The notes under the pieces are model-generated. The model saw only the letters and a program-made list of their open reading frames with translations, was not told where the DNA came from and did no database searches. The translations under genes and the position numbers were made by a program. From an uncultured bacterium (GTDB lineage Bacteria > Babelota > Babeliae > Babelales > Babelaceae), in assembly GCA_963819815.1 (NCBI GenBank), contig CAWFXL010000001.1, positions 1,472,001-1,536,000 on the forward strand: DNA of 64,000 nucleotides, given 5' to 3'. Shown in pieces: positions 1-64,000 of this stretch. How positions within the stretch are numbered: position 1 is the first letter of the stretch; every line of letters starts with the position of its first letter.

Positions 1-798
1 CTCTATGAAGTGGTCTCTCCGCAGAACTGGGGTGCTCATGAGATTGATCTTCGAGATGCCTTTTGGACCACGCTTGAAAAATATTCTCTTGATATGGATG
101 AAGGTTATTCATATCGTGCTTTAGGTCATCTGTGGGGATATATTCATCAGGTTAATGCTTACTTTCATGCAGCTGAGCCTTGGAAGATTACTGATGAGGA
201 GCGATTTAAAGAGGTTATCAGTGCATCATGTCATAGCCTGTATGCGATCGGTATTTTGCTGCATCCTGTGATGCCCCATGCTATGGAAAAGCTACTTGCT
301 AGTCTTGGGATGAAGGTTACCTTTGGTGAACATAATTTTCTTGAGGAGCTTGATGACAATCCCTGGAATAAAACATTCATGTTGCACCCCTTAAAAGAGC
401 CGCTCTTTAAAAAATATGAAAGCAAACCTGCGCAGGTAGAAGAAGCTTCAGAAGGAGCGCAAGCAGCATTTCCTGAAATAGCGATTGAGGACTTTGCTGA
501 GGTTGTTTTGCTTGTAGGGACCATCGAGGAATCAGAAGAGGTACCTGGTTCTGATAAGTTGCTAAAACTGCAAGTAAACTTTGGACCATATGGGATGAGA
601 CAGGTTCTGTCGGGAATTAAAAAATACTATTCAGCAGCTGCGGTGAGGGGTGTGCAAGCGGTCTTTGTGGTTAACTTGAAGCCACGCAAGATGATGGGCC
701 TTGAATCTCAGGGGATGGTCCTCACGGTTACTGATGCCCAAGATGTCTTGAAGCTTGTTACCGTTGCGCAAGTACCTCCGGGAACACGATTGAAATAG
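1..798 (+). CDS. metG: Methionine--tRNA ligase, C-terminal part (anticodon-binding helices plus tRNA-binding OB/Trbp111-like domain); 5' end lies outside the window
   Basis: Reading frame open from base 1; 'YFHAAEPWK', 'LLHPVMP' and C-terminal 'SDKLLKLQVNFG...RQVLSGI...VVNLKPRKMMGLESQGMVL' are typical of MetRS. Confidence 0.92.
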   Translation, partial: LYEVVSPQNWGAHEIDLRDAFWTTLEKYSLDMDEGYSYRALGHLWGYIHQVNAYFHAAEPWKITDEERFKEVISASCHSLYAIGILLHPVMPHAMEKLLASLGMKVTFGEHNFLEELDDNPWNKTFMLHPLKEPLFKKYESKPAQVEEASEGAQAAFPEIAIEDFAEVVLLVGTIEESEEVPGSDKLLKLQVNFGPYGMRQVLSGIKKYYSAAAVRGVQAVFVVNLKPRKMMGLESQGMVLTVTDAQDVLKLVTVAQVPPGTRLK

Positions 799-913
799 GA
801 AAGCTCATGGTCTGGTATCACAGCTCTTCACAATCTTTACACTTAGGTGTACGGTTATCGTATATGAGGTACTATTGTCATCAGAATAAAATCCTCTACC
901 TTGTCGGAGCGGT

Positions 914-2659
914 ATGACCGTTTATTCTTTTATTCGCACATTACTCTACCATTTGCGGTATTACCTGCTCGGTCCTCTTGCATGGACCATATTTTATGCT
1001 CTCTATGGTACGACTAAACCATACTTACTCAAACAATTAATCGATACTGCAGCTCAGGGCGGGAGTATGCAAACACTTTCGACAATTGCCTGTTTCTTCA
1101 TTGCATTAATGCTTTCCTATGAAGTGTTTTACCAGCTCTATGATTTGTGCGATATGCGTTATAAGCCTCTCTTTAAAAATCTTATAGCTCATACGCTTGT
1201 TGATCATGTATTAGAACAGGATTACCGCTATTTTCAAAATCAGTTTGCGGGAAATATTGCTGCCAAGATTAGCGATGCAGTGAATTTTACTCCTGAGATT
1301 GTTAAGACGGTGATCGATTACTATATTACCAATATGGTGGCTGTGCTGATGGGCATGTTTATGCTAGCACAGGTGCATTCGTGGTTTGCTATTGCCTTAG
1401 GAGTGTGGGTATTCTTTTTTGTCATTATTTCAGCAACGACACTTTCACGATTTAGTTATCTTTCCAATAACTCAGCTGAAGCAGGAGCGCGGATTGTGGC
1501 AACGATAGTTGATATTTTAGGCAACGTGCTCAATATCAAGCTATTTGCATCAAAAGATTACGAATTAAAGCGCTTGGGCCATTTTATGCAGAACTATTAT
1601 ATTCTCTTTAAAAGACGTCGCTGGTTTCTGTTTCAGCTGTATTCTGCTCAAGCCCTGAGCTATCAGATTTACCAAGCGGTATGTCTCTTTCTTTTAATTT
1701 ATTTATATGGGGAAGGGCTGGTTACCCCCGGTGACTTTGCTCTGATCCTTACGCTTAATCTGTGGATTGTTGATTGTATGTGGGACATGTCAGATAGAAT
1801 GCGTACCCTCAGTGAAAACTGGGGTGCAGTAGATCAGGCGCTTAAACTTATTTATGTGCCGATCGAACTTAAGGATATCCCCGGTGCCCCAGCACTTGTG
1901 GTAACCCGCGGCGAAATCGTCTTTGAGAATGTTTCATTCCAATATGAAGGAGCATCTCCTCTTTTTACTAAAAAATCGGTTGTCATTAAGCCTCATGAAC
2001 GAGTGGGGCTTGTAGGATATTCAGGCAGCGGAAAATCAACCTTTGCTCGTCTTATTTTGCGTATTTATGATGTCAATTCTGGACGTATTCTGATTGATGG
2101 GCAAGATATTAGCAAAGTAACTCAAACATCCGTACGCCGTTCTGTAGGTATCTATCCGCAAGATCCGTCACTCTTTCATAGAAGTATTATGGCTAATATT
2201 CGGTACGGTAACCGAAAGGCTACCGATCAAGAAGTTATTGCAGTTGCCAAGCAGGTTCATGCTGACGAGTTTATTAAGGCTTCTGAACATGGGTACGATA
2301 CAGAGGTTGGTGAACGGGGCATGAAACTTTCGGGAGGTCAGCGGCAGCGTGTCGCTCTTGCCCGTGCGATTTTGAAGAACGCGCCTATTTTGATCATGGA
2401 CGAAGCGACATCTCAATTAGATTCAGAAACTGAGCGCATTATTCAGGAATCTCTTGATGAGATCATGCATAATAAAACAACGATTGTTATTGCGCATCGT
2501 CTGTCGACGTTACTGCATATGGACCGCATCTTAGTATTTGATAAGGGCAGTATCGTCCAAGAAGGTTCACATGAGGAGCTTATTAACCAGCCTGGATTGT
2601 ATCAAACTCTTTGGCAATCACAAATATGTGGGTTCCTTCCACAGACACGAAACTCGTGA
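914..2659 (+). CDS. ABC transporter, fused permease/ATP-binding protein (MdlB/MsbA-like exporter)
   Basis: N-terminal multi-TM region; Walker A GYSGSGKS, signature LSGGQRQR, Walker B ILIMDEAT, H-loop IAHRL. Confidence 0.93.
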   Translation: MTVYSFIRTLLYHLRYYLLGPLAWTIFYALYGTTKPYLLKQLIDTAAQGGSMQTLSTIACFFIALMLSYEVFYQLYDLCDMRYKPLFKNLIAHTLVDHVLEQDYRYFQNQFAGNIAAKISDAVNFTPEIVKTVIDYYITNMVAVLMGMFMLAQVHSWFAIALGVWVFFFVIISATTLSRFSYLSNNSAEAGARIVATIVDILGNVLNIKLFASKDYELKRLGHFMQNYYILFKRRRWFLFQLYSAQALSYQIYQAVCLFLLIYLYGEGLVTPGDFALILTLNLWIVDCMWDMSDRMRTLSENWGAVDQALKLIYVPIELKDIPGAPALVVTRGEIVFENVSFQYEGASPLFTKKSVVIKPHERVGLVGYSGSGKSTFARLILRIYDVNSGRILIDGQDISKVTQTSVRRSVGIYPQDPSLFHRSIMANIRYGNRKATDQEVIAVAKQVHADEFIKASEHGYDTEVGERGMKLSGGQRQRVALARAILKNAPILIMDEATSQLDSETERIIQESLDEIMHNKTTIVIAHRLSTLLHMDRILVFDKGSIVQEGSHEELINQPGLYQTLWQSQICGFLPQTRNS

Positions 2660-2799
2660 GAAGATCTAAAGGAAGAGTATTAAGTTTTTTTCTAATGCTC
2701 AAGAAATCCTGGATAGTTTTACTCTATGAAATCTTTCAATCATCTCTATTAGAGGGGCTATGATTCACCGTATACACAGGAAAGAGCAGCGATTTCTTT

Positions 2800-2945
2800 G
2801 CTAATCGTTCTCTGCGGCTCTATTTTTTGAAAAACAGTCCTCATGTGGTCCCCATCTTAGCTCAATGGTTGTATAATGAGTGGTATCCCTATGAAGCTTT
2901 GCTAACTCAGGAAACGCTTATCAATTTTTTCAAAAAATATTCTTG
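2800..2945 (+). pseudogene. Probable remnant of a GNAT-family acetyltransferase N-terminus
   Basis: Short in-frame stretch 'LYFLKNSPHVVPILAQWLYNEWYPY' resembles the start of GNAT proteins; no good start codon and the similarity is lost afterwards. Confidence 0.35.
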
Positions 2946-3028
2946 GTGCACAGGGACAGGTAATTGCCTTGGCTTTATGATTGCTATATGCTTACCTGCA
3001 CTGTTTAATTTACCAAAGAAGGGATCTT

Positions 3029-3445
3029 ATGAACATACAACGCCTCCTCAAAAACTTTCTGATATTGTACCCACCCTTTGTGATTCTAGATTTTGTTTGG
3101 TTTGGTTTTCTTGTGAGCCCCATCTACCAAAAACATCTGTCTCATCTCATGTTACCACCTGAGAGTTGCACTTTACTGACGTTTGTCGGCATGTTTGTAC
3201 CGCTAGCACTTATTGTGCTTGGGGCACTACTCTTTGTGGCACCTCGGGTTAGTGCTGCATCGTATGTCCAAAGTTTTATTTGGGGTGCGGTGTATGGTTT
3301 TATTACGTATGGAATCTATTCCATCTCAAACTTAATTCATTTAAATGGGTGGCCTATCCAGATAACTCTACTCGATATTTCCTGGGGAATGGCAGTATGC
3401 GGCCTTCTTGGGGTTTGTATCGCCTACCTGAGTAAGCAAAGATAA
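3029..3445 (+). CDS. DUF2177-like small membrane protein
   Basis: About four TM segments; 'LDFVWFG...IYQKHL', 'GAVYGFITYGIY', 'GWPIQITLLDISWG' pattern; ATG at 3029 preceded by AAGGGA. Confidence 0.75.
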   Translation: MNIQRLLKNFLILYPPFVILDFVWFGFLVSPIYQKHLSHLMLPPESCTLLTFVGMFVPLALIVLGALLFVAPRVSAASYVQSFIWGAVYGFITYGIYSISNLIHLNGWPIQITLLDISWGMAVCGLLGVCIAYLSKQR

Positions 3446-3474
3446 AGCTACTATACTCAACAACATCTGCAGTA

Positions 3475-3682
3475 TCTTTAGATGTCAGAAAATGACATTT
3501 AAGGGCATTGGAAATTTGGCCTTCTGATCGCACTATTGCCGTTTAGGTAAAAGGCGAGCTGTTTTATGGCTAAAGAATCGTATTATTTAGAAGAGATTTT
3601 GAAGAGATAGTGATGTTTCTTGTACTTTTTTTAAAATGAAAGGTCATGATACCCTAGGATGTCATTTTTCGACATTTAAGGG
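3475..3682. repeat. Two copies of a 13-5-13 imperfect palindrome (operator-like)
   Basis: TCTTTAGATGTCA-GAAAA-TGACATTTAAGGG at 3475-3505 and CCCTAGGATGTCA-TTTTT-CGACATTTAAGGG at 3652-3682. Confidence 0.7.
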
Positions 3683-3829
3683 ATTCGTGGAAGTTTAACT
3701 AAGATATACCATCTGGTTGTTATTGCTTGAGAGCTCATAAAAATTGCACCCCCTCTTGAAATTAAGTATGATAACAAATGATCTACCACAAGGAAGATCG
3801 GCTCTAAACCAATAAAATGTTCAAGAGAA

Positions 3830-4627
3830 ATGGAAAATTTTGGGGTTCATTTTTGGGTCACTGCAACCTCATTAGGTATGTCTTCTCAAGCTGTCTCAAT
3901 GGAGTCTTCATCTTCAACTATGATGTACAAAACATTTGCTACTTACTACGATCACTTTTATCGAACCAAAGACTATGAGAAAGAAACGTGCTTTTTGAAG
4001 CACCTTCTTTCGGAATATCATGTACATACCATACTCGACGTGGGATGCGGCACTGGCACGCATCTTTCAAAGTTGGAACAATCCGGCTATGCATGTGAAG
4101 GGATTGATTTAAATACCGAGATGGTTGAGATTGCCAAGACAAAACATAAAGGAACCATATTTCAAGCAGATATGAGAACCTTCCAGCTAAACCGGCGATA
4201 CGATGCAATTATTTCAATGTTCGCTGTCTTTAATCATAATCTGGATATGAATGATGCTCGTAGTACGTTAATTCAGATAAGGAATCACCTAAACCCAAAT
4301 GGTGTTGTGATTCTTGATCTTTACAATCCTCAATCATCTGGAAAAAAGGTAGATTCTTACGAAGGTATTACCAGAACAATGGAATGGCGCTTGAATACTG
4401 AAATTCAAGTTTGCGAATCTATTGTAAAATTCATTGAAGGCGATAAAGCTTGCGAAGAACAATTTCTCCTAAAGATTTATTCTATCCCGTTGCTGAAAAA
4501 ACTTTTTGAAGATGCCGGCTTTACGCACATTAAGCTCTACGACAACTATACCTTTAATGAGGGTTCGCCGCTTTCAAAAAATTTGATCGTGGTAGCAGAG
4601 TGCGGTCATCTAGAAGTTACTCGATAA
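3830..4627 (+). CDS. Class I SAM-dependent methyltransferase (true start may be 3920)
   Basis: 'FATYYDHFY..KDY', motif I 'ILDVGCGTG', 'GIDLN..MVEIA', 'QADMR', 'HLNPNGVVILD'. Confidence 0.88.
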   Translation: MENFGVHFWVTATSLGMSSQAVSMESSSSTMMYKTFATYYDHFYRTKDYEKETCFLKHLLSEYHVHTILDVGCGTGTHLSKLEQSGYACEGIDLNTEMVEIAKTKHKGTIFQADMRTFQLNRRYDAIISMFAVFNHNLDMNDARSTLIQIRNHLNPNGVVILDLYNPQSSGKKVDSYEGITRTMEWRLNTEIQVCESIVKFIEGDKACEEQFLLKIYSIPLLKKLFEDAGFTHIKLYDNYTFNEGSPLSKNLIVVAECGHLEVTR

Positions 4628-5018
4628 TCTCTGGATACTTTTTTTTCTGCGCTAAGCAGTAGCTTTCTCCGAAGCTTCCCTCAGGATGCTCGGCTACGGT
4701 GACGTACTTGCGCTCAACAAAACCACCACGTTGTGATCGTTTTTTCTCTTGAGAAATAAGTACTTCATCTTTATCAATCTTATACAGCGCCATAAGTGAA
4801 TCAATGACTTCGTAAAGGTCTGCAAGTTCACTCATACGCTCTTCTGAAGACTGAGCTGCAGCAACTTCTTCCGCCTCTTCAAGTAATTTAAGCCCTAATA
4901 TGTGACTATATTCTTCATCCGAAAGCTCTTTAATATGAATTACTGAGCCCATATTCTCCATTAATTGTGGAGCCTTATCTCTCCAGAGCTTATTCTGCAA
5001 GAACTTGCGCATTTTCAT
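4617..5018 (-). CDS. MazG-like / phosphoribosyl-ATP pyrophosphohydrolase-superfamily NTP pyrophosphohydrolase
   Basis: 'NKLWRDKAP', 'KLLEEAEEV', 'ELADLYEVI', 'KKRSQRGGF' pattern of this family. Confidence 0.8.
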   Translation of the reverse strand: MKMRKFLQNKLWRDKAPQLMENMGSVIHIKELSDEEYSHILGLKLLEEAEEVAAAQSSEERMSELADLYEVIDSLMALYKIDKDEVLISQEKKRSQRGGFVERKYVTVAEHPEGSFGESYCLAQKKKYPEIIE

Positions 5019-5268
5019 GATTTCCCTTCCCCTGGTTGTCTTTTGCATCCTTATAAGGCTATTGAGGATAGAACTTTTAGGGGCCTCAAGCAAGAGAAAG
5101 ACCTAAGAAATTTTTGGCTTTTTGTTCATGAAAAAAGAATGCAAACTGAGCACGAAAGATTGTGTATCCCTGTTTACGACCTGAAGGTAAGAAAAAATCA
5201 AACCTTTGGGTCATGATACTCAATCTACAAGACCGATAGTAATGGTGTGCTCTAAGAACCGATTTTGT

Positions 5269-7530
5269 TTACGACTCTGTGCTTTCAACAGCTACAGCGT
5301 AACCGCATTCCTTATTTGAGCATTTGAGTGTAACTTCACCTGTTTTAGAAACACGCTTCAGGAGGTACGGCAGATGACATTGCGGACAAGGGGTCTGTGC
5401 AATATCACCGGAGATTGAGAACTTACATGCTGGGTAAGTACTGCATCCCCAAAATGTTTTACCTTTCCAGAACTTCTGAACTACGTCACCTTTGCCACAG
5501 GAAGGACATTTAAAGTTTGCCGTTGTCTGTTTAATATATCGGCAATCAGGATATCCTGTGCAGGCGATAAAGGGCCCAAATCGACCACTCATTTGCCGTA
5601 GTGATTTGCCACATTTAGGGCACTGTTCTTCAAGTACTTGAGGAGCTGCTGCTTTTACGAGCTTAATTGAATCATCAGGTAAACGTTCAAAATTACTTGT
5701 GAACTTACATTCAGGATACTGATCACAGCCTGCGAAGGGGCCAGCTTTTCCAAAACGGATGATGAGCTTACCTTTTTTGCATTCAGGACAGGTGACATTT
5801 GTTTCTTCAATAGCTTTCTTCGCTTCACCTTTAAAGATTTCAAGATCTTTTTCAAAATCATGATAAAAATCTATGATAAGCTTATCGCGCTCCAAAGTAC
5901 CAGCCGCGACCTTATCAAGGTTCTCTTCCATAGCCGCTGTAAATCCAAGATTCATGATCTTGGGAAGATTTGCGGTTAACATTTTGGTGACGACGGTACC
6001 AAGCTCAGTAGGCATAAATCGTTTATTATCATCTTTTTCAGTATACGAGCGCTCTTGAATAGTCTTTAAAATAGTAGCATAAGTACTCGGTCTACCAATC
6101 CCTTCTTTCTCAAGCTCTTTCACCAGCGTAGCCTCTGTAAATCTAGGTGGCGGCTGCGTAAAGTGCTGCTTAGGTGAAAGCTCTTCAAGAGAAAGGGCCT
6201 CTTTTTCAGCAAGTTTTGACGGTATGGTAATCTTTTCTTCTTTCTCTTCTTCAGCGGCATAGATTTTCAGATAGCCATCGAATAGTAGGGTAGAGCCGGT
6301 TACTCTGAATGTATAGGGTCCGCCAACGACCGTTACTTGCTTTTGTGCATATTCTGCCGACTTCATTTGACTTGCTACGAAACGACGCCATATGAGATCA
6401 TACAGCTTGGCAGCGTCAGCAGGTAAGAACGCTTTTACTTTGTCTGGAGTGAGCGCCACATCGATTGGCCTAATGGCTTCGTGAGCATCTTGAGCTTGTG
6501 TTTTACCTTTTGCTTTGGAATAAGCTTTTGCCGTTGCTGGAAGATATTCTTTGCCGACATGTTTTTCAATATAGCTACGCGCCTGTTTTGTCGCGATAGG
6601 CGAGATACGCAGCGAATCGGTACGCATGTAGGTAATTAAAGCAACCGGTGTTGAAGGATCTTTTAACGGAATCCCTTCATAGAGTTTCTGTGCCACGGAC
6701 ATCGTCTTACTTACCCCAAATTTCAGGGTATTATACGATGACTGCTGCAACGTACTCGTCATAAATGGGGGTAACGGGTTTTTAAGTCGCTTCGATTCTT
6801 TTATCGATTCAACTTCATAGGACTCTTTTTTGATCTTAGCTACGAGCGTTTGAGCCTCTTTCTCCGTGCCAATTTTTGGTTTCTTGTCATTGACTAGGGC
6901 AAGTGGTGCAGAGAAGCTGCCGCTTTTCCCTTTAAAGAGGGCATCTACTGACCAGTACTCTTCCTGCACAAATGCCTTAATCTCTGCTTCGCGGTCAACA
7001 ATAAGTTTTAAAGCAACCGATTGAACGCGTCCTGCAGATAGGCCTTTAGCTATTTTCTTCCAAAGAATTGGGGATACTTGGTACCCTACAAGGCGATCAA
7101 GGACCCTACGCGCCTGCTGAGCCGATACCTTATGTAAATCGACATCAGAAGGGTTGGCAAGAGCCTCCTCAATGGCCGGTTTCGTAATCTCATTATAGAC
7201 GATTCTCTTGATAATCGCTTTTTTCTTAACTACACGTCCGATTTCCTGCTCAACATGCCAGGCAATAATCTCTCCCTCACGATCAGGGTCAGTTGCCAAA
7301 TAGATATGATCGGCTGTTTGAGCTTCTTTGCAGATATCTGCTATGGTTTTCTCTTTGCCTTCAAGGGTTACATAGTGGATATCCACTTCTTTATTTATCT
7401 CGACCCCAAGCTTTTTAGAAGGGAGGTCCTTAATATGGCCTACAGTGGACAATATTTTAAAGTCTTTCCCTAAAAGTTTCGAGATCGTCTTAATCTTAGC
7501 GGGTGATTCTACAATTAATAAATTCTTCAT
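5269..7530 (-). CDS. topA: DNA topoisomerase I with C-terminal C4 zinc ribbons
   Basis: 'LLIVESPAK', 'LATDPDREGE', 'SAGRVQS', active-site 'ITYMRTDS', 'GIGRPSTY' and repeated CPxC...C ribbons; start set at MKNLLIVES. Confidence 0.97.
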   Translation of the reverse strand: MKNLLIVESPAKIKTISKLLGKDFKILSTVGHIKDLPSKKLGVEINKEVDIHYVTLEGKEKTIADICKEAQTADHIYLATDPDREGEIIAWHVEQEIGRVVKKKAIIKRIVYNEITKPAIEEALANPSDVDLHKVSAQQARRVLDRLVGYQVSPILWKKIAKGLSAGRVQSVALKLIVDREAEIKAFVQEEYWSVDALFKGKSGSFSAPLALVNDKKPKIGTEKEAQTLVAKIKKESYEVESIKESKRLKNPLPPFMTSTLQQSSYNTLKFGVSKTMSVAQKLYEGIPLKDPSTPVALITYMRTDSLRISPIATKQARSYIEKHVGKEYLPATAKAYSKAKGKTQAQDAHEAIRPIDVALTPDKVKAFLPADAAKLYDLIWRRFVASQMKSAEYAQKQVTVVGGPYTFRVTGSTLLFDGYLKIYAAEEEKEEKITIPSKLAEKEALSLEELSPKQHFTQPPPRFTEATLVKELEKEGIGRPSTYATILKTIQERSYTEKDDNKRFMPTELGTVVTKMLTANLPKIMNLGFTAAMEENLDKVAAGTLERDKLIIDFYHDFEKDLEIFKGEAKKAIEETNVTCPECKKGKLIIRFGKAGPFAGCDQYPECKFTSNFERLPDDSIKLVKAAAPQVLEEQCPKCGKSLRQMSGRFGPFIACTGYPDCRYIKQTTANFKCPSCGKGDVVQKFWKGKTFWGCSTYPACKFSISGDIAQTPCPQCHLPYLLKRVSKTGEVTLKCSNKECGYAVAVESTES

Positions 7531-7860
7531 AAGCCCTTTTTTCTTCTCAAGATGTGTGCTTATAATAGCACATTTCCGTGTTTTTAAAAACGGTGGTATC
7601 ACCTTACCAGTGTTTAGATAATTTTTAAAGGGTTTCACAAATTTTTTGTTAGGTGATGCTGCTGGTAAGAAGGACCACCATGGTGCAAAATAGGCTCTAC
7701 GTTGTACAATGCATGGGATCTTTGCTGTCTTTGTTTTAGTACTTGGACCCACATTGCCATGTATAATAATACAGAAGTATTTATATTTGTCAAATTGTAT
7801 TAAGGTGGGGCAGGTATCTTTGATTACGATTGATTAAAGCAAAATAGAGGGAGGCTCTAC

Positions 7861-7988
7861 TTATTGGTTATTTTTCTGGTATAATCTAGTGCCCTTTTTA
7901 ACCAATAATTGGAAAATGTCGATTATTGGTTAAAGTTTTAGTGCGAATTTCTTAACCAATAAAAGCAAAAATGCGATTATTGGATAAA
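7861..7988. repeat. Operator-like array: a half-site plus two palindromes 54 bp apart
   Basis: TTATTGGTTA at 7861; TTTAACCAATAAT-N12-ATTATTGGTTAAA at 7897-7934; CTTAACCAATAAA-N12-ATTATTGGATAAA at 7951-7988. Confidence 0.75.
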
Positions 7989-8080
7989 TTGCGATACTTG
8001 AGATCGATTTATTCTCGGCAGCTTGAGCTGCTTAGACTCCACTGGGAGGCGTTTTGCGCTTAATCGTGGTGCGCAATGGG

Positions 8081-8704
8081 CTACTTTTCTAACAGTTGGC
8101 TAAAATAGGTGATTTCTTTAAGAGGATCTTCAGCATTGACCACGGCACTGCCTATAATTACCCCAGCTGGATTAAGGCCAAGGACCTCACTCACATTTTC
8201 ATGAGAAATTGGGGAGGCCATAAATATGGGGAGCTTGGTATTGCCTTGGATCATATGCCAGTTGTCTGTGAAGGGTGCACGCGAGTCTTCAACGCTTGGC
8301 TTATAAACTGAGAGGGCTTCTGCGCCAAGTCGGTCAGCCTCTAAAGCTGTTTGGCCGATAGAGCGTGAATCGGCGAGATCAAGAATAATCTTTGTATTCT
8401 TTTCTCGAGCTATCGTGGTAGCTGTATGAATGGTTTCTGCTCCTGCACCTGCAAGGACCGAGATCCAGTTAGCACCAGCTTTTGAAAAGAGTGCTACCGA
8501 TTCTGCGGGCCGTTCAAGGATTTGGGATTTTACCATAAGAAGCTTTTCGGGGAACATCGCTCGAAATTTTTTGACCGATTCTTCGCCATACTTATAAATC
8601 AGTAACTGGCCTATGACAAACATCGTCGCATGGGGTTCAATAATAGCAGCTACGGTGAGTGCTTTTTCAAGATCCAGTATATTAAAAGAAATAAGTAGTT
8701 TCAT
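8081..8704 (-). CDS. OMP decarboxylase/HUMPS (hexulose-6-P synthase)-family TIM-barrel protein, apparently catalytically degenerate
   Basis: Length and pattern match HPS ('LDLEKAL', 'LIYKYG..SVKKFR..FPEK', 'AGANWISVL', 'IIGSAVVNAEDP') but the catalytic D/E/DxKxxD positions are substituted. Confidence 0.75.
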   Translation of the reverse strand: MKLLISFNILDLEKALTVAAIIEPHATMFVIGQLLIYKYGEESVKKFRAMFPEKLLMVKSQILERPAESVALFSKAGANWISVLAGAGAETIHTATTIAREKNTKIILDLADSRSIGQTALEADRLGAEALSVYKPSVEDSRAPFTDNWHMIQGNTKLPIFMASPISHENVSEVLGLNPAGVIIGSAVVNAEDPLKEITYFSQLLEK

Positions 8705-8731
8705 AGGCCTCTTAAGTTGTTGTCTTATTCT

Positions 8732-9496
8732 TTAACTGATCTTCTTCTGATATTGGTCTGGTAAAAAAGTATAGTTAAAGGTTACCGGAGCAAAATAGTG
8801 CCGGATTTTTAGAAAGCGAAGAGCATTCAGTGCAGAGTTATATCCTTCAGTTACATATAAGTCTGGTAACACAAAATTTTCATTATCGGTTGTAAGCGTT
8901 GATCCTAAAGGAACAATAATATTCCTCGGGTCAGCATATATGATGATCGTATCATAGGGAATGGTTGCATTTCTTGTTAGAGGGACTGAAGTGACATGCC
9001 ATTCATAGAGTTCCGTTTCAGGGTCTTGTAAGCGATTAAAAGAATACTGTTCAGCAGGACTTTTAGGATCGACCATAAATCCAAGAAGCGTCTTAGGCTT
9101 AAGAGGGTCAACCGGTATCGGTTTAAGGGTATCGGTTATGAGAACCATAAGTTTTGGTTCTGGGGATTTGCGTTCAAAGAGAACCTGGCCATCGGCATTT
9201 GAATGGGTAATTGTTCCTGCATAGGAAGCGTACAATCCAGCATGGAGGAATGGTAGATTGAGCACTTTACTCAGAACTGGTTGCAGTATTTCATCATGGT
9301 GGCTCGTTCGACGCTTACGCTCTTCAAGAGCTTTGGTAATTGCCTCAGTTGGTGAAGTAGGAAGCGGTCGCACAAAAAAAGTTATTATGTGAGGAGATAC
9401 CTGACTCTGTACAGTACCGAATAACTGGCTGAAGAGGCAGATCATTATCAGCTGTGTTCTCAGCTTCATATTTTTAATCCTGTGGTATACACTCAT
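8732..9496 (-). CDS. Hypothetical protein with probable N-terminal signal peptide
   Basis: 254-aa ORF, co-oriented with its neighbour; hydrophobic N-terminus; no recognised family. Confidence 0.7.
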   Translation of the reverse strand: MSVYHRIKNMKLRTQLIMICLFSQLFGTVQSQVSPHIITFFVRPLPTSPTEAITKALEERKRRTSHHDEILQPVLSKVLNLPFLHAGLYASYAGTITHSNADGQVLFERKSPEPKLMVLITDTLKPIPVDPLKPKTLLGFMVDPKSPAEQYSFNRLQDPETELYEWHVTSVPLTRNATIPYDTIIIYADPRNIIVPLGSTLTTDNENFVLPDLYVTEGYNSALNALRFLKIRHYFAPVTFNYTFLPDQYQKKIS

Positions 9497-9561
9497 GAGT
9501 GTTATAAGTAGCTTCGTGCTCCTAGACTACCAGAAAACATTACTAAAAGTCTATACTACCT

Positions 9562-10185
9562 ATGTCTCAAGAACGCCTATGGGATGAGTTTTTCTCCCGG
9601 CAACAGCTTACTCAGTCTCAGCAAGATCAGTTTAAAGACTATTATGAGCGTCTTGTGGCGGCTAATAAGCTCCACAACATTACCGGAATAACTGATCTTG
9701 CACAAGTGCTAACTGATCATTTTGAAGATTCTTTAGCATTGAGAAAATTTATACCATGTGAAGAGCTCAAAGGTCTCGGTGATGTAGGAACTGGTGCCGG
9801 ATTCCCTGCGCTTCCTCTTAAGATTATCTATCCCCATATTCCGCTTGTGCTCATTGAGGTCAATGCAAAAAAGCGTGCATTCCTGCAGGAACTTGTTCAG
9901 CACTTTCAGTTTTCTCAGGTTTCAATCGTAGAGCTTGATTGGCGTACTTTCTTGCGACAAACTCACTACGAGGTAGATCTTTTTTGTGCACGCGCATCAC
10001 TTCATCCTGAAGAGTTGATAAGAGTTTTCAAGCCATCATCTCCCTATAAAGATAGTCAGCTTGTCTACTGGGCTTCACGATCGTGGCAACCATCTTCAGA
10101 AGTGCTCCCCTTTATTGCTGATACTTATTCATACTCTGTTGGCGTAAAAGAGCGAAAGCTCGTGCTCTTTAAAGCTCAAGCATAA
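9562..10185 (+). CDS. rsmG: 16S rRNA (guanine(527)-N7)-methyltransferase
   Basis: 'NKLHNITGI', 'HFEDSL', 'DVGTGAGFPALPLKI', 'LIEVNAKKRAFL', 'ARA'. Confidence 0.93.
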   Translation: MSQERLWDEFFSRQQLTQSQQDQFKDYYERLVAANKLHNITGITDLAQVLTDHFEDSLALRKFIPCEELKGLGDVGTGAGFPALPLKIIYPHIPLVLIEVNAKKRAFLQELVQHFQFSQVSIVELDWRTFLRQTHYEVDLFCARASLHPEELIRVFKPSSPYKDSQLVYWASRSWQPSSEVLPFIADTYSYSVGVKERKLVLFKAQA

Positions 10186-10296
10186 AAAATTACTTTCCTT
10201 TTAAAAAAATGAATACTTGCGCAAGGGGCCTTTTTTTGGTAAATTTTGTACAATTCTCACCGGGTAGGTTTTTGATTGATACATTTAGTCATGCAT

Positions 10297-10584
10297 ATGG
10301 CAGTTAAATTCTACAGACAAACTTCGGGCAAGGAACCAGTTCGTCTTTGGCTTCGTAGCCTTGAGCCGGATGATCGAAAAGTTATTGGCAAGGATATAGC
10401 AAAGATTCAAATACATTGGCCAGTAGGGATGCCAATTGTAAGGTCCTTAGGAAGAGGCTTATGGGAGATAAGGAGCTCTTTGGACCATAGAATTGCAAGA
10501 ATAATTTTTGTGATCGAGGATGGTCATATGGTCTTGCTCCATGGATTTATCAAAAAGACTAAAACCCGAATAACAGCTAAATGA
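10297..10584 (+). CDS. Type II toxin, RelE/ParE (HigB/Gp49-like); C-terminus appears frameshifted
   Basis: 'FYRQTSGKEPVRLWL', 'WPVGMPIVRSLGRGLWEIRS', 'MVLLHGFIKKT'; lies upstream of an HTH antitoxin. Confidence 0.85.
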   Translation: MAVKFYRQTSGKEPVRLWLRSLEPDDRKVIGKDIAKIQIHWPVGMPIVRSLGRGLWEIRSSLDHRIARIIFVIEDGHMVLLHGFIKKTKTRITAK

Positions 10585-10632
10585 CTTCGGAAATAGCTAT
10601 TAGGCGTCACAATACTCATAAAGGATTACAAC

Positions 10633-10923
10633 ATGGACAAGAAACATATCGGATCTGATTTTGAAGATTTTCTCAAAGAAGAGGGTATTTACGAGGAAGT
10701 TACATTAGCGGCTCTTAAGGAAGTCATTGCCTACGAATTAGCGCAAGCCATGAAGTCTGCTAATGTAACACAAGAGGAAATGGCGGCACGAATTGGAACG
10801 AGCAGATCAGTTATAAGACGTCTATTGGATCCAGATAATTACTCTGTCACTCTGATTACTTTACATCGAGTTGCAAAAGCACTGGGTAAAGATCTCGAAA
10901 TAAAATTCTCATGGAAGATGTAG
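10633..10923 (+). CDS. XRE-family HTH antitoxin (HigA-like)
   Basis: 'HIGSDFEDFLKEEGI', HTH 'VTQEEMAARIGTSRSVIRRLLDP..SVTL'. Confidence 0.88.
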   Translation: MDKKHIGSDFEDFLKEEGIYEEVTLAALKEVIAYELAQAMKSANVTQEEMAARIGTSRSVIRRLLDPDNYSVTLITLHRVAKALGKDLEIKFSWKM

Positions 10924-11038
10924 GGCTCTAACTGAATGGTCTTTCCCATCGTGTATTTTGCTGGAGTGCATTGCATTTTTTTGACCTGAGCTTATACTAA
11001 TTAGCGGCTCTCTTATCATCGGCTCAGTGAGGAATACA

Positions 11039-11317
11039 ATGATACATATTACCAAAGAAGAACTGCTTAAGCTTGCTCAGGCAGCAAATCTTAGCCTATC
11101 CGAGGAAGAAATACCTGGTATTCTACGTCGTCTTGAAGCAGTGCTTTCTTATGCTGCATATTTGCAAGAATTTCAAGATACGGGTGCATCGCTTCCCCAG
11201 ATAAGCAATATCGTTCGCGAAGATGTCGCCAAAGAAACTCCTGTAGAGCCGCTCCTTGCGTTAGCTCCTGAGATTGAAGAACAGTACTATATCGTTCCTG
11301 CTATCCTCAAACAATAA
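11039..11317 (+). CDS. gatC: Asp-tRNA(Asn)/Glu-tRNA(Gln) amidotransferase subunit C
   Basis: 'ITKEELLKLAQAANLSLSEEE', 'NIVRED', 'LAPE...YYIVPAIL'; immediately upstream of gatA. Confidence 0.9.
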   Translation: MIHITKEELLKLAQAANLSLSEEEIPGILRRLEAVLSYAAYLQEFQDTGASLPQISNIVREDVAKETPVEPLLALAPEIEEQYYIVPAILKQ

Positions 11318-11327
11318 GGCTTTTTTC

Positions 11328-12773
11328 ATGAATGAATTTGCTTTTGCCTCCATTAAAACTCTTCGTCAAGCCTTAGATGCGGGTACTATATCGATTGATG
11401 AACTCTTATCCTACTATCTTAAGCGTTTTGAGACCTATGATAAAAAGCTAGGATCGGCGCTTGAGGTTTTTGATAAGGATTCTATTTTACAGGCATCATC
11501 CTTAAAAGGTCCTCTTGCAGGGATTCCTGGCATAGTGAAAGATAATATTTGTCAAAAGGACAGGATAACCTCCTGCTCTTCAAAAATTCTTCAGAATTAT
11601 CGTGCACCATATAATGCAACAGTTGTTTCACGATTAGATGAGGCGGGAGCACTTCGTGTTGGCCGTGCTAACTGTGATGAGTTTGCTATGGGTAGCTCAA
11701 CCGAGACTTCTGCTTACCAGATCACGCGTAACCCCTGGGACCTCGATCGTGTTCCTGGTGGTTCAAGTGGTGGATCTATTGTTGCAGTTGCTGCAGGCCT
11801 TGTTCCCTGGTCCTTAGGATCTGAGACGGGTGGATCGGTACGTCAACCTGCTGCGCTCTGTGGTATTGTTGGGCTTAAACCTACCTATGGATTGCTTTCT
11901 CGCTACGGCTTAGTTGCCTATGCCTCTTCTCTTGATCAAATTGGTATCTCAACGCGGTACGTCTATGACAATGCATTGCTCCTGTCATTGGTAGTCGGTA
12001 AAGATCCTATGGATGCAACATCGGTATCGGTTGAAAACTCTGACTATATAAGCAATCTAACGGGAAAGCTTAAGGAAGGATTTACACTGGGGATTATAGA
12101 TAATGCCCTTACGACCGATGGTTTTGATCCTGAGGTGCTCAAAAAACTTGAAGATGCTATTAAGCACTTTGAGGGTCTTGGAGCTAAGATTAAACGTATC
12201 TCGTTACCTATTATGGATCATGCTGCTGCCGTGTATTTCATGGTAAGTCGTGCAGAAGCGGCATCTAATCTTGCACGCTTTGATGGAGTTCGGTATGGAT
12301 ACCGTTGTGATAATCCAACTTCATTGACCGATATGTATACCAGATCACGTACTGAAGGCTTCGGTGCAGAAGTGAAGGCGCGAATTTTAGTGGGCATGTA
12401 TGTGCTTTCGGCAGGACGTTCAAATGAATATTATAAGGCGGCAAAACGGGTACAAGCGTTGATGCGTGAGGCCTATTATGAAGCATTTAAAGAGGTGGAT
12501 CTTTTATTTGCGCCGGTATCTCCTACACATGCATTTAAGCTTGGTGAATTTAAGGACAATAGTCTTGCACTTGATTTACAAGATTACTTTACGGCATCGA
12601 ATAACTTGACCGGCACACCCGCGTTGGCAGTTCCTTGTGGATTTACTCAGGCAGGTCTTCCCATAGGGTTTCAGCTTATCGGGCCTGAATTTTCAGAGGC
12701 TGCAATTTATCAAGCAGCCTATGCCTATGAGCAATCAACCGAATGGCATACCAAACACCCAGACTTACCATAA
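11328..12773 (+). CDS. gatA: Asp-tRNA(Asn)/Glu-tRNA(Gln) amidotransferase subunit A
   Basis: Amidase signature 'PGGSSGGS', '[12 protein letters not shown]', '[12 protein letters not shown]'. Confidence 0.96.
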
Positions 12774-12787
12774 CCTGGAGATTTGGG

Positions 12788-13630
12788 ATGATAAAAAAGG
12801 GTCTTATCGGCATTATGATCCTTGGTGCACTTTTTATTGTGATCAATCGGCTCCTAGGACTTTCAGAGAGACGTATTGAAACCGCGATGTCTTATGTGAC
12901 CTATCCTTTATTACAGTTCCAAAGGTTTGTAGTCCACTCATTTTCTCCCTCATATAAGCAGGGGATTGTGCATGTTCTTGCTGACCTTGAAAAGGTTACG
13001 CTTGAGCGTGATACTCTTTTGAACGAGCTTATTTCTTTAAAGGCGTTACTGCGAACGGTAGAGGATACCTCTGATTTGAGAGATTTTATGAAGCGGTATA
13101 ACGCCCAGTCGTTAGTAATTGCACCGGTACTTTTGCGGAACTTTTCGGGTGAAAATTTCTTTCTTGTCGATGCGGGAGAAAACTTTGGTATTGAGAAAGA
13201 TATGATCGCGCTGTACCACAATATGCTTGTGGGAAAAGTGACCCACGTATATCCGTCGTACAGTAAGATTTTGTTGATCACCGATCCGCACTGTTATGTA
13301 GCAGCAGTTTGTTCTTCAAATGGCGTGAAAGGGATGCATCATGGTCTTAAAAAAGGATTCACTACGCTTGCTTATGTAGATCATAGAGATCAAGTTACGG
13401 TAGGGGATACGGTACTTTCAAGTGGTGAAGGCGGTCTCTTTCCGCGAGGTTTTGGGTTAGGTAGGATTACCGATGTTGATCAGGGTGGTTATGGGCGTTC
13501 GATTACTATAGAGCCCTCACTTGACCTTAAGAAAATTTCTCAGGTAAGTATAGTGCCCCATACGTTTACGGATGAGGCTTCTGATTCTTCTGTTGCAGAA
13601 GAGTTACCGCTGAAACCAGCAGAATCATGA
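12788..13630 (+). CDS. mreC: Rod shape-determining protein MreC
   Basis: N-terminal TM, coiled coil, 'LVGKVTHV..SYSKILLITD', 'GDTVLSSG.GGLFPRGFGLG'. Confidence 0.88.
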   Translation: MIKKGLIGIMILGALFIVINRLLGLSERRIETAMSYVTYPLLQFQRFVVHSFSPSYKQGIVHVLADLEKVTLERDTLLNELISLKALLRTVEDTSDLRDFMKRYNAQSLVIAPVLLRNFSGENFFLVDAGENFGIEKDMIALYHNMLVGKVTHVYPSYSKILLITDPHCYVAAVCSSNGVKGMHHGLKKGFTTLAYVDHRDQVTVGDTVLSSGEGGLFPRGFGLGRITDVDQGGYGRSITIEPSLDLKKISQVSIVPHTFTDEASDSSVAEELPLKPAES

Positions 13631-14539
13631 GAGCATGCTTTGAGTTGCGTAACGGGATTCAACCGCCTGACAGATACTATCGACGGCTGCTGATAAATAC
13701 GTCGTGCTATCATCATCTTCATCTTGTGCAAACAGGTTTGCTAAGAAAGATCGTTTCTTAGCAGGTTTAATCCATTCAACTTTGCCTATTATTTGAGCTT
13801 TCTCTCTCAGGACTCTTTCTACCGTTGAAGGAGAGCCCGTTTCGTCAATAAGTTTAAGAGCGAGAGCCTGTTCACCCGTAAATATCTTACCTTCTGCCCA
13901 GACCTTTATATCAGGTGAGAGCTGAGGACGTTGTGCGCTGACATCTCTGATGAACTGTTTATAGGTATCATTGCTGAGCTCTTGAAAAATCGCTTTCTCT
14001 TCAGGTGTCATGGTAAGGAATGGGTTTCCAATACCTTTGTATTCACCTGTTTTTGTAATCGTGTAGGAAACATTGATCTTTTCAAGAAGCCCTTTAAAAG
14101 AAGGGTGCTGAATAATAACGCCTATACTTCCAATAGTTGAGCTTGGGGTGGCAATAATGTAATCACCAGCACAGGCAATATAATAGGCAGCGGAAGCAGC
14201 CAATCGCTCAACATAGCTCACAACAAATTTTTCTGGATGGAGTTTCTTGTAATGCAGAATCTCTTGGAAAATAGCTTGGCCAGCCGGTGATACTCCTCCT
14301 GGAGAGTCGATTTTTAATACGATCGCTTTTAAGTTTTTATCTTCAAAGAATTTTTTAACATCCTTGATCGTTGGGTTAGCATGTTCGATATCACCGGTAA
14401 TTGGTATAACACCTACGCGAGTTTTCTCTTCGAACATATCGCTATATTGAGTGCGAATGCCTTTAAAAAATAGCGGGGCAAATTGAAGGAGCAAGAGTAC
14501 CCAGAAAATGTTTTTAACGTAATCAGAAAATGTTGCCAT
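13625..14539 (-). CDS. sppA: Signal peptide peptidase SppA (36K type)
   Basis: 'AIVLKIDSPGG', 'AASAAYYIA', 'GSIGVI', 'KTGEYK', 'IFTGEQAL'. Confidence 0.93.
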   Translation of the reverse strand: MATFSDYVKNIFWVLLLLQFAPLFFKGIRTQYSDMFEEKTRVGVIPITGDIEHANPTIKDVKKFFEDKNLKAIVLKIDSPGGVSPAGQAIFQEILHYKKLHPEKFVVSYVERLAASAAYYIACAGDYIIATPSSTIGSIGVIIQHPSFKGLLEKINVSYTITKTGEYKGIGNPFLTMTPEEKAIFQELSNDTYKQFIRDVSAQRPQLSPDIKVWAEGKIFTGEQALALKLIDETGSPSTVERVLREKAQIIGKVEWIKPAKKRSFLANLFAQDEDDDSTTYLSAAVDSICQAVESRYATQSMLS

Positions 14540-14647
14540 CGCTTCTCCAGACTTGTTGCATATGCTTTCGTGTGGACTAATCATACTTCATACTGGCACG
14601 CTCTACAAGCTTTTTTCTTTTAAAAGAAGCTTAGGTTGGGCAAAAGA

Positions 14648-15382
14648 TTACAGTGAGAGATGTGGATCCTCATCTACCGCACATCCATTTCGGAGTAGTT
14701 CGTCAAGAGTATGGGTGCATATCGAAAACATATCTTTTAAGAGCTCTTTGTTCCGCACTGCCCCAAAATAATCTACGTTGTGTATTTCAAAAGATATAAG
14801 GTCTACATTTTCGGGAAATTTTGAGAACAACCATCTTTCACGATCTATGATTTTAAATGAAAAAGAATATTTCCTATTCTTATCGAGCAGATGGCGTAGA
14901 GAATCATTTTTTAGGATTTCTTTGACCAGAGGTTCAGGACTACCTTTGATGATGAAATGTGCATTGAAATGGGGATCGTCTGTTGCTATAGTACTCTTTT
15001 GGCCAGGGAACCAGCCTGAAAAAATGTTCGTTGGATAGATGGTGAACTTTAAAGAGCACGTACTGATGAAGGGGACTCTTATTCGCGTAATAGTACGGAT
15101 ATGTGGGTGTTTCCCACCAGTCCTTACCGTATAAGTATCAAGTATTATTCGCCAGGCATGATAAGGCAATATAACCTTTGCATGATGGAGAAAGCTACCA
15201 GGTTCATACGTGGCGCCGATTTCTTGGCTTAGTTCAGTCCATACTTCCTGGACGCTCGGCCCAAAAATTTTCTGAAGAAACTTCTTCAATATCAATCCTT
15301 TTTTAAAACACCTACTAATCGAGGAGAACCTGCAGATTAGTGATTTTTGTCTCTGAGTGTGAAGTACAATTGATCTTTTCAA
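14648..15382 (-). CDS. Hypothetical protein (DUF3137-like); true start probably near 15290
   Basis: Long ORF with 'FGPSVQEVWTELSQEIG', 'WRIILDTYT', 'TRIRVPF', 'DDPHFNAHFIIKG'. Confidence 0.6.
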   Translation of the reverse strand: MKRSIVLHTQRQKSLICRFSSISRCFKKGLILKKFLQKIFGPSVQEVWTELSQEIGATYEPGSFLHHAKVILPYHAWRIILDTYTVRTGGKHPHIRTITRIRVPFISTCSLKFTIYPTNIFSGWFPGQKSTIATDDPHFNAHFIIKGSPEPLVKEILKNDSLRHLLDKNRKYSFSFKIIDRERWLFSKFPENVDLISFEIHNVDYFGAVRNKELLKDMFSICTHTLDELLRNGCAVDEDPHLSL

Positions 15383-15393
15383 CTGCGATGATA

Positions 15394-15607
15394 TTCAATC
15401 CCGCGCTATCTGTCAAAAGGGCAATTTATAGCGCGGGATTGGGAGAGGTTCAATCTCGCGCTATAAATTTTGATTTTCAAATAATCAATCCAATCGACGT
15501 TATTGAGGGCCTCGTGTGGCTCTTTATTAAAAAATTCAATCCCGCGCTATCTTTGAAAAATGCTAATTATCCCGCGGGATCAAAGTTGGATCAACTCCGC
15601 GGGATTT
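15394..15607. repeat. Operator-like array of CAATCCCGCGCTAT half-sites
   Basis: 15396-15409 and inverted 15428-15441 (18-bp spacer); 15451-15464; 15537-15550 and degenerate inverted 15569-15582 (18-bp spacer); degenerate 15592-15605. Confidence 0.85.
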
Positions 15608-15696
15608 TTGGGATACTTGAGGAGGCCTTACCAGAAAGTCTCGAGGTAGCCTGTAAGCTGCGATAGGTAAGGGCTTTAGTACATGGTTTTTGTGTT

Positions 15697-15725
15697 TTGA
15701 CATTTTACAGCACATTATTTACACT
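15697..15725 (+). promoter_or_regulatory. Sigma70-type promoter of the tRNA operon
   Basis: TTGACA-17 bp-TACACT just upstream of tRNA-Val. Confidence 0.75.
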
Positions 15726-15752
15726 GAACAGTATCTAGTAATAAAACACTAG

Positions 15753-15828
15753 GGGCGGTTAGCTCAGTTGGTAGAGCATCAGTCTTACAAACTGGGGGTC
15801 ACAGGTTCGAGTCCTGTACCGCCCACCA
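15753..15828 (+). tRNA. tRNA-Val(TAC)
   Basis: Cloverleaf with GGGCGGT/ACCGCCC acceptor stem, anticodon loop CTTACAA, GTTCGA T-loop, encoded CCA. Confidence 0.97.
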
Positions 15829-15845
15829 GAGCCGCGAAAATATAA

Positions 15846-15920
15846 TCCTCGGTAGCTCAGTGGTAGAGCAAACGACTGTTAATCGTTAGGTCGCAGGTTC
15901 GAGTCCTGCCCGAGGAGCCA
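15846..15920 (+). tRNA. tRNA-Asn(GTT)
   Basis: TCCTCGG/CCGAGGA acceptor stem, anticodon loop CTGTTAA, GTTCGA, GCCA end. Confidence 0.97.
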
Positions 15921-15926
15921 TGATAA

Positions 15927-16004
15927 GGGGCTGTAGCTCAGTTTGGTTAGAGCGTCCGCCTGTCACGCGGAAGGTCGCGAGTTCGAGTCTCGTCAGCCCC
16001 GCCA
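15927..16004 (+). tRNA. tRNA-Asp(GTC)
   Basis: GGGGCTG/CAGCCCC acceptor stem, anticodon loop CTGTCAC, GTTCGA, GCCA end. Confidence 0.97.
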
Positions 16005-16023
16005 GCTTCCTCTCATAGCTTGT

Positions 16024-16058
16024 GAAGGGCCATCTTATTAAAGGTGGCTCTTTCTTTT
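16024..16058 (+). terminator. Probable intrinsic terminator of the tRNA operon
   Basis: GAAGGGCCATCTT-loop-AAGGTGGCTCTTT followed by CTTTT. Confidence 0.65.
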
Positions 16059-16296
16059 GGCTAAAAAATACCGATCTAGCTGATGAGGTCGAGGCCTGTA
16101 GCGCGAAAGGACCGCCTAATGGTTGCTTCTATGAAATCTATGCGCTGCCTGGTATTGCTGGCTGTTGATCGACTGTATGAATGCTGGGGTGCGCGATATG
16201 GACATAGAGAGCTTTTTTTGAGCGAGGTGGTGCTATTTGTATTTGACGCTCAGGCCCTGTAGGAGATTTTATGTGCGTTGAAGTTCTCGTGGCGGT

Positions 16297-16641
16297 TCAG
16301 CAGCTGCTGTGATTCGGGATTTTTTGCTTCTTAAGTGATGAAGCAATACATACGGGTATAACTTTACCATTAAGCTCAACCATAAGCTTCTTGCAACCAA
16401 GACCTTGCAAGATTTTGATAATATCATGCATGCTCAAATCTGATCCCATTGCTTGCACGATAGTTGGTGGTAACCCAGCTAGTACGGCCAATTCTCTTAC
16501 AGATTCCTCATCTTTTTGTACAGCAGCTATAAGTAGTTCAGATATAAGATGTTCCTTATATTCTTCGTTAAAGCGCTTTAGTTCTTTTGGATTGAGTGAT
16601 TCAACGAATGCCTCAATAGTTGATTTAGTTTCCTTGGTCAT
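16297..16641 (-). CDS. Small HTH-containing protein, antitoxin/XRE-like, with no adjacent toxin
   Basis: Strong AAGGAGG RBS; 'EEYKEHLISELLIA...SVRELAVLAGLPPTIVQ...IIKILQGLG' is HTH-like. Confidence 0.6.
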   Translation of the reverse strand: MTKETKSTIEAFVESLNPKELKRFNEEYKEHLISELLIAAVQKDEESVRELAVLAGLPPTIVQAMGSDLSMHDIIKILQGLGCKKLMVELNGKVIPVCIASSLKKQKIPNHSSC

Positions 16642-16718
16642 AGTAATGTCCTCCTTTACATCATTTCGCGACTATTGTACCTCGATAGTTATACAATGGC
16701 AATTATTGACCTTAACAT

Positions 16719-16744
16719 AAAAAAAAGGAGCGCCGAAGCGCCCC
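16719..16744 (-). terminator. Intrinsic terminator downstream of the GH1 gene
   Basis: Minus strand GGGGCGC-TTCG-GCGCTCC followed by T8. Confidence 0.85.
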
Positions 16745-16763
16745 TCCATTAGATTGTCACGTG

Positions 16764-18302
16764 TTACTGGGCATCAGCAGTTGCCAATCTATGCCCACCT
16801 GCACGATATGCTTGAATGATATCACCGTAGATTTTGCCGCCCTCTTTGAGCGTTCTTGTTTGTGTAGCAAGATCATTAGAATAGAGCCCAAAGGTGCTAT
16901 GGAAGCCTCTGTCCCACTCGAAGTTATCCATAAGAGTCCAGTAGAAGAACCCACGGACATCTACCCCATCTTCAAAGGCTAAACTGACCGCCTTGAGGTA
17001 TTCTTTGATCCAGCGCACTCTTCGTTCATCATTTACATTATTATGATCAGCGATACCATTTTCGGTAATATAGATTGGTAGGCCGATTGTGGACATATGG
17101 TGAAGGGCTTTATAGATGCCTTCGGGATAAATTGCATATTCCATATCAGTCATCGTTTCGCCAAGATTAGGTGCAGAATCCATGCACATATTTTTAAACC
17201 TGAGGGTAAGAAAGTGCGTGTACTTAAATTCGATAAGTACCCGTGAATAGTAATTGAGCCCTACAAAATCGCTTATCTGTTGCGCTGCAGGCTTATCTGA
17301 ATCTTTATCAAGTGGAGCTCGGTAGGTTTCTTCAAAGAAACACTTCCACTTATAGGTAAATGTTCCGGTCTTGAGAAAGTTAATTACTGCATCAACCATG
17401 AACTCATTCAGGAACCATGGCATAAAGCATTCTAACGGGTTAAATATCGACCAGGGATGGAAGGAAAGATATTGATGAACAAGACCAATCTGAGCGGTAG
17501 TGCCATGAGGCATAGCTTTTAAGGCCTGGTAGACTTCAGTATGTGCTTGTAGAAGGTTTTTAAGAACCTTCGCGGCTAAAGGAAAACTTCCCAATAGACC
17601 ATTTTCTTTCCCTGGAGGAAATACGCAATTAAAGGGGAGATACCCTTGGAATACGAAGATAGTCGGTTCATTAATCGTGCACCAAAAGGGTACTCGATCG
17701 CCCAGCTTTTCAAAGACTTTTTTGGCAAAACGCACAAAATAGGCGATATTTTCTTCTTTTTCAAAGCTGCCCTTATCTTCAAACCAGATAGGATGAGCAA
17801 AATGGTGTAGGGTAACCATGGGGGCAATTCCCGCCTCCAAGAGAGCATCAACTTCATCACTATAATGCTGAAGAGCTTCTTCTGAGAACTGGCCTTCTTG
17901 AGGCTCTATGCGATCCCAAGCAAGAGAGAACCGGAATGCATTTGCTTGGAAGTCCTCTTTCATGAGGGCTATATCTTTTTTATAGAGATTCCAATGGTCA
18001 CAAGCCTTACCTGATCGTTGATTATCTCGAATATGAGGTTTTCCATTGGGATGGTTGGTCGTTTCCCAGCGACTCCATTGACTATCGGGAAGATTCTCAG
18101 CGCCTGAATTTTGCTGCTCTGCTATGGCAAAACCAAAATAAAAATTCTCAGGAAAGCTGAGCTGGTCGACATGAAGCTTTGAAAAGTCTAGGCGTTTTCG
18201 CTCTTTGGGTCCTCGGGATCTGGCTTCTGCCGTTCCAAGGCTAATCGATAGGACGATAAGCGCAAGAGAAAGTATTTTTTTATGCGGGCAAGTATACGAC
18301 AT
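16764..18302 (-). CDS. Glycoside hydrolase family 1 (beta-glucosidase-like) with N-terminal signal peptide
   Basis: 'ACDHWNLY', 'FRFSLAWDRIEP', 'TLHHF', acid/base 'TINEP', nucleophile 'YITENG', 'DNFEW'. Confidence 0.94.
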   Translation of the reverse strand: MSYTCPHKKILSLALIVLSISLGTAEARSRGPKERKRLDFSKLHVDQLSFPENFYFGFAIAEQQNSGAENLPDSQWSRWETTNHPNGKPHIRDNQRSGKACDHWNLYKKDIALMKEDFQANAFRFSLAWDRIEPQEGQFSEEALQHYSDEVDALLEAGIAPMVTLHHFAHPIWFEDKGSFEKEENIAYFVRFAKKVFEKLGDRVPFWCTINEPTIFVFQGYLPFNCVFPPGKENGLLGSFPLAAKVLKNLLQAHTEVYQALKAMPHGTTAQIGLVHQYLSFHPWSIFNPLECFMPWFLNEFMVDAVINFLKTGTFTYKWKCFFEETYRAPLDKDSDKPAAQQISDFVGLNYYSRVLIEFKYTHFLTLRFKNMCMDSAPNLGETMTDMEYAIYPEGIYKALHHMSTIGLPIYITENGIADHNNVNDERRVRWIKEYLKAVSLAFEDGVDVRGFFYWTLMDNFEWDRGFHSTFGLYSNDLATQTRTLKEGGKIYGDIIQAYRAGGHRLATADAQ

Positions 18303-18533
18303 GGAGCTCCTTAGCAGGTAGGTTATGAGGCTGATTCTATCAGTATAGATTGTTTATCATTCAAGGCAAGTGGCCATGCTAGGGGGGACTTTATGATAGG
18401 CAGAATGGGTGGGGTTTTCTTGATGGCCAAGAAGAATTGTCAAAAGGGCAAAATTGAGGTATACTATCTGAAGTATGGAATGGCCTGGTGCCAACTAAGA
18501 TGAGATCCATACAAGTATAAAGGAGCATAACTT

Positions 18534-18734
18534 ATGAAAAATGGTGTACATCCAGAATCGTTTGATGTTGTAGCTCACTGCGCGTGCGGAACTGAGTTTA
18601 ATACTCGTTCAACCCGCCATGAGCTTCGTGCGACCCTCTGTTCAGGGTGCCATCCGTTCTTTACGGGTGAACAAAAGCACGTCGATACTGCTGGTCGTAT
18701 CGAGAAGTTCAACAAAAAATACCAAAAGAATTAA
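18534..18734 (+). CDS. rpmE: 50S ribosomal protein L31 (Zn-binding type)
   Basis: 'MKNGVHP', 'CACG', 'CSGCHPFFTG', 'DTAGRIEKF'. Confidence 0.97.
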   Translation: MKNGVHPESFDVVAHCACGTEFNTRSTRHELRATLCSGCHPFFTGEQKHVDTAGRIEKFNKKYQKN

Positions 18735-18737
18735 CCG

Positions 18738-19820
18738 ATGGTCACGAGCGATACGCTCATCCCATGGGATACAATTCAGAAGCGATTTGATGAGCTCAAC
18801 GACCAGGCGAGCTCATCAACGCTTGAAACAAGCAAACGACATCTCGTTCAAAAAGAACTTTCCTACCTTTCTACTCTTCTTTCAAAGCACAAGGAAATTG
18901 TGCGTTTAGAAAAGGATCATGATGCTCTTAAAGCCCAACTCGAGGCAAATAAAGAGCCTGACATGGTTCCTTTATTTGAAGAAGAGCTGAGTGAGCTTTC
19001 GCAAACAATTACCTTGGCACATACCGATCTTGATCGAATTATGTTCCCGCCTGACCCGCTGGATTCAAGGGACGCTTTTTTAGAAATTCGAGCAGGTGCA
19101 GGTGGACAAGAGGCTTCATTATTTGCAAATGATCTTCTTCGCATGTATTCAAACTATGCCCTTAAAAAACATTGGCGCGTTGATATTGTGAGTGTCAGCG
19201 AAACAGATGTTGGCGGCATTCGTGAGATTGTCCTGCATATCCAGGGAAAGGATGTATTTGGACATTTGAAGTTTGAGTCTGGTGTGCATAGGGTTCAGCG
19301 AGTACCGGTCACTGAAGGTTCTGGACGGGTGCATACCTCGACAGCTACGATTGCAGTCCTGCCAGAGGCAAAAGAGGTTGATCTTACCATTAACCCTTCA
19401 GATCTGCGTATAGATGTATACCGTTCGGGTGGTGCTGGTGGGCAGCACGTCAATACGACCGATTCTGCAGTACGGATTACGCACATTCCAACGGGAGTGG
19501 TAGTGACCTGTCAGGATGAACGGTCACAGCATAAAAACAAAGCAAAAGCTCTTAAGATGCTCCAATCGAGGCTGCTAGCTGCCAAGCTGGAAAAAGAAGA
19601 TCAAGAGAAGGCTCTTATGAGAAAAGAGCTTGTAGGCGGGGGCATGCGGGCTGAGAAGGTACGAACGTATAATTTTCCTCAGAATCGTGTGACTGATCAT
19701 CAGGTTGAACTTACACTCAATAAGCTCGACATGGTACTTGAAGGTGCTCTTGATGAAATCGTTGATGCACTCATGGAAAAAGAGCGGCTTGATCGTCGTA
19801 AGCAGCCGGTTCTCGCCTAA
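18738..19820 (+). CDS. prfA: Peptide chain release factor 1
   Basis: 'EIRAGAGG', 'VHRVQRVPVTE' (PVT motif), 'GAGGQHVN', 'RTYNFPQNRVTDH'. Confidence 0.97.
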   Translation: MVTSDTLIPWDTIQKRFDELNDQASSSTLETSKRHLVQKELSYLSTLLSKHKEIVRLEKDHDALKAQLEANKEPDMVPLFEEELSELSQTITLAHTDLDRIMFPPDPLDSRDAFLEIRAGAGGQEASLFANDLLRMYSNYALKKHWRVDIVSVSETDVGGIREIVLHIQGKDVFGHLKFESGVHRVQRVPVTEGSGRVHTSTATIAVLPEAKEVDLTINPSDLRIDVYRSGGAGGQHVNTTDSAVRITHIPTGVVVTCQDERSQHKNKAKALKMLQSRLLAAKLEKEDQEKALMRKELVGGGMRAEKVRTYNFPQNRVTDHQVELTLNKLDMVLEGALDEIVDALMEKERLDRRKQPVLA

Positions 19821-20136
19821 GATTTCCTAAAACTCTAGGTTGATGTGCGCTTACAAGTCACAGCCAGCTGCTAACAATGGTGATTCTCTCTATCAAAGAG
19901 TTGCTTACTCCATTGTCACTTTTGATTTCTGCAAAATTGGTTAGCAAAGCAAAAAAATAAGCACATACTTTTCTTTAAAATCGCGTGACACTTCCCAAGG
20001 TAGATGATACCCTGGCTACACGTGATATCGTTCTTGAATCGGCTTAGACGCAGTATACCTGAGTTTAGGTTGGAGGCGTTATTAATAGATTGTCGTGTAG
20101 TGTATAGGTGCTTATTAATTTGTTGGGGGTCTTGCC

Positions 20137-21393
20137 ATGAATCCACTCTCTTATTTTCTTGAGTATAATCGTTATCTGAGTTTTGTTGGCATTGCAGTGA
20201 TTATTGGGCTGGCTGTGCTGATGTCCAATAATCGACGAAATATTCCCTGGCGACTGGTGCTAACGGGTCTTCTTTTACATGCTTCGCTCGCCTTTTTAGT
20301 TCTTAAGACGACGATAGGATATCAAGTTATAGCTTATATAGCCGGATTATTTACGACCTTATATCAAGCTGCAGAACGTGGCATAAATTTTGTCTTTGGT
20401 AATCTTGCCAACCCTGCAGGTCCCTGGGGATTTGTTTTTGTTATTAAGGTATTGCCGGTCATCGTATTTTTTGGCGCATTCACCTCGCTTCTGTTCTATC
20501 TAGGAATCATTCAATTTATTGTGCAAGGGATCAACAGACTTATTCGACCTCTATTGGGTACTACAGGTCCTGAAACTCTCTGCGCTGTTGCCAATAGTTT
20601 CTTAGGGCAAACGGAGGCGCCACTTCTTATAAAGCACTATTTAAAACGGATGACAAAATCTGAGTTTCTCGTGATGATGATAAGTGGAATGGGAACTATT
20701 AGCGGGTCGATTCTTGCCGTATTTGCGGTGATGGGTGTGCCTGCAACTCACTTGATTGCGGCAAGTGTTATGGCAATTCCAGCTACCATACTTATCGCAA
20801 AAATTATCTACCCAGAGACTGAGCATCCTGATGCTATGTGTGATGCAACAGCTTCTATAGAATTACAGTCAGGTAACGCGCTTGATGCAATTTCTCAAGG
20901 AACTTCCGATGGTATGTACCTTGCGCTTAATGTTGGTGCTATGCTTATTGCATTTCTTGCGATACTTGAAGTCCTCAATGGCTTTCTTGGATTTGCATGT
21001 CTTACGTTAAATACCTATGTTGGTTTGCATCTTCCGATTATTACGCTCAATATGATTTTTTCATGGATATGCTTACCATTTGGTTGGTTACTCGGCTTTA
21101 CGGGCAATGAGGCCTTTCAAGCGGGCCAGTTGATAGGTACAAAAATTGCGGTGAATGAAGTGGTAGCCTACAGTGAAATGTTGCATATGGGACTCTCTGC
21201 AAGAAGTATAGCGATTATTACTTACGCTCTATGTGGCTTTTCAAATTTTTCATGTATTGGTATCCAGATAGGTGGTATCGGTTCTTTAGTTCCCGAAAAA
21301 CGTAAATGGCTCAGTGAGCTTGGCATGCGTGCCGTATTTGGTGGAGCATTAGCAAATCTATTATCAGCGATGATGGCAAACTTGCTTCTCTAA
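20137..21393 (+). CDS. nupC: Concentrative nucleoside transporter (CNT/NupC family)
   Basis: 'FLGQTEAPL', 'GTKIAVNEVVAY', 'YALCGFSNFSCIGIQIGG'; polytopic membrane protein. Confidence 0.92.
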   Translation: MNPLSYFLEYNRYLSFVGIAVIIGLAVLMSNNRRNIPWRLVLTGLLLHASLAFLVLKTTIGYQVIAYIAGLFTTLYQAAERGINFVFGNLANPAGPWGFVFVIKVLPVIVFFGAFTSLLFYLGIIQFIVQGINRLIRPLLGTTGPETLCAVANSFLGQTEAPLLIKHYLKRMTKSEFLVMMISGMGTISGSILAVFAVMGVPATHLIAASVMAIPATILIAKIIYPETEHPDAMCDATASIELQSGNALDAISQGTSDGMYLALNVGAMLIAFLAILEVLNGFLGFACLTLNTYVGLHLPIITLNMIFSWICLPFGWLLGFTGNEAFQAGQLIGTKIAVNEVVAYSEMLHMGLSARSIAIITYALCGFSNFSCIGIQIGGIGSLVPEKRKWLSELGMRAVFGGALANLLSAMMANLLL

Positions 21394-21413
21394 CTTCTAC
21401 AAGCTATGTGGGT

Positions 21414-21451
21414 GGGTGCTTTTAATCTAAGTGGTTAAAGCACCCATTTTT
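21414..21451 (+). terminator. Hairpin terminator between convergent genes
   Basis: GGGTGCTTT...AAAGCACCC followed by ATTTTT. Confidence 0.65.
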
Positions 21452-21459
21452 AATCGTTC

Positions 21460-22164
21460 TTAGTTTTGAGAAGACGTAACCTCAATCGAAGTTTCTTGCT
21501 CTTTAAGTTGCTTATAGGCATGCGTAGATGCTAAATATACGATTGGCATGGCAAACATCAGCGTAAGGGAAATAAGCATCGAAAGTAGATAGATTATGAT
21601 GAGGAAACCGAGTAGTTGCCAGCGAACACCCTTGGTAAGGTTTCGTATAGAGGCACGGTCGTCAGCTATGGTGCTGCTTGTCTCATCGATGAGTGAGTAG
21701 CCTGCGAAATAATATTTACATGCCCAATACAGGGCAGGGACAACTAAGATACATCCAAGGCAGATCAATAGCCAGCGGATTAAACGAGCAATACAGAAGG
21801 AGAAGAATGACCTAGGGAAAACAAAAAACTCTCTCCACGGTAATGGGTTTCCTTCATAGATCGCTAGAGAAAAGCGAACCAATTGGTAATGATAAAAACC
21901 ATAAAAGAGTAAAACGGCAAAAGAAAGTACTCCGGAGCTGCATAGGAATCCAAAGGGTGTGGTAAACAGGGAAATAGTTAGTGGTAGTGCATTACTCAGG
22001 CCTAAGAAAAATGCATAAGGTATCCAGCAAAGAAGCCCCAGTAACAGGGCAACAGCAATGATGGCTAGTGAGCTGACCCAAAGCATGAAAAACGTAAATA
22101 TATGGTTAATGAATGAAGAGAAACCAAAATTGAATGCGGCTTCATAGGAGATCTGTTTTTTCAT
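21460..22164 (-). CDS. Hypothetical integral membrane protein
   Basis: Five to six hydrophobic segments; 'RNLTKGVRWQLLG' is typical of DUF975-like membrane proteins. Confidence 0.7.
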   Translation of the reverse strand: MKKQISYEAAFNFGFSSFINHIFTFFMLWVSSLAIIAVALLLGLLCWIPYAFFLGLSNALPLTISLFTTPFGFLCSSGVLSFAVLLFYGFYHYQLVRFSLAIYEGNPLPWREFFVFPRSFFSFCIARLIRWLLICLGCILVVPALYWACKYYFAGYSLIDETSSTIADDRASIRNLTKGVRWQLLGFLIIIYLLSMLISLTLMFAMPIVYLASTHAYKQLKEQETSIEVTSSQN

Positions 22165-22474
22165 AAGTCTTTTCCTTGTGTAAAGAGATAGTCTCTAGTG
22201 CTTATTATACCGCAATGAATGATACATGTACAGGGGGCATCCTTAAAAAGAGCTTCTAAGAGATGTGATAAGCATTAGAAGTGTCCTATGTTCTCTGCAG
22301 CGCCGTCATAAAAAGATACCTTCGGTTTTCTCAAGAGTCCCCCCTAAGGTATTTTGTACCATAGGGGGGAGATAGACTGTTCTTATTGATTTTCGAGTGT
22401 TTGAGAAGATTGGCCTAGCGCTCTGGGTTTCCTTCTCTTTCGTTTTCTTTCACATCTCTCTTCAGAGCAGGGGC

Positions 22475-24034
22475 TCATCTGTCAGATGAGTGGCAGGTCT
22501 TAGGACACTTGATAGAAACTGCGAGTGGATCACTTGCATCTAGGAACCCCATGAAAGGGTGTGTAGGCGGGTTGCCAAGAGTAGTTGTTGGTCCTAGACA
22601 AAAACCATTTTGACAGATTTGGGATGCAGGGCAAGTAGTACCTGTGCAGGGTTTTAAAGGGCCCCAGAAGTTTTTGCTTACCAGGTAGCTCACATTGCTT
22701 CCAGCATCTTTAATATCAGGATTGAACCCTGAAAATGAGTTGCAATGAGCATCAATGACTGCTGTACCAATATTGCCTGTAGCAGAGGTATGAAAAGCAT
22801 TACCAGTGCCTGTGAAACAGTTATGTTCAGCCGTTATATACAGTGGGGAGTAAGTGCTACCGTGGAAGAGGCCATTTATTTGTATTCCTGTAGTTCCATT
22901 AAAGATGTTTCCTCTGATATCAGTTATGACTGCAGATTTTCCAGCACCATTGATTTCAGTTTCATAAAAGATGCCCCCAGTCACCGTGTTTCCACAGAGT
23001 CTATTGTCTTGTCTGATAGCAGCTGATAAAAACTCGAAGAAAAATACCCCCTCATTCGTACTTACTGAGTTTTCTACCACTATTTCGCATGATGAATTAC
23101 TATTGTTAGAAGACACAACAAATACGTCGCTGCCAGATTCGGTTTCTTGGAATGAGCAGGAATCAACTTTCATTTTTAGATCTGAATTATTTTTGGTATT
23201 TACAAGAATTTCGTTGCCTTCGTCAACTCCAACATTATAAAAGGATGTATTCTTAACAAGAATAGTCTCTGTAGAGCTAGAGGTAGAACCTAAATTCACG
23301 TTGATGCCATTAGGTGATGATGTGCTAACAAAATCATGTAAATACGAATCTTTGATAACGACGTCAGAGGAGGCTCCTTTATCTGGTGCTGTTTCTATAC
23401 CATTGTTAGTGATCGTAGTAAGCTCACATCCGCATATTGTTAATTCTCTTGATACACCACTATTTGTGGGGCTATCATAGATACCGGCATTTGCGCCATT
23501 ATCGTTGCGGATAATTACGTTTTCAATAAGAGTATTTCCAGATTGTGGGCAGGTACCTGTGATTGCTGGTGCTCCTGTAGATGGTGTCTTTGTATTAAAA
23601 CCGTCAATACTGACATCTTTCACGATAAGATTTTCTGCCTTGTCATAATTGATGGCGGAACCTAACATATTAGTAAAGAAGATATTTTCAATGGCACCGT
23701 CACCGATAACAGTTACTTGATTGGTTGTAAGCCTAGGGAATACGGCTACATTAGAGTCACATATGTCACCAATGAGCTTTTGATTGGTAAGGGTGATACC
23801 ATCGGTTAACGCAACCGCTGAGGGAAGAACAATAAGAATGTCCCACGTACTCGCCGCCGCTTCTTTGAGTGTTGCAAAAGGGTGCTTTTTAGTACCAGTG
23901 CCACCTGCTGGAGCGCCACCTTGAACAAATTTTACGACTTCTTCGTTATGGCAATGCTTGTCCGATTTTGCTAACGCCGGTGCGAGCAAGGTAAGGGTTA
24001 GGAGTAACCCAAGAGATTTAGTTAAGAGCTTCAT
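22475..24034 (-). CDS. Exported Cys-rich protein with predicted right-handed beta-helix (pectin-lyase-like) fold
   Basis: Signal peptide 'MKLLTKSLGLLLTLTLLAPALA'; 'GTGTKKHPFATLKEAA' start motif; Asn/Ile/Gly/Thr-rich repeats; 16 Cys. Confidence 0.75.
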   Translation of the reverse strand: MKLLTKSLGLLLTLTLLAPALAKSDKHCHNEEVVKFVQGGAPAGGTGTKKHPFATLKEAAASTWDILIVLPSAVALTDGITLTNQKLIGDICDSNVAVFPRLTTNQVTVIGDGAIENIFFTNMLGSAINYDKAENLIVKDVSIDGFNTKTPSTGAPAITGTCPQSGNTLIENVIIRNDNGANAGIYDSPTNSGVSRELTICGCELTTITNNGIETAPDKGASSDVVIKDSYLHDFVSTSSPNGINVNLGSTSSSTETILVKNTSFYNVGVDEGNEILVNTKNNSDLKMKVDSCSFQETESGSDVFVVSSNNSNSSCEIVVENSVSTNEGVFFFEFLSAAIRQDNRLCGNTVTGGIFYETEINGAGKSAVITDIRGNIFNGTTGIQINGLFHGSTYSPLYITAEHNCFTGTGNAFHTSATGNIGTAVIDAHCNSFSGFNPDIKDAGSNVSYLVSKNFWGPLKPCTGTTCPASQICQNGFCLGPTTTLGNPPTHPFMGFLDASDPLAVSIKCPKTCHSSDR

Positions 24035-24236
24035 AGTATTCCCCACTTTATTAGGATTCTGGTTTCTTGGGCTTAGTACCCATTTATATTGATACTAACA
24101 GAAGGGTGAGGTTGATTTCAAGAATTGCGCCTTGTTTCTATTTGGAACTTTTTGCGATGAGCAAATCTCTGCTTGTGGCTACATGCTTCTAGAATCTTAG
24201 TATCCTTCAGACAAGCTATGCTCACTGTGAATAAAA

Positions 24237-26930
24237 TCAGCAGTGCTCTATAATACCGACAACACTGCCTTGAGGGGTTTTCTGCACTTCAAAATGTACC
24301 GGGAATTGCTCTTTTAGCGAAGGTAAATGGGAGACAATAATGACCTTCTCAAAGTCCTTACGGATCGTATGAATTGCTTGCATAATATAACTAAGCCCAT
24401 CTTCATCTTGAGAACCAAATCCCTCATCGATGATAAGTGTCTCAAGAGCAGTTCCGGCTCGACGAGCAAGGAGCTTTGCTAAAGCGATACGTAAGGCAAA
24501 GTCGATCCTAAATGCTTCACCTCCTGAGAACATTTCGTACGGTCGCACACCGACAGCATCCGAAATCTTTATATCAAGAGTCTCCTTTGTTTTACCGCTT
24601 TTGGTATCTCTTAATGAATCTATGCTGATATGGGCTTGATTTTCAGTCAGGCTTGAAAGCAGAAGGTTCGCTTCTTCTTCAATTTCAGGAAGAGCCTCTT
24701 CGATGAGCAACGCTTGAATGCCGTCTTTGCTAAATGCTGAAGCAATGGCAGTGTATTCATCATGCAGTTGCGTGCTTTCTTGTATGATCTTTGCTTGCTG
24801 ATGAGCAGCTTGTTCTTTTTGCTCGAAGCCAAGGATCTGAGCTTCGAGGGATCCTTTTTTGTGAATGAGCTGCTCTTTTTCTTTGGTGAGTGTCTCCAAT
24901 GAGCTTCTCAGCAGTTTCTCTTGAGTAAGCAAGTGTGCATCAATAAGGAGGGTGCTTGCAGCCGGCAATGCTTGTTTGACCTCTTCAAGCTCCTTTTTTA
25001 ACACACGTGCCTGATGGCATTTTTCATGGATGGTTCGCTTACGTTCATCCTGCATTGCAAGCTCTTTAAAAAAAGTTTCGCGTTGTTTACTCTTTTCTGC
25101 AAGTGCTGAAACATGTAGAGCTAAGGCCCTTTCTTTTTCTTGATCGTAAGGCACTTTTGCTAATTCAGCTTCAAGTCTTTGAAGATCTGCCTGCAGTGTA
25201 GCACTCAGGGTATCGTGTGGAGCTTTTTCAAAAGCTTCTACGAGAGCTGTACGATGTGCGGTATGCACTTGAGCTTGCTCGGTATACTGAGTAATAAGAG
25301 TAGCTGCTGCAGCGAGCTCTTTGCCAAGAGCTTCTCCTTCACTAAGACTTTTTTGGGCCTGTCTCTCAAGTTCAAGAAGCTGTACATGAAGAATCTGCTG
25401 CAATTCACGATTCTTTTTGAGAGCTTCTAATTCACTATGTTCCTGCATGAGCAGTGCTTTAAGTGATATACACACTTGTGAAAGTCGATTTATTTGGTGG
25501 CTACGGAGCTTTTCTTCTTGAGAGAACTTTTGAGTAAGATGATCTTTATCGGTAATCTGTTCACACAGTGGGCATACTGCTTGCTCAGAAGACTCTACGA
25601 GCTGCTTCTTTTGAAGAATGCTGGCAATTGTAGCCTTTAAGGATTGAGCTCGAGAAGTGAATGCATGGTAGTAGCTCTTCTTTCGTTCAAGCTGTTTTTC
25701 TTGGCTTATAATAAGAGCTTCATTGGGAGGCTGCACTCTATTTTTGAGCGTCTGTAGCTGCACGGTCAGCTCTTCAAGCTCTTTTGTTTTAAGGGCACTT
25801 TTTTTTACGAGATCTGCATGGTGTACTTGAGTGGTTGCGAGTGCATGAGCTACACTCTGAAGGTCGCGGTCGACCTTCTCAAGCTCCTGCTTATGTGCAT
25901 CAATCAACTTTTGGGTATGAGCGCGAAGAGCTTCTCGCTTAAGAAGAACTTCTTCTTTGAGTTTAAGTTTTTGGGCACCGAGCCCCTGTAGGGTATGCAG
26001 TTCCTTTTGCAGCTGCTCTCGTTCTTGTTCAGGCGAAACTGCTTGTTCACTTCTTTGCTTTCTCAATACTTCGCGCCAGGTTCTTGCCTGTGTTCTAATG
26101 GTGGATATCTCTTCTTCAATTCTTTTTGCTAGGTGCTCTTGTTTAAAGAGCATTTTTTCCGCAGCAATCTTCTGAAGTTGCGCTTGAGCAACCTGCTTGG
26201 CATGACCTTCATAATCAGCGCGAAGAGCTTTTTCTTTTTCAAGGAATTGCAGCAGCGTTGCATTAATTAGGTTGAGCTGCTCCTGAATTGTTTGTTTTTC
26301 TTTAAGTGCATCTTCAAGGTTCTTAAGCGTAGCTGCAGCTTGCTCTTGTACATTATGGGCTTCTTTAGCAGTATCGAGGGCTAGTCTTCGTACACGCTCA
26401 AAATGTTCGAGTCCTAAAAGAGCTGCTAACACATCTTTGCGTTCTTTGGGAGATTTTTTTGAGAACTCATGAGATTGGCCTTGCCGAATAAATGCTGAGT
26501 TAACAAATCCTTCATAATCAAGGCCGATAGTATAGATAATCTTATCCTGTGTAGCACGAATCGTCTTGTCAGTAAGTGGTTTATAGGTACCGGTCTCCTT
26601 TTCAAGAATACCAAACTCAAGATTTGCGTGCCCTTTTTTAGCCGAAAGTGTGAATTCGCGTTTAACACGATAAAGAACTCCGTTGCACCGAAAATCAAGA
26701 ATAACCATCATATGGGTTTCGCCAAGATGTACAAGCCCTTCATCAGCTTTTACGACGCCAGAAGCTTTACGTGCATGACCCCAAAGAGCCCACGTAAGGG
26801 CATCGAGTAAAGAGGATTTACCATGCCCATTTTTCCCCGAGAGGCAGATAAGGGGATATGGCTCAAAATCAATATCTTGAGAAGCGCCATAGCTCAGGAA
26901 ATTTTTTATATGAATTTTGAGTGGAACCAT
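24237..26930 (-). CDS. sbcC: SbcC/Rad50-family SMC ATPase
   Basis: Walker A GKNGHGKSS, long coiled coil with CPLC zinc hook, signature FSGGE, Walker B IIDEGFGSQD. Confidence 0.92.
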   Translation of the reverse strand: MVPLKIHIKNFLSYGASQDIDFEPYPLICLSGKNGHGKSSLLDALTWALWGHARKASGVVKADEGLVHLGETHMMVILDFRCNGVLYRVKREFTLSAKKGHANLEFGILEKETGTYKPLTDKTIRATQDKIIYTIGLDYEGFVNSAFIRQGQSHEFSKKSPKERKDVLAALLGLEHFERVRRLALDTAKEAHNVQEQAAATLKNLEDALKEKQTIQEQLNLINATLLQFLEKEKALRADYEGHAKQVAQAQLQKIAAEKMLFKQEHLAKRIEEEISTIRTQARTWREVLRKQRSEQAVSPEQEREQLQKELHTLQGLGAQKLKLKEEVLLKREALRAHTQKLIDAHKQELEKVDRDLQSVAHALATTQVHHADLVKKSALKTKELEELTVQLQTLKNRVQPPNEALIISQEKQLERKKSYYHAFTSRAQSLKATIASILQKKQLVESSEQAVCPLCEQITDKDHLTQKFSQEEKLRSHQINRLSQVCISLKALLMQEHSELEALKKNRELQQILHVQLLELERQAQKSLSEGEALGKELAAAATLITQYTEQAQVHTAHRTALVEAFEKAPHDTLSATLQADLQRLEAELAKVPYDQEKERALALHVSALAEKSKQRETFFKELAMQDERKRTIHEKCHQARVLKKELEEVKQALPAASTLLIDAHLLTQEKLLRSSLETLTKEKEQLIHKKGSLEAQILGFEQKEQAAHQQAKIIQESTQLHDEYTAIASAFSKDGIQALLIEEALPEIEEEANLLLSSLTENQAHISIDSLRDTKSGKTKETLDIKISDAVGVRPYEMFSGGEAFRIDFALRIALAKLLARRAGTALETLIIDEGFGSQDEDGLSYIMQAIHTIRKDFEKVIIVSHLPSLKEQFPVHFEVQKTPQGSVVGIIEHC

Positions 26931-27114
26931 GCTGAACCTCTGACCCGATTATTCTTTAGTGTACCAGTATGAAAGATTTTTGCGAGAATGGGACAGCACT
27001 CAATGTTAGAATCGTTGGCAAGAATAGATGACCATAGCTGAGGGTATGAAGAACATGGAGAAGGCGCTAGACCTCTATCGTTTTCTCAGTTAGAAGAAGT
27101 CTTTCAAGCAGGGA

Positions 27115-27978
27115 CTAGGGTTGCCTTAAAGGTTGGCTACAAGAAGTTGCACATAAAGCCTTTTCTTGCATGATTGCGTGAGTAGACCCGAATGCGATAA
27201 AAATATTTTTCCCTTGAGCAAGCAGTCTAAGGACGTAATTTACAACATACGTATCTCTGAAAATACTATTTCTTCTGCATACCAGATTAATTCGGGTATC
27301 TGTTTTAGCTGGATTGGTGATCATATAAAAGAAATGTTCATCAGTGATATCTAACGGGTGCTTAAAAAGCGATGAATGAATACACCTGAAGTTCTCAAGG
27401 GTGAGTGGAATGCTGAAATAGTCATTATACTGTAGGAGATGACTTTCGATATACTCTTCGAGAGAGAAGTTTTTTCGATAGGGGCGTGCTCTGTTTGCAT
27501 GCAATGCTCCTTGTGCACCGAATGTATAGAGGATCTCCTCTTGGGTAAACTCTTGCAAGAGCTCAGCGATTCTAGAGCGGCGAGAAGGTTCTGGGCATTC
27601 TACGGAAATAGAATGTTCTGATGCAAGAAAGGTAACAAGACCGCCTTCGGCACCATTGAGGCAAGCATCTTCAGAAGTATTTTGTAAGGGCTGCAGATTT
27701 CCTTCTACGAGAGCTACACAGTTTTTGCCTTCGGTTATGCGTATAAACTCTTGCCAGAAGTCTTTTAAAAGTGGGAACTGCCGATTCTTAGGGTCGACTG
27801 AATGGTTCGCGCCAAAATAGTAAAGATGCTGATTCCCATGGGTTATACTGAAAGAGTAGAGTTCCGGGCGGGCACTAGAGGCATACTCCTCATAGGACAT
27901 TATCCCATTTCCCATGAGAGTACCCAAGCTTAGTAGGAGCAAGCTGAAGATGCCGATAGAAGCTGATGCGCGTTGCAT
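27115..27978 (-). CDS. Hypothetical protein with signal peptide (weak TraB/EreA-like metal-site pattern)
   Basis: 287-aa ORF; hydrophobic N-terminus; 'YFGANHS', 'LVEG', 'RD', 'FGSTH'. Confidence 0.65.
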   Translation of the reverse strand: MQRASASIGIFSLLLLSLGTLMGNGIMSYEEYASSARPELYSFSITHGNQHLYYFGANHSVDPKNRQFPLLKDFWQEFIRITEGKNCVALVEGNLQPLQNTSEDACLNGAEGGLVTFLASEHSISVECPEPSRRSRIAELLQEFTQEEILYTFGAQGALHANRARPYRKNFSLEEYIESHLLQYNDYFSIPLTLENFRCIHSSLFKHPLDITDEHFFYMITNPAKTDTRINLVCRRNSIFRDTYVVNYVLRLLAQGKNIFIAFGSTHAIMQEKALCATSCSQPLRQP

Positions 27979-28076
27979 GGCTAATCTCTCTTTGGTAGAC
28001 TCAATAGCACGTTGATCTGTTGTTCTTTAACGTATCCAACTATTGAGGCGCTGTCAAAGCTCTCGAAGGAGAAAAT

Positions 28077-29375
28077 ATGCATATCGTGAGTGTTATTAGT
28101 ATAGTACTCAATCTGAGCGCTTGTATGCTGCATGGCATGGTGATGGCAAGTCAGTCGTCCGAGCATATAAAGAAGGTACATGCCCGTATACTCGATCTTA
28201 ATGAGAGAGGCCTTCTCGATGGGGAAGTGCTAATTACCCAAGGAGATAGTATTCTTATCCATGAGAAGAGCGGCTACGTGAGCGCTTACTCTGAACCCCA
28301 ATTCATGATAGCGTCTTGCTCTAAGCAGTTTACAGCGGCAGCCTTATTAAAAGTATTGTCCGACCAAAAACCAGGTGACGAACAGGTACAGTATGTGTAT
28401 GTGCTTAAGCAGCTTCACCGGCCTCTCATTGAATTTTTAACGCCGGAGGTGTTTGCTTGGGGCGATACGATCCCTCCATGGGCATATGAGATAACTCTCT
28501 ATCATTTGTTAACGCATACATCAGGCATGATACAGCACATACGGTTTCTTTTTGCTAGTGGTGGTTGGGCTGCGGTTACCGCATTTATCAATAAGGGCTA
28601 TGGAGCTGAATATGTTATACAGCGCTGGGGTCATGAGCCTGTAGAGTTTCCTGCTGGATCGGCATACTCCTATTCAAACTTGGGATATGAACTCCTTGCA
28701 AAGGTAGTATCTGTACTAGCTGGGATGCCCTTTGGGGAGTATCTTCGTATCAGCTTCTTTGAGCCTCTTTCAATGCATTCGACCTATCAGCCTACGTCGG
28801 GTACTTCGAAGGAGCTGGTTACATTGCCCCATTTTAAGAATTTAGTGAAGGAGCTGCTCTATGATGGGCAGGAGGTATATGATCCAAAGGAAGAAATGCT
28901 TTGGAGTATGGGATACGCCCAGGGATCGGGAGGAATTGTCTCAACTGCTAGAGATTTATTGCAGTGGAATAGCGCTTTGCATAAAGAAAAGCGTGTATTG
29001 CCGCATTTGCTCTATGATCTATATATAACTCCCCATAAAAACAATCATGGATTGGGCATATTACATAAATCGGGTGCATTGTACTATAATGGAAAGCTTG
29101 GCTCACACACATCTATTCTTATGTATCTTCCGCAACTTGATCTTTCCGTAATTGGGCTATGGAATATTGATCAGGATGAGGCCCGATGGATTCAGAGGGT
29201 GCAGATCATTGATTTGGAATTACTGCAAAGCATACCAGATGCAAAAATGCGCGATGCCGAAATTCTGAAGCTTATTGGTGAAAGGTTTCCTCAAATGGAA
29301 CGTGGTACCGGGGCCCTGATGAGATTTCTCATAGATGAGTTTGAGGAACTGGCGACTCAGAGTGCGACCCCTTGA
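28077..29375 (+). CDS. Serine hydrolase, beta-lactamase/class C-like family
   Basis: SxxK 'IASCSKQF', 'LLTHTSG', YxN 'YSYSNLGY', 'GGIVSTARDL'. Confidence 0.9.
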   Translation: MHIVSVISIVLNLSACMLHGMVMASQSSEHIKKVHARILDLNERGLLDGEVLITQGDSILIHEKSGYVSAYSEPQFMIASCSKQFTAAALLKVLSDQKPGDEQVQYVYVLKQLHRPLIEFLTPEVFAWGDTIPPWAYEITLYHLLTHTSGMIQHIRFLFASGGWAAVTAFINKGYGAEYVIQRWGHEPVEFPAGSAYSYSNLGYELLAKVVSVLAGMPFGEYLRISFFEPLSMHSTYQPTSGTSKELVTLPHFKNLVKELLYDGQEVYDPKEEMLWSMGYAQGSGGIVSTARDLLQWNSALHKEKRVLPHLLYDLYITPHKNNHGLGILHKSGALYYNGKLGSHTSILMYLPQLDLSVIGLWNIDQDEARWIQRVQIIDLELLQSIPDAKMRDAEILKLIGERFPQMERGTGALMRFLIDEFEELATQSATP

Positions 29376-29405
29376 GATTAAATTGAGAAATTAATATATA
29401 AACTA

Positions 29406-29435
29406 TTGACAATGTGAAAAGATTTTAGGTATGAT
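29406..29435 (+). promoter_or_regulatory. Sigma70-type promoter of the small-protein operon
   Basis: TTGACA-18 bp-TATGAT with an AT-rich upstream region. Confidence 0.65.
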
Positions 29436-29481
29436 CACATATGATAACTATATATTAATTTCAAACTAATGGAGGTTCGCC

Positions 29482-29640
29482 ATGGCGGATTACAAAAAAC
29501 AAGGATCAATGGATTGTACATGTGGTGATAAACCAATGCATAAACATGAAGCAAAACCTGAACAGCGTCGTGAGACAGAGCAATCTAAAGATAAAAAAGA
29601 AGTGAAGCCTCAAGGTAAACGTGGCGAAGAAAACCAGTAA
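29482..29640 (+). CDS. Small charged hypothetical protein (52 aa), absent from the ORF track
   Basis: GGAGG RBS at 29471; MADYKKQGSMDCTCGDKPMHKHEAKPEQRRETEQSKDKKEVKPQGKRGEENQ. Confidence 0.75.
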   Translation: MADYKKQGSMDCTCGDKPMHKHEAKPEQRRETEQSKDKKEVKPQGKRGEENQ

Positions 29641-29671
29641 TCTTGATCTTCATAAAAAAAGGAGTTTCGTT

Positions 29672-29824
29672 ATGAATAAGAAAGACGAAAAAAAGAAAGT
29701 TCACGTAGTTGAACAGCATAAACCTTGGGAACTAGAAGTTGAAACTGAAGGTCTTGATGAGCTTCAGGGAGAACGTCTTGAGCCTAAACGAGGTTCGTCT
29801 AAGCGTAAACACGAAGAAGACTAA
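29672..29824 (+). CDS. Small charged hypothetical protein (50 aa)
   Basis: AAGGAG RBS; MNKKDEKKKVHVVEQHKPWELEVETEGLDELQGERLEPKRGSSKRKHEED. Confidence 0.72.
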   Translation: MNKKDEKKKVHVVEQHKPWELEVETEGLDELQGERLEPKRGSSKRKHEED

Positions 29825-29846
29825 GTGTCTAAACCGGAGATACGTA

Positions 29847-30029
29847 ATGGATGAAAAACGAACTCATCTTATCCCTCCTTCAGCAGAAGAGCCCACCAAC
29901 GGTGATAGTCTCGATGTTGAATGGGGAGAAAACCATCAAGAGCGCATCCTTGAAAATGCAGCTCGGAGTGAATCTGAGCGGCACGATTGTAAAGGACGAA
30001 AATGCGAAACCGCATTTGATAAGCTCTAA
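29847..30029 (+). CDS. Small charged hypothetical protein (60 aa)
   Basis: GGAG RBS; MDEKRTHLIPPSAEEPTNGDSLDVEWGENHQERILENAARSESERHDCKGRKCETAFDKL. Confidence 0.7.
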   Translation: MDEKRTHLIPPSAEEPTNGDSLDVEWGENHQERILENAARSESERHDCKGRKCETAFDKL

Positions 30030-30036
30030 AAATTGG

Positions 30037-30072
30037 TCTACCCTAGGCTCAAAGCTTAGGGTAGATTTTTTT
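30037..30072 (+). terminator. Intrinsic terminator closing the small-protein operon
   Basis: TCTACCCTAGGC-TCAAA-GCTTAGGGTAGA followed by T7. Confidence 0.85.
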
Positions 30073-30082
30073 GGGAGTTGGT

Positions 30083-30895
30083 GTGCGTGGAGTTGGCTTA
30101 CATCTCAGATCATCGGGTGAGTTTTCCTCAATAATCGATACGGCATCAGCTCTTTCTATACCCCTTTTCCAAGCATTCTTTAAAAATGAAACAGGTACTT
30201 CACTTGTTTTGACCCCTGAACTTATAGCTCACTATGAGCTCTCAAAATCTAAGTTTACCCATCGTATTGCACATGCTTCCTATTCTATTAATTTGGCTCA
30301 TCCCACAATTCATTATCATAGATCGTTTAAGAAAGAGCTCTATTATGCCCAAAAATTACATTTTAGCCATATGCTTTTCCACCCAGGAGCGGTGACCACT
30401 GGGCTTTCTCGTCAGCAAGCTCTTGATACTATAGTTACTCAGTTAAACTATCTTACCAAGCATGAGCGTGACCTTGAGTTCATTCTTGAGAATAGTGCTC
30501 ATGGTAAGCGCTCTCTTGGAGGCGATATTGAAGAGCTTGCTTATGTTCAAGCACGACTTGCCATTCCTGAGAAAGTAAGCTTTTGTATTGACACAGCACA
30601 TGCCTATGTGTTTGGCTATGATATCCATGAAGAGAGTGACTCATGGATTGAGATGGTAAGCAATCGACTAACTCCTGAAGCAATTTCGGTGCTTCATATA
30701 AATGATACTCAAGCTTCCCTTGGATCATTTGATGATAGGCACTGTGCTCCAGGAAGAGGAAATATTGGCATGGCCGCATTAAAAAATATTATGTGCCATC
30801 CTCATATGAAAGCAAAGCCGCTCATTATTGAGTTACCCGAGGTAACTAAGACGGTGCAAAAAGAAGTACTTCAGGAAGTGAGATCCTGGGAATAA
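30083..30895 (+). CDS. nfo: Endonuclease IV (AP endonuclease)
   Basis: 'GLH', 'HASYSINL', 'FHPG', 'ILENSA', 'CIDTAHAYVFGYD', 'HINDT', 'DRHC', 'IIE' Zn ligands. Confidence 0.92.
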   Translation: MRGVGLHLRSSGEFSSIIDTASALSIPLFQAFFKNETGTSLVLTPELIAHYELSKSKFTHRIAHASYSINLAHPTIHYHRSFKKELYYAQKLHFSHMLFHPGAVTTGLSRQQALDTIVTQLNYLTKHERDLEFILENSAHGKRSLGGDIEELAYVQARLAIPEKVSFCIDTAHAYVFGYDIHEESDSWIEMVSNRLTPEAISVLHINDTQASLGSFDDRHCAPGRGNIGMAALKNIMCHPHMKAKPLIIELPEVTKTVQKEVLQEVRSWE

Positions 30896-30904
30896 GGAGA
30901 GAAT

Positions 30905-31909
30905 ATGCGTATTGCAGTGAATGGCTTTGGGCGAATCGGTAAAACTTTTGTGCGTGCATTTCTAGCCGATTCTCAGGTAGGTCATGAGCTTGTTGCTATC
31001 AATGTGGGAAAAGCAGATAAAGAACTTGCAGCACTTGCTTTCAAATATGATACCCTACTTGGCACCTATCCGGGTACTGTCGAATATAAAGATAACACAC
31101 TTATTATTGATGGTTCAAAAAAGATAGCTCTTATGAGTGAACTTGAACCTGAAAAGGCTCCCTGGAAGGCACTGGCAATAGATTGGGTTGTGGAAGCAAC
31201 GGGCCATTTTACGACACGTGAGGGTGCTCAGAAGCATATTCTTGCAGGAGCAAAGCGGGTACTTATCTCCGCTCCAGCTCATGGTGATGATGTGACAATT
31301 ATCCTTGGAGTGAACCAAGAGATGTATCATCCTTCTCACACGATTGTTTCTTTAGGAAGTTGTACAACCAATGCTGTATATCCGATGCTCAAGGTATTAA
31401 AGGATTCTTTTGGCATCGAGTATGCCTTTATGTCTACCGTGCATGCCTATACTAACACGCAAGCGCTTCTTGATGTTGATCCACAAAAAAAAGATCCACG
31501 CAGAAGCAGAGCCGCAGCGCTTAACATAGTACCTTCATCTACCGGGGCGATGGAAGTAGTAAGCAAAGTAATGCCCGATTTAGTGGGTAAACTTTCAGGT
31601 TCTTCATTGCGTGTACCTGTGGGCAAAGTGTCGATCATTGACCTTACCTTGCACCTCAGTCGTCCAGCATCAGTGCAAGAAGTGAATCTTGCTTTTGAAC
31701 AAGCTGCTAAGGGAGATCTTTCACGTATTGTCGGATACTCTCAGGAGCCTCTTGTCTCATCAGATTATGCTGGAAATGGCCATTCAGTATCTATCGATAG
31801 TTTGCTGACCCAATCTATGGGATCAATGGTAAAAGTGTTTGGATGGTATGATAATGAATGGGGTTACAGCTGTCGCTTGAGAGATTTCTTGACTAACATT
31901 GCCTCATAA
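30905..31909 (+). CDS. gap: Type I glyceraldehyde-3-phosphate dehydrogenase
   Basis: 'IAVNGFGRIG', 'SCTTN', 'TVHAYT', 'STGA', 'WYDNEWGYS'. Confidence 0.96.
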   Translation: MRIAVNGFGRIGKTFVRAFLADSQVGHELVAINVGKADKELAALAFKYDTLLGTYPGTVEYKDNTLIIDGSKKIALMSELEPEKAPWKALAIDWVVEATGHFTTREGAQKHILAGAKRVLISAPAHGDDVTIILGVNQEMYHPSHTIVSLGSCTTNAVYPMLKVLKDSFGIEYAFMSTVHAYTNTQALLDVDPQKKDPRRSRAAALNIVPSSTGAMEVVSKVMPDLVGKLSGSSLRVPVGKVSIIDLTLHLSRPASVQEVNLAFEQAAKGDLSRIVGYSQEPLVSSDYAGNGHSVSIDSLLTQSMGSMVKVFGWYDNEWGYSCRLRDFLTNIAS

Positions 31910-32185
31910 ACATACCCCAATTTACACCATGTTGTTCTCTATCTCTCTTAATTATTCAGGCGTATACTACCAAGTAGCATGGTAAGCGGCGACTCGAAAC
32001 CGTTTACACTATTTGGCATGGCTCATTTCCAGGCATCTTTACGAGGACCATGCAATTAAAGCCACAAAGCCCTTGCTTTCTTCTTAGCTATTTTGCTAGC
32101 ATGTGCCATGTAGTTTCTCAAAGTTGAGTACTGCGTAGGATATGAGCTGTCCAATTTTACTGACTTAACAAAAGGAGATAGTCGG

Positions 32186-33301
32186 ATGAATATTTTTTAT
32201 CGCTTATTGGCTGTAACGTTACTTTTAAGTAATGTACCTTGCCTGCTTGGCTGCCAAAGCCCTTCAGCAAATACCAGCTTATTTGTAAATTCTGATTTTG
32301 CACCAACAACAGCTTTCGGATATACTCCGTTTGAATTTGTTGTTCCACCAGTTGATTCTGCTACCCTTGTGCAAGGATTTGATGCTCAGTTAGCAGCACA
32401 AATTGCACGTAGACTCGGATTTAATGGAGCTGAGTTTAATCAGACAGCATTTGGTATTAATGAAACTGGAAATACGGTAATTGAAAATTTGCTGCTAGAT
32501 GTTGAAAATGGAACACCTCAATCAAATATCGGTATTTCCGCAATCTCTATTACACCAAATAGAATCAAAAATTTTCCAGAGTTAGCATTTATACCGTATA
32601 ATGATGATGATATGTCGATTATCTTGCAATCTGCATTAGTTGCCGGTGACCCCCTACTTCAAAAGGGTGCGACTGTGCTCGCAAGGTTAAATACTCTGGC
32701 ATTCACTCTGGTCGACCTTCAAACGGTATTTACCTTATTCGGTTCTCGTCAGGCGAGTACGGCAACTGGATTTGGTTCTGGCATCATTGCACAGTCTATC
32801 AATACTATTGGATCTCCATACAACCGTTTAGAAAGTGCACCCAATGGGAGTGACAAAGCTCAATTTGATAATATTCAGGATGCAGTTACGGCTCTTCTCG
32901 CTGCTCTTAAGGCGGGGAATAGACGAAGTCTTTTCATCGATACGCCAACTGCACTTGCCCTTCAGAAACAAGGCCTTATCCCAGGATTTACCGTCGTTAC
33001 GGGTGTGATAATTGATCCTTCTCTTAACGCTTTTAGTTCCTTAGGACTTGGCATTGCCATCCCAGCAGAATGCTGCCAACTGTATGCAAATATTGCGAAA
33101 GCGATACAAGATATGGAAGATGAAGGTGTTCTTGCTGCAATGCGTGCTAAATGGGGAACTGGCTCGTTCACGCCTCCTGCAGTGAACTTAGTACCTTCAG
33201 GTTGTGCGAATACTACCGCAAACATTAACAGCAATGCGATTGCTAATTATATCTTCACGAAGTACTGTCCTCAGGTAGCAACAATTGTTTCTCCTGAATA
33301 A
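32186..33301 (+). CDS. Divergent exported substrate-binding protein (amino-acid ABC SBP family 3-like), possible lipoprotein; no transporter genes adjacent
   Basis: Signal with LLGC lipobox-like motif; 'GYTPFEF', 'GFDAQLAAQIARRLG', 'ISAISITPNR', 'LGIAI...LYANIAKAIQDMEDEG.LAAMRAKW'. Confidence 0.8.
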   Translation: MNIFYRLLAVTLLLSNVPCLLGCQSPSANTSLFVNSDFAPTTAFGYTPFEFVVPPVDSATLVQGFDAQLAAQIARRLGFNGAEFNQTAFGINETGNTVIENLLLDVENGTPQSNIGISAISITPNRIKNFPELAFIPYNDDDMSIILQSALVAGDPLLQKGATVLARLNTLAFTLVDLQTVFTLFGSRQASTATGFGSGIIAQSINTIGSPYNRLESAPNGSDKAQFDNIQDAVTALLAALKAGNRRSLFIDTPTALALQKQGLIPGFTVVTGVIIDPSLNAFSSLGLGIAIPAECCQLYANIAKAIQDMEDEGVLAAMRAKWGTGSFTPPAVNLVPSGCANTTANINSNAIANYIFTKYCPQVATIVSPE

Positions 33302-33325
33302 GTATCATTAGTTGATGTATACAAA

Positions 33326-33345
33326 GGGAGTGCGTAAGCACTCCC
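33326..33345 (+). terminator. Hairpin downstream of the SBP gene
   Basis: GGGAGTGC-GTAA-GCACTCCC, without a strong T tract. Confidence 0.5.
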
Positions 33346-33608
33346 TGCCAATCTCCGCTCCTTTAAATGTTTCATAGCTATCCCTGAACATTCAACTATT
33401 AAGGACAAAATCGCTAAGCCTAAGATTAATTTTGGGGCATTTCTGTGTTGCTCGAATTGATTAAAGGGTGATGCTTCTGGAAAAGTAGGCATCTATACGG
33501 TTCTACTGGCTGACTAATTCAAGTTGTTGCTCAATATTTGCTTTGGACAGACTCAATTGATTTATTGGCCATCCTATTTAGCCTTTTGATCGACATTATT
33601 GATCTGTT

Positions 33609-33823
33609 AAAAATTTGGCGCATTATAGGAATTTATAATGCGCCAAATTTTTGAATCTTTTTGAAAATTTGGCGCATTATAAAAAATTTTCATGATTAAT
33701 CCTAATGATCCAACTTTTCATCCAGATCGTTATATCAGAGGGGTTGAAAAAATTTGGCGCATTATAGAGTTTTATAGCGCGCCAAATTTATCTATTGACT
33801 AAAGAATTTTGGCGCATTATAAT
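33609..33823 (+). promoter_or_regulatory. Operator array (six AAATTTGGCGCATTATA-type half-sites) overlapping a sigma70 promoter
   Basis: Perfect 19-6-19 palindrome at 33609-33652; half-site at 33664-33681; 17-6-17 palindrome at 33750-33789; half-site at 33805-33821 lying inside TTGACT(33795)-17-TATAAT(33818). Confidence 0.88.
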
Positions 33824-33840
33824 AAGGGGAGCAAGCAAAA

Positions 33841-35289
33841 ATGAGGGAGTCTATGATTATCGGAAGAAAAAGGGAAATAAGGCAGCTTGAAAGAGCATAC
33901 ACTGACAAGAAAGCACATTTTATAACGGTGTATGGTCGAAGGCGGGTTGGAAAAACCTTTCTCGTAAGGGAGTTTTTTTCAGAAAAAGAATGTACTTTTT
34001 TTCATGTAACCGGCGTGCACAAGGAAAAATTAGCAGCACAACTTGAAAATTTTGCTCGCTCAATGAGTAAGACTTTTTTTGCACAGGGTCCTTTGAGGGA
34101 GCTTTCTAATTGGAAGGATGCTTTTGATCTTCTTGATAGAGAAATTGCGCAAAGGCAAGGTAAGATAGTTCTTTTCTTTGATGAGCTGCCCTGGCTTGCT
34201 ACACCTCGGTCGAATATAATGGGGCAGATCGATTTTTTCTGGAATAATCGTTGGTCGGGCATGCCGAATGTTATTCTTATTGTGTGTGGTTCATCGGCAT
34301 CTTGGCTACTTAATAATATCATATACCACAAGGGCGGATTATATAATCGTACGACCACAGAAATACAATTAATGCCATTTGATTTGCACGAGACCGCTGA
34401 GTTTTTGCTCAGCAAGAAAATAAAGCTTGCTCATGAACAGGTTCTGAAGTTGTATATGGCTGTAGGTGGTATTCCCTTTTATTTGGATTATGCGGAGAAG
34501 GGATATACAATCCAGCAAATTATTCAGCAACTTTTTTTTGATGTTCGGGCACCTTTAAAAAACGAATATAGAAAATTGTTTGAATCTCTTTTTAACACAG
34601 CTGAAGCCTATCGGGAGCTTGTGGAGATTGTTGCTCGAAAAAAAGATGGTCTAGAGCGTTCTGAAATTATTAAGGAAGCGCAGTTTTCCACTGGAGGCCA
34701 TTTGACCCGTAGACTCAAGAGTCTCTGTGATGCAGGTTTCTTAAAAGAGTTCACTCCCTGGGGGAAACAGTACCAGACCTACTATAAAGTTATCGATGAA
34801 TTCTGTCTTTTCTATCTACGTTGGATAAAAGATGAGAACCATACTTTTGATCCAGATCATTGGATATTGCAGAGTCGGAGTCCTGCATATTATGCCTGGG
34901 CAGGGTATGCCTTTGAGTCGGTGTGTATGAAGCATATCTATCAGATCTCAAGGGCACTTGGCATAAAAACGGGGATAAAAATAGGGTCCTGGAAATATAT
35001 TCCTTCGGGGAATGAAGACCACGGCGCACAAATTGACCTGGTTATAGAGCGCGTAGATGATGGGATAAATCTTTGCGAAATTAAATATACGGAAAAACCA
35101 TTTTCCATTGATAAAAAATATGCAACAGAGCTTACCCATAAAGTAGAGCTCTTTACAAAAAAAGAACATAGTAAGAAACAAGTATTTCTTTCGATGGTTT
35201 CTGCAGGTGGACTAGCGAAAACAATGTACTCTGAAGAACTTGTGAGTGGAGTGGTAACACTTGACGATCTATTTAGATCACTTGGATAA
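33841..35289 (+). CDS. AAA+ ('archaeal-type') ATPase with central wHTH-like region and C-terminal PD-(D/E)xK-like domain
   Basis: 'IIGRKRE', Walker A 'YGRRRVGKT', Walker B 'LFFDELPW', 'VCGSS', 'GGIPFYL', C-terminal 'AFE..C', 'GAQIDLVIER.D..INLCEIKY'. Confidence 0.9.
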   Translation: MRESMIIGRKREIRQLERAYTDKKAHFITVYGRRRVGKTFLVREFFSEKECTFFHVTGVHKEKLAAQLENFARSMSKTFFAQGPLRELSNWKDAFDLLDREIAQRQGKIVLFFDELPWLATPRSNIMGQIDFFWNNRWSGMPNVILIVCGSSASWLLNNIIYHKGGLYNRTTTEIQLMPFDLHETAEFLLSKKIKLAHEQVLKLYMAVGGIPFYLDYAEKGYTIQQIIQQLFFDVRAPLKNEYRKLFESLFNTAEAYRELVEIVARKKDGLERSEIIKEAQFSTGGHLTRRLKSLCDAGFLKEFTPWGKQYQTYYKVIDEFCLFYLRWIKDENHTFDPDHWILQSRSPAYYAWAGYAFESVCMKHIYQISRALGIKTGIKIGSWKYIPSGNEDHGAQIDLVIERVDDGINLCEIKYTEKPFSIDKKYATELTHKVELFTKKEHSKKQVFLSMVSAGGLAKTMYSEELVSGVVTLDDLFRSLG

Positions 35290-35395
35290 TCTGAGCCCTT
35301 TCTATCATCTGGTATCATGCAGGATGAGCATGGCATGTTTTCTTTCATAGCTTCACATTCAGGCGCAATTTCAGTAGACTATCATAAAGAATTAG

Positions 35396-35471
35396 GGGCC
35401 CATAGCTCAGCGGTTAGAGCAATCGGCTCATAACCGAGAGGTCCCAGGTTCAAATCCTGGTGGGCCCACCA
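35396..35471 (+). tRNA. tRNA with CAT anticodon, most likely tRNA-Ile2 (lysidine)
   Basis: GGGCCCA/TGGGCCC acceptor stem and GGCTCATAACC anticodon arm as in Ile2; lacks initiator features. Confidence 0.9.
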
Positions 35472-35492
35472 AAACCTCGGCGGTACAAAAGC

Positions 35493-36209
35493 ATGCAAAA
35501 TGAACAGGTGGCAGCTTTTATTGAGCTTGTTGAATTAGATCAACGGCTTAGTCGCCTTTCGCGGCAGCAGGAAGAAGATGTTGCAAAAAAGGATACGCTA
35601 CTTAAGGAGATCGAACAGATCGACAAAGATGTTGCGCATGCTGATAAGGTCGTTCATGATACCCAAAAAAAGATGCATGAGCTTGAGCTTGATCTAAAAA
35701 CTATCGATCGCAACCTTGCCCGAACACAGGAAAAACTTTTGAGCGCACATTCTCAAAAAGAGCTCGATTCATTGGAGCATGAGAAAACCGATCTTGAAAA
35801 CAAGCGAGAATTACGGGATGAGCAAGGACTCGTGCTGCTTGAAGAATTAGAGCAGGCTCGAGCACAAGCTGTAAAGCTTCGTGCCAAAGCACCCGAAGCC
35901 CATCAAGAAAAAAAACAGGAACTTACAGCGCTTACTGAGCAGATGGACAAGCTAGAAATATCTCGATCAAATCTTAGTGCTCGCCGTGATGAGCTGGAAT
36001 TAACCGTCGATCAAGAGCTTTTGAGCCGTTATGAAACGATGAAGAAAAAAATTCCCAACCCGGCAGTTCCCCTACTTAACGAAAGCTGTTCTGGTTGCTT
36101 CTATTCCTTAACACCGGCTGAATTGAATCCACTTCGACAAGTAAAGCTTGGTGTCTGTAAAGGTTGTTATCGTACCATCTATATAACAAAGGGAACTGAT
36201 GGAGAATAA
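35493..36209 (+). CDS. Coiled-coil protein with C-terminal C4 zinc ribbon (CT398/HP0958-like)
   Basis: Long coiled coil, 'LLSRYE', 'AVP..NESCSGCF...CKGCYRTIY'; typical neighbour of rnhA. Confidence 0.85.
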   Translation: MQNEQVAAFIELVELDQRLSRLSRQQEEDVAKKDTLLKEIEQIDKDVAHADKVVHDTQKKMHELELDLKTIDRNLARTQEKLLSAHSQKELDSLEHEKTDLENKRELRDEQGLVLLEELEQARAQAVKLRAKAPEAHQEKKQELTALTEQMDKLEISRSNLSARRDELELTVDQELLSRYETMKKKIPNPAVPLLNESCSGCFYSLTPAELNPLRQVKLGVCKGCYRTIYITKGTDGE

Positions 36210-36678
36210 TGTGTTCCCAGAGCCAGGAAGGTGGGAGCTGTACGTAGATGGTGCCGCCCGAAATAATCCCGGACCTGCAGGCGCTGGATTTTATTTGTTG
36301 AAAAATGGCGTGTCAGTTGAAGAACAGGGAATGTTCTTAGGTAAAAAAACGAATAACCAAGCAGAATATTTGGCACTGTTACTGGGAATCTATTACGCTC
36401 AGCAACATATGGGGCCACGTGATACGCTTGTCATAAAAGCAGATTCGCAGCTTATGGTCAGACAGGTGCAGGGGATCTATAAAATAAAAAACAAGGAGCT
36501 AGCAAGAATACATGATGCGATTCGCTCTATGCTCAATGCCTTAAATTTTAAGATACAACATGTACCACGTGAAGAAAATAAAGTAGCTGATAAACTAGCG
36601 AATATAGGAATTGATAAAAAAATAAGAGTTCCCCATGAACTTCTCCTCGTTTGGCCGATATATGAAGATGCTTGGTAA
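36199..36678 (+). CDS. rnhA: Ribonuclease HI (archaeal/actinobacterial-type)
   Basis: 'YVDGAARNNPGPAGAG', 'TNNQAEY', 'ADSQL', 'HVPREENKVADKLAN'. Confidence 0.92.
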   Translation: MENNVFPEPGRWELYVDGAARNNPGPAGAGFYLLKNGVSVEEQGMFLGKKTNNQAEYLALLLGIYYAQQHMGPRDTLVIKADSQLMVRQVQGIYKIKNKELARIHDAIRSMLNALNFKIQHVPREENKVADKLANIGIDKKIRVPHELLLVWPIYEDAW

Positions 36679-37873
36679 CCTCTATGCAGGTATTCTGATT
36701 GCAGGAGCACTGGGCATGCAGGGTCTCCTTGCAGTACCACCTAAAAAACAGAAATTTGATTACTCCTTTAAGAAGTTAGCACAGGGTATCCCTGTTCGCG
36801 TGCTTCTTGAAGAAAGTGCCGCTAAGGATGTTGCATGGGAGCTGAATTCTGATGAAGGATTTGTGCTCTATGCGCCCACTTCAAAAGAGAAAACGGTACT
36901 CAAAAAGACCAAACTTCTGGTGACTCATAAAAAGGGTACTTTTTATTTGAATGGTCAGAAGATACATGATGCGCATATCTTTGTGCTTCCACTGCGAGGC
37001 TTGATTCGTCATGGAACGATTCCATATGACGGAGTTTTTTCTCTTACCAAGAGTAAAGAAGTTGCCTACTTAGTAAATCATCTTGATCTTGAAGAGTATC
37101 TTATGTCGGTGCTCCCCTATGAGAGTATGCCCGGTTGGCCCGATGAGGTTCAGAAAGCACAGTGTGTTGCGTCGCGTACCTATGCTATTCATAAAGTTTT
37201 AGAGCAACGTGAGCAAAAAAAGAATAATAGAGTAACGCATCCCTATGATATAAAAAGTACTCCGGCACACCAGGTGTACCGCGGTTATGAAAAAACGGCC
37301 TGTTTTAAGCATATTGTAGAAGCAACTCGTGATATTGTACTAGCCTATAATAACAAGCCGATTCTTGCCATGTTTGATACTGCCTGTGGTGGGGTTATTC
37401 CAGGGAAGAAAAAGGGCATTCACTTTGGTAAGGCGCCCTATTTAAAGCGCACCTATGCATGTAATTATTGTAATGAGCATCCTTACTATCGGTGGGAAGC
37501 ACAGCTTTCCTTTGCTGAGCTAGGAAAAAGTTTAGCAACGCTTTTGCCCGATCTTGGGCAGGTTCGTGATATTAAGATCGAATCGCATGATCCAGCCGGG
37601 ATTGTTCAAGCCATTAAAATTAGAGGGAGTCATGGGTGGGTTACGATTAAACCTTCCCAGTTGCGGTCGGTCTGCAAGAATTTAAGAAGCCTCTGCTTTA
37701 CGTTCTCAAAAAAAGGAAGATCGGTGCAAGTTTCTGGAAAAGGATACGGATATCACATGGGGCTCTGCCAATGGGGCGCCTATAATCTCGTAAAAAAAGG
37801 GTGGAACTATAAAAAGGTATTACAGTTCTACTATCCAAATACTACTTTTATGAAACTGAAAAGGTCAGAGTAA
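36662..37873 (+). CDS. SpoIID/LytB-family lytic transglycosylase
   Basis: 'VNHLDLEEYL.SV.PYE', 'KAQCVASRTYA', 'HQVY', 'GKGYGYHMGLCQWGA', 'LQFYYP'. Confidence 0.9.
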   Translation: MKMLGNLYAGILIAGALGMQGLLAVPPKKQKFDYSFKKLAQGIPVRVLLEESAAKDVAWELNSDEGFVLYAPTSKEKTVLKKTKLLVTHKKGTFYLNGQKIHDAHIFVLPLRGLIRHGTIPYDGVFSLTKSKEVAYLVNHLDLEEYLMSVLPYESMPGWPDEVQKAQCVASRTYAIHKVLEQREQKKNNRVTHPYDIKSTPAHQVYRGYEKTACFKHIVEATRDIVLAYNNKPILAMFDTACGGVIPGKKKGIHFGKAPYLKRTYACNYCNEHPYYRWEAQLSFAELGKSLATLLPDLGQVRDIKIESHDPAGIVQAIKIRGSHGWVTIKPSQLRSVCKNLRSLCFTFSKKGRSVQVSGKGYGYHMGLCQWGAYNLVKKGWNYKKVLQFYYPNTTFMKLKRSE

Positions 37874-38334
37874 TGTCTCTCTATCGTGGCCACTTAGTAG
37901 GGGGTCTTGTTTCATATGTTATAGTTACGGTGCTCGCGAGCGTTTTTCAAAACGGTTTGGTATTTAGCATACCGGGCCTCATCGCAACACTTGCGGGCTC
38001 TTTATTTCCCGATATCGATGTGCGAAGTAATGGACAGAACCTTTTTCTGAAGGTGCTTTTTCTTATGATCGTACTCTGTCTCTTTTTACAGGCATCAGTA
38101 CCCCTCATTCTGTTGCTTATTTTTTCAGTGCTGCCGCTTATTTTCCCCCATAGGGGGTTATTTCATGATCTTTATTTTATTGTGGCACTGGTTGCTCTTT
38201 TTTCAGGAGCAATGATCTATAGTATGCCCTCAAGTTGGCGTACTATCGTAACCATAGCATTCTTTTTTATGGTTGGTGTGCTTTCACATTTAGTGCTTGA
38301 TAAAGGGATGAAAAAGACTTTTCAACATGATTAA
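37873..38334 (+). CDS. Metal-dependent membrane hydrolase (YdjM/LexA-binding family)
   Basis: 'GH', 'GSLFPDID', 'HRGLFH', 'SHLVLD'. Confidence 0.85.
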   Translation: MSLYRGHLVGGLVSYVIVTVLASVFQNGLVFSIPGLIATLAGSLFPDIDVRSNGQNLFLKVLFLMIVLCLFLQASVPLILLLIFSVLPLIFPHRGLFHDLYFIVALVALFSGAMIYSMPSSWRTIVTIAFFFMVGVLSHLVLDKGMKKTFQHD

Positions 38335-38352
38335 GTGTTTCTGCCTACATCT

Positions 38353-39111
38353 CTAAAAAGGATTCTCGGTTTTAATGAAGGTGCAGGGAATTTCACATGT
38401 TTCTTGGATGTGTTGCGCAAGCGCTTTAACGCCTACCGTTTCAGTTGCATAATGGCCAAGACCAAGAAACGAGATATTTTCTTCATGCGCTGCATCGTAG
38501 ACAGGTTCATCGAAACGACCGGTAATAAAGCAATCGGCACCTGCATAGGCTGCATCGTGTATATATTTGTCAGCACCACCGGAAATGATAGCAACTGACC
38601 TGATGGGATTCTTTACAACTACAGCTGCAGCGGTGTTTCCATAGTAGGCTTCTACCCGGTTACGGAATTCTTCAAAAGAAAGTGGAGCAATTGTGCCTAT
38701 GACACCTATGGGTATATCACTAAGAACTCCAAATGGCTTGAGATCAGCAAGTCCTAAATCTTTTGCAGCTTTCCAATTATTTCCCAGCTCTTGATGGGCA
38801 TCTAACGGAAGATGATAGGCGAGCAGCGCAATGTTATGCTCTATGAGTACTCTGACTTTTTTATAGCGCGTTTCTATGAGGGGATGGGTATCGTTTTTTC
38901 TAAAGAGGCCATGATGCACGATGAGTATCTGTGCTTTTAGGGCAGCAGCTTTTTCAATTGCTTCAAGACTTGCGCTTACCGCTGTTGCAACCTTTTTAAT
39001 AGGTGCTGTGTTTGCTACTTGTATTCCATTATAGGTATTTTCATTGAATGATGAGACATCTAATAGTTCATCGAGATAGCGAGCAAGCTCTTGGGTGCTG
39101 AGTGTCTTCAT
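38353..39111 (-). CDS. Nif3-like dinuclear metal centre protein (YbgI family)
   Basis: 'NGIQV', 'IVHHGLF', 'AYHLPLDAH.ELGNN', 'GHYATE'. Confidence 0.92.
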   Translation of the reverse strand: MKTLSTQELARYLDELLDVSSFNENTYNGIQVANTAPIKKVATAVSASLEAIEKAAALKAQILIVHHGLFRKNDTHPLIETRYKKVRVLIEHNIALLAYHLPLDAHQELGNNWKAAKDLGLADLKPFGVLSDIPIGVIGTIAPLSFEEFRNRVEAYYGNTAAAVVVKNPIRSVAIISGGADKYIHDAAYAGADCFITGRFDEPVYDAAHEENISFLGLGHYATETVGVKALAQHIQETCEIPCTFIKTENPF

Positions 39112-39186
39112 TGGTCGATTCTTTCAATGTAATGTAGACCAAACTAGTATTTTCTTGCGTACTTACTGAACACAATGTAGATGATT

Positions 39187-39996
39187 CTATTCCATTCTCA
39201 ATAGTCGAAATGCATTAGCTGTTGTTTGCTCTGCAACTTTTTCATAAGGGACTCCTAAAAGCTCAGCAAGGTAGTACGCGACTGTTTGCGTATACCGTGG
39301 ATGGTTCTTTTTTCCTCGTATGATCTGCGGTGGTAAGAAGGGTGCATCAGTTTCTAAGATGATATGCTCAAGTCCCACCGTTTGCGCAACCTCTCTGAGA
39401 ATCTTATTTTTAGGATAGGTCAGAGTTCCTCCAATACCTAGCACACATCCATAGGAGATTGCCTCTTGTGCAAACGCAAGATCTTCAGAGAAGCAATGAA
39501 TGGTGGCTCGAAGGCCCTGTTTTTTATAAGGTTCTAAACAGCGTAGCGTAGCTTCACCGGCATCCCGGGTATGTACAACCAAGGCCAGATCATGCTTAAG
39601 CGCAAGCTCTATATGTTGGGCAAAAGCTTCTTTTTGGCGTGGTAGGTTATAATCTGGGTAATGCATATCAAGCCCTGTTTCACCGATAGCAAGAATTTTG
39701 AGTTCTTCTTTTTGTTCAAGAAGCTTTGCTAGTGTAGCAAGATCATCTTTCCAAGTATCGGTGAGATCATTTGGATGAATGCCGATACTTGCATATACCT
39801 GTGGGTAATTCTTTGCGAGTTCGATACTATTGAGACTTTCAATAAGACTTGTTCCCACATTGAGTATGTGTGTAACATCATAGTGTGCTGCTTCTTCGAT
39901 GAATGCACGAGCATTGGCTATATCAGTGGGTGATAGAGGAACGTCAAATGAATATTCGACAAGGAGATTAAGGTGACAATGGGTATCAACTAGCAT
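39187..39996 (-). CDS. tatD: TatD-family deoxyribonuclease
   Basis: 'VDTHCHL', 'GIHP', 'IGETGLD', 'VHTRDA', 'HCFS', 'LETDAPFL'. Confidence 0.93.
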   Translation of the reverse strand: MLVDTHCHLNLLVEYSFDVPLSPTDIANARAFIEEAAHYDVTHILNVGTSLIESLNSIELAKNYPQVYASIGIHPNDLTDTWKDDLATLAKLLEQKEELKILAIGETGLDMHYPDYNLPRQKEAFAQHIELALKHDLALVVHTRDAGEATLRCLEPYKKQGLRATIHCFSEDLAFAQEAISYGCVLGIGGTLTYPKNKILREVAQTVGLEHIILETDAPFLPPQIIRGKKNHPRYTQTVAYYLAELLGVPYEKVAEQTTANAFRLLRME

Positions 39997-40357
39997 GGCT
40001 TCTCTCTGCGGTTTTTTTAAAGTATATCAAAGATGGTGAGAATCGATACTTCTCTTTGCCAAGGTACCAGGGATGTTGCAAAGCAACAAGCAGTTTTGCA
40101 AGACCTGCTTTTTTTGTTGCAGCATAGCATAGATACGTTGTAAGGATATTCCTTAAGAATCAAAGTTTCTAGGCATAAGTGCTCCCATCTGCATCGTAAT
40201 ACGAACGCTCTGAGCGCTTGTGGAGGCCTTAAAGCTTATCTAGGAGGAAACTTTGGAGATTCATATTGACAAAGCACAAAATCCCAGTAACCTTTACCAT
40301 CAGTGGCTACAAGCAGTCCTCATTATTATATAATAACTAACTACAGAAGGGGTTCTC

Positions 40358-40648
40358 ATGAATAAGACTGAGCTTATTAATTCATTAAGCGAAGAGACAA
40401 CATTTAGTAAGAAGGATGTTGCTCGCTTTCTTGATACGTTGACACGTATTTTTGAGCGTACACTTGTGCGCGGTGATAAAGTTCAGTGGGCCGGATTTGG
40501 TACATTCTCAGTTACACGACGCCAAGCTCGGATTGGTATTAACCCATCGACTAAAGAGCGTATTAACTTACCAGCCACTGTTGTTGCTAAATTTAAACCA
40601 GCTAAAAACTTAAAGGACGTTGTCCGAGGTGCAGGCAAAAGTGCCTGA
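40358..40648 (+). CDS. hup: HU-family DNA-binding protein
   Basis: 'MNKTELI', 'GFGTF', 'RQARIGINPST.E.I..PA...KFKPAK.LK'. Confidence 0.95.
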   Translation: MNKTELINSLSEETTFSKKDVARFLDTLTRIFERTLVRGDKVQWAGFGTFSVTRRQARIGINPSTKERINLPATVVAKFKPAKNLKDVVRGAGKSA

Positions 40649-40664
40649 TGCATGGTTATTAGTG

Positions 40665-40688
40665 AGGGCCGCACAAGCGGCCCTTTTT
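40665..40688 (+). terminator. Intrinsic terminator after HU
   Basis: AGGGCCGC-ACAA-GCGGCCCT followed by TTTT. Confidence 0.85.
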
Positions 40689-40890
40689 AATGCTCATTGA
40701 TATGCTCGCAGTCTGTTTTGCAGCTATTTCTCTCACATTCATAACCCTTTTGAAATTCGTCTGTACTGAGCTAAGTTCTTGCCACGTAACTAAGAGTGTG
40801 AGAATGCTCTTAATTCCTATTCAAATGATCTATTTTTTTGTATCTTATACTGAGACAATTCTTTCTTAGACTCTTTTGTGGAGTGTATAC

Positions 40891-42126
40891 ATGATAGACC
40901 TTCATAGATTGCGTACTGAACCTGACAAGGTACTTGCCTTATTAAAGAAAAAGGACCCCTCTTTTGATGGTAAGAAGCTTCTAGAACTTGATAAGCAGAC
41001 TCGAGATCTTAAACAGATAGTTGATGAGCTTCGATGTGAGAAAAATGATCTTGCTAAGAAGGGCCAAGCTGGCGTATCTGCTGAGTTGCGTGAGCGCTCA
41101 AAAATTCTCACGACTGAACTTAAGGAAAAAGAGGCTGAGCTGTTCGAAAAAAATGAGGCATTCAGGGCTCTGTATCTACGGTGCCCTAATCTTCTTATGG
41201 AAAGCATTCAAGAGGGGGGCAAAGAGCAGAATCTCGTAGTCAAAGTGTTCGGTGAAAAACCCTCATTTCGCTTTACACCGCGAAATCATGTTGAACTGGG
41301 CCACATGAATGGTTGGTTTGATTTTGAGGCAGCCGCACGCATGGCGGGAAGTAACTTTGCTTTGTATAAGGGCGATGGTGCTCTGGTTGTCTATAAGCTT
41401 ATGCTTATGATGCTTACCCATAATGTTCGGCGGGGATTTCTTCCCCTAGTACCTCCCTTCTTAGTCAATGAAAAGGCCTTGGAAGGAGCCGGTAACTGGC
41501 CTCGTTTTAAGGAGGAAGTTTATCGTATCGAGGGCGAAGATCTGTTTCTTACTCCAACCTCAGAGGTGAATCTTACCAGTATGTATCGTGATCAGATTAT
41601 CCCAATCCAAGAATTGCCGATTCGCATGACCGCATGGACAAGCTGTTTCCGTCGAGAAGCTGGTGGTTATGGTGCAACAGAACGCGGCCTTATTCGAATT
41701 CATCAATTTGATAAAACTGAAATTTACTCATTGTGTGAACCTGAAAGGGCAGAGCTTGAGCAGGACTATATGCTAGCTACTGCAGAAGGTATTTTACAGG
41801 CACTGGGGTTACATTACCGAGTCTCTTTATTAGCTGCCCAAGATTGTTCTTTTTCTTCAGCAAAAACCTATGATATTGAAGTGTGGATGCCTGGCCAAAA
41901 TGACTATAAGGAAGTCTCATCAGTAAGTAACTGTACTGATTTTCAGGCTCGTCGTAGTGAGATACGCTATAGAGAGGAGCCGGGTGCAAAGCCGAAACTT
42001 ATCAATACGCTTAATGGCTCATCTCTTGCTTTGCCACGACTGCTAGTTGCTCTCATGGAAACGTATCAGCAAGCTGATGGATCAATACAACTTCCTACCG
42101 TACTAGATACGGTGACACTCACCTAG
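40891..42126 (+). CDS. serS: Serine--tRNA ligase
   Basis: 'LTPTSEV', 'FRREAG', 'GLIRIHQFDK', 'TYDIEVWMP', 'EVSSVSNCTDFQARR', 'NTLNGSSLA'. Confidence 0.97.
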   Translation: MIDLHRLRTEPDKVLALLKKKDPSFDGKKLLELDKQTRDLKQIVDELRCEKNDLAKKGQAGVSAELRERSKILTTELKEKEAELFEKNEAFRALYLRCPNLLMESIQEGGKEQNLVVKVFGEKPSFRFTPRNHVELGHMNGWFDFEAAARMAGSNFALYKGDGALVVYKLMLMMLTHNVRRGFLPLVPPFLVNEKALEGAGNWPRFKEEVYRIEGEDLFLTPTSEVNLTSMYRDQIIPIQELPIRMTAWTSCFRREAGGYGATERGLIRIHQFDKTEIYSLCEPERAELEQDYMLATAEGILQALGLHYRVSLLAAQDCSFSSAKTYDIEVWMPGQNDYKEVSSVSNCTDFQARRSEIRYREEPGAKPKLINTLNGSSLALPRLLVALMETYQQADGSIQLPTVLDTVTLT

Positions 42127-42133
42127 GGATACT

Positions 42134-43021
42134 ATGATTTCACAAGAGCTCTATGCGCTTATTTCTCGCCTTGAGATAACTGCTAAAAAGCAGGTATCAG
42201 GTCCTTTACTTGGCGAATCTCGCAGTGCTCGTATAGGATCAGGTTTTGAATTTAATCAGTTGCGTGACTATATACCGGGTGACGATATCCGCTTTATTGA
42301 TTGGAAAGCTTCGGCTCGGTCAAGTAAGATGCTTGTAAGGCAGTACCTTGAAGATCGCAACAGGACGCTCTATCTTGTTGTGGATCTTTCAGAGTCAACC
42401 TCCTTTGGTACAACAAGTCAAGATGCTCATCTGGTAACCAAGAGTGATCTGATGAAGCAACTGGCAGGGGTTCTTGCCTTTGTATCCTTGCACTGTAAAG
42501 ATTCGGTAGGGCTCGTCATCTTTACTGATACCGTTGAGAAAATTATTCCCCCTCGCCAGTCGAGAAATCATACGATCTCTTTACTTAATACACTCTTTAC
42601 TTATGAACCAAAAAGTAAGCGGACAAATTTTGAAGCGCCTGTAGAGTACCTTTCTCGCCTGAAAGGTCAGAAAGCGCTAGTCTGTTTTCTCTCAGATTTT
42701 ATCGCTCCCTTGGAGCATTACGAGCGAAGGTTAGCAAGCCTTGCGCGACGTCATGATATTATGGCATTTCGGTGCTTAGATCCAAAAGAACGTCACTTTC
42801 CCCAAGTTGGGACCCTTATTTTTGAAGATGCAGAGCTTGATGTGCAGACGACGATAGCAGGTCAAAAAGAACGAGTATTTAACCAATCGCTTACTGAGTG
42901 GCATACTGCACAGAGAGATCGTTTGAATGCTGCACGAATCGACTGCCTTGATATTGAGGTGGGCACACCTTTTACAGGACCTTTGGTATCATTTTTGCGG
43001 TACCGTGCTTTTAGAGACTAA
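42134..43021 (+). CDS. DUF58 domain protein (MoxR/Bat-associated VWA-like)
   Basis: 'GSGFEFNQLRDY.PGDDIRFIDWKASAR', 'VVDLS.S..FG', 'FLSDF'. Confidence 0.9.
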   Translation: MISQELYALISRLEITAKKQVSGPLLGESRSARIGSGFEFNQLRDYIPGDDIRFIDWKASARSSKMLVRQYLEDRNRTLYLVVDLSESTSFGTTSQDAHLVTKSDLMKQLAGVLAFVSLHCKDSVGLVIFTDTVEKIIPPRQSRNHTISLLNTLFTYEPKSKRTNFEAPVEYLSRLKGQKALVCFLSDFIAPLEHYERRLASLARRHDIMAFRCLDPKERHFPQVGTLIFEDAELDVQTTIAGQKERVFNQSLTEWHTAQRDRLNAARIDCLDIEVGTPFTGPLVSFLRYRAFRD

Positions 43022-43030
43022 GGAGATAGT

Positions 43031-43522
43031 ATGGAAGAAATCACTTTGAATGAAGTTTATGGAATTTGGCATACTTCTTTTTGGCAAACCTTGCCCGGTT
43101 ATGCTATACTTAGTACACTTGCCCTCATTGTTTTTTGTCTCGGTTATCTGATAGTGCGTTCAGTACTGAGATACCGGCGGGGAACCACGAAAGATGAAGC
43201 CTTACGAAACTTACGAGTTCTTGCAGGTCAGGTATCAAAAGGGCAAGTAGAGCTACGAAAGGTGTACCAGGAGTTGACCGACATTGTAAAAAGTTATGCT
43301 CAATGGCGTTATGCAATGCCTCAAGGGATGACCGATTATGAGTTGATTATCTGGTTGAAAGAAGTTGGCTGTGAAGATATGTTGCGTAAGAGTATTGAAC
43401 ATATTATTGCTGATGCTCAAGCAGTCAAGTTTGGACGATTCGATGCGCCTAAAGAGCAGGTTCTCAAAGATATAGCTCAAACAACTTCGTTTATTGAAGT
43501 TGCGGGTGAGCCGACTAAGTAA
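43031..43522 (+). CDS. Membrane-anchored hypothetical protein (DUF4381/Bat-operon-like)
   Basis: Single TM, 'ALRNL', 'MTDYEL', 'AQAVKF'; follows the DUF58 gene. Confidence 0.7.
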   Translation: MEEITLNEVYGIWHTSFWQTLPGYAILSTLALIVFCLGYLIVRSVLRYRRGTTKDEALRNLRVLAGQVSKGQVELRKVYQELTDIVKSYAQWRYAMPQGMTDYELIIWLKEVGCEDMLRKSIEHIIADAQAVKFGRFDAPKEQVLKDIAQTTSFIEVAGEPTK

Positions 43523-43533
43523 CTGAGGCGAAT

Positions 43534-44718
43534 GTGCACCACTCAAATGACCATACCTTGAGGCCTGTATCAAAGGACACTGGTCCGGTCTCTTCCTTTT
43601 ATATTCATTGGCCATTTTGTCCCTATCGGTGTCATTTCTGTCCGTTTGTTGCTCTTGCTGGTCAAGATGAACATATGCCTGAATATCATAAAATTCTTAT
43701 ACAAGAGATAGAGACCTATCTTAAGACTCATCCTACAGGACCTCTCAAAACAATATTCTTTGGTGGGGGAACGCCAAGTACGTATCCTCCAGAGCTCTTA
43801 ACTCAAACACTGGAGGTTTTGGCGGACCGCTGCGGCTTTGAACAGGACCATGAAATAACCCTTGAGGTAAATCCAGGAACAGTAAGTCCAACTAAGTTAG
43901 CTGCTTGGAAGAATGCGGGTATTAATAGACTCTCCATAGGGGTTCAAAGTCTGAAAGATGACGTGCTGAGAAAACTTAATAGACACCAAAAAGCTGAAGA
44001 GGTTCGTTGGCTTATTACCCATGCGGCACCACTTTTTGATAATGTATCTGTCGATCTTATCGTGGGGCTTCCTGGAGTTTCTCCAACTGAGTGGAGGGAG
44101 ATGATAGCATCTGTTGTAACTTGGCCAATTCAGCATGTATCGATGTATTTTCTGACGGTTCATGAAGATACGCAGCTCTATTACGGAGTTACCTCGAAGA
44201 CGGTAACCTTACCCTGTGATGATGAGGTTGTGGATCTCTATCACGAGACGATTGAAACTTTTGCCAAAGCAGGCTTTGATCAGTATGAAATCTCTAATTT
44301 TAGTCGGGCTGGTTGGCATTCAAAACATAATTCAGTGTATTGGCAAAGAAAACCCTATAAGGGCTTTGGGTTGGGTGCTTGCTCATTTGATGGTAAGCAA
44401 CGTACACAAAATACTAAGAATCTCTTGAAATATTTTGAGGAAATACGTAATACTGGTATAAGTGTCCTGTTTTCTGAAGATTTATCGGATAAACAGGTGT
44501 GGCTCGAGCAGCTTATGCTCGGTCTACGGCAACGAAGAGGCATCGTTGTCGCTGATATTCTAGAGCCACTTACTGAAAAAGAAAAAAAGGAGTTTAGTAA
44601 GAAGTCCCAGGAGCTTCTGAATGCACGCTTGGTGTCTGCATCTGAGGGAAAGATGATGCTTACGCCTGCAGGGCTTTCAGTGGCTAACGAAGTAATTGTG
44701 AAACTTTCGTGCATATGA
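43534..44718 (+). CDS. hemW: Radical SAM heme chaperone HemW (HemN-like)
   Basis: 'YIHWPFCPYRCHFCPF', 'FFGGGTPS', 'EITLEVNP', 'YEISNFS', 'HNSVYW'. Confidence 0.88.
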   Translation: MHHSNDHTLRPVSKDTGPVSSFYIHWPFCPYRCHFCPFVALAGQDEHMPEYHKILIQEIETYLKTHPTGPLKTIFFGGGTPSTYPPELLTQTLEVLADRCGFEQDHEITLEVNPGTVSPTKLAAWKNAGINRLSIGVQSLKDDVLRKLNRHQKAEEVRWLITHAAPLFDNVSVDLIVGLPGVSPTEWREMIASVVTWPIQHVSMYFLTVHEDTQLYYGVTSKTVTLPCDDEVVDLYHETIETFAKAGFDQYEISNFSRAGWHSKHNSVYWQRKPYKGFGLGACSFDGKQRTQNTKNLLKYFEEIRNTGISVLFSEDLSDKQVWLEQLMLGLRQRRGIVVADILEPLTEKEKKEFSKKSQELLNARLVSASEGKMMLTPAGLSVANEVIVKLSCI

Positions 44719-44740
44719 CCATATCAACCGAGGGAACAAT

Positions 44741-45202
44741 ATGGCTAAACATGTCGGCGTAAAATTACCTGAGGATTTAAAGGCTCTGCTGCTCACAGAA
44801 AATGTGATCTGTGTGTTAGCGACCTTTTCTGAGAAAGGGTTGCCCAATACTACTCCTATACAGTGCGTCTATCCAAAGGGTGCTGAAAGCATCCTGATGA
44901 CCATTCATAAGGATCATACTGGCTACCATAATATGGTATGGCAGAAAAAAGTGATGCTATGCTTCTTAGATAAGGGCAACATTGCCTATAGTATCTTGGG
45001 GCGCGCTGGTGTCGTGCGAGCACCTTCGTTAATTCATCCTTTGATGAACGTAGTACGTATTGATATTATCGATATCAAAAGTGACCGCTCAGTGCTTTCA
45101 CGCGTAGAGTCGGGGGTAACCTGGAGTTATACCTCTGCTGAAGCTGAAGAGCTGAGTCAGGCCCTCATGAATGAGCTTAAGGAGTTATCACGCACTTTGT
45201 AA
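44741..45202 (+). CDS. Pyridoxamine 5'-phosphate oxidase-like FMN-binding split-barrel protein
   Basis: 'VLATFSEKGLPNTTPI', 'SILGRA', 'IIDIKSD' pattern. Confidence 0.7.
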   Translation: MAKHVGVKLPEDLKALLLTENVICVLATFSEKGLPNTTPIQCVYPKGAESILMTIHKDHTGYHNMVWQKKVMLCFLDKGNIAYSILGRAGVVRAPSLIHPLMNVVRIDIIDIKSDRSVLSRVESGVTWSYTSAEAEELSQALMNELKELSRTL

Positions 45203-45273
45203 GGGTAATACTTGCAATTATCAGAACGAGCGTTCATACTAGCAGGTGAACTTACAGGGTCATCGGGTGTATT

Positions 45274-46797
45274 ATGTGCAGATATCTCTTTACCATCTTA
45301 GCAATAGCATGTTTCCTACAGGGGAACACCTATGGGCAGCATCTTGATAGCTTATCGGATGATGAGACGTCATTAGAAGGCTCGCATGCTTTTACCGGTA
45401 TACCATCGGTAGCTCTTGCGGATGATTCTGAAGATCCTGATTCAGGTAACTGGTATGAAAAGCTTCGCTGGTGGAAAGAAGCCAAAGCACTCTATACCGT
45501 CGACATTCGCTCAGCGATGGATGAACTTGAGGTTATCTATGAGGAGCTTGAAAGCAAGAAGAATGATATTCTCTCAGCTCTTGATAGCTATTCAGCTTCG
45601 CTGCCTTTAAAAAGACAAGCTGCTATACATGTTATTGACGATCTTCTGAATGACCTAACTAAACGACAAGAAGCCTTAGCTCAAGAGCGCACACGCACCC
45701 AAACGCGAAAGAATCCTGAAGAAACGACCGAGCTTGAAGATCATCAGAAGATGCTCAATGAGCTCAAGAAGGAATTTGAGGATTTTAATACGCTCTATCA
45801 GCGGTTAAAGCAAGTATTTGAAGTGGTTATTCCTGCACAGATGCAAACTGCTCATAACTACAGTGAGGAAGCGCTTGCAGCTTATGAAGGAATCGAAGAA
45901 ACACTTGACGATAAGAAGGCTCATGGATTATTTAATCAGGTTCAAAATGGTCTTGAAAATATCCAAGCTATAAGTATGTACCTCAGAGAATCATTATGGA
46001 ACTTTATCGATAAAGCCTGGAATAGCTCTGAGCAGCTGATGCCCAAAATTACCAAAAGTATTACCGACCTTGAAGAAAAAGGTGTGGTGGTGCGTCCTTT
46101 GTCTGCCCAAGAAAAGGCGCAGATGGCCAAACTAGAAGAGGAACGTAAGGCAAAACGGGCTCAAAAAGAGGCTGAACTTAAGGCGCAGAAAGAATGGGAA
46201 GCTCTCCCTTGGTGGCAGAAAGCCTATATGTCAGTTGGGTACTTCTTTTCAAAGATAGGATCAGTTCTCTGGCAGGGAATATCGAAACCATTTACTTGGT
46301 TGGCCGGATTATTTACCGCGCAAGAGGCTGAGAAACCTGAGACGGGCAAGGCTGCAAAAACAAAAAATGGCGTGGCGACTGCTGAAACTGCAGTACCCCA
46401 ACCTCCTCTTCCCACCAAATTACCCGTTGTGGTATCGGGAGCATTAGCACCGCAGAATGGCGCTCAAAAGAATGCGGGTACTGAAAAGGTACAATTCCCT
46501 GAATCAAAAGCACCGATTCAGCCGGTGGGGCGTTCGATATCTCGCAATGAACAACGGCTAGAAAAGCCGGCAAATTCCTCAGAATCGCACAAATCCCGCG
46601 ATGCTGAAGAGCTTGAAGGTGAGGAGCCGACTATCGAGGATGAAGATATTGAAGGTGAAGAATCTGATGATGAGAGTGAGGAAGCTGATGAAGAAGAGGG
46701 TTCTGAGCTTGAATCTGAAGAGGAAGAGTCTCCTGAAGCTGAGCCTGAGAATGCAAAGCCAGACCAAAAAAATCAAAACAATAACTCCAAAGGTTAA
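45274..46797 (+). CDS. Hypothetical exported coiled-coil protein with acidic disordered tail
   Basis: Signal peptide; 'GNWYEKLRWWKEAK'; long helical region; amphipathic W-rich segment; E/D-rich C-terminus. Confidence 0.75.
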   Translation: MCRYLFTILAIACFLQGNTYGQHLDSLSDDETSLEGSHAFTGIPSVALADDSEDPDSGNWYEKLRWWKEAKALYTVDIRSAMDELEVIYEELESKKNDILSALDSYSASLPLKRQAAIHVIDDLLNDLTKRQEALAQERTRTQTRKNPEETTELEDHQKMLNELKKEFEDFNTLYQRLKQVFEVVIPAQMQTAHNYSEEALAAYEGIEETLDDKKAHGLFNQVQNGLENIQAISMYLRESLWNFIDKAWNSSEQLMPKITKSITDLEEKGVVVRPLSAQEKAQMAKLEEERKAKRAQKEAELKAQKEWEALPWWQKAYMSVGYFFSKIGSVLWQGISKPFTWLAGLFTAQEAEKPETGKAAKTKNGVATAETAVPQPPLPTKLPVVVSGALAPQNGAQKNAGTEKVQFPESKAPIQPVGRSISRNEQRLEKPANSSESHKSRDAEELEGEEPTIEDEDIEGEESDDESEEADEEEGSELESEEEESPEAEPENAKPDQKNQNNNSKG

Positions 46798-47094
46798 GTA
46801 GAAACACACTACGAGCCTTGTCTGGTAACGAGAAAGCTTTCTTGCGATCTCTAAAAAAATCCTAGCGTAAAGAGCAAAAGTATCGTCCGAAGCATTCTGT
46901 CGCAGTCGCTCTTGCCCGCATTTGGCAAGTTGATGAGCGCATGGTGCGCCAGTAATTAATAGGTCGCTTTTTCCCCTAGACAGAGTTAATGATCAGCTTC
47001 GGTATGAGACCCGCTCATAGGGCTCTCCAGGGGGTTAACGAGGTAAAGATAAAGTTTGCGAGCTTTTTCTTCTTATGGTACCCTAATTACGAAG

Positions 47095-47181
47095 GCGGAA
47101 GTGGTGAAACTGGTAGACACGCAGCCTTGAGGTGGCTGTGGGAGAAATCCCGTGGGGGTTCAAGTCCTCTCTTCCGCACCA
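47095..47181 (+). tRNA. tRNA-Leu(GAG)
   Basis: GCGGAAG/CTTCCGC acceptor stem, CAGCC-TTGAGGT-GGCTG anticodon arm, long variable arm, ACCA end. Confidence 0.96.
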
Positions 47182-47218
47182 GAAATATCATCCGGAACTT
47201 TTTAAAAAAAGGAATATT

Positions 47219-48807
47219 ATGACACAATCGCGTACTGGGCTTATCGTAAGTTCTCTTCTCTGGCTTGGGGTAACCCTATTTGGGGCCTATTTCTTGAAAC
47301 AGGTGTTACAGCCTCCTAAAAATGAGCGGGGTTATATAAACTTTGGTATCGATCTTGTGGGAGGTACCTATTTAACGCTTGACGTAAAGGTCAATGATGC
47401 CGTTAAGAATGACCTCATGGAAGTAATGCACTCATTTGTTGACGTTCTTAAAAAAGAGAACAAACCGGTTCCGAGTGTTCCTACGGTCGATGAAAATAGC
47501 CTTCATGGGCTTCTGAGCTTTGAAAGTGCTGCTGATGCATCATCTGTCTTAAGCTTATATCGCCATGATGTTGCTTTTCCCAAAGTAACTCAAGAGGGGA
47601 AAAATCTCATTTTTGCCTATAGTTCAACCCAGCTTGGTGATATTCAGAAAGAAGCAATTGAAAGTAACATAGCTATCTTGCGTACTCGCTTGGATGCCTT
47701 TGGTGCAGGTGAAGTAGGTATTGTTCCTCAAGGTGAGCGTCGCATTGGGATCGAGTTGCCTAACGTAAGTGACCCTGAAAAAGCAAAAGCGCGTGTAGGT
47801 AAGGCTGCTATTTTGGAGTTAAAACCGGTATTTGATACGGCACGAACCGAAGAAGAGCTTATTAATCGTTCAGGGGGAAACGTGCCTGAAGGAACGATGA
47901 TTGTACCAGGCAGACAAGTTTCAGATGGGTTCTACCTCGTTCCAAACTATGCAAAAATTACCGGTAAACAACTTAAATCTGCAAGCTATCAATTTATACA
48001 GGAAGGGATGAGTAGTAAAAGTCCCCATGCTGTAGGCATTGAATTTAAGGGTGAGGGGATTCCTCGCTTTGCTGATATGACAGCTGATAGTGTGGGTAAA
48101 CAGATCGCAATCATTCTTGATAATATTGTCGTATCTGCTCCAGTTGTGCATGTTCCGATTGAAGACGGAAGTGGGAATATTACTGGAAGTTTTTCTCGTG
48201 AAGAGGCTGACGAAGAGCTTGTTTCATTCCTCAAATCTGGTGCTTTCTCGGCTCCTGTGGAAGTTATTGAAGAACGTCATATCGGGCCTATCGTTCGGGG
48301 CATGAATCGATTCATAAAGGACTCGCTCTCGTGTGGAATTGCTCTGACACTTCTGTTTTTTTTAGTGCTCTTTGTGTACAAAGTAGCTGGTTTATTTGCC
48401 TTTATCGTATTACTCTATAACTTGCTCTTGATCCTCATTGGCCTTGCAATGGTACCTGAAGCGACGTTAACGCTTACCTGGTATTGCGGGTATGATCTTA
48501 CCATCGGAATGGCGATCGACTCATCCATTTTGATTTATGAACGTATTCGAGAGGAGATCTATGAAGGATCCTCATTACGCAAAGCGGTAGATTCTGGCTT
48601 TGGAGGAGCATTGACCGTTATTTTAGATGCGAATATAACCACCTTTATTGTTGGCGCAGTGCTCTATTATCTAGGTTCGCATCGATACAAGGTTTTGCAT
48701 TGACGATGATGATCGGTATCGTGGCAACCTTAATTACCGGTCTTGTGCTCTTGAAGACGATATTCAATCTCTATATTGCTTCTGGAGCAACTTCGATCAA
48801 GATCTAA
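47219..48807 (+). CDS. secD: Protein translocase subunit SecD; 3' part carries several indels (probable sequence errors)
   Basis: 'FGIDLVGG', 'IGIELP', 'IAIILD..VVSAP', 'GMAIDSSILIYERIREE', 'ILDANITT'; conserved 'PSLGHESI', 'LPGIAGMIL' and 'IQGFALTMMIGI' are present only in shifted frames; stop at 48805-48807. Confidence 0.88.
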
Positions 48808-48857
48808 GAGGTCGCGATCTCACCGATCAAAGATCTCACAGATCGCGATCTAATACT

Positions 48858-48934
48858 GGCGACGTAGCTCAGCTGGTTAGAGCGGCGGAATCATAATCCG
48901 TAGGTCCGGGGTTCGAGTCCCTGCGTCGCCACCA
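48858..48934 (+). tRNA. tRNA-Met(CAT), elongator type
   Basis: GGCGACG/CGTCGCC acceptor stem, GCGGA-ATCATAA-TCCGT anticodon arm, ACCA end. Confidence 0.93.
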
Positions 48935-48998
48935 TAGATAAGAAAAGTAAAGGTGCTGGGATAACAACTGGCACTTTTGCATGAGATAAAGGATCACC

Positions 48999-50741
48999 AT
49001 GAAATTCTCAACGGTAGCTCAAGCATTTTTAGCGCTCGGGCAAGAGTCTTCTCGTACGGCGATGACCGAGCTGTTAGCAGCCTTGTTAAAAGAGGCCACC
49101 CCTCATGAGGCACAACTTATAAGTTACCTGACCTTAGGAAGCTTACGTCCTGCATATCAGGGATATCAGTTTAATCTTGCTGAAAAAAGTATGATTAAAG
49201 TCATTGCCCAGATCCAAGGAGCAGAACTTGCTGAGTTTACTAAGCTCGTTAAATCTGCAGGAGATATTGGTAAGGCGATGAGAGAAGGTTCATGGCAGTT
49301 TACAGACCAAGGACTCTCACTGGAAGAAGTCTATACTCAGCTAGAGAGGGTACGAGCAATCTCAGGTACTGGATCTCAGGAAGAAAAAGCTGCTGCACTT
49401 ATAGAACTTTTAACGAAAGTTGATCAGGTATCTGCTTCCTTCATTACCCAAATAGTTATCGGAACCATGCGCTTAGGGTTCTCGGATATGACCCTATTGG
49501 ATGCACTTTCTTGGATGGTAACGGGAACTAAATCGCTTAAGAAGACTCTTGAAGATGCGTATAATTTGCGTGCTGATTGTGGCCTTATTGCTTACACCTT
49601 AAAGAAAGATGGAATAGAAGCCGTTGCCGCTATGCAACCGACGTTAGGTATTCCTATTCGGTTAGCAGCAGCAGAGCGCGCTGAGAGTCCACAAGCTATT
49701 ATTGAGCGGTTAGGAACCTGTGTAGCACAGCCAAAGCTAGATGGGTTTCGCTTACAGATCCACATCCAAAAAACTGGATCTAAGGTGCATATGTGGTTCT
49801 TCTCACGGAACCTCTTAGATATGTCCTACATGTTTCCCGATTTAGAGAAAGCTCTCGAGCCGGTGAAAGCAACATCACTTATTGTTGAGGGTGAAGCAAT
49901 TGTCTACGATGAGGAAACAGAACGCTTTCTCCCTTTCCAGGAGACCGTAAAAAGAAAACGTAAGCATGATATTGAGGAAGTAGCGCAATCGCTTCCCTTG
50001 AGGCTCTATCTTTTTGATATTCTCTATCTTAATGGGCAGCCAGTGATCAACCTTGGGCATGAGGAACGGAGAGCACACCTTATAAATCTTTTTGGTAGCT
50101 ATCCAAATGAGACCGTTCAGGTTATTGCAGAGAAGATCTGCCATACGACAAAAGAGCTCAGTGACTATTTTAATGAGCAGATAACCCAGGGCTTAGAAGG
50201 TCTAGTTGTAAAGCGGCCAGATGCTTCCTATCAGGCTGGTAAGCGTAATTTTAATTGGATTAAACTCAAACGACATCATGAAGGTCAGTTAACCGATACC
50301 TTAGATGCGGTAATTCTTGGGTACTATACCGGTCGGGGAAAGCGCGGTGCCTTTGGTATAGGAGCATTCCTTGTGGGAGTCTATAACGAAGAGACTGATC
50401 GCTATGAAACGATAGCAAAGGTAGGAACGGGCCTTACTGATGCAGAATGGCTTGACCTTAAGAAAAAATGTGATGTCTACAGAGTCCCTGAAAAACCTTC
50501 AAATGTGAGCTGTGCTCAAGAGCTTACTCCAGATGTCTGGGTAGCTCCACAAATCGTAGCGGTAATTCTAGCAGATGAGATCACTCAATCTCCGATGCAT
50601 CGGGCAGGATCTACAGAAACTACACCGGGATTAGCCTTACGGTTTCCTCGATTCATGGGCTTTGCTCTCGATAAGAAACCTGAGCAAGCGACAACAGTTA
50701 AGGAGTGTCGTCGGCTCTATGAGTTGCAATTCAAGGGGTGA
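48999..50741 (+). CDS. ATP-dependent DNA ligase with N-terminal DNA-binding domain (LigB/archaeal-eukaryotic type)
   Basis: Motif I 'QPKLDGFR', III 'EGEAIV', IIIa 'LFDILY', IV 'EGLVVK', V 'WIKLK', VI 'ALRFPRF'. Confidence 0.93.
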   Translation: MKFSTVAQAFLALGQESSRTAMTELLAALLKEATPHEAQLISYLTLGSLRPAYQGYQFNLAEKSMIKVIAQIQGAELAEFTKLVKSAGDIGKAMREGSWQFTDQGLSLEEVYTQLERVRAISGTGSQEEKAAALIELLTKVDQVSASFITQIVIGTMRLGFSDMTLLDALSWMVTGTKSLKKTLEDAYNLRADCGLIAYTLKKDGIEAVAAMQPTLGIPIRLAAAERAESPQAIIERLGTCVAQPKLDGFRLQIHIQKTGSKVHMWFFSRNLLDMSYMFPDLEKALEPVKATSLIVEGEAIVYDEETERFLPFQETVKRKRKHDIEEVAQSLPLRLYLFDILYLNGQPVINLGHEERRAHLINLFGSYPNETVQVIAEKICHTTKELSDYFNEQITQGLEGLVVKRPDASYQAGKRNFNWIKLKRHHEGQLTDTLDAVILGYYTGRGKRGAFGIGAFLVGVYNEETDRYETIAKVGTGLTDAEWLDLKKKCDVYRVPEKPSNVSCAQELTPDVWVAPQIVAVILADEITQSPMHRAGSTETTPGLALRFPRFMGFALDKKPEQATTVKECRRLYELQFKG

Positions 50742-50816
50742 GGAATTCTTAGAGGTGCGTGCTTCTCAAGTATCCCTACAGTTGTTCTGAATTGTGCTTA
50801 CATTTTTTCGGTAGTA

Positions 50817-50847
50817 AGAAAGGTGGAAGCACAAAAGTGCTCCCACC
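50817..50847 (-). terminator. Intrinsic terminator of the downstream PstS-like gene
   Basis: Minus strand GGTGGGAGCAC-TTTT-GTGCTTCCACC followed by TTTCTT. Confidence 0.75.
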
Positions 50848-50877
50848 AATCAAATCAGAAATACAGTTCTCTAAGAA

Positions 50878-52209
50878 TTACCTGCATTTATCTTTGCATT
50901 TGTCTTTGCATCGGTCCCTATCTGGGCACGGTTTTTCATTACTTGGACATGTTCCTCCTGTGCAGCAGCTGTTTAGACCGGTGGTTTTGTCTACACAACA
51001 TGGGCATACTTTTGCGCTTATACAGCTTTCTGATGATGCTAAGCAGTCTAGTTGTTTAATAAATTGTGCAACAACCGATGATGGCAATGCTCCAAAACCG
51101 AGTGTAGTACCATTATTTTGTGCATAGGTTATGTAGAAGTTAAGGAACTTCTTCAACTCAATTGCTTGGCAATCAGACACTTGACAAGCAAGAGTTACAA
51201 GATTTGTAGGACTGGCAATAGGATATGCACCGGTAACTTTGCTATTAATAGTGCTATAGCGTAGTTGCGGGTCGCTCATTACATTCTGCATTGCAAGTGC
51301 AAAGGTGTTTGTATTTGGTGGTATGAATGTTCCTGATCCGTGGGGATTTTCTACGTTTCCTACCTCATTGGTTGGGAAAGGAGTCGAAGTAGGAATTTGC
51401 AATGGATATACTGATATGAGGTTATTATAGCCTACATAGCCTATCGCACCAGTAGTACCGTGAACGGTGTTTATTACAGCCTGTGTTCCGGTTTGTATAC
51501 TATAATTATTATTTGTACCGACAGGTGTACCATAAGCTTTTTGCCAATCAGTTGCTAAGAACGGACCGAAACCCTGAAGCGTCCAAGCTGGACTTGCGGT
51601 TCCGAGAACATCATTGAGGTAGGTAGTAAAGTCATTTGTTGAACCACTAGCGTCCGCGCGTACAACTATATGGATCGTCCTATTCTTATCAGTAGTAGTT
51701 GTCACATTCAAACCTGGTACCGCACCCCAGGTAGCATAGTGTCCAGCAAAAATCCCTGCAAGCATTTCAGCAGTAAAATGTAAGGGCTCGGTTTGACCTG
51801 GAAGATTATAGTAAGGTACTATGCCTGCAACTGCTACGGGCCAGTTGAGTAAAGGACCATTTGGACAGGTTTGAGCTGCTGTTGGTGGTACATCAGTTCC
51901 CCCAAATTGTTGAAATATAGGCTTGAGAATAGTATTCGTTATCCCAGCAAGAGAATTATTTGGAGTATTATTAGCAGGGGTACCGGTTGTGTTGTTATAC
52001 GTAAGCGTTAGAGCTGGGTCCTCATTATCATAAAAATTATCTACGACAAAATTGCTGAGAGAATAATTAGCTGTTCCAGTTTGACCTTGAACCGTTGATC
52101 CAAAGCCTGCAATGGTGTCATTTTTAAAGCAAGTGGATGTTGTAGTCTGTGCTGTCAGAGAAGCGCAGGCTACTGTTGAAAGTAATACTAAACTTAAAAA
52201 TTTCTTCAT
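50878..52209 (-). CDS. PstS-like phosphate-binding protein with Cys-rich C-terminal tail (paralogue 1)
   Basis: Signal peptide; 'GFGST', 'FGGTDVP', 'IVPYYNLPG', 'LAGIFAG...TW', 'RADASGST', 'GAIGYV', 'AYPIAS'; 12 Cys in the last 55 aa. Confidence 0.85.
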   Translation of the reverse strand: MKKFLSLVLLSTVACASLTAQTTTSTCFKNDTIAGFGSTVQGQTGTANYSLSNFVVDNFYDNEDPALTLTYNNTTGTPANNTPNNSLAGITNTILKPIFQQFGGTDVPPTAAQTCPNGPLLNWPVAVAGIVPYYNLPGQTEPLHFTAEMLAGIFAGHYATWGAVPGLNVTTTTDKNRTIHIVVRADASGSTNDFTTYLNDVLGTASPAWTLQGFGPFLATDWQKAYGTPVGTNNNYSIQTGTQAVINTVHGTTGAIGYVGYNNLISVYPLQIPTSTPFPTNEVGNVENPHGSGTFIPPNTNTFALAMQNVMSDPQLRYSTINSKVTGAYPIASPTNLVTLACQVSDCQAIELKKFLNFYITYAQNNGTTLGFGALPSSVVAQFIKQLDCLASSESCISAKVCPCCVDKTTGLNSCCTGGTCPSNEKPCPDRDRCKDKCKDKCR

Positions 52210-52342
52210 TTGATTTTCCTTTTTAAAAAAAAGATTGTTGTGTGTTTTTTACGATTTTGCAAGATCGGTTCTTGCTTTCTTTGGTCTAAAATGTGTTACT
52301 CGCCTTTCGTTTTAAGAGTTTCCAAATTAGTTTGCAGTTTTA

Positions 52343-52368
52343 GGTGGAAGCACCGAAGCGCTCCCACC
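52343..52368 (-). terminator. Duplicated hairpin after the upstream PstS-like gene
   Basis: Minus strand GGTGGGAGCGC-TTCG-GTGCTTCCACC, homologous to 50822-50847 but without a T tract. Confidence 0.55.
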
Positions 52369-52375
52369 AATCACA

Positions 52376-53725
52376 TTAGGAATACAGTTCTCTGAATCTG
52401 CATTTATCGTAGGTTCTTTCTTTGCAAGGGCATGGCTTTGCGTTGCTTGGACATGTTCCTCCTGTGCAGCAGGTGCTTAGACCAGTCTTTTGGTCGACAC
52501 AGCATGCACATACTTTTGTGCTGATACAGCTTTCTGAAGATGCTAAGCAGTCAAGTTGTTTGATGAATTGGGCAACAACTGATGCTGGTAATGCTCCAAC
52601 ACCAAAGTTGACTCCAAGTCTTTGCACGAGTGTTATATAGAAGTAAAGGAATTTCTTTAATTCAATTGCTTGGCAATCAGAAAATTGACAGGCAAGAGTT
52701 ACGAGGTTAGTAGGACTAGCTATTGGATATGCACTAGTTACAGGGCTATTGATCGTGTTATAGAGTAATTGCGGGTTACTTGGTACGTTCTGCATGGCAA
52801 GCGCAATAGTTGCTGACGATGGCGTTATAAAAAAACCTGTCCCATTTCCTGTATGGGGGTTCTCTACATTTCCTGCTGCTGTAGGGCCGACGGCGCTCAA
52901 CAGGCCCTGCATCAATGCATTATTATAGCCTACATACCCTATTGCGCCTACATGGGTTGGGCTTGAGATGGTTGTAAGCATCTGTTCTGTACCAATGGCG
53001 GTAAGATACGTACCGTCTACTGCTGGACCATAAGCCTGCATCCATTGAAAAGGACTGAATGGGCCGAAACCAGTAACGGTAGGACTCCAAGCAGGAGTTG
53101 CGGGAGCTTTAAGATTATCAAAGAGATAAGCAGTAAAGTCAGCTGTTGAGCCGCTCTGGTCACCGCGTACGACGATAGTGAGACTCTGATGACCAGGCTG
53201 GCTATCAGTAGCGTTAAGCCCTAAAAATTTGTATTTAGTCTGTACCTGATCCCAAGTCTTGAAATGGCCAGCAAAAATATCTGCGAGTGCTTCAGCAGTA
53301 AAATTTAATGGAGTTTTTTGGTTTGGGAGATTATAGAAGGGGACTATGCCGATAACTGCTACTGGCCAGTTGAGTAAAGGACCATTTGGACAGACTTGCG
53401 CTAGCGTTGGCGGTACATCGGTTCCTCCAAATAATTGGGTTACTGGGGAGATTATTGTTTCTATTATCCCAGCAGCAGAATTTTGGAACGATACACCGTC
53501 AGCATTATAGGTGAACGTTGGGCACTCATTAACACCTGCATACTGGGTTACAGCATACACACTGAGAGATCTATTACTCATATTAGCTGCATCCGATTGC
53601 CCTTGGACTGAAGAGCCATTCCCTTTAAAGATGGTTGGGAAGCAACAGGTAGTAGAAGTTTGCGCTATCAAGTGTGAAGAGATAGCAAAGGTTGAAAGTA
53701 CTAGTAAACGTAAAAATTTCTTCAT
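52376..53725 (-). CDS. PstS-like phosphate-binding protein with Cys-rich C-terminal tail (paralogue 2)
   Basis: Signal peptide; 'GNGSS', 'FGGTDVP', 'RGDQSGST', 'GAIGYV', 'AYPIAS'; 11-Cys tail nearly identical to paralogue 1. Confidence 0.85.
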   Translation of the reverse strand: MKKFLRLLVLSTFAISSHLIAQTSTTCCFPTIFKGNGSSVQGQSDAANMSNRSLSVYAVTQYAGVNECPTFTYNADGVSFQNSAAGIIETIISPVTQLFGGTDVPPTLAQVCPNGPLLNWPVAVIGIVPFYNLPNQKTPLNFTAEALADIFAGHFKTWDQVQTKYKFLGLNATDSQPGHQSLTIVVRGDQSGSTADFTAYLFDNLKAPATPAWSPTVTGFGPFSPFQWMQAYGPAVDGTYLTAIGTEQMLTTISSPTHVGAIGYVGYNNALMQGLLSAVGPTAAGNVENPHTGNGTGFFITPSSATIALAMQNVPSNPQLLYNTINSPVTSAYPIASPTNLVTLACQFSDCQAIELKKFLYFYITLVQRLGVNFGVGALPASVVAQFIKQLDCLASSESCISTKVCACCVDQKTGLSTCCTGGTCPSNAKPCPCKERTYDKCRFRELYS

Positions 53726-54225
53726 TGAATGACCCTTTTTTTGAAAAAAGATTGTTTATTATGTGATGCATGATCTTCTAGCTTTTCGTTAGTCTGATAC
53801 GTGTTAGGCGCCTTTCGCTTATTAAGAGTTCTACAAACTAATCTCAGTACATGGTAGATGGTTATCTCAATTGGATTGAAAGATATACGCTAACACTATA
53901 GCTTATTCAGTTGAGCAAAAACAAGGATTTTGTACCTTATTTTTAAGAGAGCTCAATGCAAGGTATCTGCTACCTATAGCTCTCATCTAAGAGAATCATA
54001 CAGTATGCATACCAAGTGAATTCTATGATTCTTTAACGGGGTGCACTCAGTTTTGCTTATTGGTAGTTTCTCAGGCAGTATATTTTTTTTTGCCTAACCT
54101 TTACCTGAGTAGTAACTTCTTGGCTATTATGTTGCGTGTGCAATATGGTCTATGCTATTCTGATCCAGCACGGTATCCTTAGGTACCTCTTACAAGATCC
54201 TGAGGATCATTTACGAAGGAAAACA

Positions 54226-55611
54226 ATGTCAGTAAAGAAAATGTTTGTCTTAGATAGCAACGTATTACTCTATGACCCCGATGCCCTGTTTGCCTATGCA
54301 GATGCAGTGGTAGGGATACCGATTATGGTTCTTGAAGAGCTTGATATCTTTAAAGGCGAGTCGACTGAGCGTGGCTATAATTGTCGAGAGGTTATAAGGC
54401 GTTTAGATGCCTTACGAGAGAGAGGCTCCTTAAAAGAAGGGGTCCAGCTTGATAATGGAGGGATCCTTAGGATTCTCTTTTTCTCGCAATCGGGAGCCTG
54501 TGATCCTTCTCCTTTACCTCTTGAGGTGATCGATAATCGGATACTCTATCTTGCCTATTGTGAGCAAACTCGTGGGTACGAAGTACACTTTGTGACGAAA
54601 GACCTTAATGCACGTGTAAAAGCTGAGGTTATTGGCCTGACTGCTGAAAACTATACCACCGAAGTAGTATCTCAAGATGTGCTCTTTAAAGGATGGGTCA
54701 AAGTAACGGTTCCCTCTATTCAGTTAAAGCAAGGAATTCCTGAAGGGCTTCTTGAGTTCGCAAAAGACTATACCTTTTCAATGAATGAGTTTGCATTGGT
54801 TGAAAGCAGAAACAACCCCTTTAACTATGAGGTGTTTCGCTATGTGGGGCGCGACAAGTTCGTGCCTGTTGTAACACCAAAGATTAACTGGCCGGTAGAA
54901 CCTCGTAATCCTCAGCAGCTTATGGCGCTTGATCTCTTATTTGATAACTCGATTCAGTTTGTATCACTCATCGGTCCTGCAGGGACCGGTAAGACCTTTC
55001 TTATCCTGTTAGCAGCGCTTCATAAGGCCCTTATTGAGCAAGAATATGAAAAGATTCTCATTACTCGCCCTGTAGTTCCCTTGGGTCCTGATATTGGGTA
55101 CCTACCTGGCGATATCCAAGAAAAGCTTCATAGTTGGATGCAGCCCATTTATGATAATATGGACTTTATTTCCCACGCAGTAAATGCAGCAAGCCAGATG
55201 GCTTTATACAAAGAAGAAGGACTGCCTTCGCGCATGAAAAAACAGCGTATTAAGCAGCCCCGAACTGCCCAGATTCCTGGTATTCAGGAGCTTATTGAAG
55301 AGGGGCGCATCAGCTTAGAGGCCATTACCTATATGCGTGGTCGTTCAATTCCCTATCAGTTTATTTTTATAGATGAGGTGCAGAACCTCACACCGCATGA
55401 GGTGAAAACTTTAATCAGTAGGGTGGGCGAAGGAAGTAAGATTATTCTCGCAGGGGATCCTTATCAAATCGATTCACCATACCTTGATTTTACGAGCAAT
55501 GGCCTTGTAGTCGCAAGCTCGAAGTTTAGAGGACAGCCACTGTTTGGATCAGTGTTTCTAGAATCAAGCGAGCGAAGTGAGTTAAGTAGGTTAGCAGGGC
55601 AACTCCTTTAA
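54226..55611 (+). CDS. PhoH-family ATPase with N-terminal PIN domain (PhoH2/YlaK-like)
   Basis: PIN 'VLDSNVLL', 'VLEELD', 'DNRIL', 'TKDLN'; PhoH 'GPAGTGKT', 'GYLPG', 'YMRGRS', 'IDEVQN', 'GDPYQID'. Confidence 0.92.
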   Translation: MSVKKMFVLDSNVLLYDPDALFAYADAVVGIPIMVLEELDIFKGESTERGYNCREVIRRLDALRERGSLKEGVQLDNGGILRILFFSQSGACDPSPLPLEVIDNRILYLAYCEQTRGYEVHFVTKDLNARVKAEVIGLTAENYTTEVVSQDVLFKGWVKVTVPSIQLKQGIPEGLLEFAKDYTFSMNEFALVESRNNPFNYEVFRYVGRDKFVPVVTPKINWPVEPRNPQQLMALDLLFDNSIQFVSLIGPAGTGKTFLILLAALHKALIEQEYEKILITRPVVPLGPDIGYLPGDIQEKLHSWMQPIYDNMDFISHAVNAASQMALYKEEGLPSRMKKQRIKQPRTAQIPGIQELIEEGRISLEAITYMRGRSIPYQFIFIDEVQNLTPHEVKTLISRVGEGSKIILAGDPYQIDSPYLDFTSNGLVVASSKFRGQPLFGSVFLESSERSELSRLAGQLL

Positions 55612-56441
55612 GGGATAACCCCTAATGAGCGTAAATCACTGCGCAGTTGCTGGTAATCTTTGTTATGTATGAGTACGGCTTGCATATTGCATTTGCGTGC
55701 TGCACGGACATTGACCGCTTGGTCGTCGATGAGAACGCATTCTTGAGGATTCAGGTGATAGGTCTCAATAAGATACTCAAAGGCGTTTTGGTTTGGCTTA
55801 ATGCGTTTAATATGGCCTGAAATGACTATCTCTTCAAAGTACCTAAATACAGCCATATGCTGTCCTTTAAAGATATCAAAGGAGATCTGGTCCCAGTTTG
55901 AAAACACAAATTGACGATGAGCCTTCGTACCATCCTTATTTTTCATACGATACGATTCCTGTAGGAGTTTGATTCCTTCTTCTGCCGGATGAATGTTGCG
56001 TGCAAGTACCACGGGATCAAACATGGCTTTGATGCATCGCCAAATAAGGTTCATCTGAGCTTTGCTGTCAAAGTAATCGCAGGCATAGAGCTTCTTGATC
56101 AAAGGACGACTTTGTTGAACAATCTCTTCACCCGTAACGGTTCCTGCTTGCCATTTGCACATGATGGGGGGTAAGCACAAGCCGTGCGAAGATCCTGCAA
56201 CGTCCTTTCTTTGCGTCTCGTCTTGATCAAGATGATTAATCACATCAAAAAGTACCGGCTGGATGTTTGGAGAGCGGAAGTCGAAGATGGCGTGACTTAA
56301 GAAGTTTTCAAGGCCAACCTCAAGAGCAACTCCGATTTTGTCAGGCTCAAAGAGTACACCACCAAGGTCCCAAAGGATGACCTTAGCAGGTAAACTAAAG
56401 AAGGTGCAGAGCATTATACAGAGAATTACTTTTCTGGGCAT
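55608..56441 (-). CDS. HAD-superfamily hydrolase with apparent signal peptide
   Basis: Motif I 'WDLGGVL', 'FSN', 'KP...AF', 'LIDDQ..NV'. Confidence 0.82.
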   Translation of the reverse strand: MPRKVILCIMLCTFFSLPAKVILWDLGGVLFEPDKIGVALEVGLENFLSHAIFDFRSPNIQPVLFDVINHLDQDETQRKDVAGSSHGLCLPPIMCKWQAGTVTGEEIVQQSRPLIKKLYACDYFDSKAQMNLIWRCIKAMFDPVVLARNIHPAEEGIKLLQESYRMKNKDGTKAHRQFVFSNWDQISFDIFKGQHMAVFRYFEEIVISGHIKRIKPNQNAFEYLIETYHLNPQECVLIDDQAVNVRAARKCNMQAVLIHNKDYQQLRSDLRSLGVIP

Positions 56442-56539
56442 TCGACTCCTTTTTTTGCCATTAGCTCTAGTATACCCTTGCAATGGTATTTTTTGGAAGA
56501 GAATACCTGCTCAGTTGAGTGACATTGTTAAGCTACAAC

Positions 56540-56569
56540 AAAACCCCTGCAACCAGAAAGCTGCAGGGG
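56540..56569 (-). terminator. Intrinsic terminator after the acidic small protein
   Basis: Minus strand CCCCTGCAGC-TTTCTG-GTTGCAGGGG followed by TTTT. Confidence 0.8.
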
Positions 56570-56594
56570 CTCATTATTCTTAGAGTTTAACTAC

Positions 56595-56810
56595 TTACTC
56601 GTCGTCATCCTCATCTTCATCGTCGAAGTCATCATCGTCATCATCATCGTCGTCGTCATCATCGTCGTCATCTTCTTCATCTTCGTCATCGACTTTAGCT
56701 GAAAAAAATTGCTTACCAGGATGCTCTCCTCGAGTATCTTTTCTGGTTTCCGCAATAAGCGGAGTCATCTGTTTGCTTACCGAAGCAAGTAACGTTATAG
56801 GTAGCGCCAT
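56595..56810 (-). CDS. Small protein with an extremely acidic (poly-Asp/Glu) C-terminus
   Basis: AAAAGG RBS; tail 'DDEDEEDDDDDDDDDDDDDDFDDEDEDDDE' encoded by mixed GAT/GAC/GAA codons; followed by a terminator. Confidence 0.7.
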   Translation of the reverse strand: MALPITLLASVSKQMTPLIAETRKDTRGEHPGKQFFSAKVDDEDEEDDDDDDDDDDDDDDDFDDEDEDDDE

Positions 56811-56843
56811 AGACAATCCTTTTAGGTGAAAGTGGTGGTTTTT

Positions 56844-59800
56844 TTAAATATGAATATGAGCAAGTATATTATATTCTTTCAGCTCTTTCAAAAATTTCTC
56901 AGTTACCGTAATTCGTTCCTTTGCCAGGAGCGAGAATCGTCGCTCCTGTTCAGTAAACTGAAGCTCTAAAGGCACCGTACCCGGTTGAGCAGTTCTTTTA
57001 AGAGTTGCAAGAATATCGGTGGTCACTGCTGCGGGAAGCTGCAGAACTACTTTTGTTGCAAGCTTAAGCTCAAATAAAAGATCGAGAGGAATAATAGTTT
57101 GGGCTTTTATCTTGATGATGTCTGATGAGGCGTCGACCGCTCCTTTGACGATAAATACGCTATAGGATTTCAGGTGCTCTTCGCTTTGCGCAAATGTTTT
57201 TGGGAAGATCACGATTTCTGCTTTGCTCTGATAATCCTCAAAGAGGGCGAATGCCATTTTATCCCCCTTTTTGGTGGTTATAACTTTATGGCTTTTAAGG
57301 GTTCCACAGGTGATAACGAGTGTTTCAGCAGGTAGCTGAGCAGCTTGCTCAAAGCTCAGTGCATTAATCCATTGTATATGGTGCACATAACTATCAAGGG
57401 GCTGAGCACTGATATAGAGACCAAGGACCTCTTTTTCCTTCTCAAGCTTCTCACTGTCGGACCATTCTGCAAGAGGATGAAACGTGTACTCAACATGTTT
57501 TTCAATGTTTGTTTGGGGCAGATCAAAAAGGCCCATTTGACCCGTTTGTTCTGACTTTTTCTTCTCAAGGGCTTTCTCAATAACCTTAGGAAGCTCTTCA
57601 TGCTTTTGAGCACGATTACCAGGAAGGGAATCAAAAGCTCCTGCGCTAATCAGATTTTCGATGACACGCTTATTGCAGGTTCGTAAATCGATACGCTTAC
57701 AAAAATCTAAGAGATCTTTAAAAGGACCACCTTCAGTACGATGAGCAAGCATAGAATCAAGAGCTGCCATGCCCACATTCTTAATACCTCTCAGTCCAAA
57801 ACGAATGACTCCATTAACCACGGTAAAGTCTGTCTGTGATTCATTAATATCAGGTGGTAGTACCTTAAGTCCTCTATCTCGTGCTTCATATACATATTTT
57901 GCCATCGACTCTGCATTACCCATCTCAAGAGAGATTAAGCAGGCGAGGAACTCTGCAGGATAGTTTGCCTTTAAGTAAGCAGTTTGATAGGCAATGAGCG
58001 CATATGCTGCTGAGTGTGACTTATTAAATCCGTATCCTGCAAAGTAGGCCATGAGGTCAAAGAGCTCTTTTGCCTTCTCTGTATCAAAGTTACGAGCGGT
58101 TGCTTTGTCCATGAAGATCTTGCGCTGCTCATCCATAACCTCAACTTTCTTTTTTCCCATGGCGCGTCGAAGAATGTCAGCTTCCCCGAGGCTGTAGCCA
58201 CCTATCGTAGAAGCGATTTTAATGACCTGCTCCTGATAAACAATAACCCCATAGGTTTCTGAAAGCAGGGGCTCAAGCTCAGGAAAGAGATAAATAATTT
58301 CTTGGCGTCCATGCTTTCGTTCAATAAAGTCGTCGACCATTCCAGATCCAAGTGGACCTGGTCGGTACAGTGCGTTTACTGCAATAATATCTTCAAAACA
58401 GGCAGGCTGGAGTTTGCGTAGAACTTCTTTAAGACCGCTCGACTCTAATTGGAATACCCCCGATGTTTCGCCTTTACCAAGTAGCACAAAGGTTTTGGGG
58501 TCATCAAGAGGGATACGGGTAATATCGATCACCGTACCATGGAGCTTCTTAATAAGGTCCGTAGTATGTTTGATCAGCGTGAGATTCTTAAGTCCCAAAA
58601 AGTCCATCTTCAAGAAACCCAGAGTTTCAAGTTCGGTCATCGCATATTGGGTTACCAAGTCAGATGTCTTTGGCGGCACAAATACGGGGAGCATATCACT
58701 AATCGGTTCAGGTGCGATAACAATACCCGCAGCATGCTTAGAGGCATGCCGAGTAACTCCTTCAAGCCGTTTTGCAAGATCAAAGAGCTTGGCAACTTGA
58801 GGGTTGGTATCGATCATCTCTTGGAGCTTAGGCTCTTGCTTAATGGCCTCATCAAGCGTTATTTTAAGCTGATCAGGGATAAAGTTAGTAAGCGTATTTG
58901 AGTCTTCAAAAGGGAAGCCCAACGCTCGAGCAACATCTTTGATAACCCCTTTTGCAAGCATAGTACCAAATGTAATAATCTGACAGACCTTATCGTGTCC
59001 ATACCGATCCTTTACGTAGTTAATAACCGCATCGCGGCCATTAATACAAAAGTCGATATCGATATCTGGCATCGATACCCGCTCTGGATTTAAAAAACGC
59101 TCAAAGAGGAGATTGTACTTTAAAGGATCAATATCAGTAATTTGCAAAGACCAGGCAACAAGACTCCCGGCTGCAGAGCCCCTACCTGGGCCTACAGGAA
59201 TATCATTGGCACGAGCCCATGCAATAAAGTCGCTCACCACAAGGAAGTATCCGACGAAGCCCATCTTGATAATAAGCTGCACTTCAAGCTCAAGTCGATC
59301 GCGATATTCTTGCTCTTTTATCCGTTCAATTCTTTCAGAATCGAGCAATTTATTGAGCCCTTCGAAACATATCTTATGAAAGTAGGTATCTTCCGTATAA
59401 TCGGGGGGCAGCTCAAACTTAGGGAAAAAGAGTTTACCCGTTTCAAACTGGAAGTTGCAGCTATCTGCTATTTTACCACTATTCCATACGGCATCTTCGT
59501 GATCCTTAAAGCTGACAAGCATCTCATCGGGTGTGCGAATATACGCTCTACAGTCGCCAAACGTAAACCGGTCAGTATCTGAGACTTTTGCATGAGTTTG
59601 GATGGCGAGCATCGTTTCATGAGCTTCATGATCATCTTGCGATACATAGTGACAGTCTCCTGCTGCAACCAGCTGGATACCACGGCGCTTACTCACTTCA
59701 TACAGACGATTATTAAGTATGACCTGCTCCTGCTGGTCTGCTGGTTGTACCTCTAAATAGAAGCGCTCTTCACCAAATACCCGTAAAAACCAGTCAATTC

Positions 59801-60266
59801 GTTCATCAGCCTTGGTATACTGCTCCTGCATAAGAAGAGACGGTATATGGCCTCCCAAGCAGGCAGTAGTGACAATGAGACCTTCATTATACTGTTCAAG
59901 GAGTTTGTAATCGATCCGTGGCTTAAAGTAAAACCCTTCTTGGTAGGCATAAGAAATAAGTTTACAGAGATTTTTGTAGCCGGTGGCATTTTGAACGAGA
60001 ATAATGAGGTGATAGTACTTATTTTCACTGAGTTTAAGTCGTGCATCTTCAGTAAAGTATGCTTCCATGCCAAGAACAGGCTTGATACCAGCTTGATTTG
60101 CAGCTTCAAAGAACTTAACCGCCCCAAATATGTTCCCATGATCAGTAATGGCGAGTGCTTTAAGCTTGTGCTCTTTCCCAAACTTAATAAGCTTCTTGAT
60201 GGTAATAGCACCATCGAGGAGCGAATAGTCAGAGTGAAGATGCAGATGCGTAAAGTGTTTTTCCAT
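56844..60266 (-). CDS. dnaE: DNA polymerase III subunit alpha
   Basis: PHP 'HLHLHSDYSLLDG', 'GPGRGSAAGS', 'ERFLNPER.SMPDIDIDF', 'KMDFLGL', 'YGFNKSH'. Confidence 0.98.
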   Translation of the reverse strand: MEKHFTHLHLHSDYSLLDGAITIKKLIKFGKEHKLKALAITDHGNIFGAVKFFEAANQAGIKPVLGMEAYFTEDARLKLSENKYYHLIILVQNATGYKNLCKLISYAYQEGFYFKPRIDYKLLEQYNEGLIVTTACLGGHIPSLLMQEQYTKADERIDWFLRVFGEERFYLEVQPADQQEQVILNNRLYEVSKRRGIQLVAAGDCHYVSQDDHEAHETMLAIQTHAKVSDTDRFTFGDCRAYIRTPDEMLVSFKDHEDAVWNSGKIADSCNFQFETGKLFFPKFELPPDYTEDTYFHKICFEGLNKLLDSERIERIKEQEYRDRLELEVQLIIKMGFVGYFLVVSDFIAWARANDIPVGPGRGSAAGSLVAWSLQITDIDPLKYNLLFERFLNPERVSMPDIDIDFCINGRDAVINYVKDRYGHDKVCQIITFGTMLAKGVIKDVARALGFPFEDSNTLTNFIPDQLKITLDEAIKQEPKLQEMIDTNPQVAKLFDLAKRLEGVTRHASKHAAGIVIAPEPISDMLPVFVPPKTSDLVTQYAMTELETLGFLKMDFLGLKNLTLIKHTTDLIKKLHGTVIDITRIPLDDPKTFVLLGKGETSGVFQLESSGLKEVLRKLQPACFEDIIAVNALYRPGPLGSGMVDDFIERKHGRQEIIYLFPELEPLLSETYGVIVYQEQVIKIASTIGGYSLGEADILRRAMGKKKVEVMDEQRKIFMDKATARNFDTEKAKELFDLMAYFAGYGFNKSHSAAYALIAYQTAYLKANYPAEFLACLISLEMGNAESMAKYVYEARDRGLKVLPPDINESQTDFTVVNGVIRFGLRGIKNVGMAALDSMLAHRTEGGPFKDLLDFCKRIDLRTCNKRVIENLISAGAFDSLPGNRAQKHEELPKVIEKALEKKKSEQTGQMGLFDLPQTNIEKHVEYTFHPLAEWSDSEKLEKEKEVLGLYISAQPLDSYVHHIQWINALSFEQAAQLPAETLVITCGTLKSHKVITTKKGDKMAFALFEDYQSKAEIVIFPKTFAQSEEHLKSYSVFIVKGAVDASSDIIKIKAQTIIPLDLLFELKLATKVVLQLPAAVTTDILATLKRTAQPGTVPLELQFTEQERRFSLLAKERITVTEKFLKELKEYNILAHIHI

Positions 60267-60447
60267 GGCCCACATAGTAGCAGGGATTTATCAGTAGTGC
60301 GTACTTTTAGTATACCACACTGGTGATATTTGGGTAAGGGCAAACGTGTTACGAAAATATAGTTGGTTAATGCATCAATGTGAGGAGATTGGTTTAAGAA
60401 AGGGCTACTTTAGAGAGTATTTATATGATTTCATAATCAGAAGAGCT

Positions 60448-60657
60448 CTATTTAATAAATAAGCGTTTTACTTCATCTTGGGAACGATACTCTTTTTCTT
60501 GTTCGAATGCTTTTTCAGCCACCGAACCAAAATACATGTCTTCGATTTCTTCAATCAATTTCTCATACTGGTCTAGGCTCAAGATGACGCCGGTTTTTTT
60601 TCCAGAAGCATCAATAATGTATTGTGGCTCGAACTCTTCTAGTGTGTTTTTTTTCAT
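60448..60657 (-). CDS. Small antitoxin-like protein (RelB/Phd-like), no intact toxin downstream
   Basis: 'QYIIDASGKKTGVILSLDQYEKLIEEIED...DEVK' pattern; AAGGA RBS. Confidence 0.65.
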   Translation of the reverse strand: MKKNTLEEFEPQYIIDASGKKTGVILSLDQYEKLIEEIEDMYFGSVAEKAFEQEKEYRSQDEVKRLFIK

Positions 60658-60742
60658 AATTATTTCCTTTTTAGGTAGATGCGCATATTATATCTATGAT
60701 TAATCATAATATCGCAATCAGATAAAGAGCGCTATTGCTATT

Positions 60743-61939
60743 TTAATTTCTCTTTTCCTCTAAGATGTCGTGAATCAAGTGTCCTGAAGATTGCCAGCTT
60801 AAAACCGAAGCCTGTGGCCAGTGCTGGGTATCTGAACCACCATAGATAACGTAATTAGAAGAGTTTGATGTTTGAGTGATTGAGTTCCAGAATTGAATGC
60901 TCTTGAAAAAGTCTGGCGCAATCGTTTTGCTTGATTTAATTTCAACTGCAAGTGGATGGGGCTTTATATCAATAATCGCATCAATTTCATGACCTGTATG
61001 ATCACGCCAAAAGTACAGGTTTGGTGTTCGGTCGAGATTGAAAAATTGCTTATTCAAATCACTCATAATACAGGTTTCGATTAATGAGCCACGAAGATAG
61101 CTATGGGAAACATCGTCTACCGTGTTTAAACCAAGTAATGAACAGGCAAGTCCCGTATCTACAAAATATAATTTGGGTGTTTTGACTAGACGCTTTCCGT
61201 ATTTTTCATAGTAAGGCTGCACAAGAAATACGATATAGGAAGATACAAGTAATGAAAGCCATGCATTGACTGTATGATAGGAGATTCCAAGATCTTCAGC
61301 AATGGATGATAAGTTTAATAATTGGCCCGATCGGGCAGCACAAGTTATGATAAACTTTTTAAAGAGCAATAGATCCGTTATGTATTTAATCTGTCGTATG
61401 TCTTGCTCAACATAGGTTTCTATATAATTTTTATAGAGAATGCTTATAGGAACGTCCTGGCCATAGAGTTTTGGATAGCTACCCTTTAAGACATAATCCT
61501 CAATTCGATCAGCCAGTAGACTGGCTTCTCGGAGCTCCTGAATTGAAAGAGGGAAAAGCGTAAGCTTCGCTACTCTACCGGCGAGGCTTTGAGTAATCCG
61601 CTCATCGAGAGCGAAATTCTGCGAACCGGTTAAAATATAGCGACCATTCTTTGGATCTTCATCAGCAAGGACCTGGACATAGGAAAAAAGGTCCGGAGCA
61701 TGCTGTGCTTCGTCAATAATAATGCCAGTTTTACCCAAGAAGTCCTTTAGGAATCTTTTTGGATCGGCTGATGCAAGGCTCCGCAAGGTAAGGTCTTCAA
61801 GATTGACATAGGCGTGATCAGGAAATACGAGACGTGCAAGTGTTGTTTTTCCTGATTGCCGCGGTCCAAGTATGGCTACCACAGGGAAGTGCTTTGCTGC
61901 TTCTACCAACTGTTGATGCAAACTGCGTTTTATTATCAT
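60743..61939 (-). CDS. AAA+ ATPase with C-terminal DUF4143 domain (AAA_14/DUF4143)
   Basis: 'MIIKR', Walker A 'GPRQSGKTT', 'IIDEAQ', 'LTGS', 'SLAGR', 'KTPKLYFVDTGL', 'YFWRD..GHEIDAII...AVEIKS'. Confidence 0.92.
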   Translation of the reverse strand: MIIKRSLHQQLVEAAKHFPVVAILGPRQSGKTTLARLVFPDHAYVNLEDLTLRSLASADPKRFLKDFLGKTGIIIDEAQHAPDLFSYVQVLADEDPKNGRYILTGSQNFALDERITQSLAGRVAKLTLFPLSIQELREASLLADRIEDYVLKGSYPKLYGQDVPISILYKNYIETYVEQDIRQIKYITDLLLFKKFIITCAARSGQLLNLSSIAEDLGISYHTVNAWLSLLVSSYIVFLVQPYYEKYGKRLVKTPKLYFVDTGLACSLLGLNTVDDVSHSYLRGSLIETCIMSDLNKQFFNLDRTPNLYFWRDHTGHEIDAIIDIKPHPLAVEIKSSKTIAPDFFKSIQFWNSITQTSNSSNYVIYGGSDTQHWPQASVLSWQSSGHLIHDILEEKRN

Positions 61940-62198
61940 ATTTGTCCTCTCCCAGAATGTGTATGCACTTATGTATGTAACTTTCTTGCCTGCGTTTCTA
62001 AATTTACATGGTTATTGGGGAAGTTGCAATGATTTTAAGGAAAAATTCCTAAAAAAACAATGGCAAAACATCTTCTAAAATTTCCTATGGATCAACATTT
62101 CTAACTTTTCAAGTAACATTAGCAATCAAACTTCTAATTTTACAAATTTAGATCGTTGGTAATGCCCTAATACTGACAACCCACCAGTAGCCGTCAAG

Positions 62199-62312
62199 GC
62201 AATATTCCTTAGGAAAACGTGCTGATTTTCACGTTTTTCCAACGAATAACGTGTGAGGTGACTACGTTTTTCTAAGGAATATTGCGAGTTTCGACACGTT
62301 TTCCTAACAAAT
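62199..62312. repeat. Operator-like array: one inverted and three direct ~20-bp units, 32-33-bp period
   Basis: GCAATATTCCTTAGGAAAACGTG (62199-62221) is nearly the reverse complement of TACGTTTTTCTAAGGAATATTGC (62263-62285); related copies at 62230 and 62295. Confidence 0.8.
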
Positions 62313-62313
62313 C

Positions 62314-62795
62314 CATCTTGTGGAGGCACCAAAATTTCCTCTATCTGCCTATGCAGACACTGATACGTTTAAGGTTTTTCTCTTAGATGTAGGCTTGCTC
62401 GGGGCCCAAAGCTCACTTTCTGCCCGTACTATCATTGAGGGCGATCGCCTATTTACAGAGTTTAAAGGGGCATTAACTGAAAATTTCATTGCACAGGAAT
62501 TAATCGCGACCTCATCCAAGAAGCTGTATTATTGGAAAAGTGCGGGAACGGCAGAATTTGATTTTCTTCTTGAATTAGATCATGAAATTTACCCGCTAGA
62601 GGTTAAGTCTGGGGAAAGTACGAAAAAAAAGAGTCTGGTCATCTATGGCCAAAAAACCATTCATCCTTGCTTCTGCGCACTACACTGATGAATTTAAAGG
62701 CCGATGGCAAGATCATAAACTATCCTCTCTATCTTATAAGTCTTATACAGAAAAGTGTTCCCGATGAGAGAGTCAGGGAGTCGGTGAAAGATTAA
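62314..62795 (+). pseudogene. 5'-truncated, frameshifted DUF4143-type ATPase remnant (C-terminal domain only)
   Basis: 'PKFPLSAY..DTFKVFLLDVGLLGA...FTEFKGALTENFIAQEL...YYW...AEFDFLL...PLEVKSG'; no Walker motifs; continues in another frame after the A-run near 62651 ('...KIINYPLYLI'). Confidence 0.8.
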
Positions 62796-62840
62796 GAGTA
62801 TCTTTCGTTCGACTTCTACTTTTTCAAATAGGGGCGATCT

Positions 62841-64000
62841 CTAAATTTCTTCGACCTTTTCACCGGTGATGCGTATGCGGATACCGTCAAGCGTAGTTAA
62901 CTCAAACCCTTTGAATGTGTGCTCGCAGTAGCAGCATGCATGGTCCTGTAGATAGGTAATAGCAATATATTCACCGAGGCGCATACCATAATCAGCATCG
63001 GCGCGATAATGAATACCCGCAAAGTTCCTTCCAAAGGCAATATTTGAAGCAAGCTTGTTAAGCTCTCCGCCGATTGTCATCTGATCTTCGCCTTCGTTTG
63101 AGAGAGGGATGAGCTTTGAAGGATCTTTAGGATCAGGTTTTACCGGTGCAAGTACTGAGGAGAATAATGCCGTGTCGTTAAACATTGCTTTTAATATAGT
63201 GATATAAGCTCCTGCAAAAGTAGCATGACCTGATGGATAGCTTGGGTGTAGAGGAGAACCTTCAGGGTAGGCTAAGGGCATCAGGCAGGTTGCCGCACCT
63301 TGGTGTTTGTTGGCACGTTCTACCCATTTAAGAAGATCTATGCCACCATGGCACTTAAAAAGCTCCTTAGCGACATAGGTACATTCGGTGTCACGTTTCT
63401 TACCAAGATAAACAAGGTTTGCGTATTCTTCAGGACGAAGTACACGCTGAGCACGCCATTTGTGAGCCCATGCAGCTTTTCCTGCAGCAGAGCATACAGC
63501 GCCAACCATTGCTGATACATCTACAAAGCCTAACGTCGCGAATGGATCTTCATGAGGCATACTGCCATTTACGTAGGGGTTTGCTGGAGATCCAGGAAAT
63601 CGGAGAGCATATAGAATACGGAGTGCATTGTACGCCCATTCGTAGGGATAATCGAAATGCACTATACTTGCGAGATCTCTCCCGGTTGTTATATAGCGTT
63701 TAGAATGGCTCTTGTAATCATCCTTTTCGTAAGGCTCAGGTATTTGGCCATTTTGTATAGTACTATAATCTGATACAGAGATACCAAAATTTCGGTCGCG
63801 AGCTATTGGATAGAGCTGCTCGATTTTAAAGATGTCTTGAGGTAAGTTAGCAAACCCAACTGCAGGTGGAAAGGTTGCTTCGGGAATCGACATAGGCTGA
63901 AACAAAAATTGTGAAACATACGGTCCTACAAGGGTTCCCGCTACGTTGCCTCTAAAAAGTGTAGATGAGTCGACCTTGTATTTAGCATTCAAAGGCCCTT
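62841..64000 (-). CDS. Vanadium-dependent haloperoxidase / PAP2-superfamily protein; 5' end lies outside the window
   Basis: 'AWAHKW...RVLRPEEY', 'PEGSPLHPSYPSGHA', 'GELNKLASNIAFGRNFAGIHYRAD'. Confidence 0.88.
   Translation of the reverse strand, partial: GPLNAKYKVDSSTLFRGNVAGTLVGPYVSQFLFQPMSIPEATFPPAVGFANLPQDIFKIEQLYPIARDRNFGISVSDYSTIQNGQIPEPYEKDDYKSHSKRYITTGRDLASIVHFDYPYEWAYNALRILYALRFPGSPANPYVNGSMPHEDPFATLGFVDVSAMVGAVCSAAGKAAWAHKWRAQRVLRPEEYANLVYLGKKRDTECTYVAKELFKCHGGIDLLKWVERANKHQGAATCLMPLAYPEGSPLHPSYPSGHATFAGAYITILKAMFNDTALFSSVLAPVKPDPKDPSKLIPLSNEGEDQMTIGGELNKLASNIAFGRNFAGIHYRADADYGMRLGEYIAITYLQDHACCYCEHTFKGFELTTLDGIRIRITGEKVEEI

Follow-up and report, generated by a model that had tools for sequence, protein, structure and literature searches.

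Repeat arrays at PDC-S27 and PDC-S01 ATPase genes: candidate private operators and their orphans

Described relatives of the ATPase genes

The closest described systems are the PADLOC candidates PDC-S27 (ATPase_2/DUF234, COG1672) and PDC-S01 (AAA_14/DUF4143, COG1373), of which the ATPase genes in our window, the whole 64,000-nucleotide stretch of DNA that was analysed, are members. As outlined in PMC12988326, both are single-gene fusions of an ATPase with a PD-(D/E)xK domain, and PDC-S01 ranks fourth among the commonest defence systems, with most PDCs still awaiting validation. That description mentions no operator array, DNA-binding specificity or autoregulation, and among the papers listed in literature searches none dealt with such operator arrays. 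In AbiE, a toxin-antitoxin system of type IV, as summarised in two reports, a winged-helix protein uses inverted repeats to repress its own promoter (PMC3985639, PMC7319586). In the ATPases, unlike AbiE, reader and predicted toxic domain are united in a single protein, an antitoxin gene is absent, and the arrays are longer and phased.

Archaeal origin boxes adjoin the cdc6 gene, and Orc1/Cdc6, SSO1545 and PAB2304 have an AAA+ plus winged-helix fold in common with the protein encoded at 33841 in the window. The ATPases here differ from Orc1/Cdc6 in their extra, predicted C-terminal nuclease domain, their dozens of patchy paralogues and their frequent loss, and nothing links replication with their arrays. 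STAND immune ATPases (NLR resistosomes, Apaf-1) match the 33841 model over the ATPase and winged helix; in contrast to them, the 33841 protein lacks a repeat sensor domain and carries its effector at the C-terminus, the likeness being one of fold. Autorepression as such is commonplace; what stands out is a genome of 1.6 Mb with private operators for some 30 paralogues.

Arrays and genes in the window

A repeat search of the window found six intergenic arrays, each with a different motif, where the preliminary description had placed them (3475, 7861, 15394, 33609, 61995 and 62199). The ATPase-type genes that it had reported next to arrays were likewise identified: an ATPase_2 gene, an AAA_14 plus DUF4143 gene and a remnant with DUF4143 only. 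The features are:

3476-3682, minus strand: leftover AbiE operator pair (units 3476-3505 and about 3652-3682)
7861-7988, minus strand: array resembling an orphan operator, made of two palindromes plus a half-site with a step of 54 bp
14648-15292, minus strand: ORF with a weak DUF3137 match below cut-off, now downstream of the orphan 15394 promoter
15388-15606, minus strand: array resembling an orphan PDC-S27 operator, with an intact promoter (15416-15388)
33345-35317, no strand: array-plus-gene module
33611-33823, plus strand: candidate operator array of the PDC-S27 gene, with a palindrome (33611-33650), a half-site at +54, a second palindrome at +139 and the last half-site on the promoter
33841-35289, plus strand: PDC-S27 gene (AAA+ ATPase, winged helix, predicted PD-(D/E)xK-type domain)
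60743-61939, minus strand: PDC-S01 gene (AAA_14 plus DUF4143)
61996-62143, minus strand: degenerate repeats 5' of the PDC-S01 gene
62199-62311, plus strand: candidate operator array of the remnant's gene, 32-33-bp step
62308-62688, plus strand: 5'-deleted PDC-S01 remnant

Each array was compared with 60 dinucleotide shuffles in two settings (14-mers and 12-mers), and all six exceeded 60/60 shuffles in at least one of them. In both settings, 0/60 shuffles equalled the arrays at 33609 (six half-sites), 15394 (five detected half-sites, a sixth, degenerate one being spotted by eye), 7861 (four to five) and 62199 (three to four). Two arrays are weak: that at 3475 was equalled in 8/60 shuffles with 14-mers and in 0/60 with 12-mers, and that at 61995, the weakest of the six, gave none with 14-mers and four degenerate copies with 12-mers (0/60 shuffles, null maximum 3.7 versus 3.75).

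The 33609 array ends on a sigma-70-like promoter (TTGACT-17-TATAAT, 33795-33823), its last half-site covering the spacer and the -10 box, and its half-site has no other copy in contig C1 at up to one mismatch. The protein encoded at 33841 matches the PADLOC PDC-S27 model over its full length (E 3.7e-169, 471/474 positions). Its structure prediction is confident, with a helix-turn-helix and wing at about residues 254-317, a predicted recognition helix at 286-297 with His287, and a predicted PD-(D/E)xK-type nuclease motif at D399/E413/K415. The model is closest in fold to SSO1545, PAB2304 and DNA-bound Orc1/Cdc6, the structure comparison giving Z scores of 21.3 (2fna), 20.2 (2qen) and 15.3 (2qby); a sequence search with the winged helix against solved structures returned one weak match (E 0.19). 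The Walker A/B motifs and D399, E413 and K415 are invariant in 46/46 aligned PDC-S27 proteins, 29 of which have a DUF234 match. The genes had been proposed to come and go as single-gene modules; here array and gene move together, as the nearest relative (G001) lacks the entire 33345-35317 module, with 32 unrelated bases in its place.

The PDC-S01 gene, whose protein matches the PADLOC PDC-S01 model at E 6e-95 and has a single-sequence fold too poor for use (pLDDT 38), is missing from the corresponding G001 site. The neighbouring remnant matches that model in its C-terminal part only; it corresponds to residues 286-399 of the closest intact relative, with 83% identity, and leaves frame after this region. 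The 62199 array belonged to the gene now reduced to this remnant, and G001 retains the array (91% identical) without any remnant. A scan of viral contigs with a PDC-S01 protein gave no match.

Enrichment, geometry and covariation across the families

Arrays had been expected to be commoner before these ATPases than before other genes. In this genome, at least three copies of a 14-mer were found upstream of 21/31 paralogues versus 24/1321 other ORFs, and a comparison with genes that have a non-coding upstream gap gave 14/787 against the same 21/31, in agreement with the expectation. Several of those 14 genes are orphans or Fic, Schlafen/AlbA or HTH genes, and 10/31 paralogues fall below the array threshold. 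Arrays are present at 98/122 non-redundant PDC-S27 loci. For PDC-S01, 33-bp boxes occur in 20/29 loci of one subclade, and in this genome they precede 4/1352 ORFs, all four being paralogues. A strong sigma-70-like box was found in 23/76 PDC-S27 loci, with a half-site over the box in 21 of the 23, 15 of them in one register; because the half-site ends in TATA, some coincidence with the -10 box is inherent in its sequence.

The arrays at 33609 and 15394 share their geometry, as first described, with same-orientation steps of 54/85/55 and 55/86/55. A family-wide recurrence of 55- and 140-bp spacings had also been anticipated; the 55-bp step recurs (37/73 half-site intervals in PDC-S27 measure 54-56 bp), but the fixed 140-bp step was dropped, as this distance varies from about 123 to 163 in relatives.

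Covariation between operator motif and predicted DNA-reading helix was analysed on 76 PDC-S27 loci, after 46/122 had been dropped (24 without an array, 20 poorly registered and 2 divergent). The top residue-base pair is residue 287, which begins the predicted recognition helix of the winged helix, with half-site base 7 (z 10.8), and carries 0.82 bit, the other 29 listed pairs reaching at most 0.47. Arg goes with C in 17/17 cases and Thr with T in 17/19. Independent pairs on a tree built without the winged helix run in the same direction at 5.8:0 (of 7) and 8.5:1.1 (of 10), these contrasts having been picked after inspection of the table (p 0.02-0.03, uncorrected). The small held-out set was mixed: in 7 of its 14 loci an array was present together with a residue for which a prediction existed, and the script called 2 right and 5 wrong; two of the wrong loci fit after manual re-orientation, giving 4/5 for Arg and Thr. 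The rule that a bulky residue reads G (9/11 in training) failed for Tyr in this set (0/2).

The sequences show the arrays, their enrichment, the promoter overlap, the covariation (PDC-S27 only), joint gain or loss of gene and array, and arrays without genes at sites where the nearest relative has one. We consider it likely that each PDC-S27 or PDC-S01 gene has a private array, bound by its own winged helix for autorepression, and that deletion of the gene orphans the array. The winged-helix domain of the ATPase-nuclease would bind the array on its own promoter, and binding would repress, rather than activate, transcription of the gene. With steps of about five (55 bp, PDC-S27) or three (33 bp, PDC-S01) helical turns, the sites may be loaded cooperatively, and divergence among operators could keep some 30 coexisting paralogues from cross-talk. 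Repression would keep down a harmful, probably anti-phage, nuclease, and gene-removing deletions would leave the array as an orphan. With a DNA substrate and one specificity residue predicted, binding, regulation and activation can be tested directly, and it seems advisable to clone these genes together with the native array.

The arrays may also be assembly platforms as well as operators, on which the ATPase would oligomerise along phased sites like Orc1/Cdc6 and remain docked without activity until it is displaced, or the array destroyed, by infection. The fold match of the 33841 protein to DNA-bound Orc1/Cdc6 and STAND ATPases, together with a predicted nuclease motif that never varies in the alignment, would suit this role, and up to 6-7 phased half-sites with far-upstream second palindromes exceed the need of simple repression. 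However, several relatives possess no more than a single palindrome or two or three half-sites, and the extra sites are equally compatible with cooperative repression; we regard the platform as unlikely. It is similarly doubtful that PDC-S27 and PDC-S01 are Orc1/Cdc6-like nucleases parked on a private array serving as operator and guard, whose loss, mimicry or cleavage in infection would free an ATP-driven nuclease. On this view each paralogue would have altered its reading helix so as to gain an array of its own, and the family would in addition offer a natural collection of orthogonal pairs of repressor and operator, with a residue-base code that can be read in part.

Orphan arrays and the remaining alternatives

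Under the private-operator model, arrays should outlive their genes, as the preliminary description had held, and two sites outside the window bear this out: C1:325071-325243 and C1:267677-268128 carry arrays without a gene where G001 has genes. At a further orphan near C1:1580700, the matching slot lacks an ATPase in three relatives, G001 not covering the slot. The claim that the orphans in the window all stem from lost ATPases had to be narrowed, since the 3475 array derives from an AbiE pair. In G001 its repeat is 28/30 identical and lies at -42 of AbiEi, directly before AbiEi-AbiEii, and at locus L333 it is 23/30 identical, again at -42. By this comparison the 3475 array is a leftover AbiE toxin-antitoxin operator, a fossil of the same kind, and its ATPase origin was dropped.

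By their geometry and motif, the arrays at 15394 and 7861 have the look of PDC-S27 operators left as orphans. The 15394 array reads on the minus strand, and its last half-site occupies the spacer of TTGACA-17-TATCAT in the same register as at locus L063. No ATPase lies beside it in this genome (G000) or G001, and among 261 genomes of the phylum its exact pattern occurs in G000 only. At 7861, the inner 22 bases match the operator of paralogue C1:219693-221135 at 21/22 positions, and relatives in that paralogue's subclade offer no closer match. Most of the G001 counterpart is deleted, one half-site being retained. With up to three mismatches the 7861 pattern was found in 4 other genomes of the 261, as single sites, and such an ATPase is absent from the loci retrieved. 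At 7861 and 3475 the promoter search reported no sigma-70-like box overlapping the repeats. Synteny did not supply the predicted neighbour, as an ATPase stands beside 7861 or 15394 in 0/5 relatives compared. Orphan arrays may be a record of lost defence genes whose family is assignable from geometry.

Alternatively, the orphan arrays could be live sites through which adjacent genes are controlled in trans by paralogues encoded elsewhere, as had also been suggested. The 15394 promoter still faces the ORF at 14648-15292, the 15394 half-site resembles that of paralogue C1:207504-208967, and the likeness of 7861 to the C1:219693 operator points the same way. Between G000 and G001, however, the 15394 half-sites differ at 9/102 positions and their flanks at 28/386, and G001 has lost most of 7861. 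Because its half-sites drift as fast as the flanks, regulation in trans at 15394 is without support, and we hold this alternative to be quite improbable.

It is very improbable that the half-site is a restriction-type target on incoming DNA, with the array as decoy or self-mark. The conserved PD-(D/E)xK motif, the fast change of specificity among paralogues and the listing of both PDC-S27 and PDC-S01 as defence candidates are in keeping with a restriction role, but the sites are located on the gene's own promoter and no methylase adjoins the window genes. In addition, the 33841 core 7-mers occur at the expected frequency in the host genome, and host core 7-mers in general are not consistently depleted (3/16 below the 5th percentile, a fourth at it). 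Arrays as recombination or mobility signals that move single-gene modules are scarcely credible: array and gene are gained and lost together, and other cargo occupies the same intergenic slots in relatives, but no target duplication or far-end repeat was found at the 33.3-35.3 kb module, no recombinase lies within the window, arrays remain after gene loss, and the covariation implicates the winged helix.

Private repeat arrays at ATPase genes

Six intergenic repeat arrays, each built from a different motif, had been noted in the window, and all six are present in the sequence with motifs that differ between them. They are named by their starts:

3475: palindromic array
7861: array without an ATPase gene
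15394: array without an ATPase gene
33609: array beside the gene at 33841-35289 (+), ATPase_2 type
61995: array beside the gene at 60743-61939 (-), AAA_14 with DUF4143
62199: array beside a 5'-deleted gene remnant at 62308-62688 (+)

The arrays at 33609, 15394, 7861 and 62199 were unmatched by 60 shuffles each at both settings; those at 3475 and 61995 passed with 12-mers only, 61995 narrowly. At 33609 the last half-site overlaps the spacer and -10 box of TTGACT-17-TATAAT. Read on the minus strand, the 15394 array shares this layout and ends within a TTGACA-17-TATCAT spacer, in a half-site/promoter register matching that of another locus, L063.

PADLOC assigned the 33841 protein to PDC-S27; both the 61939 protein and the remnant fell under PDC-S01. 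The source of the PDC candidates is bioRxiv 10.1101/2024.01.29.577857. In the portions available, PMC12988326 and a table of PMC3424549 give domain content and state the function to be untested or unknown; DUF4143 comes up briefly in two 2026 preprints. A literature search covering few subscription papers and no supplements found no description of these arrays.

In this 1.64-Mb genome, of which the window covers positions 1472001-1536000 of contig C1 (CAWFXL010000001.1), we analysed 20 AAA_14-type and 11 ATPase_2-type paralogues besides the remnant. Counting as an array at least three copies of a 14-mer, with at most two mismatches, within 300 bp upstream, 21/31 paralogues carried one and ten fell below the threshold, compared with 24/1321 of the remaining ORFs predicted by a simple caller and 14/787 genes of C1; the latter set took in genes preceded by 100 or more non-coding bases and excluded divergent neighbours of paralogues. 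Of these 14 genes, four lie next to orphan arrays, and a Fic, a Schlafen/AlbA and an HTH gene make up three more, so private arrays mark other accessory genes too, which bears on how orphan arrays are interpreted; two more that were scanned gave no Pfam match. Private palindrome arrays were seen at C1:110523, 137102, 1018624 and 1271934, before Fic, Schlafen/AlbA-HATPase, HTH and no-Pfam-match genes.

The pattern extends across the family. From 165 PDC-S27-like loci, 122 were kept at <90% identity, and 98 of the 122 carried an array. Going by record titles, relatives belong to Legionellales, Coxiellaceae, Chlamydiales and other groups. Same-orientation intervals measured 54-56 bp in 37/73 cases. 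A strong sigma-70-like box was present in 23 of 76 PDC-S27 loci, with a half-site lying on it in 21 of the 23, a count to be read with the caveat that the half-site itself ends in TATA. One PDC-S01 subclade has 20-bp boxes at 32-33 bp steps in 20/29 loci; applied to the whole genome, this box rule selected 4 of 1352 ORFs, every one a paralogue. At C1:926031-928622, two divergent PDC-S01 genes have a short intergenic region in common, with an array near one.

Predicted winged helix and its covariation with the half-site

The 33841 protein was modelled confidently (pLDDT 92.5), with a predicted winged helix at about 254-317 whose helix 286-297 is preceded by a Gly-Gly turn. The nearest fold is SSO1545 (Z 21.3, rmsd 2.9, 299 aligned), followed by PAB2304 (Z 20.2) and plant resistosomes; DNA-bound Orc1/Cdc6 matched at Z 15.3 and rmsd 6.7. 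These searches barely probed the C-terminal domain. D399, E413 and K415 are invariant across 46 aligned proteins.

Half-sites were aligned without protein information, and the 76 PDC-S27 loci with adequate register were retained. The top residue-base pair joins residue 287 to base 7 (z 10.8, 0.82 bit), the other 29 pairs listed reaching at most 0.47 bit. Arg goes with C in 17/17 loci, Thr with T in 17/19, and Tyr, Trp, His or Leu with G in 9/11. Recognition helices typically make Arg-guanine and Thr-thymine contacts. When the winged helix was left out of the tree, independent pairs agreed with this, at 5.8:0 of 7 for Arg/Thr and 8.5:1.1 of 10 for Thr (median p 0.02-0.03, for contrasts picked after the fact). 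Among 14 held-out loci, seven combined an array with a predicted residue; two of these were called correctly by the script, and two further loci fitted only after re-orientation by eye. The misses were one Thr locus and both Tyr loci, which had T. A clean one-letter residue-base code was rejected on these results. The helix-site link in PDC-S27, as suggested by covariation, stands.

Gain and loss in relatives

The nearest relative genome (G001) is about 91-96% identical over most blocks and 67% complete. It is without the entire 33345-35317 module, having 32 other bases in its place, and four further relatives have other genes or nothing in this slot; the module showed no target duplication. 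In another relative, G003, the 33841 protein has 25 matches, many of them with stops or frameshifts, suggesting fast turnover.

In G001 the 61939 gene is absent, and the 62199 array is kept with the remnant absent. The closest intact relative of the remnant, at locus L040, is 83% identical over residues 286-399, and its upstream region has the same motif and step as the 62199 array; 62199 is accordingly the operator of the remnant's gene, which has disappeared stepwise. Just 3' of the intact PDC-S01 gene, a 69-aa ORF (60448-60657, -) is missing at the G001 site and is by eye a lone antitoxin candidate.

Two orphaning events outside the window (the L259/L260 pair) are seen directly. At C1:325071-325243 an array remains (84%) whose PDC-S27 gene is intact in G001; at C1:267677-268128 a PDC-S01 gene has left its boxes and first codons, and in G001 its 5' part is intact as far as the contig reaches. 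A further orphan PDC-S27-type array lies at C1 ~1580680-1580820 (L258), between a lepA-like and a small gene; the ATPase was absent from this slot in the three relatives checked.

Within the window, the 15394 array is kept in G001, where the gene is also absent. The two genomes differ at 9/102 half-site and 28/386 flanking positions, similar proportions, so the array is drifting, and its promoter now faces an ORF without assigned function. The inner 22 bases of 7861 match the operator of the C1:219693 paralogue at 21/22, and one half-site is left in G001. No ATPase gene adjoins either array in five relatives. We infer that 15394 and 7861 are PDC-S27-type orphans.

The preliminary description had taken 3475, too, for a former ATPase site, which was not borne out: in G001 its palindrome (28/30 identical, at -42) directly adjoins AbiEi and AbiEii, and related units precede other AbiEi genes at -40 to -42. 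The 3475 array is thus an orphan of an AbiE pair. AbiEi represses itself via inverted repeats, according to the portions consulted of PMC3985639 and PMC7319586.

Proposed mechanism and other features

The earlier reading, self-regulated ATPase genes that leave arrays behind when lost, is partly supported: it is backed by the arrays at 21/31 ATPase genes and the orphaning at C1:325071 and C1:267677, and fails at the AbiE palindrome. Each protein would bind its own array through the winged helix and shut off its own promoter, with phased sites adding cooperativity and divergent operators separating the paralogues from each other; deletions sparing the promoter region would leave array fossils. 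We consider this mechanism as a whole probable. That the array also serves as a guard seems improbable to us. Restriction-type targeting of the half-site is unlikely because the core 7-mers are not consistently depleted.

Three other features of the window were noted:

10276-10923: Gp49/RelE-like toxin and HTH pair; G001 retains the HTH gene, and a different gene replaces the toxin
48799-48851: a pair of 22-bp direct repeats immediately 5' of a tRNA-Met gene
56599-56705: Asp-codon-like low-complexity repeat run between a HAD gene and dnaE

Follow-up and report, generated by a model that had tools for sequence, protein, structure and literature searches.

Passages of PMC12988326 describe PDC-S01 and PDC-S27 as abundant single-gene candidates that join an ATPase to a PD-(D/E)XK domain, and state that most such defence candidates still await validation; passages of PMC3424549 list DUF234 and DUF4143 as PD-(D/E)XK families. 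Repeat arrays upstream of these genes are not mentioned in those passages of the two papers. Furthermore, "inverted repeat" and "operator" occur 0 times in the main text of the preprint that underlies the PADLOC candidates (10.1101/2024.01.29.577857), and a literature search on these ATPase families returned no published description of such arrays. In the genome studied here, a gene starting at position 33841 matches PDC-S27 (PADLOC; Pfam ATPase_2/DUF234) and other paralogues match PDC-S01 (Pfam AAA_14/DUF4143). Compared with these systems, the locus that concerns us, an array of alternating half-sites at 15394-15630, retains the upstream DNA alone and no gene.

Archaeal Orc1/Cdc6 proteins have their origin recognition boxes (ORB) beside their own gene (e.g., PDB 2qby and 2v1u). 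The PDC-S27 protein resembles them in its predicted ORC/Cdc6-like AAA+ and winged-helix fold, and in that inverted repeats adjoin the gene of the likely binder. Unlike them, it has an additional nuclease domain, and its sites stand evenly 27.5 bp apart over the promoter. Moreover, not all of the roughly 30 genes of this kind with private arrays can be origins in a single genome of 1.6 Mb, and the presence of 14 strictly defined arrays in that genome argues against a replication origin. Autorepressors with palindromic operators are similar in another respect, since the PDC-S27 inverted repeats overlap the -35/-10 region of the presumed regulator's own gene. The differences are that the half-sites here number four to six, follow one another at a constant 27.5 bp and each carry a -10-like box, that an ATPase-nuclease is the presumed binder, and that the orphan locus appears to have lost the regulator gene.

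The window, that is, the whole stretch of DNA analysed, comprises 64,000 nucleotides of an uncultured bacterium (GCA_963819815.1, CAWFXL010000001.1:1472001-1536000) whose genome measures 1.64 Mb in two contigs; positions below are counted from the first letter of the window unless otherwise stated. The array that the sequence-only reading had reported at 15394-15630 is real, with four exact or near-exact copies of a 14-mer and two copies matching it at 10 of 14 positions, all but one at the places given. Specifically, half-site 1 (15396-15409, + strand) is an exact CAATCCCGCGCTAT, half-site 2 (15428-15441, - strand) is an exact inverted copy, and half-site 3 (15451-15464, + strand) has one mismatch to CAATCCCGCGCTAT and continues into TATAAAT, being surrounded, as read by eye, by TTGGGA-17-TATAAA. 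Half-site 4 (15537-15550, + strand), again exact, opens a second unit 141 bp from the first. Half-site 5 was correctly seen as an inverted site, but we place it at 15570-15583 (- strand; degenerate, 10/14 by eye) and not at the claimed start of 15569; it contains the self-palindrome ATCCCGCGGGAT. Its partner, half-site 6 (15592-15605, + strand), is equally degenerate (10/14 by eye) and is followed by TTTTT. As determined by a repeat finder, the array thus forms two units, each in the order forward, inverted, forward, and its symmetry axes define two steps of 27.5 bp, one from 15418.5 to 15446 and one from 15559.5 to 15587.

Loose matches to the core are meaningless, since the window has 5 copies of CAATCCCGCGCTAT at up to 3 mismatches against 4.0 expected; the evidence that the array is no chance assembly is the presence of four copies with 0-1 mismatch within 155 bp. 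Elsewhere in the 1.64-Mb genome we found 4 other single CAATCCCGCGCTAT sites at up to 2 mismatches, none of them paired. The array is confined to a single locus, unlike a dispersed repeat element of the REP or MITE type with many genome copies, and its orientation alternates, unlike the tandem direct repeats in one orientation of plasmid-type iterons. A 108-aa ORF (15340-15666) spans the array; it has no Pfam hit, and its frame is broken by one-base gaps in the sister genome, G001. Relative to sites 1-4, sites 5 and 6 (15569-15606) carry matched changes, with CC in place of AG in one arm and GG in place of CT in the other, which preserve their mutual complementarity and render each nearly self-palindromic; these changes could be due to templated repair in a hairpin, or to a shift of specificity that preceded the loss of the gene.

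The array had been likened to a second one in the same window, and the likeness in geometry was borne out. The comparison array (33614-33821, + strand) lies before the PDC-S27 ATPase gene at 33841-35289 and consists of six TTTGGCGCATTATA sites, four of them forward, at 33614, 33668, 33753 and 33808 (offsets +54, +139 and +194), and two inverted, at 33634 and 33773, the latter with 2 mismatches. The forward offsets of the orphan array are +55, +141 and +196. Likewise, the axes of the comparison array at 33630.5, 33657.5, 33769.5 and 33797 give steps of 27 and 27.5 bp within units that are 139 bp apart. Its last half-site sits in TTGACT-17-TATAAT (33795-33823), just 5' of the gene. A MAFFT alignment of the two arrays was discarded because its register had slipped; apart from layout there is no clear homology, and by eye the inverted sites of both have AATTTATA..GCGC in common.

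The product of the gene at 33841-35289 is 482 aa long and matches Pfam ATPase_2 and, over its full length, PDC-S27 (PADLOC; E 3.7e-169); NCBIfam gave no hit for this ATPase or for the 213-aa protein encoded divergently from the orphan array. Residues D399, E413 and K415 are invariant in an alignment of 8 paralogues, and we read them as a putative PD-(D/E)XK motif. An AlphaFold model of the product (pLDDT 86.5) comprises an AAA+ domain, a winged helix spanning roughly residues 254-317 and, at the C terminus, an alpha/beta domain. In fold it comes closest to the archaeal ATPases 2qen and 2fna, and next to MalT and other STAND proteins and ORC/Cdc6; the match to 2qen extends to sequence (E 6e-6). 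The gene ends about 100 bp before a tRNA-Met gene (35396-35471), and the orphan array precedes tRNA-Val.

Downstream of its last half-site, the orphan array is followed by TGGGATACT and GAGGAGG (15609-15625, + strand), which we read as an extended -10-like box and the leader of the missing gene, and which is identical in G001 at 20 of 20 positions. As had been noted, the ribosome-binding site GAGGAGG (15619-15625) has no start codon: ATG, GTG and TTG are absent for the next ~60 nt, after which comes the promoter-like site of the tRNA operon, TTGACA-17-TACACT (15697-15725, + strand), outside the array. Neither short-word blastn nor three-frame translation revealed a remnant of a lost gene in 15606-15700. 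We call the array an orphan because of this GAGGAGG without a start codon and the absence of any ATPase remnant. The last axis lies 32 nt before GAGGAGG here and, in the intact locus, 44 nt before the start codon at 33841, indicating that the loss begins at about the start codon. The array is probably the relic self-operator and promoter region of a PDC-S27 gene deleted from this genome, which implies the former presence of an ATPase gene now lost; part of the relic would be reused as the promoter of its neighbour gene. The earlier proposal that it is the leader of a deleted gene thereby gains support from the family, whose arrays precede ATPase genes, from the retained -10-like box and ribosome-binding site, and from the absence of the surrounding insert in 7 of the 9 other genomes of the genus.

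Across the genome there are 32 ORFs of this ATPase kind, 30 of them at least 296 aa long, which fall into the two types ATPase_2/PDC-S27 and AAA_14 + DUF4143/PDC-S01. A genome-wide scan for strict arrays, defined as forward, inverted, forward triples of any 12-mer, returned 14 loci, each with a core of its own. Ten of them abut the start of an ATPase gene, and the remaining four are orphans, located on the first contig at 1418426, 1479896 (window position 7896), 1487395 (the array at 15394) and 1580705, with no ATPase likeness nearby as examined by tblastn at E up to 1e-3. With an array score, a crude detector, 14 of the 32 ATPase paralogues reached at least 4, compared with 1 among 110 other ORFs (200 aa or longer) picked at random. 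This sole background ORF (1018624-1019985 of the first contig, + strand), which is not among the ATPase paralogues, has an upstream array at about 1018290-1018650 with 5 copies of the core AAATGAGTCGA in both orientations. Proximity to a tRNA gene is no general rule, since only 3 of the 14 arrays lie within 3 kb of one.

The second orphan of the window (7856-7988, + strand) is built on the core TTAACCAATAA; it has four to five alternating half-sites with axes 27 bp apart and no ATPase gene. In G001 it has shrunk to about one half-site, apparently by deletion between repeats. Both orphans of the window retain TGnGATACTTGAG right after the last half-site, which we read as a putative extended -10 box and leader start of related lost genes. 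The 10-mer GATACTTGAG has 4 copies in the genome, two of which stand directly after the last half-site of these two arrays. Another private array of the window (62199-62313; core ACGTTTTTC.AA, with a 32-33-bp period) is flanked on one side by a full-length PDC-S01 gene of the AAA_14 + DUF4143 type (60743-61939, - strand) and on the other by a divergent ATPase fragment of 122 aa (62320-62688, + strand). The arrays of PDC-S01 genes seem to have a period of 33 or 65 bp, not 55 bp.

The pattern extends over the PDC-S27 family. The relatives of PDC-S27 that we collected (80 loci, 40-57% identical) come from Legionellales, Coxiellaceae, Francisellaceae, Chlamydiae, Rickettsiales, Verrucomicrobia, Dependentiae and others; 75 of them were scored, after 5 without 330 nt of upstream sequence had been set aside. 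An upstream array score of at least 4 was reached in 45 of the 75 loci and of at least 3 in 65, compared with at least 4 in 1 of 75 coding-region controls; the 30 relatives below 4 were scored with the same crude detector. Among the 45 loci, 95 of 115 same-orientation spacings were 53-57 bp. Axes recur every 27-28 bp, with at least three evenly spaced axes in 39 of the 75 loci, and cores differ between loci. The unit between the last two axes (32 units) consists of a locus-specific GC-rich core followed by (C)TTATAAT, and the top promoter-like site overlaps a half-site in 26 of the 34 loci that possess one. The two-unit form of the orphan and the 33609 array, with three half-sites in each unit, was seen again in the closest relatives (two loci). 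In one other genome of the genus, the only PDC-S27 copy also has a core of its own and the 55-bp spacing.

The orphan array agrees with this family in its axis spacing, its half-site form and its private core. It has the GC-rich core that leads into a TTATAAT-like box beside an axis: the sequence of site 3 is CTCGCGCTATAAAT, and that of the inter-axis unit, taken on the reverse strand, is AATCCCGCGCTATAAAT. The 33609 array also has the family form, with GGCGCATTATAAT where the orphan has CCCGCGCTATAAAT. The orphan differs from the family in its distance to a start codon; the last half-site begins 13-60 nt before the PDC-S27 start codon in 35 of the 45 loci (full range -9 to 170). The sequence-only reading was to be refuted if homologous arrays elsewhere were not followed by ATPase or wHTH genes. 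It withstood this check, since arrays of the same layout elsewhere do precede ATPase genes (45 of 75 relatives scoring at least 4), a comparison made on layout only; no array with the same core was found outside this genome and G001.

Indeed, the core proved private in every collection searched. The exact palindrome had 0 hits in the genome and metagenome contigs, and at up to 3 mismatches only this genome and G001 matched among 261 genomes of the order; the array as such was likewise matched in these two alone among 41 relatives searched. A relaxed 10+10 pattern gave 86 loci, of which the 80 examined were read as chance hairpins, mostly in GC-rich taxa; ATPase likeness was found near 1 of the 80, as a 57-residue match in a contig of 71% GC. 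Consequently no relative combining this core with an intact ATPase was found in the genome and metagenome contigs. None of the public sequencing runs contained more than 0.15 of the sampled words, and the words that were shared probably come from tRNA genes only.

A comparison of gene order upstream of tRNA-Val-Asn-Asp (15753-16004), which had been proposed as a check, places the array within an insert limited to two genomes. The order amidase, MreC, S49 peptidase, tRNA-Val is conserved and the tRNA cluster is present in 10 of 10 genomes of the genus, and the insert of about 1.07 kb (approximate borders 14623-15690), which lies between the S49 peptidase gene and the tRNA-Val promoter and consists of the divergent gene and the array, is carried by 2 of the 10, namely this genome and G001. 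In five genomes the S49 start lies ~90-210 bp from tRNA-Val, with a common motif, ACAAGCTTTTTT, that marks the left border. Two more have a different, unrelated gene between the S49 gene and tRNA-Val, which makes the spot before tRNA-Val look like a hotspot for insertions.

Within the insert, the array is less conserved between this genome and G001 (212/237, 89.5%) than the adjacent non-coding stretches (96/104 and 116/122). Half-sites 1 and 4 (14/14 each) and half-site 5 are unchanged in G001, and half-sites 2, 3 and 6 carry 3 changes each, so that 11 of 14 positions are kept. The full identity of sites 1, 4 and 5 and of the 20 nt to GAGGAGG could be chance at ~5% divergence, or a sign that some of the array remains in use. 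Between sites 2 and 3, the 9-nt loop (15442-15450) differs at 8 positions from its G001 counterpart and resembles its own reverse complement; it looks as if this hairpin loop had flipped.

The same history could be told differently, with the array as an empty docking or recombination site, the PDC-S27 genes as mobile cassettes and the orphans as precise excisions. That the gene is absent from about its start codon while a -10-like box and a ribosome-binding site remain would be expected of such an excision, and the frequency of orphans (4 of 14 strict arrays) together with GATACTTGAG just after the last half-site in two of them agrees with it. The family is patchy as well, with 11 copies of PDC-S27 in this genome, 1 in each of the two other sampled genomes of the genus and none at E up to 1e-20 in 23 genomes from other genera of the family. 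Moreover, the protein has a nuclease domain, and the closest relatives are scattered over amoeba-associated lineages of several phyla, suggesting horizontal spread. However, the intact gene at 33841-35289 has no second array or repeat flanking it, no recombinase is nearby, the decay of this orphan and the collapse of the other one in G001 fit plain deletion, and the shared 10-mer is explicable as a promoter remnant of related paralogues. We regard precise excision of a cassette as improbable, and plain loss of the PDC-S27 reading frame remains our preferred account.

The sequence-only reading had offered, as another possibility, that the array controls the divergent gene at 14648-15289 (- strand), which encodes 213 aa from a TTG start at 15289 and has weak likeness to DUF3137. 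This suggestion is partly right. A promoter-like site on the minus strand, TTGACA-17-TATCAT (15388-15416; 11/12), has half-site 1 as its spacer and faces the 213-aa gene, and both of its hexamers are unchanged in G001. Hence the outer edge of the array probably still supplies a promoter for this gene, as far as can be judged from sequence. The S49 gene has a promoter-like site of its own, TTGTAG-17-TATGAT, as read by eye. The 213-aa gene was found in the same 2 of 10 genomes of the genus; it belongs to a small conserved family and has 4 relatives in the protein collection. Of 191 tblastn-confirmed metagenome loci, 80 were kept; none of these 80 had an ATPase within 3 kb, and none of the 66 with enough upstream DNA had an array scoring at least 4. 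Because of these two results the array appears to belong with the ATPase family and not with the family of the 213-aa gene. The other refuting condition of the sequence-only reading, that the array always accompanies this gene, receives a split answer: in both genomes that have the array it does stand next to the gene, so that the two are inseparable there, but the gene's relatives elsewhere do without it.

A stronger version of this idea is that the array now regulates the 213-aa gene, and perhaps the S49 gene too, with a paralogue acting in trans or another factor bound to half-site 1. The 11/12 promoter with its conserved spacer, the joint presence of array and gene in both genomes with either, and a pool of ~30 paralogous ATPases as possible binders are in keeping with such regulation. 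Nevertheless, it appears unlikely: the gene's relatives have neither arrays nor ATPase neighbours, the core is common to no other array in the genome, sites 2, 3 and 6 decay in G001, and the promoter needs a single edge of a 237-bp array. A relic whose edge serves as a promoter is the reading we retain.

The suggestion that the array controls the tRNA operon found no support. Downstream of the array the tRNA genes are preceded by a promoter-like site of their own, and we see no role for the array in the operon because the 7 genomes of the genus without the array, 5 with a short intergenic stretch and 2 with a different insert, keep the tRNA cluster. These observations also bear on the possibility that the repeats act as RNA, as leader, attenuator or terminator for the tRNA-Val-Asn-Asp operon or for the divergent gene. 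Terminator-like hairpins do occur on the + strand, at 15423-15469 followed by a T-run and at 15569-15606 followed by TTTTT, a switch between pairing of sites 1:2 and 2:3 is conceivable, and the predicted fold reaches -80.6 kcal/mol with a z-score of -4.4. Since any inverted repeat folds well as RNA, this z-score says little. Despite hairpin and T-run, the array does not qualify as an intrinsic terminator or attenuator because there is no upstream gene on the + strand and the changes in G001 are not compensatory; among the 6 changes in sites 2 and 3, none compensates another and none falls at paired positions. In a search of Rfam 15 only three tRNAs passed, and the best match of the array, ncr1175, reached 21.4 bits (E 0.29), where the gathering score is 60.

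An RNA pairing signature was also looked for across the family and rejected. In 151 inverted repeats from 75 loci, the arm mismatches comprised 54 G-T, 36 A-C and 128 others. Wobble pairs were not favoured (54 vs 36, p 0.07; a cruder count of 124 vs 71 had included unpaired flanks), and 128 of the 218 mismatches would break an RNA helix. In addition, the bulk of each family array lies upstream of the promoter-like site. A function as RNA is thus very hard to credit, and because the mismatches are mostly helix-breaking and the arrays mostly upstream of the promoter-like site, we read the arrays as putative protein-binding DNA.

Most simply, the binder would be the encoded ATPase itself, with its winged helix and ORC-like fold. 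In a co-variation analysis of protein segments with half-site similarity (n = 32 loci), the winged helix gave a partial r of 0.03, a value that 698 of 2000 permutations attained. The highest value, an r of 0.295 for residues 456-475, lies below the family-wise 95% level of 0.313, so that among the 32 loci, once overall identity is allowed for, no 20-residue window significantly tracked half-site similarity. Variability in the helix-turn-helix blocks is above average (entropy 2.35 and 2.27 vs a mean of 1.68), which is compatible with private specificities and proves nothing.

We propose the following course of events. The product of the lost gene would have been an AAA+ ATPase of the ORC/Cdc6-like kind that also had a winged helix and a PD-(D/E)XK nuclease domain. 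As in intact members, where alternating inverted half-sites with axes ~27.5 bp apart form an array that wraps the gene's promoter, the encoded protein may have bound the half-sites as an oligomer and shut off its own promoter. The array would have come with, or beside, the 213-aa gene in the ~1.07-kb insert upstream of tRNA-Val, and the ATPase reading frame would then have been lost from about its start codon on. Once the cognate protein was gone, the sites would have been left unbound and drifting, and the consensus-like promoter on the minus strand probably still works and would drive the 213-aa gene, perhaps together with that of the S49 peptidase.

A more speculative thought, for which we would claim little likelihood, is that the arrays go beyond repressor sites and are assembly platforms, on which the ORC-like ATPase-nuclease oligomerises along evenly phased half-sites, each with a -10 box, so that its "address" DNA restrains the nuclease until infection intervenes; orphans would then be decoys or sinks for paralogues, or empty cassette sites. 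If this were true, this intracellular bacterium, with a genome of 1.6 Mb, would have in its ~30 private combinations of protein and DNA a large set of mutually non-interfering sensor-address pairs.

By itself, the orphan is a case of ordinary genome decay and of modest weight; what makes it valuable is that the loss can be dated and that it led to a pattern seen across the family. The notable part is the class, that is, private arrays on a 27.5-bp step with TATAAT-bearing half-sites, standing before two common candidate defence families. PDC-S27 and PDC-S01 are, according to passages of PMC12988326, among the commonest candidate anti-virus genes of bacteria and archaea. After gene loss, an array may outlive its gene, keep a usable promoter and then erode, and annotators and motif hunters should expect orphan arrays. 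For the family, a private array on a 27.5-bp step over its own promoter would offer a handle on the control of these genes and perhaps on what they sense.
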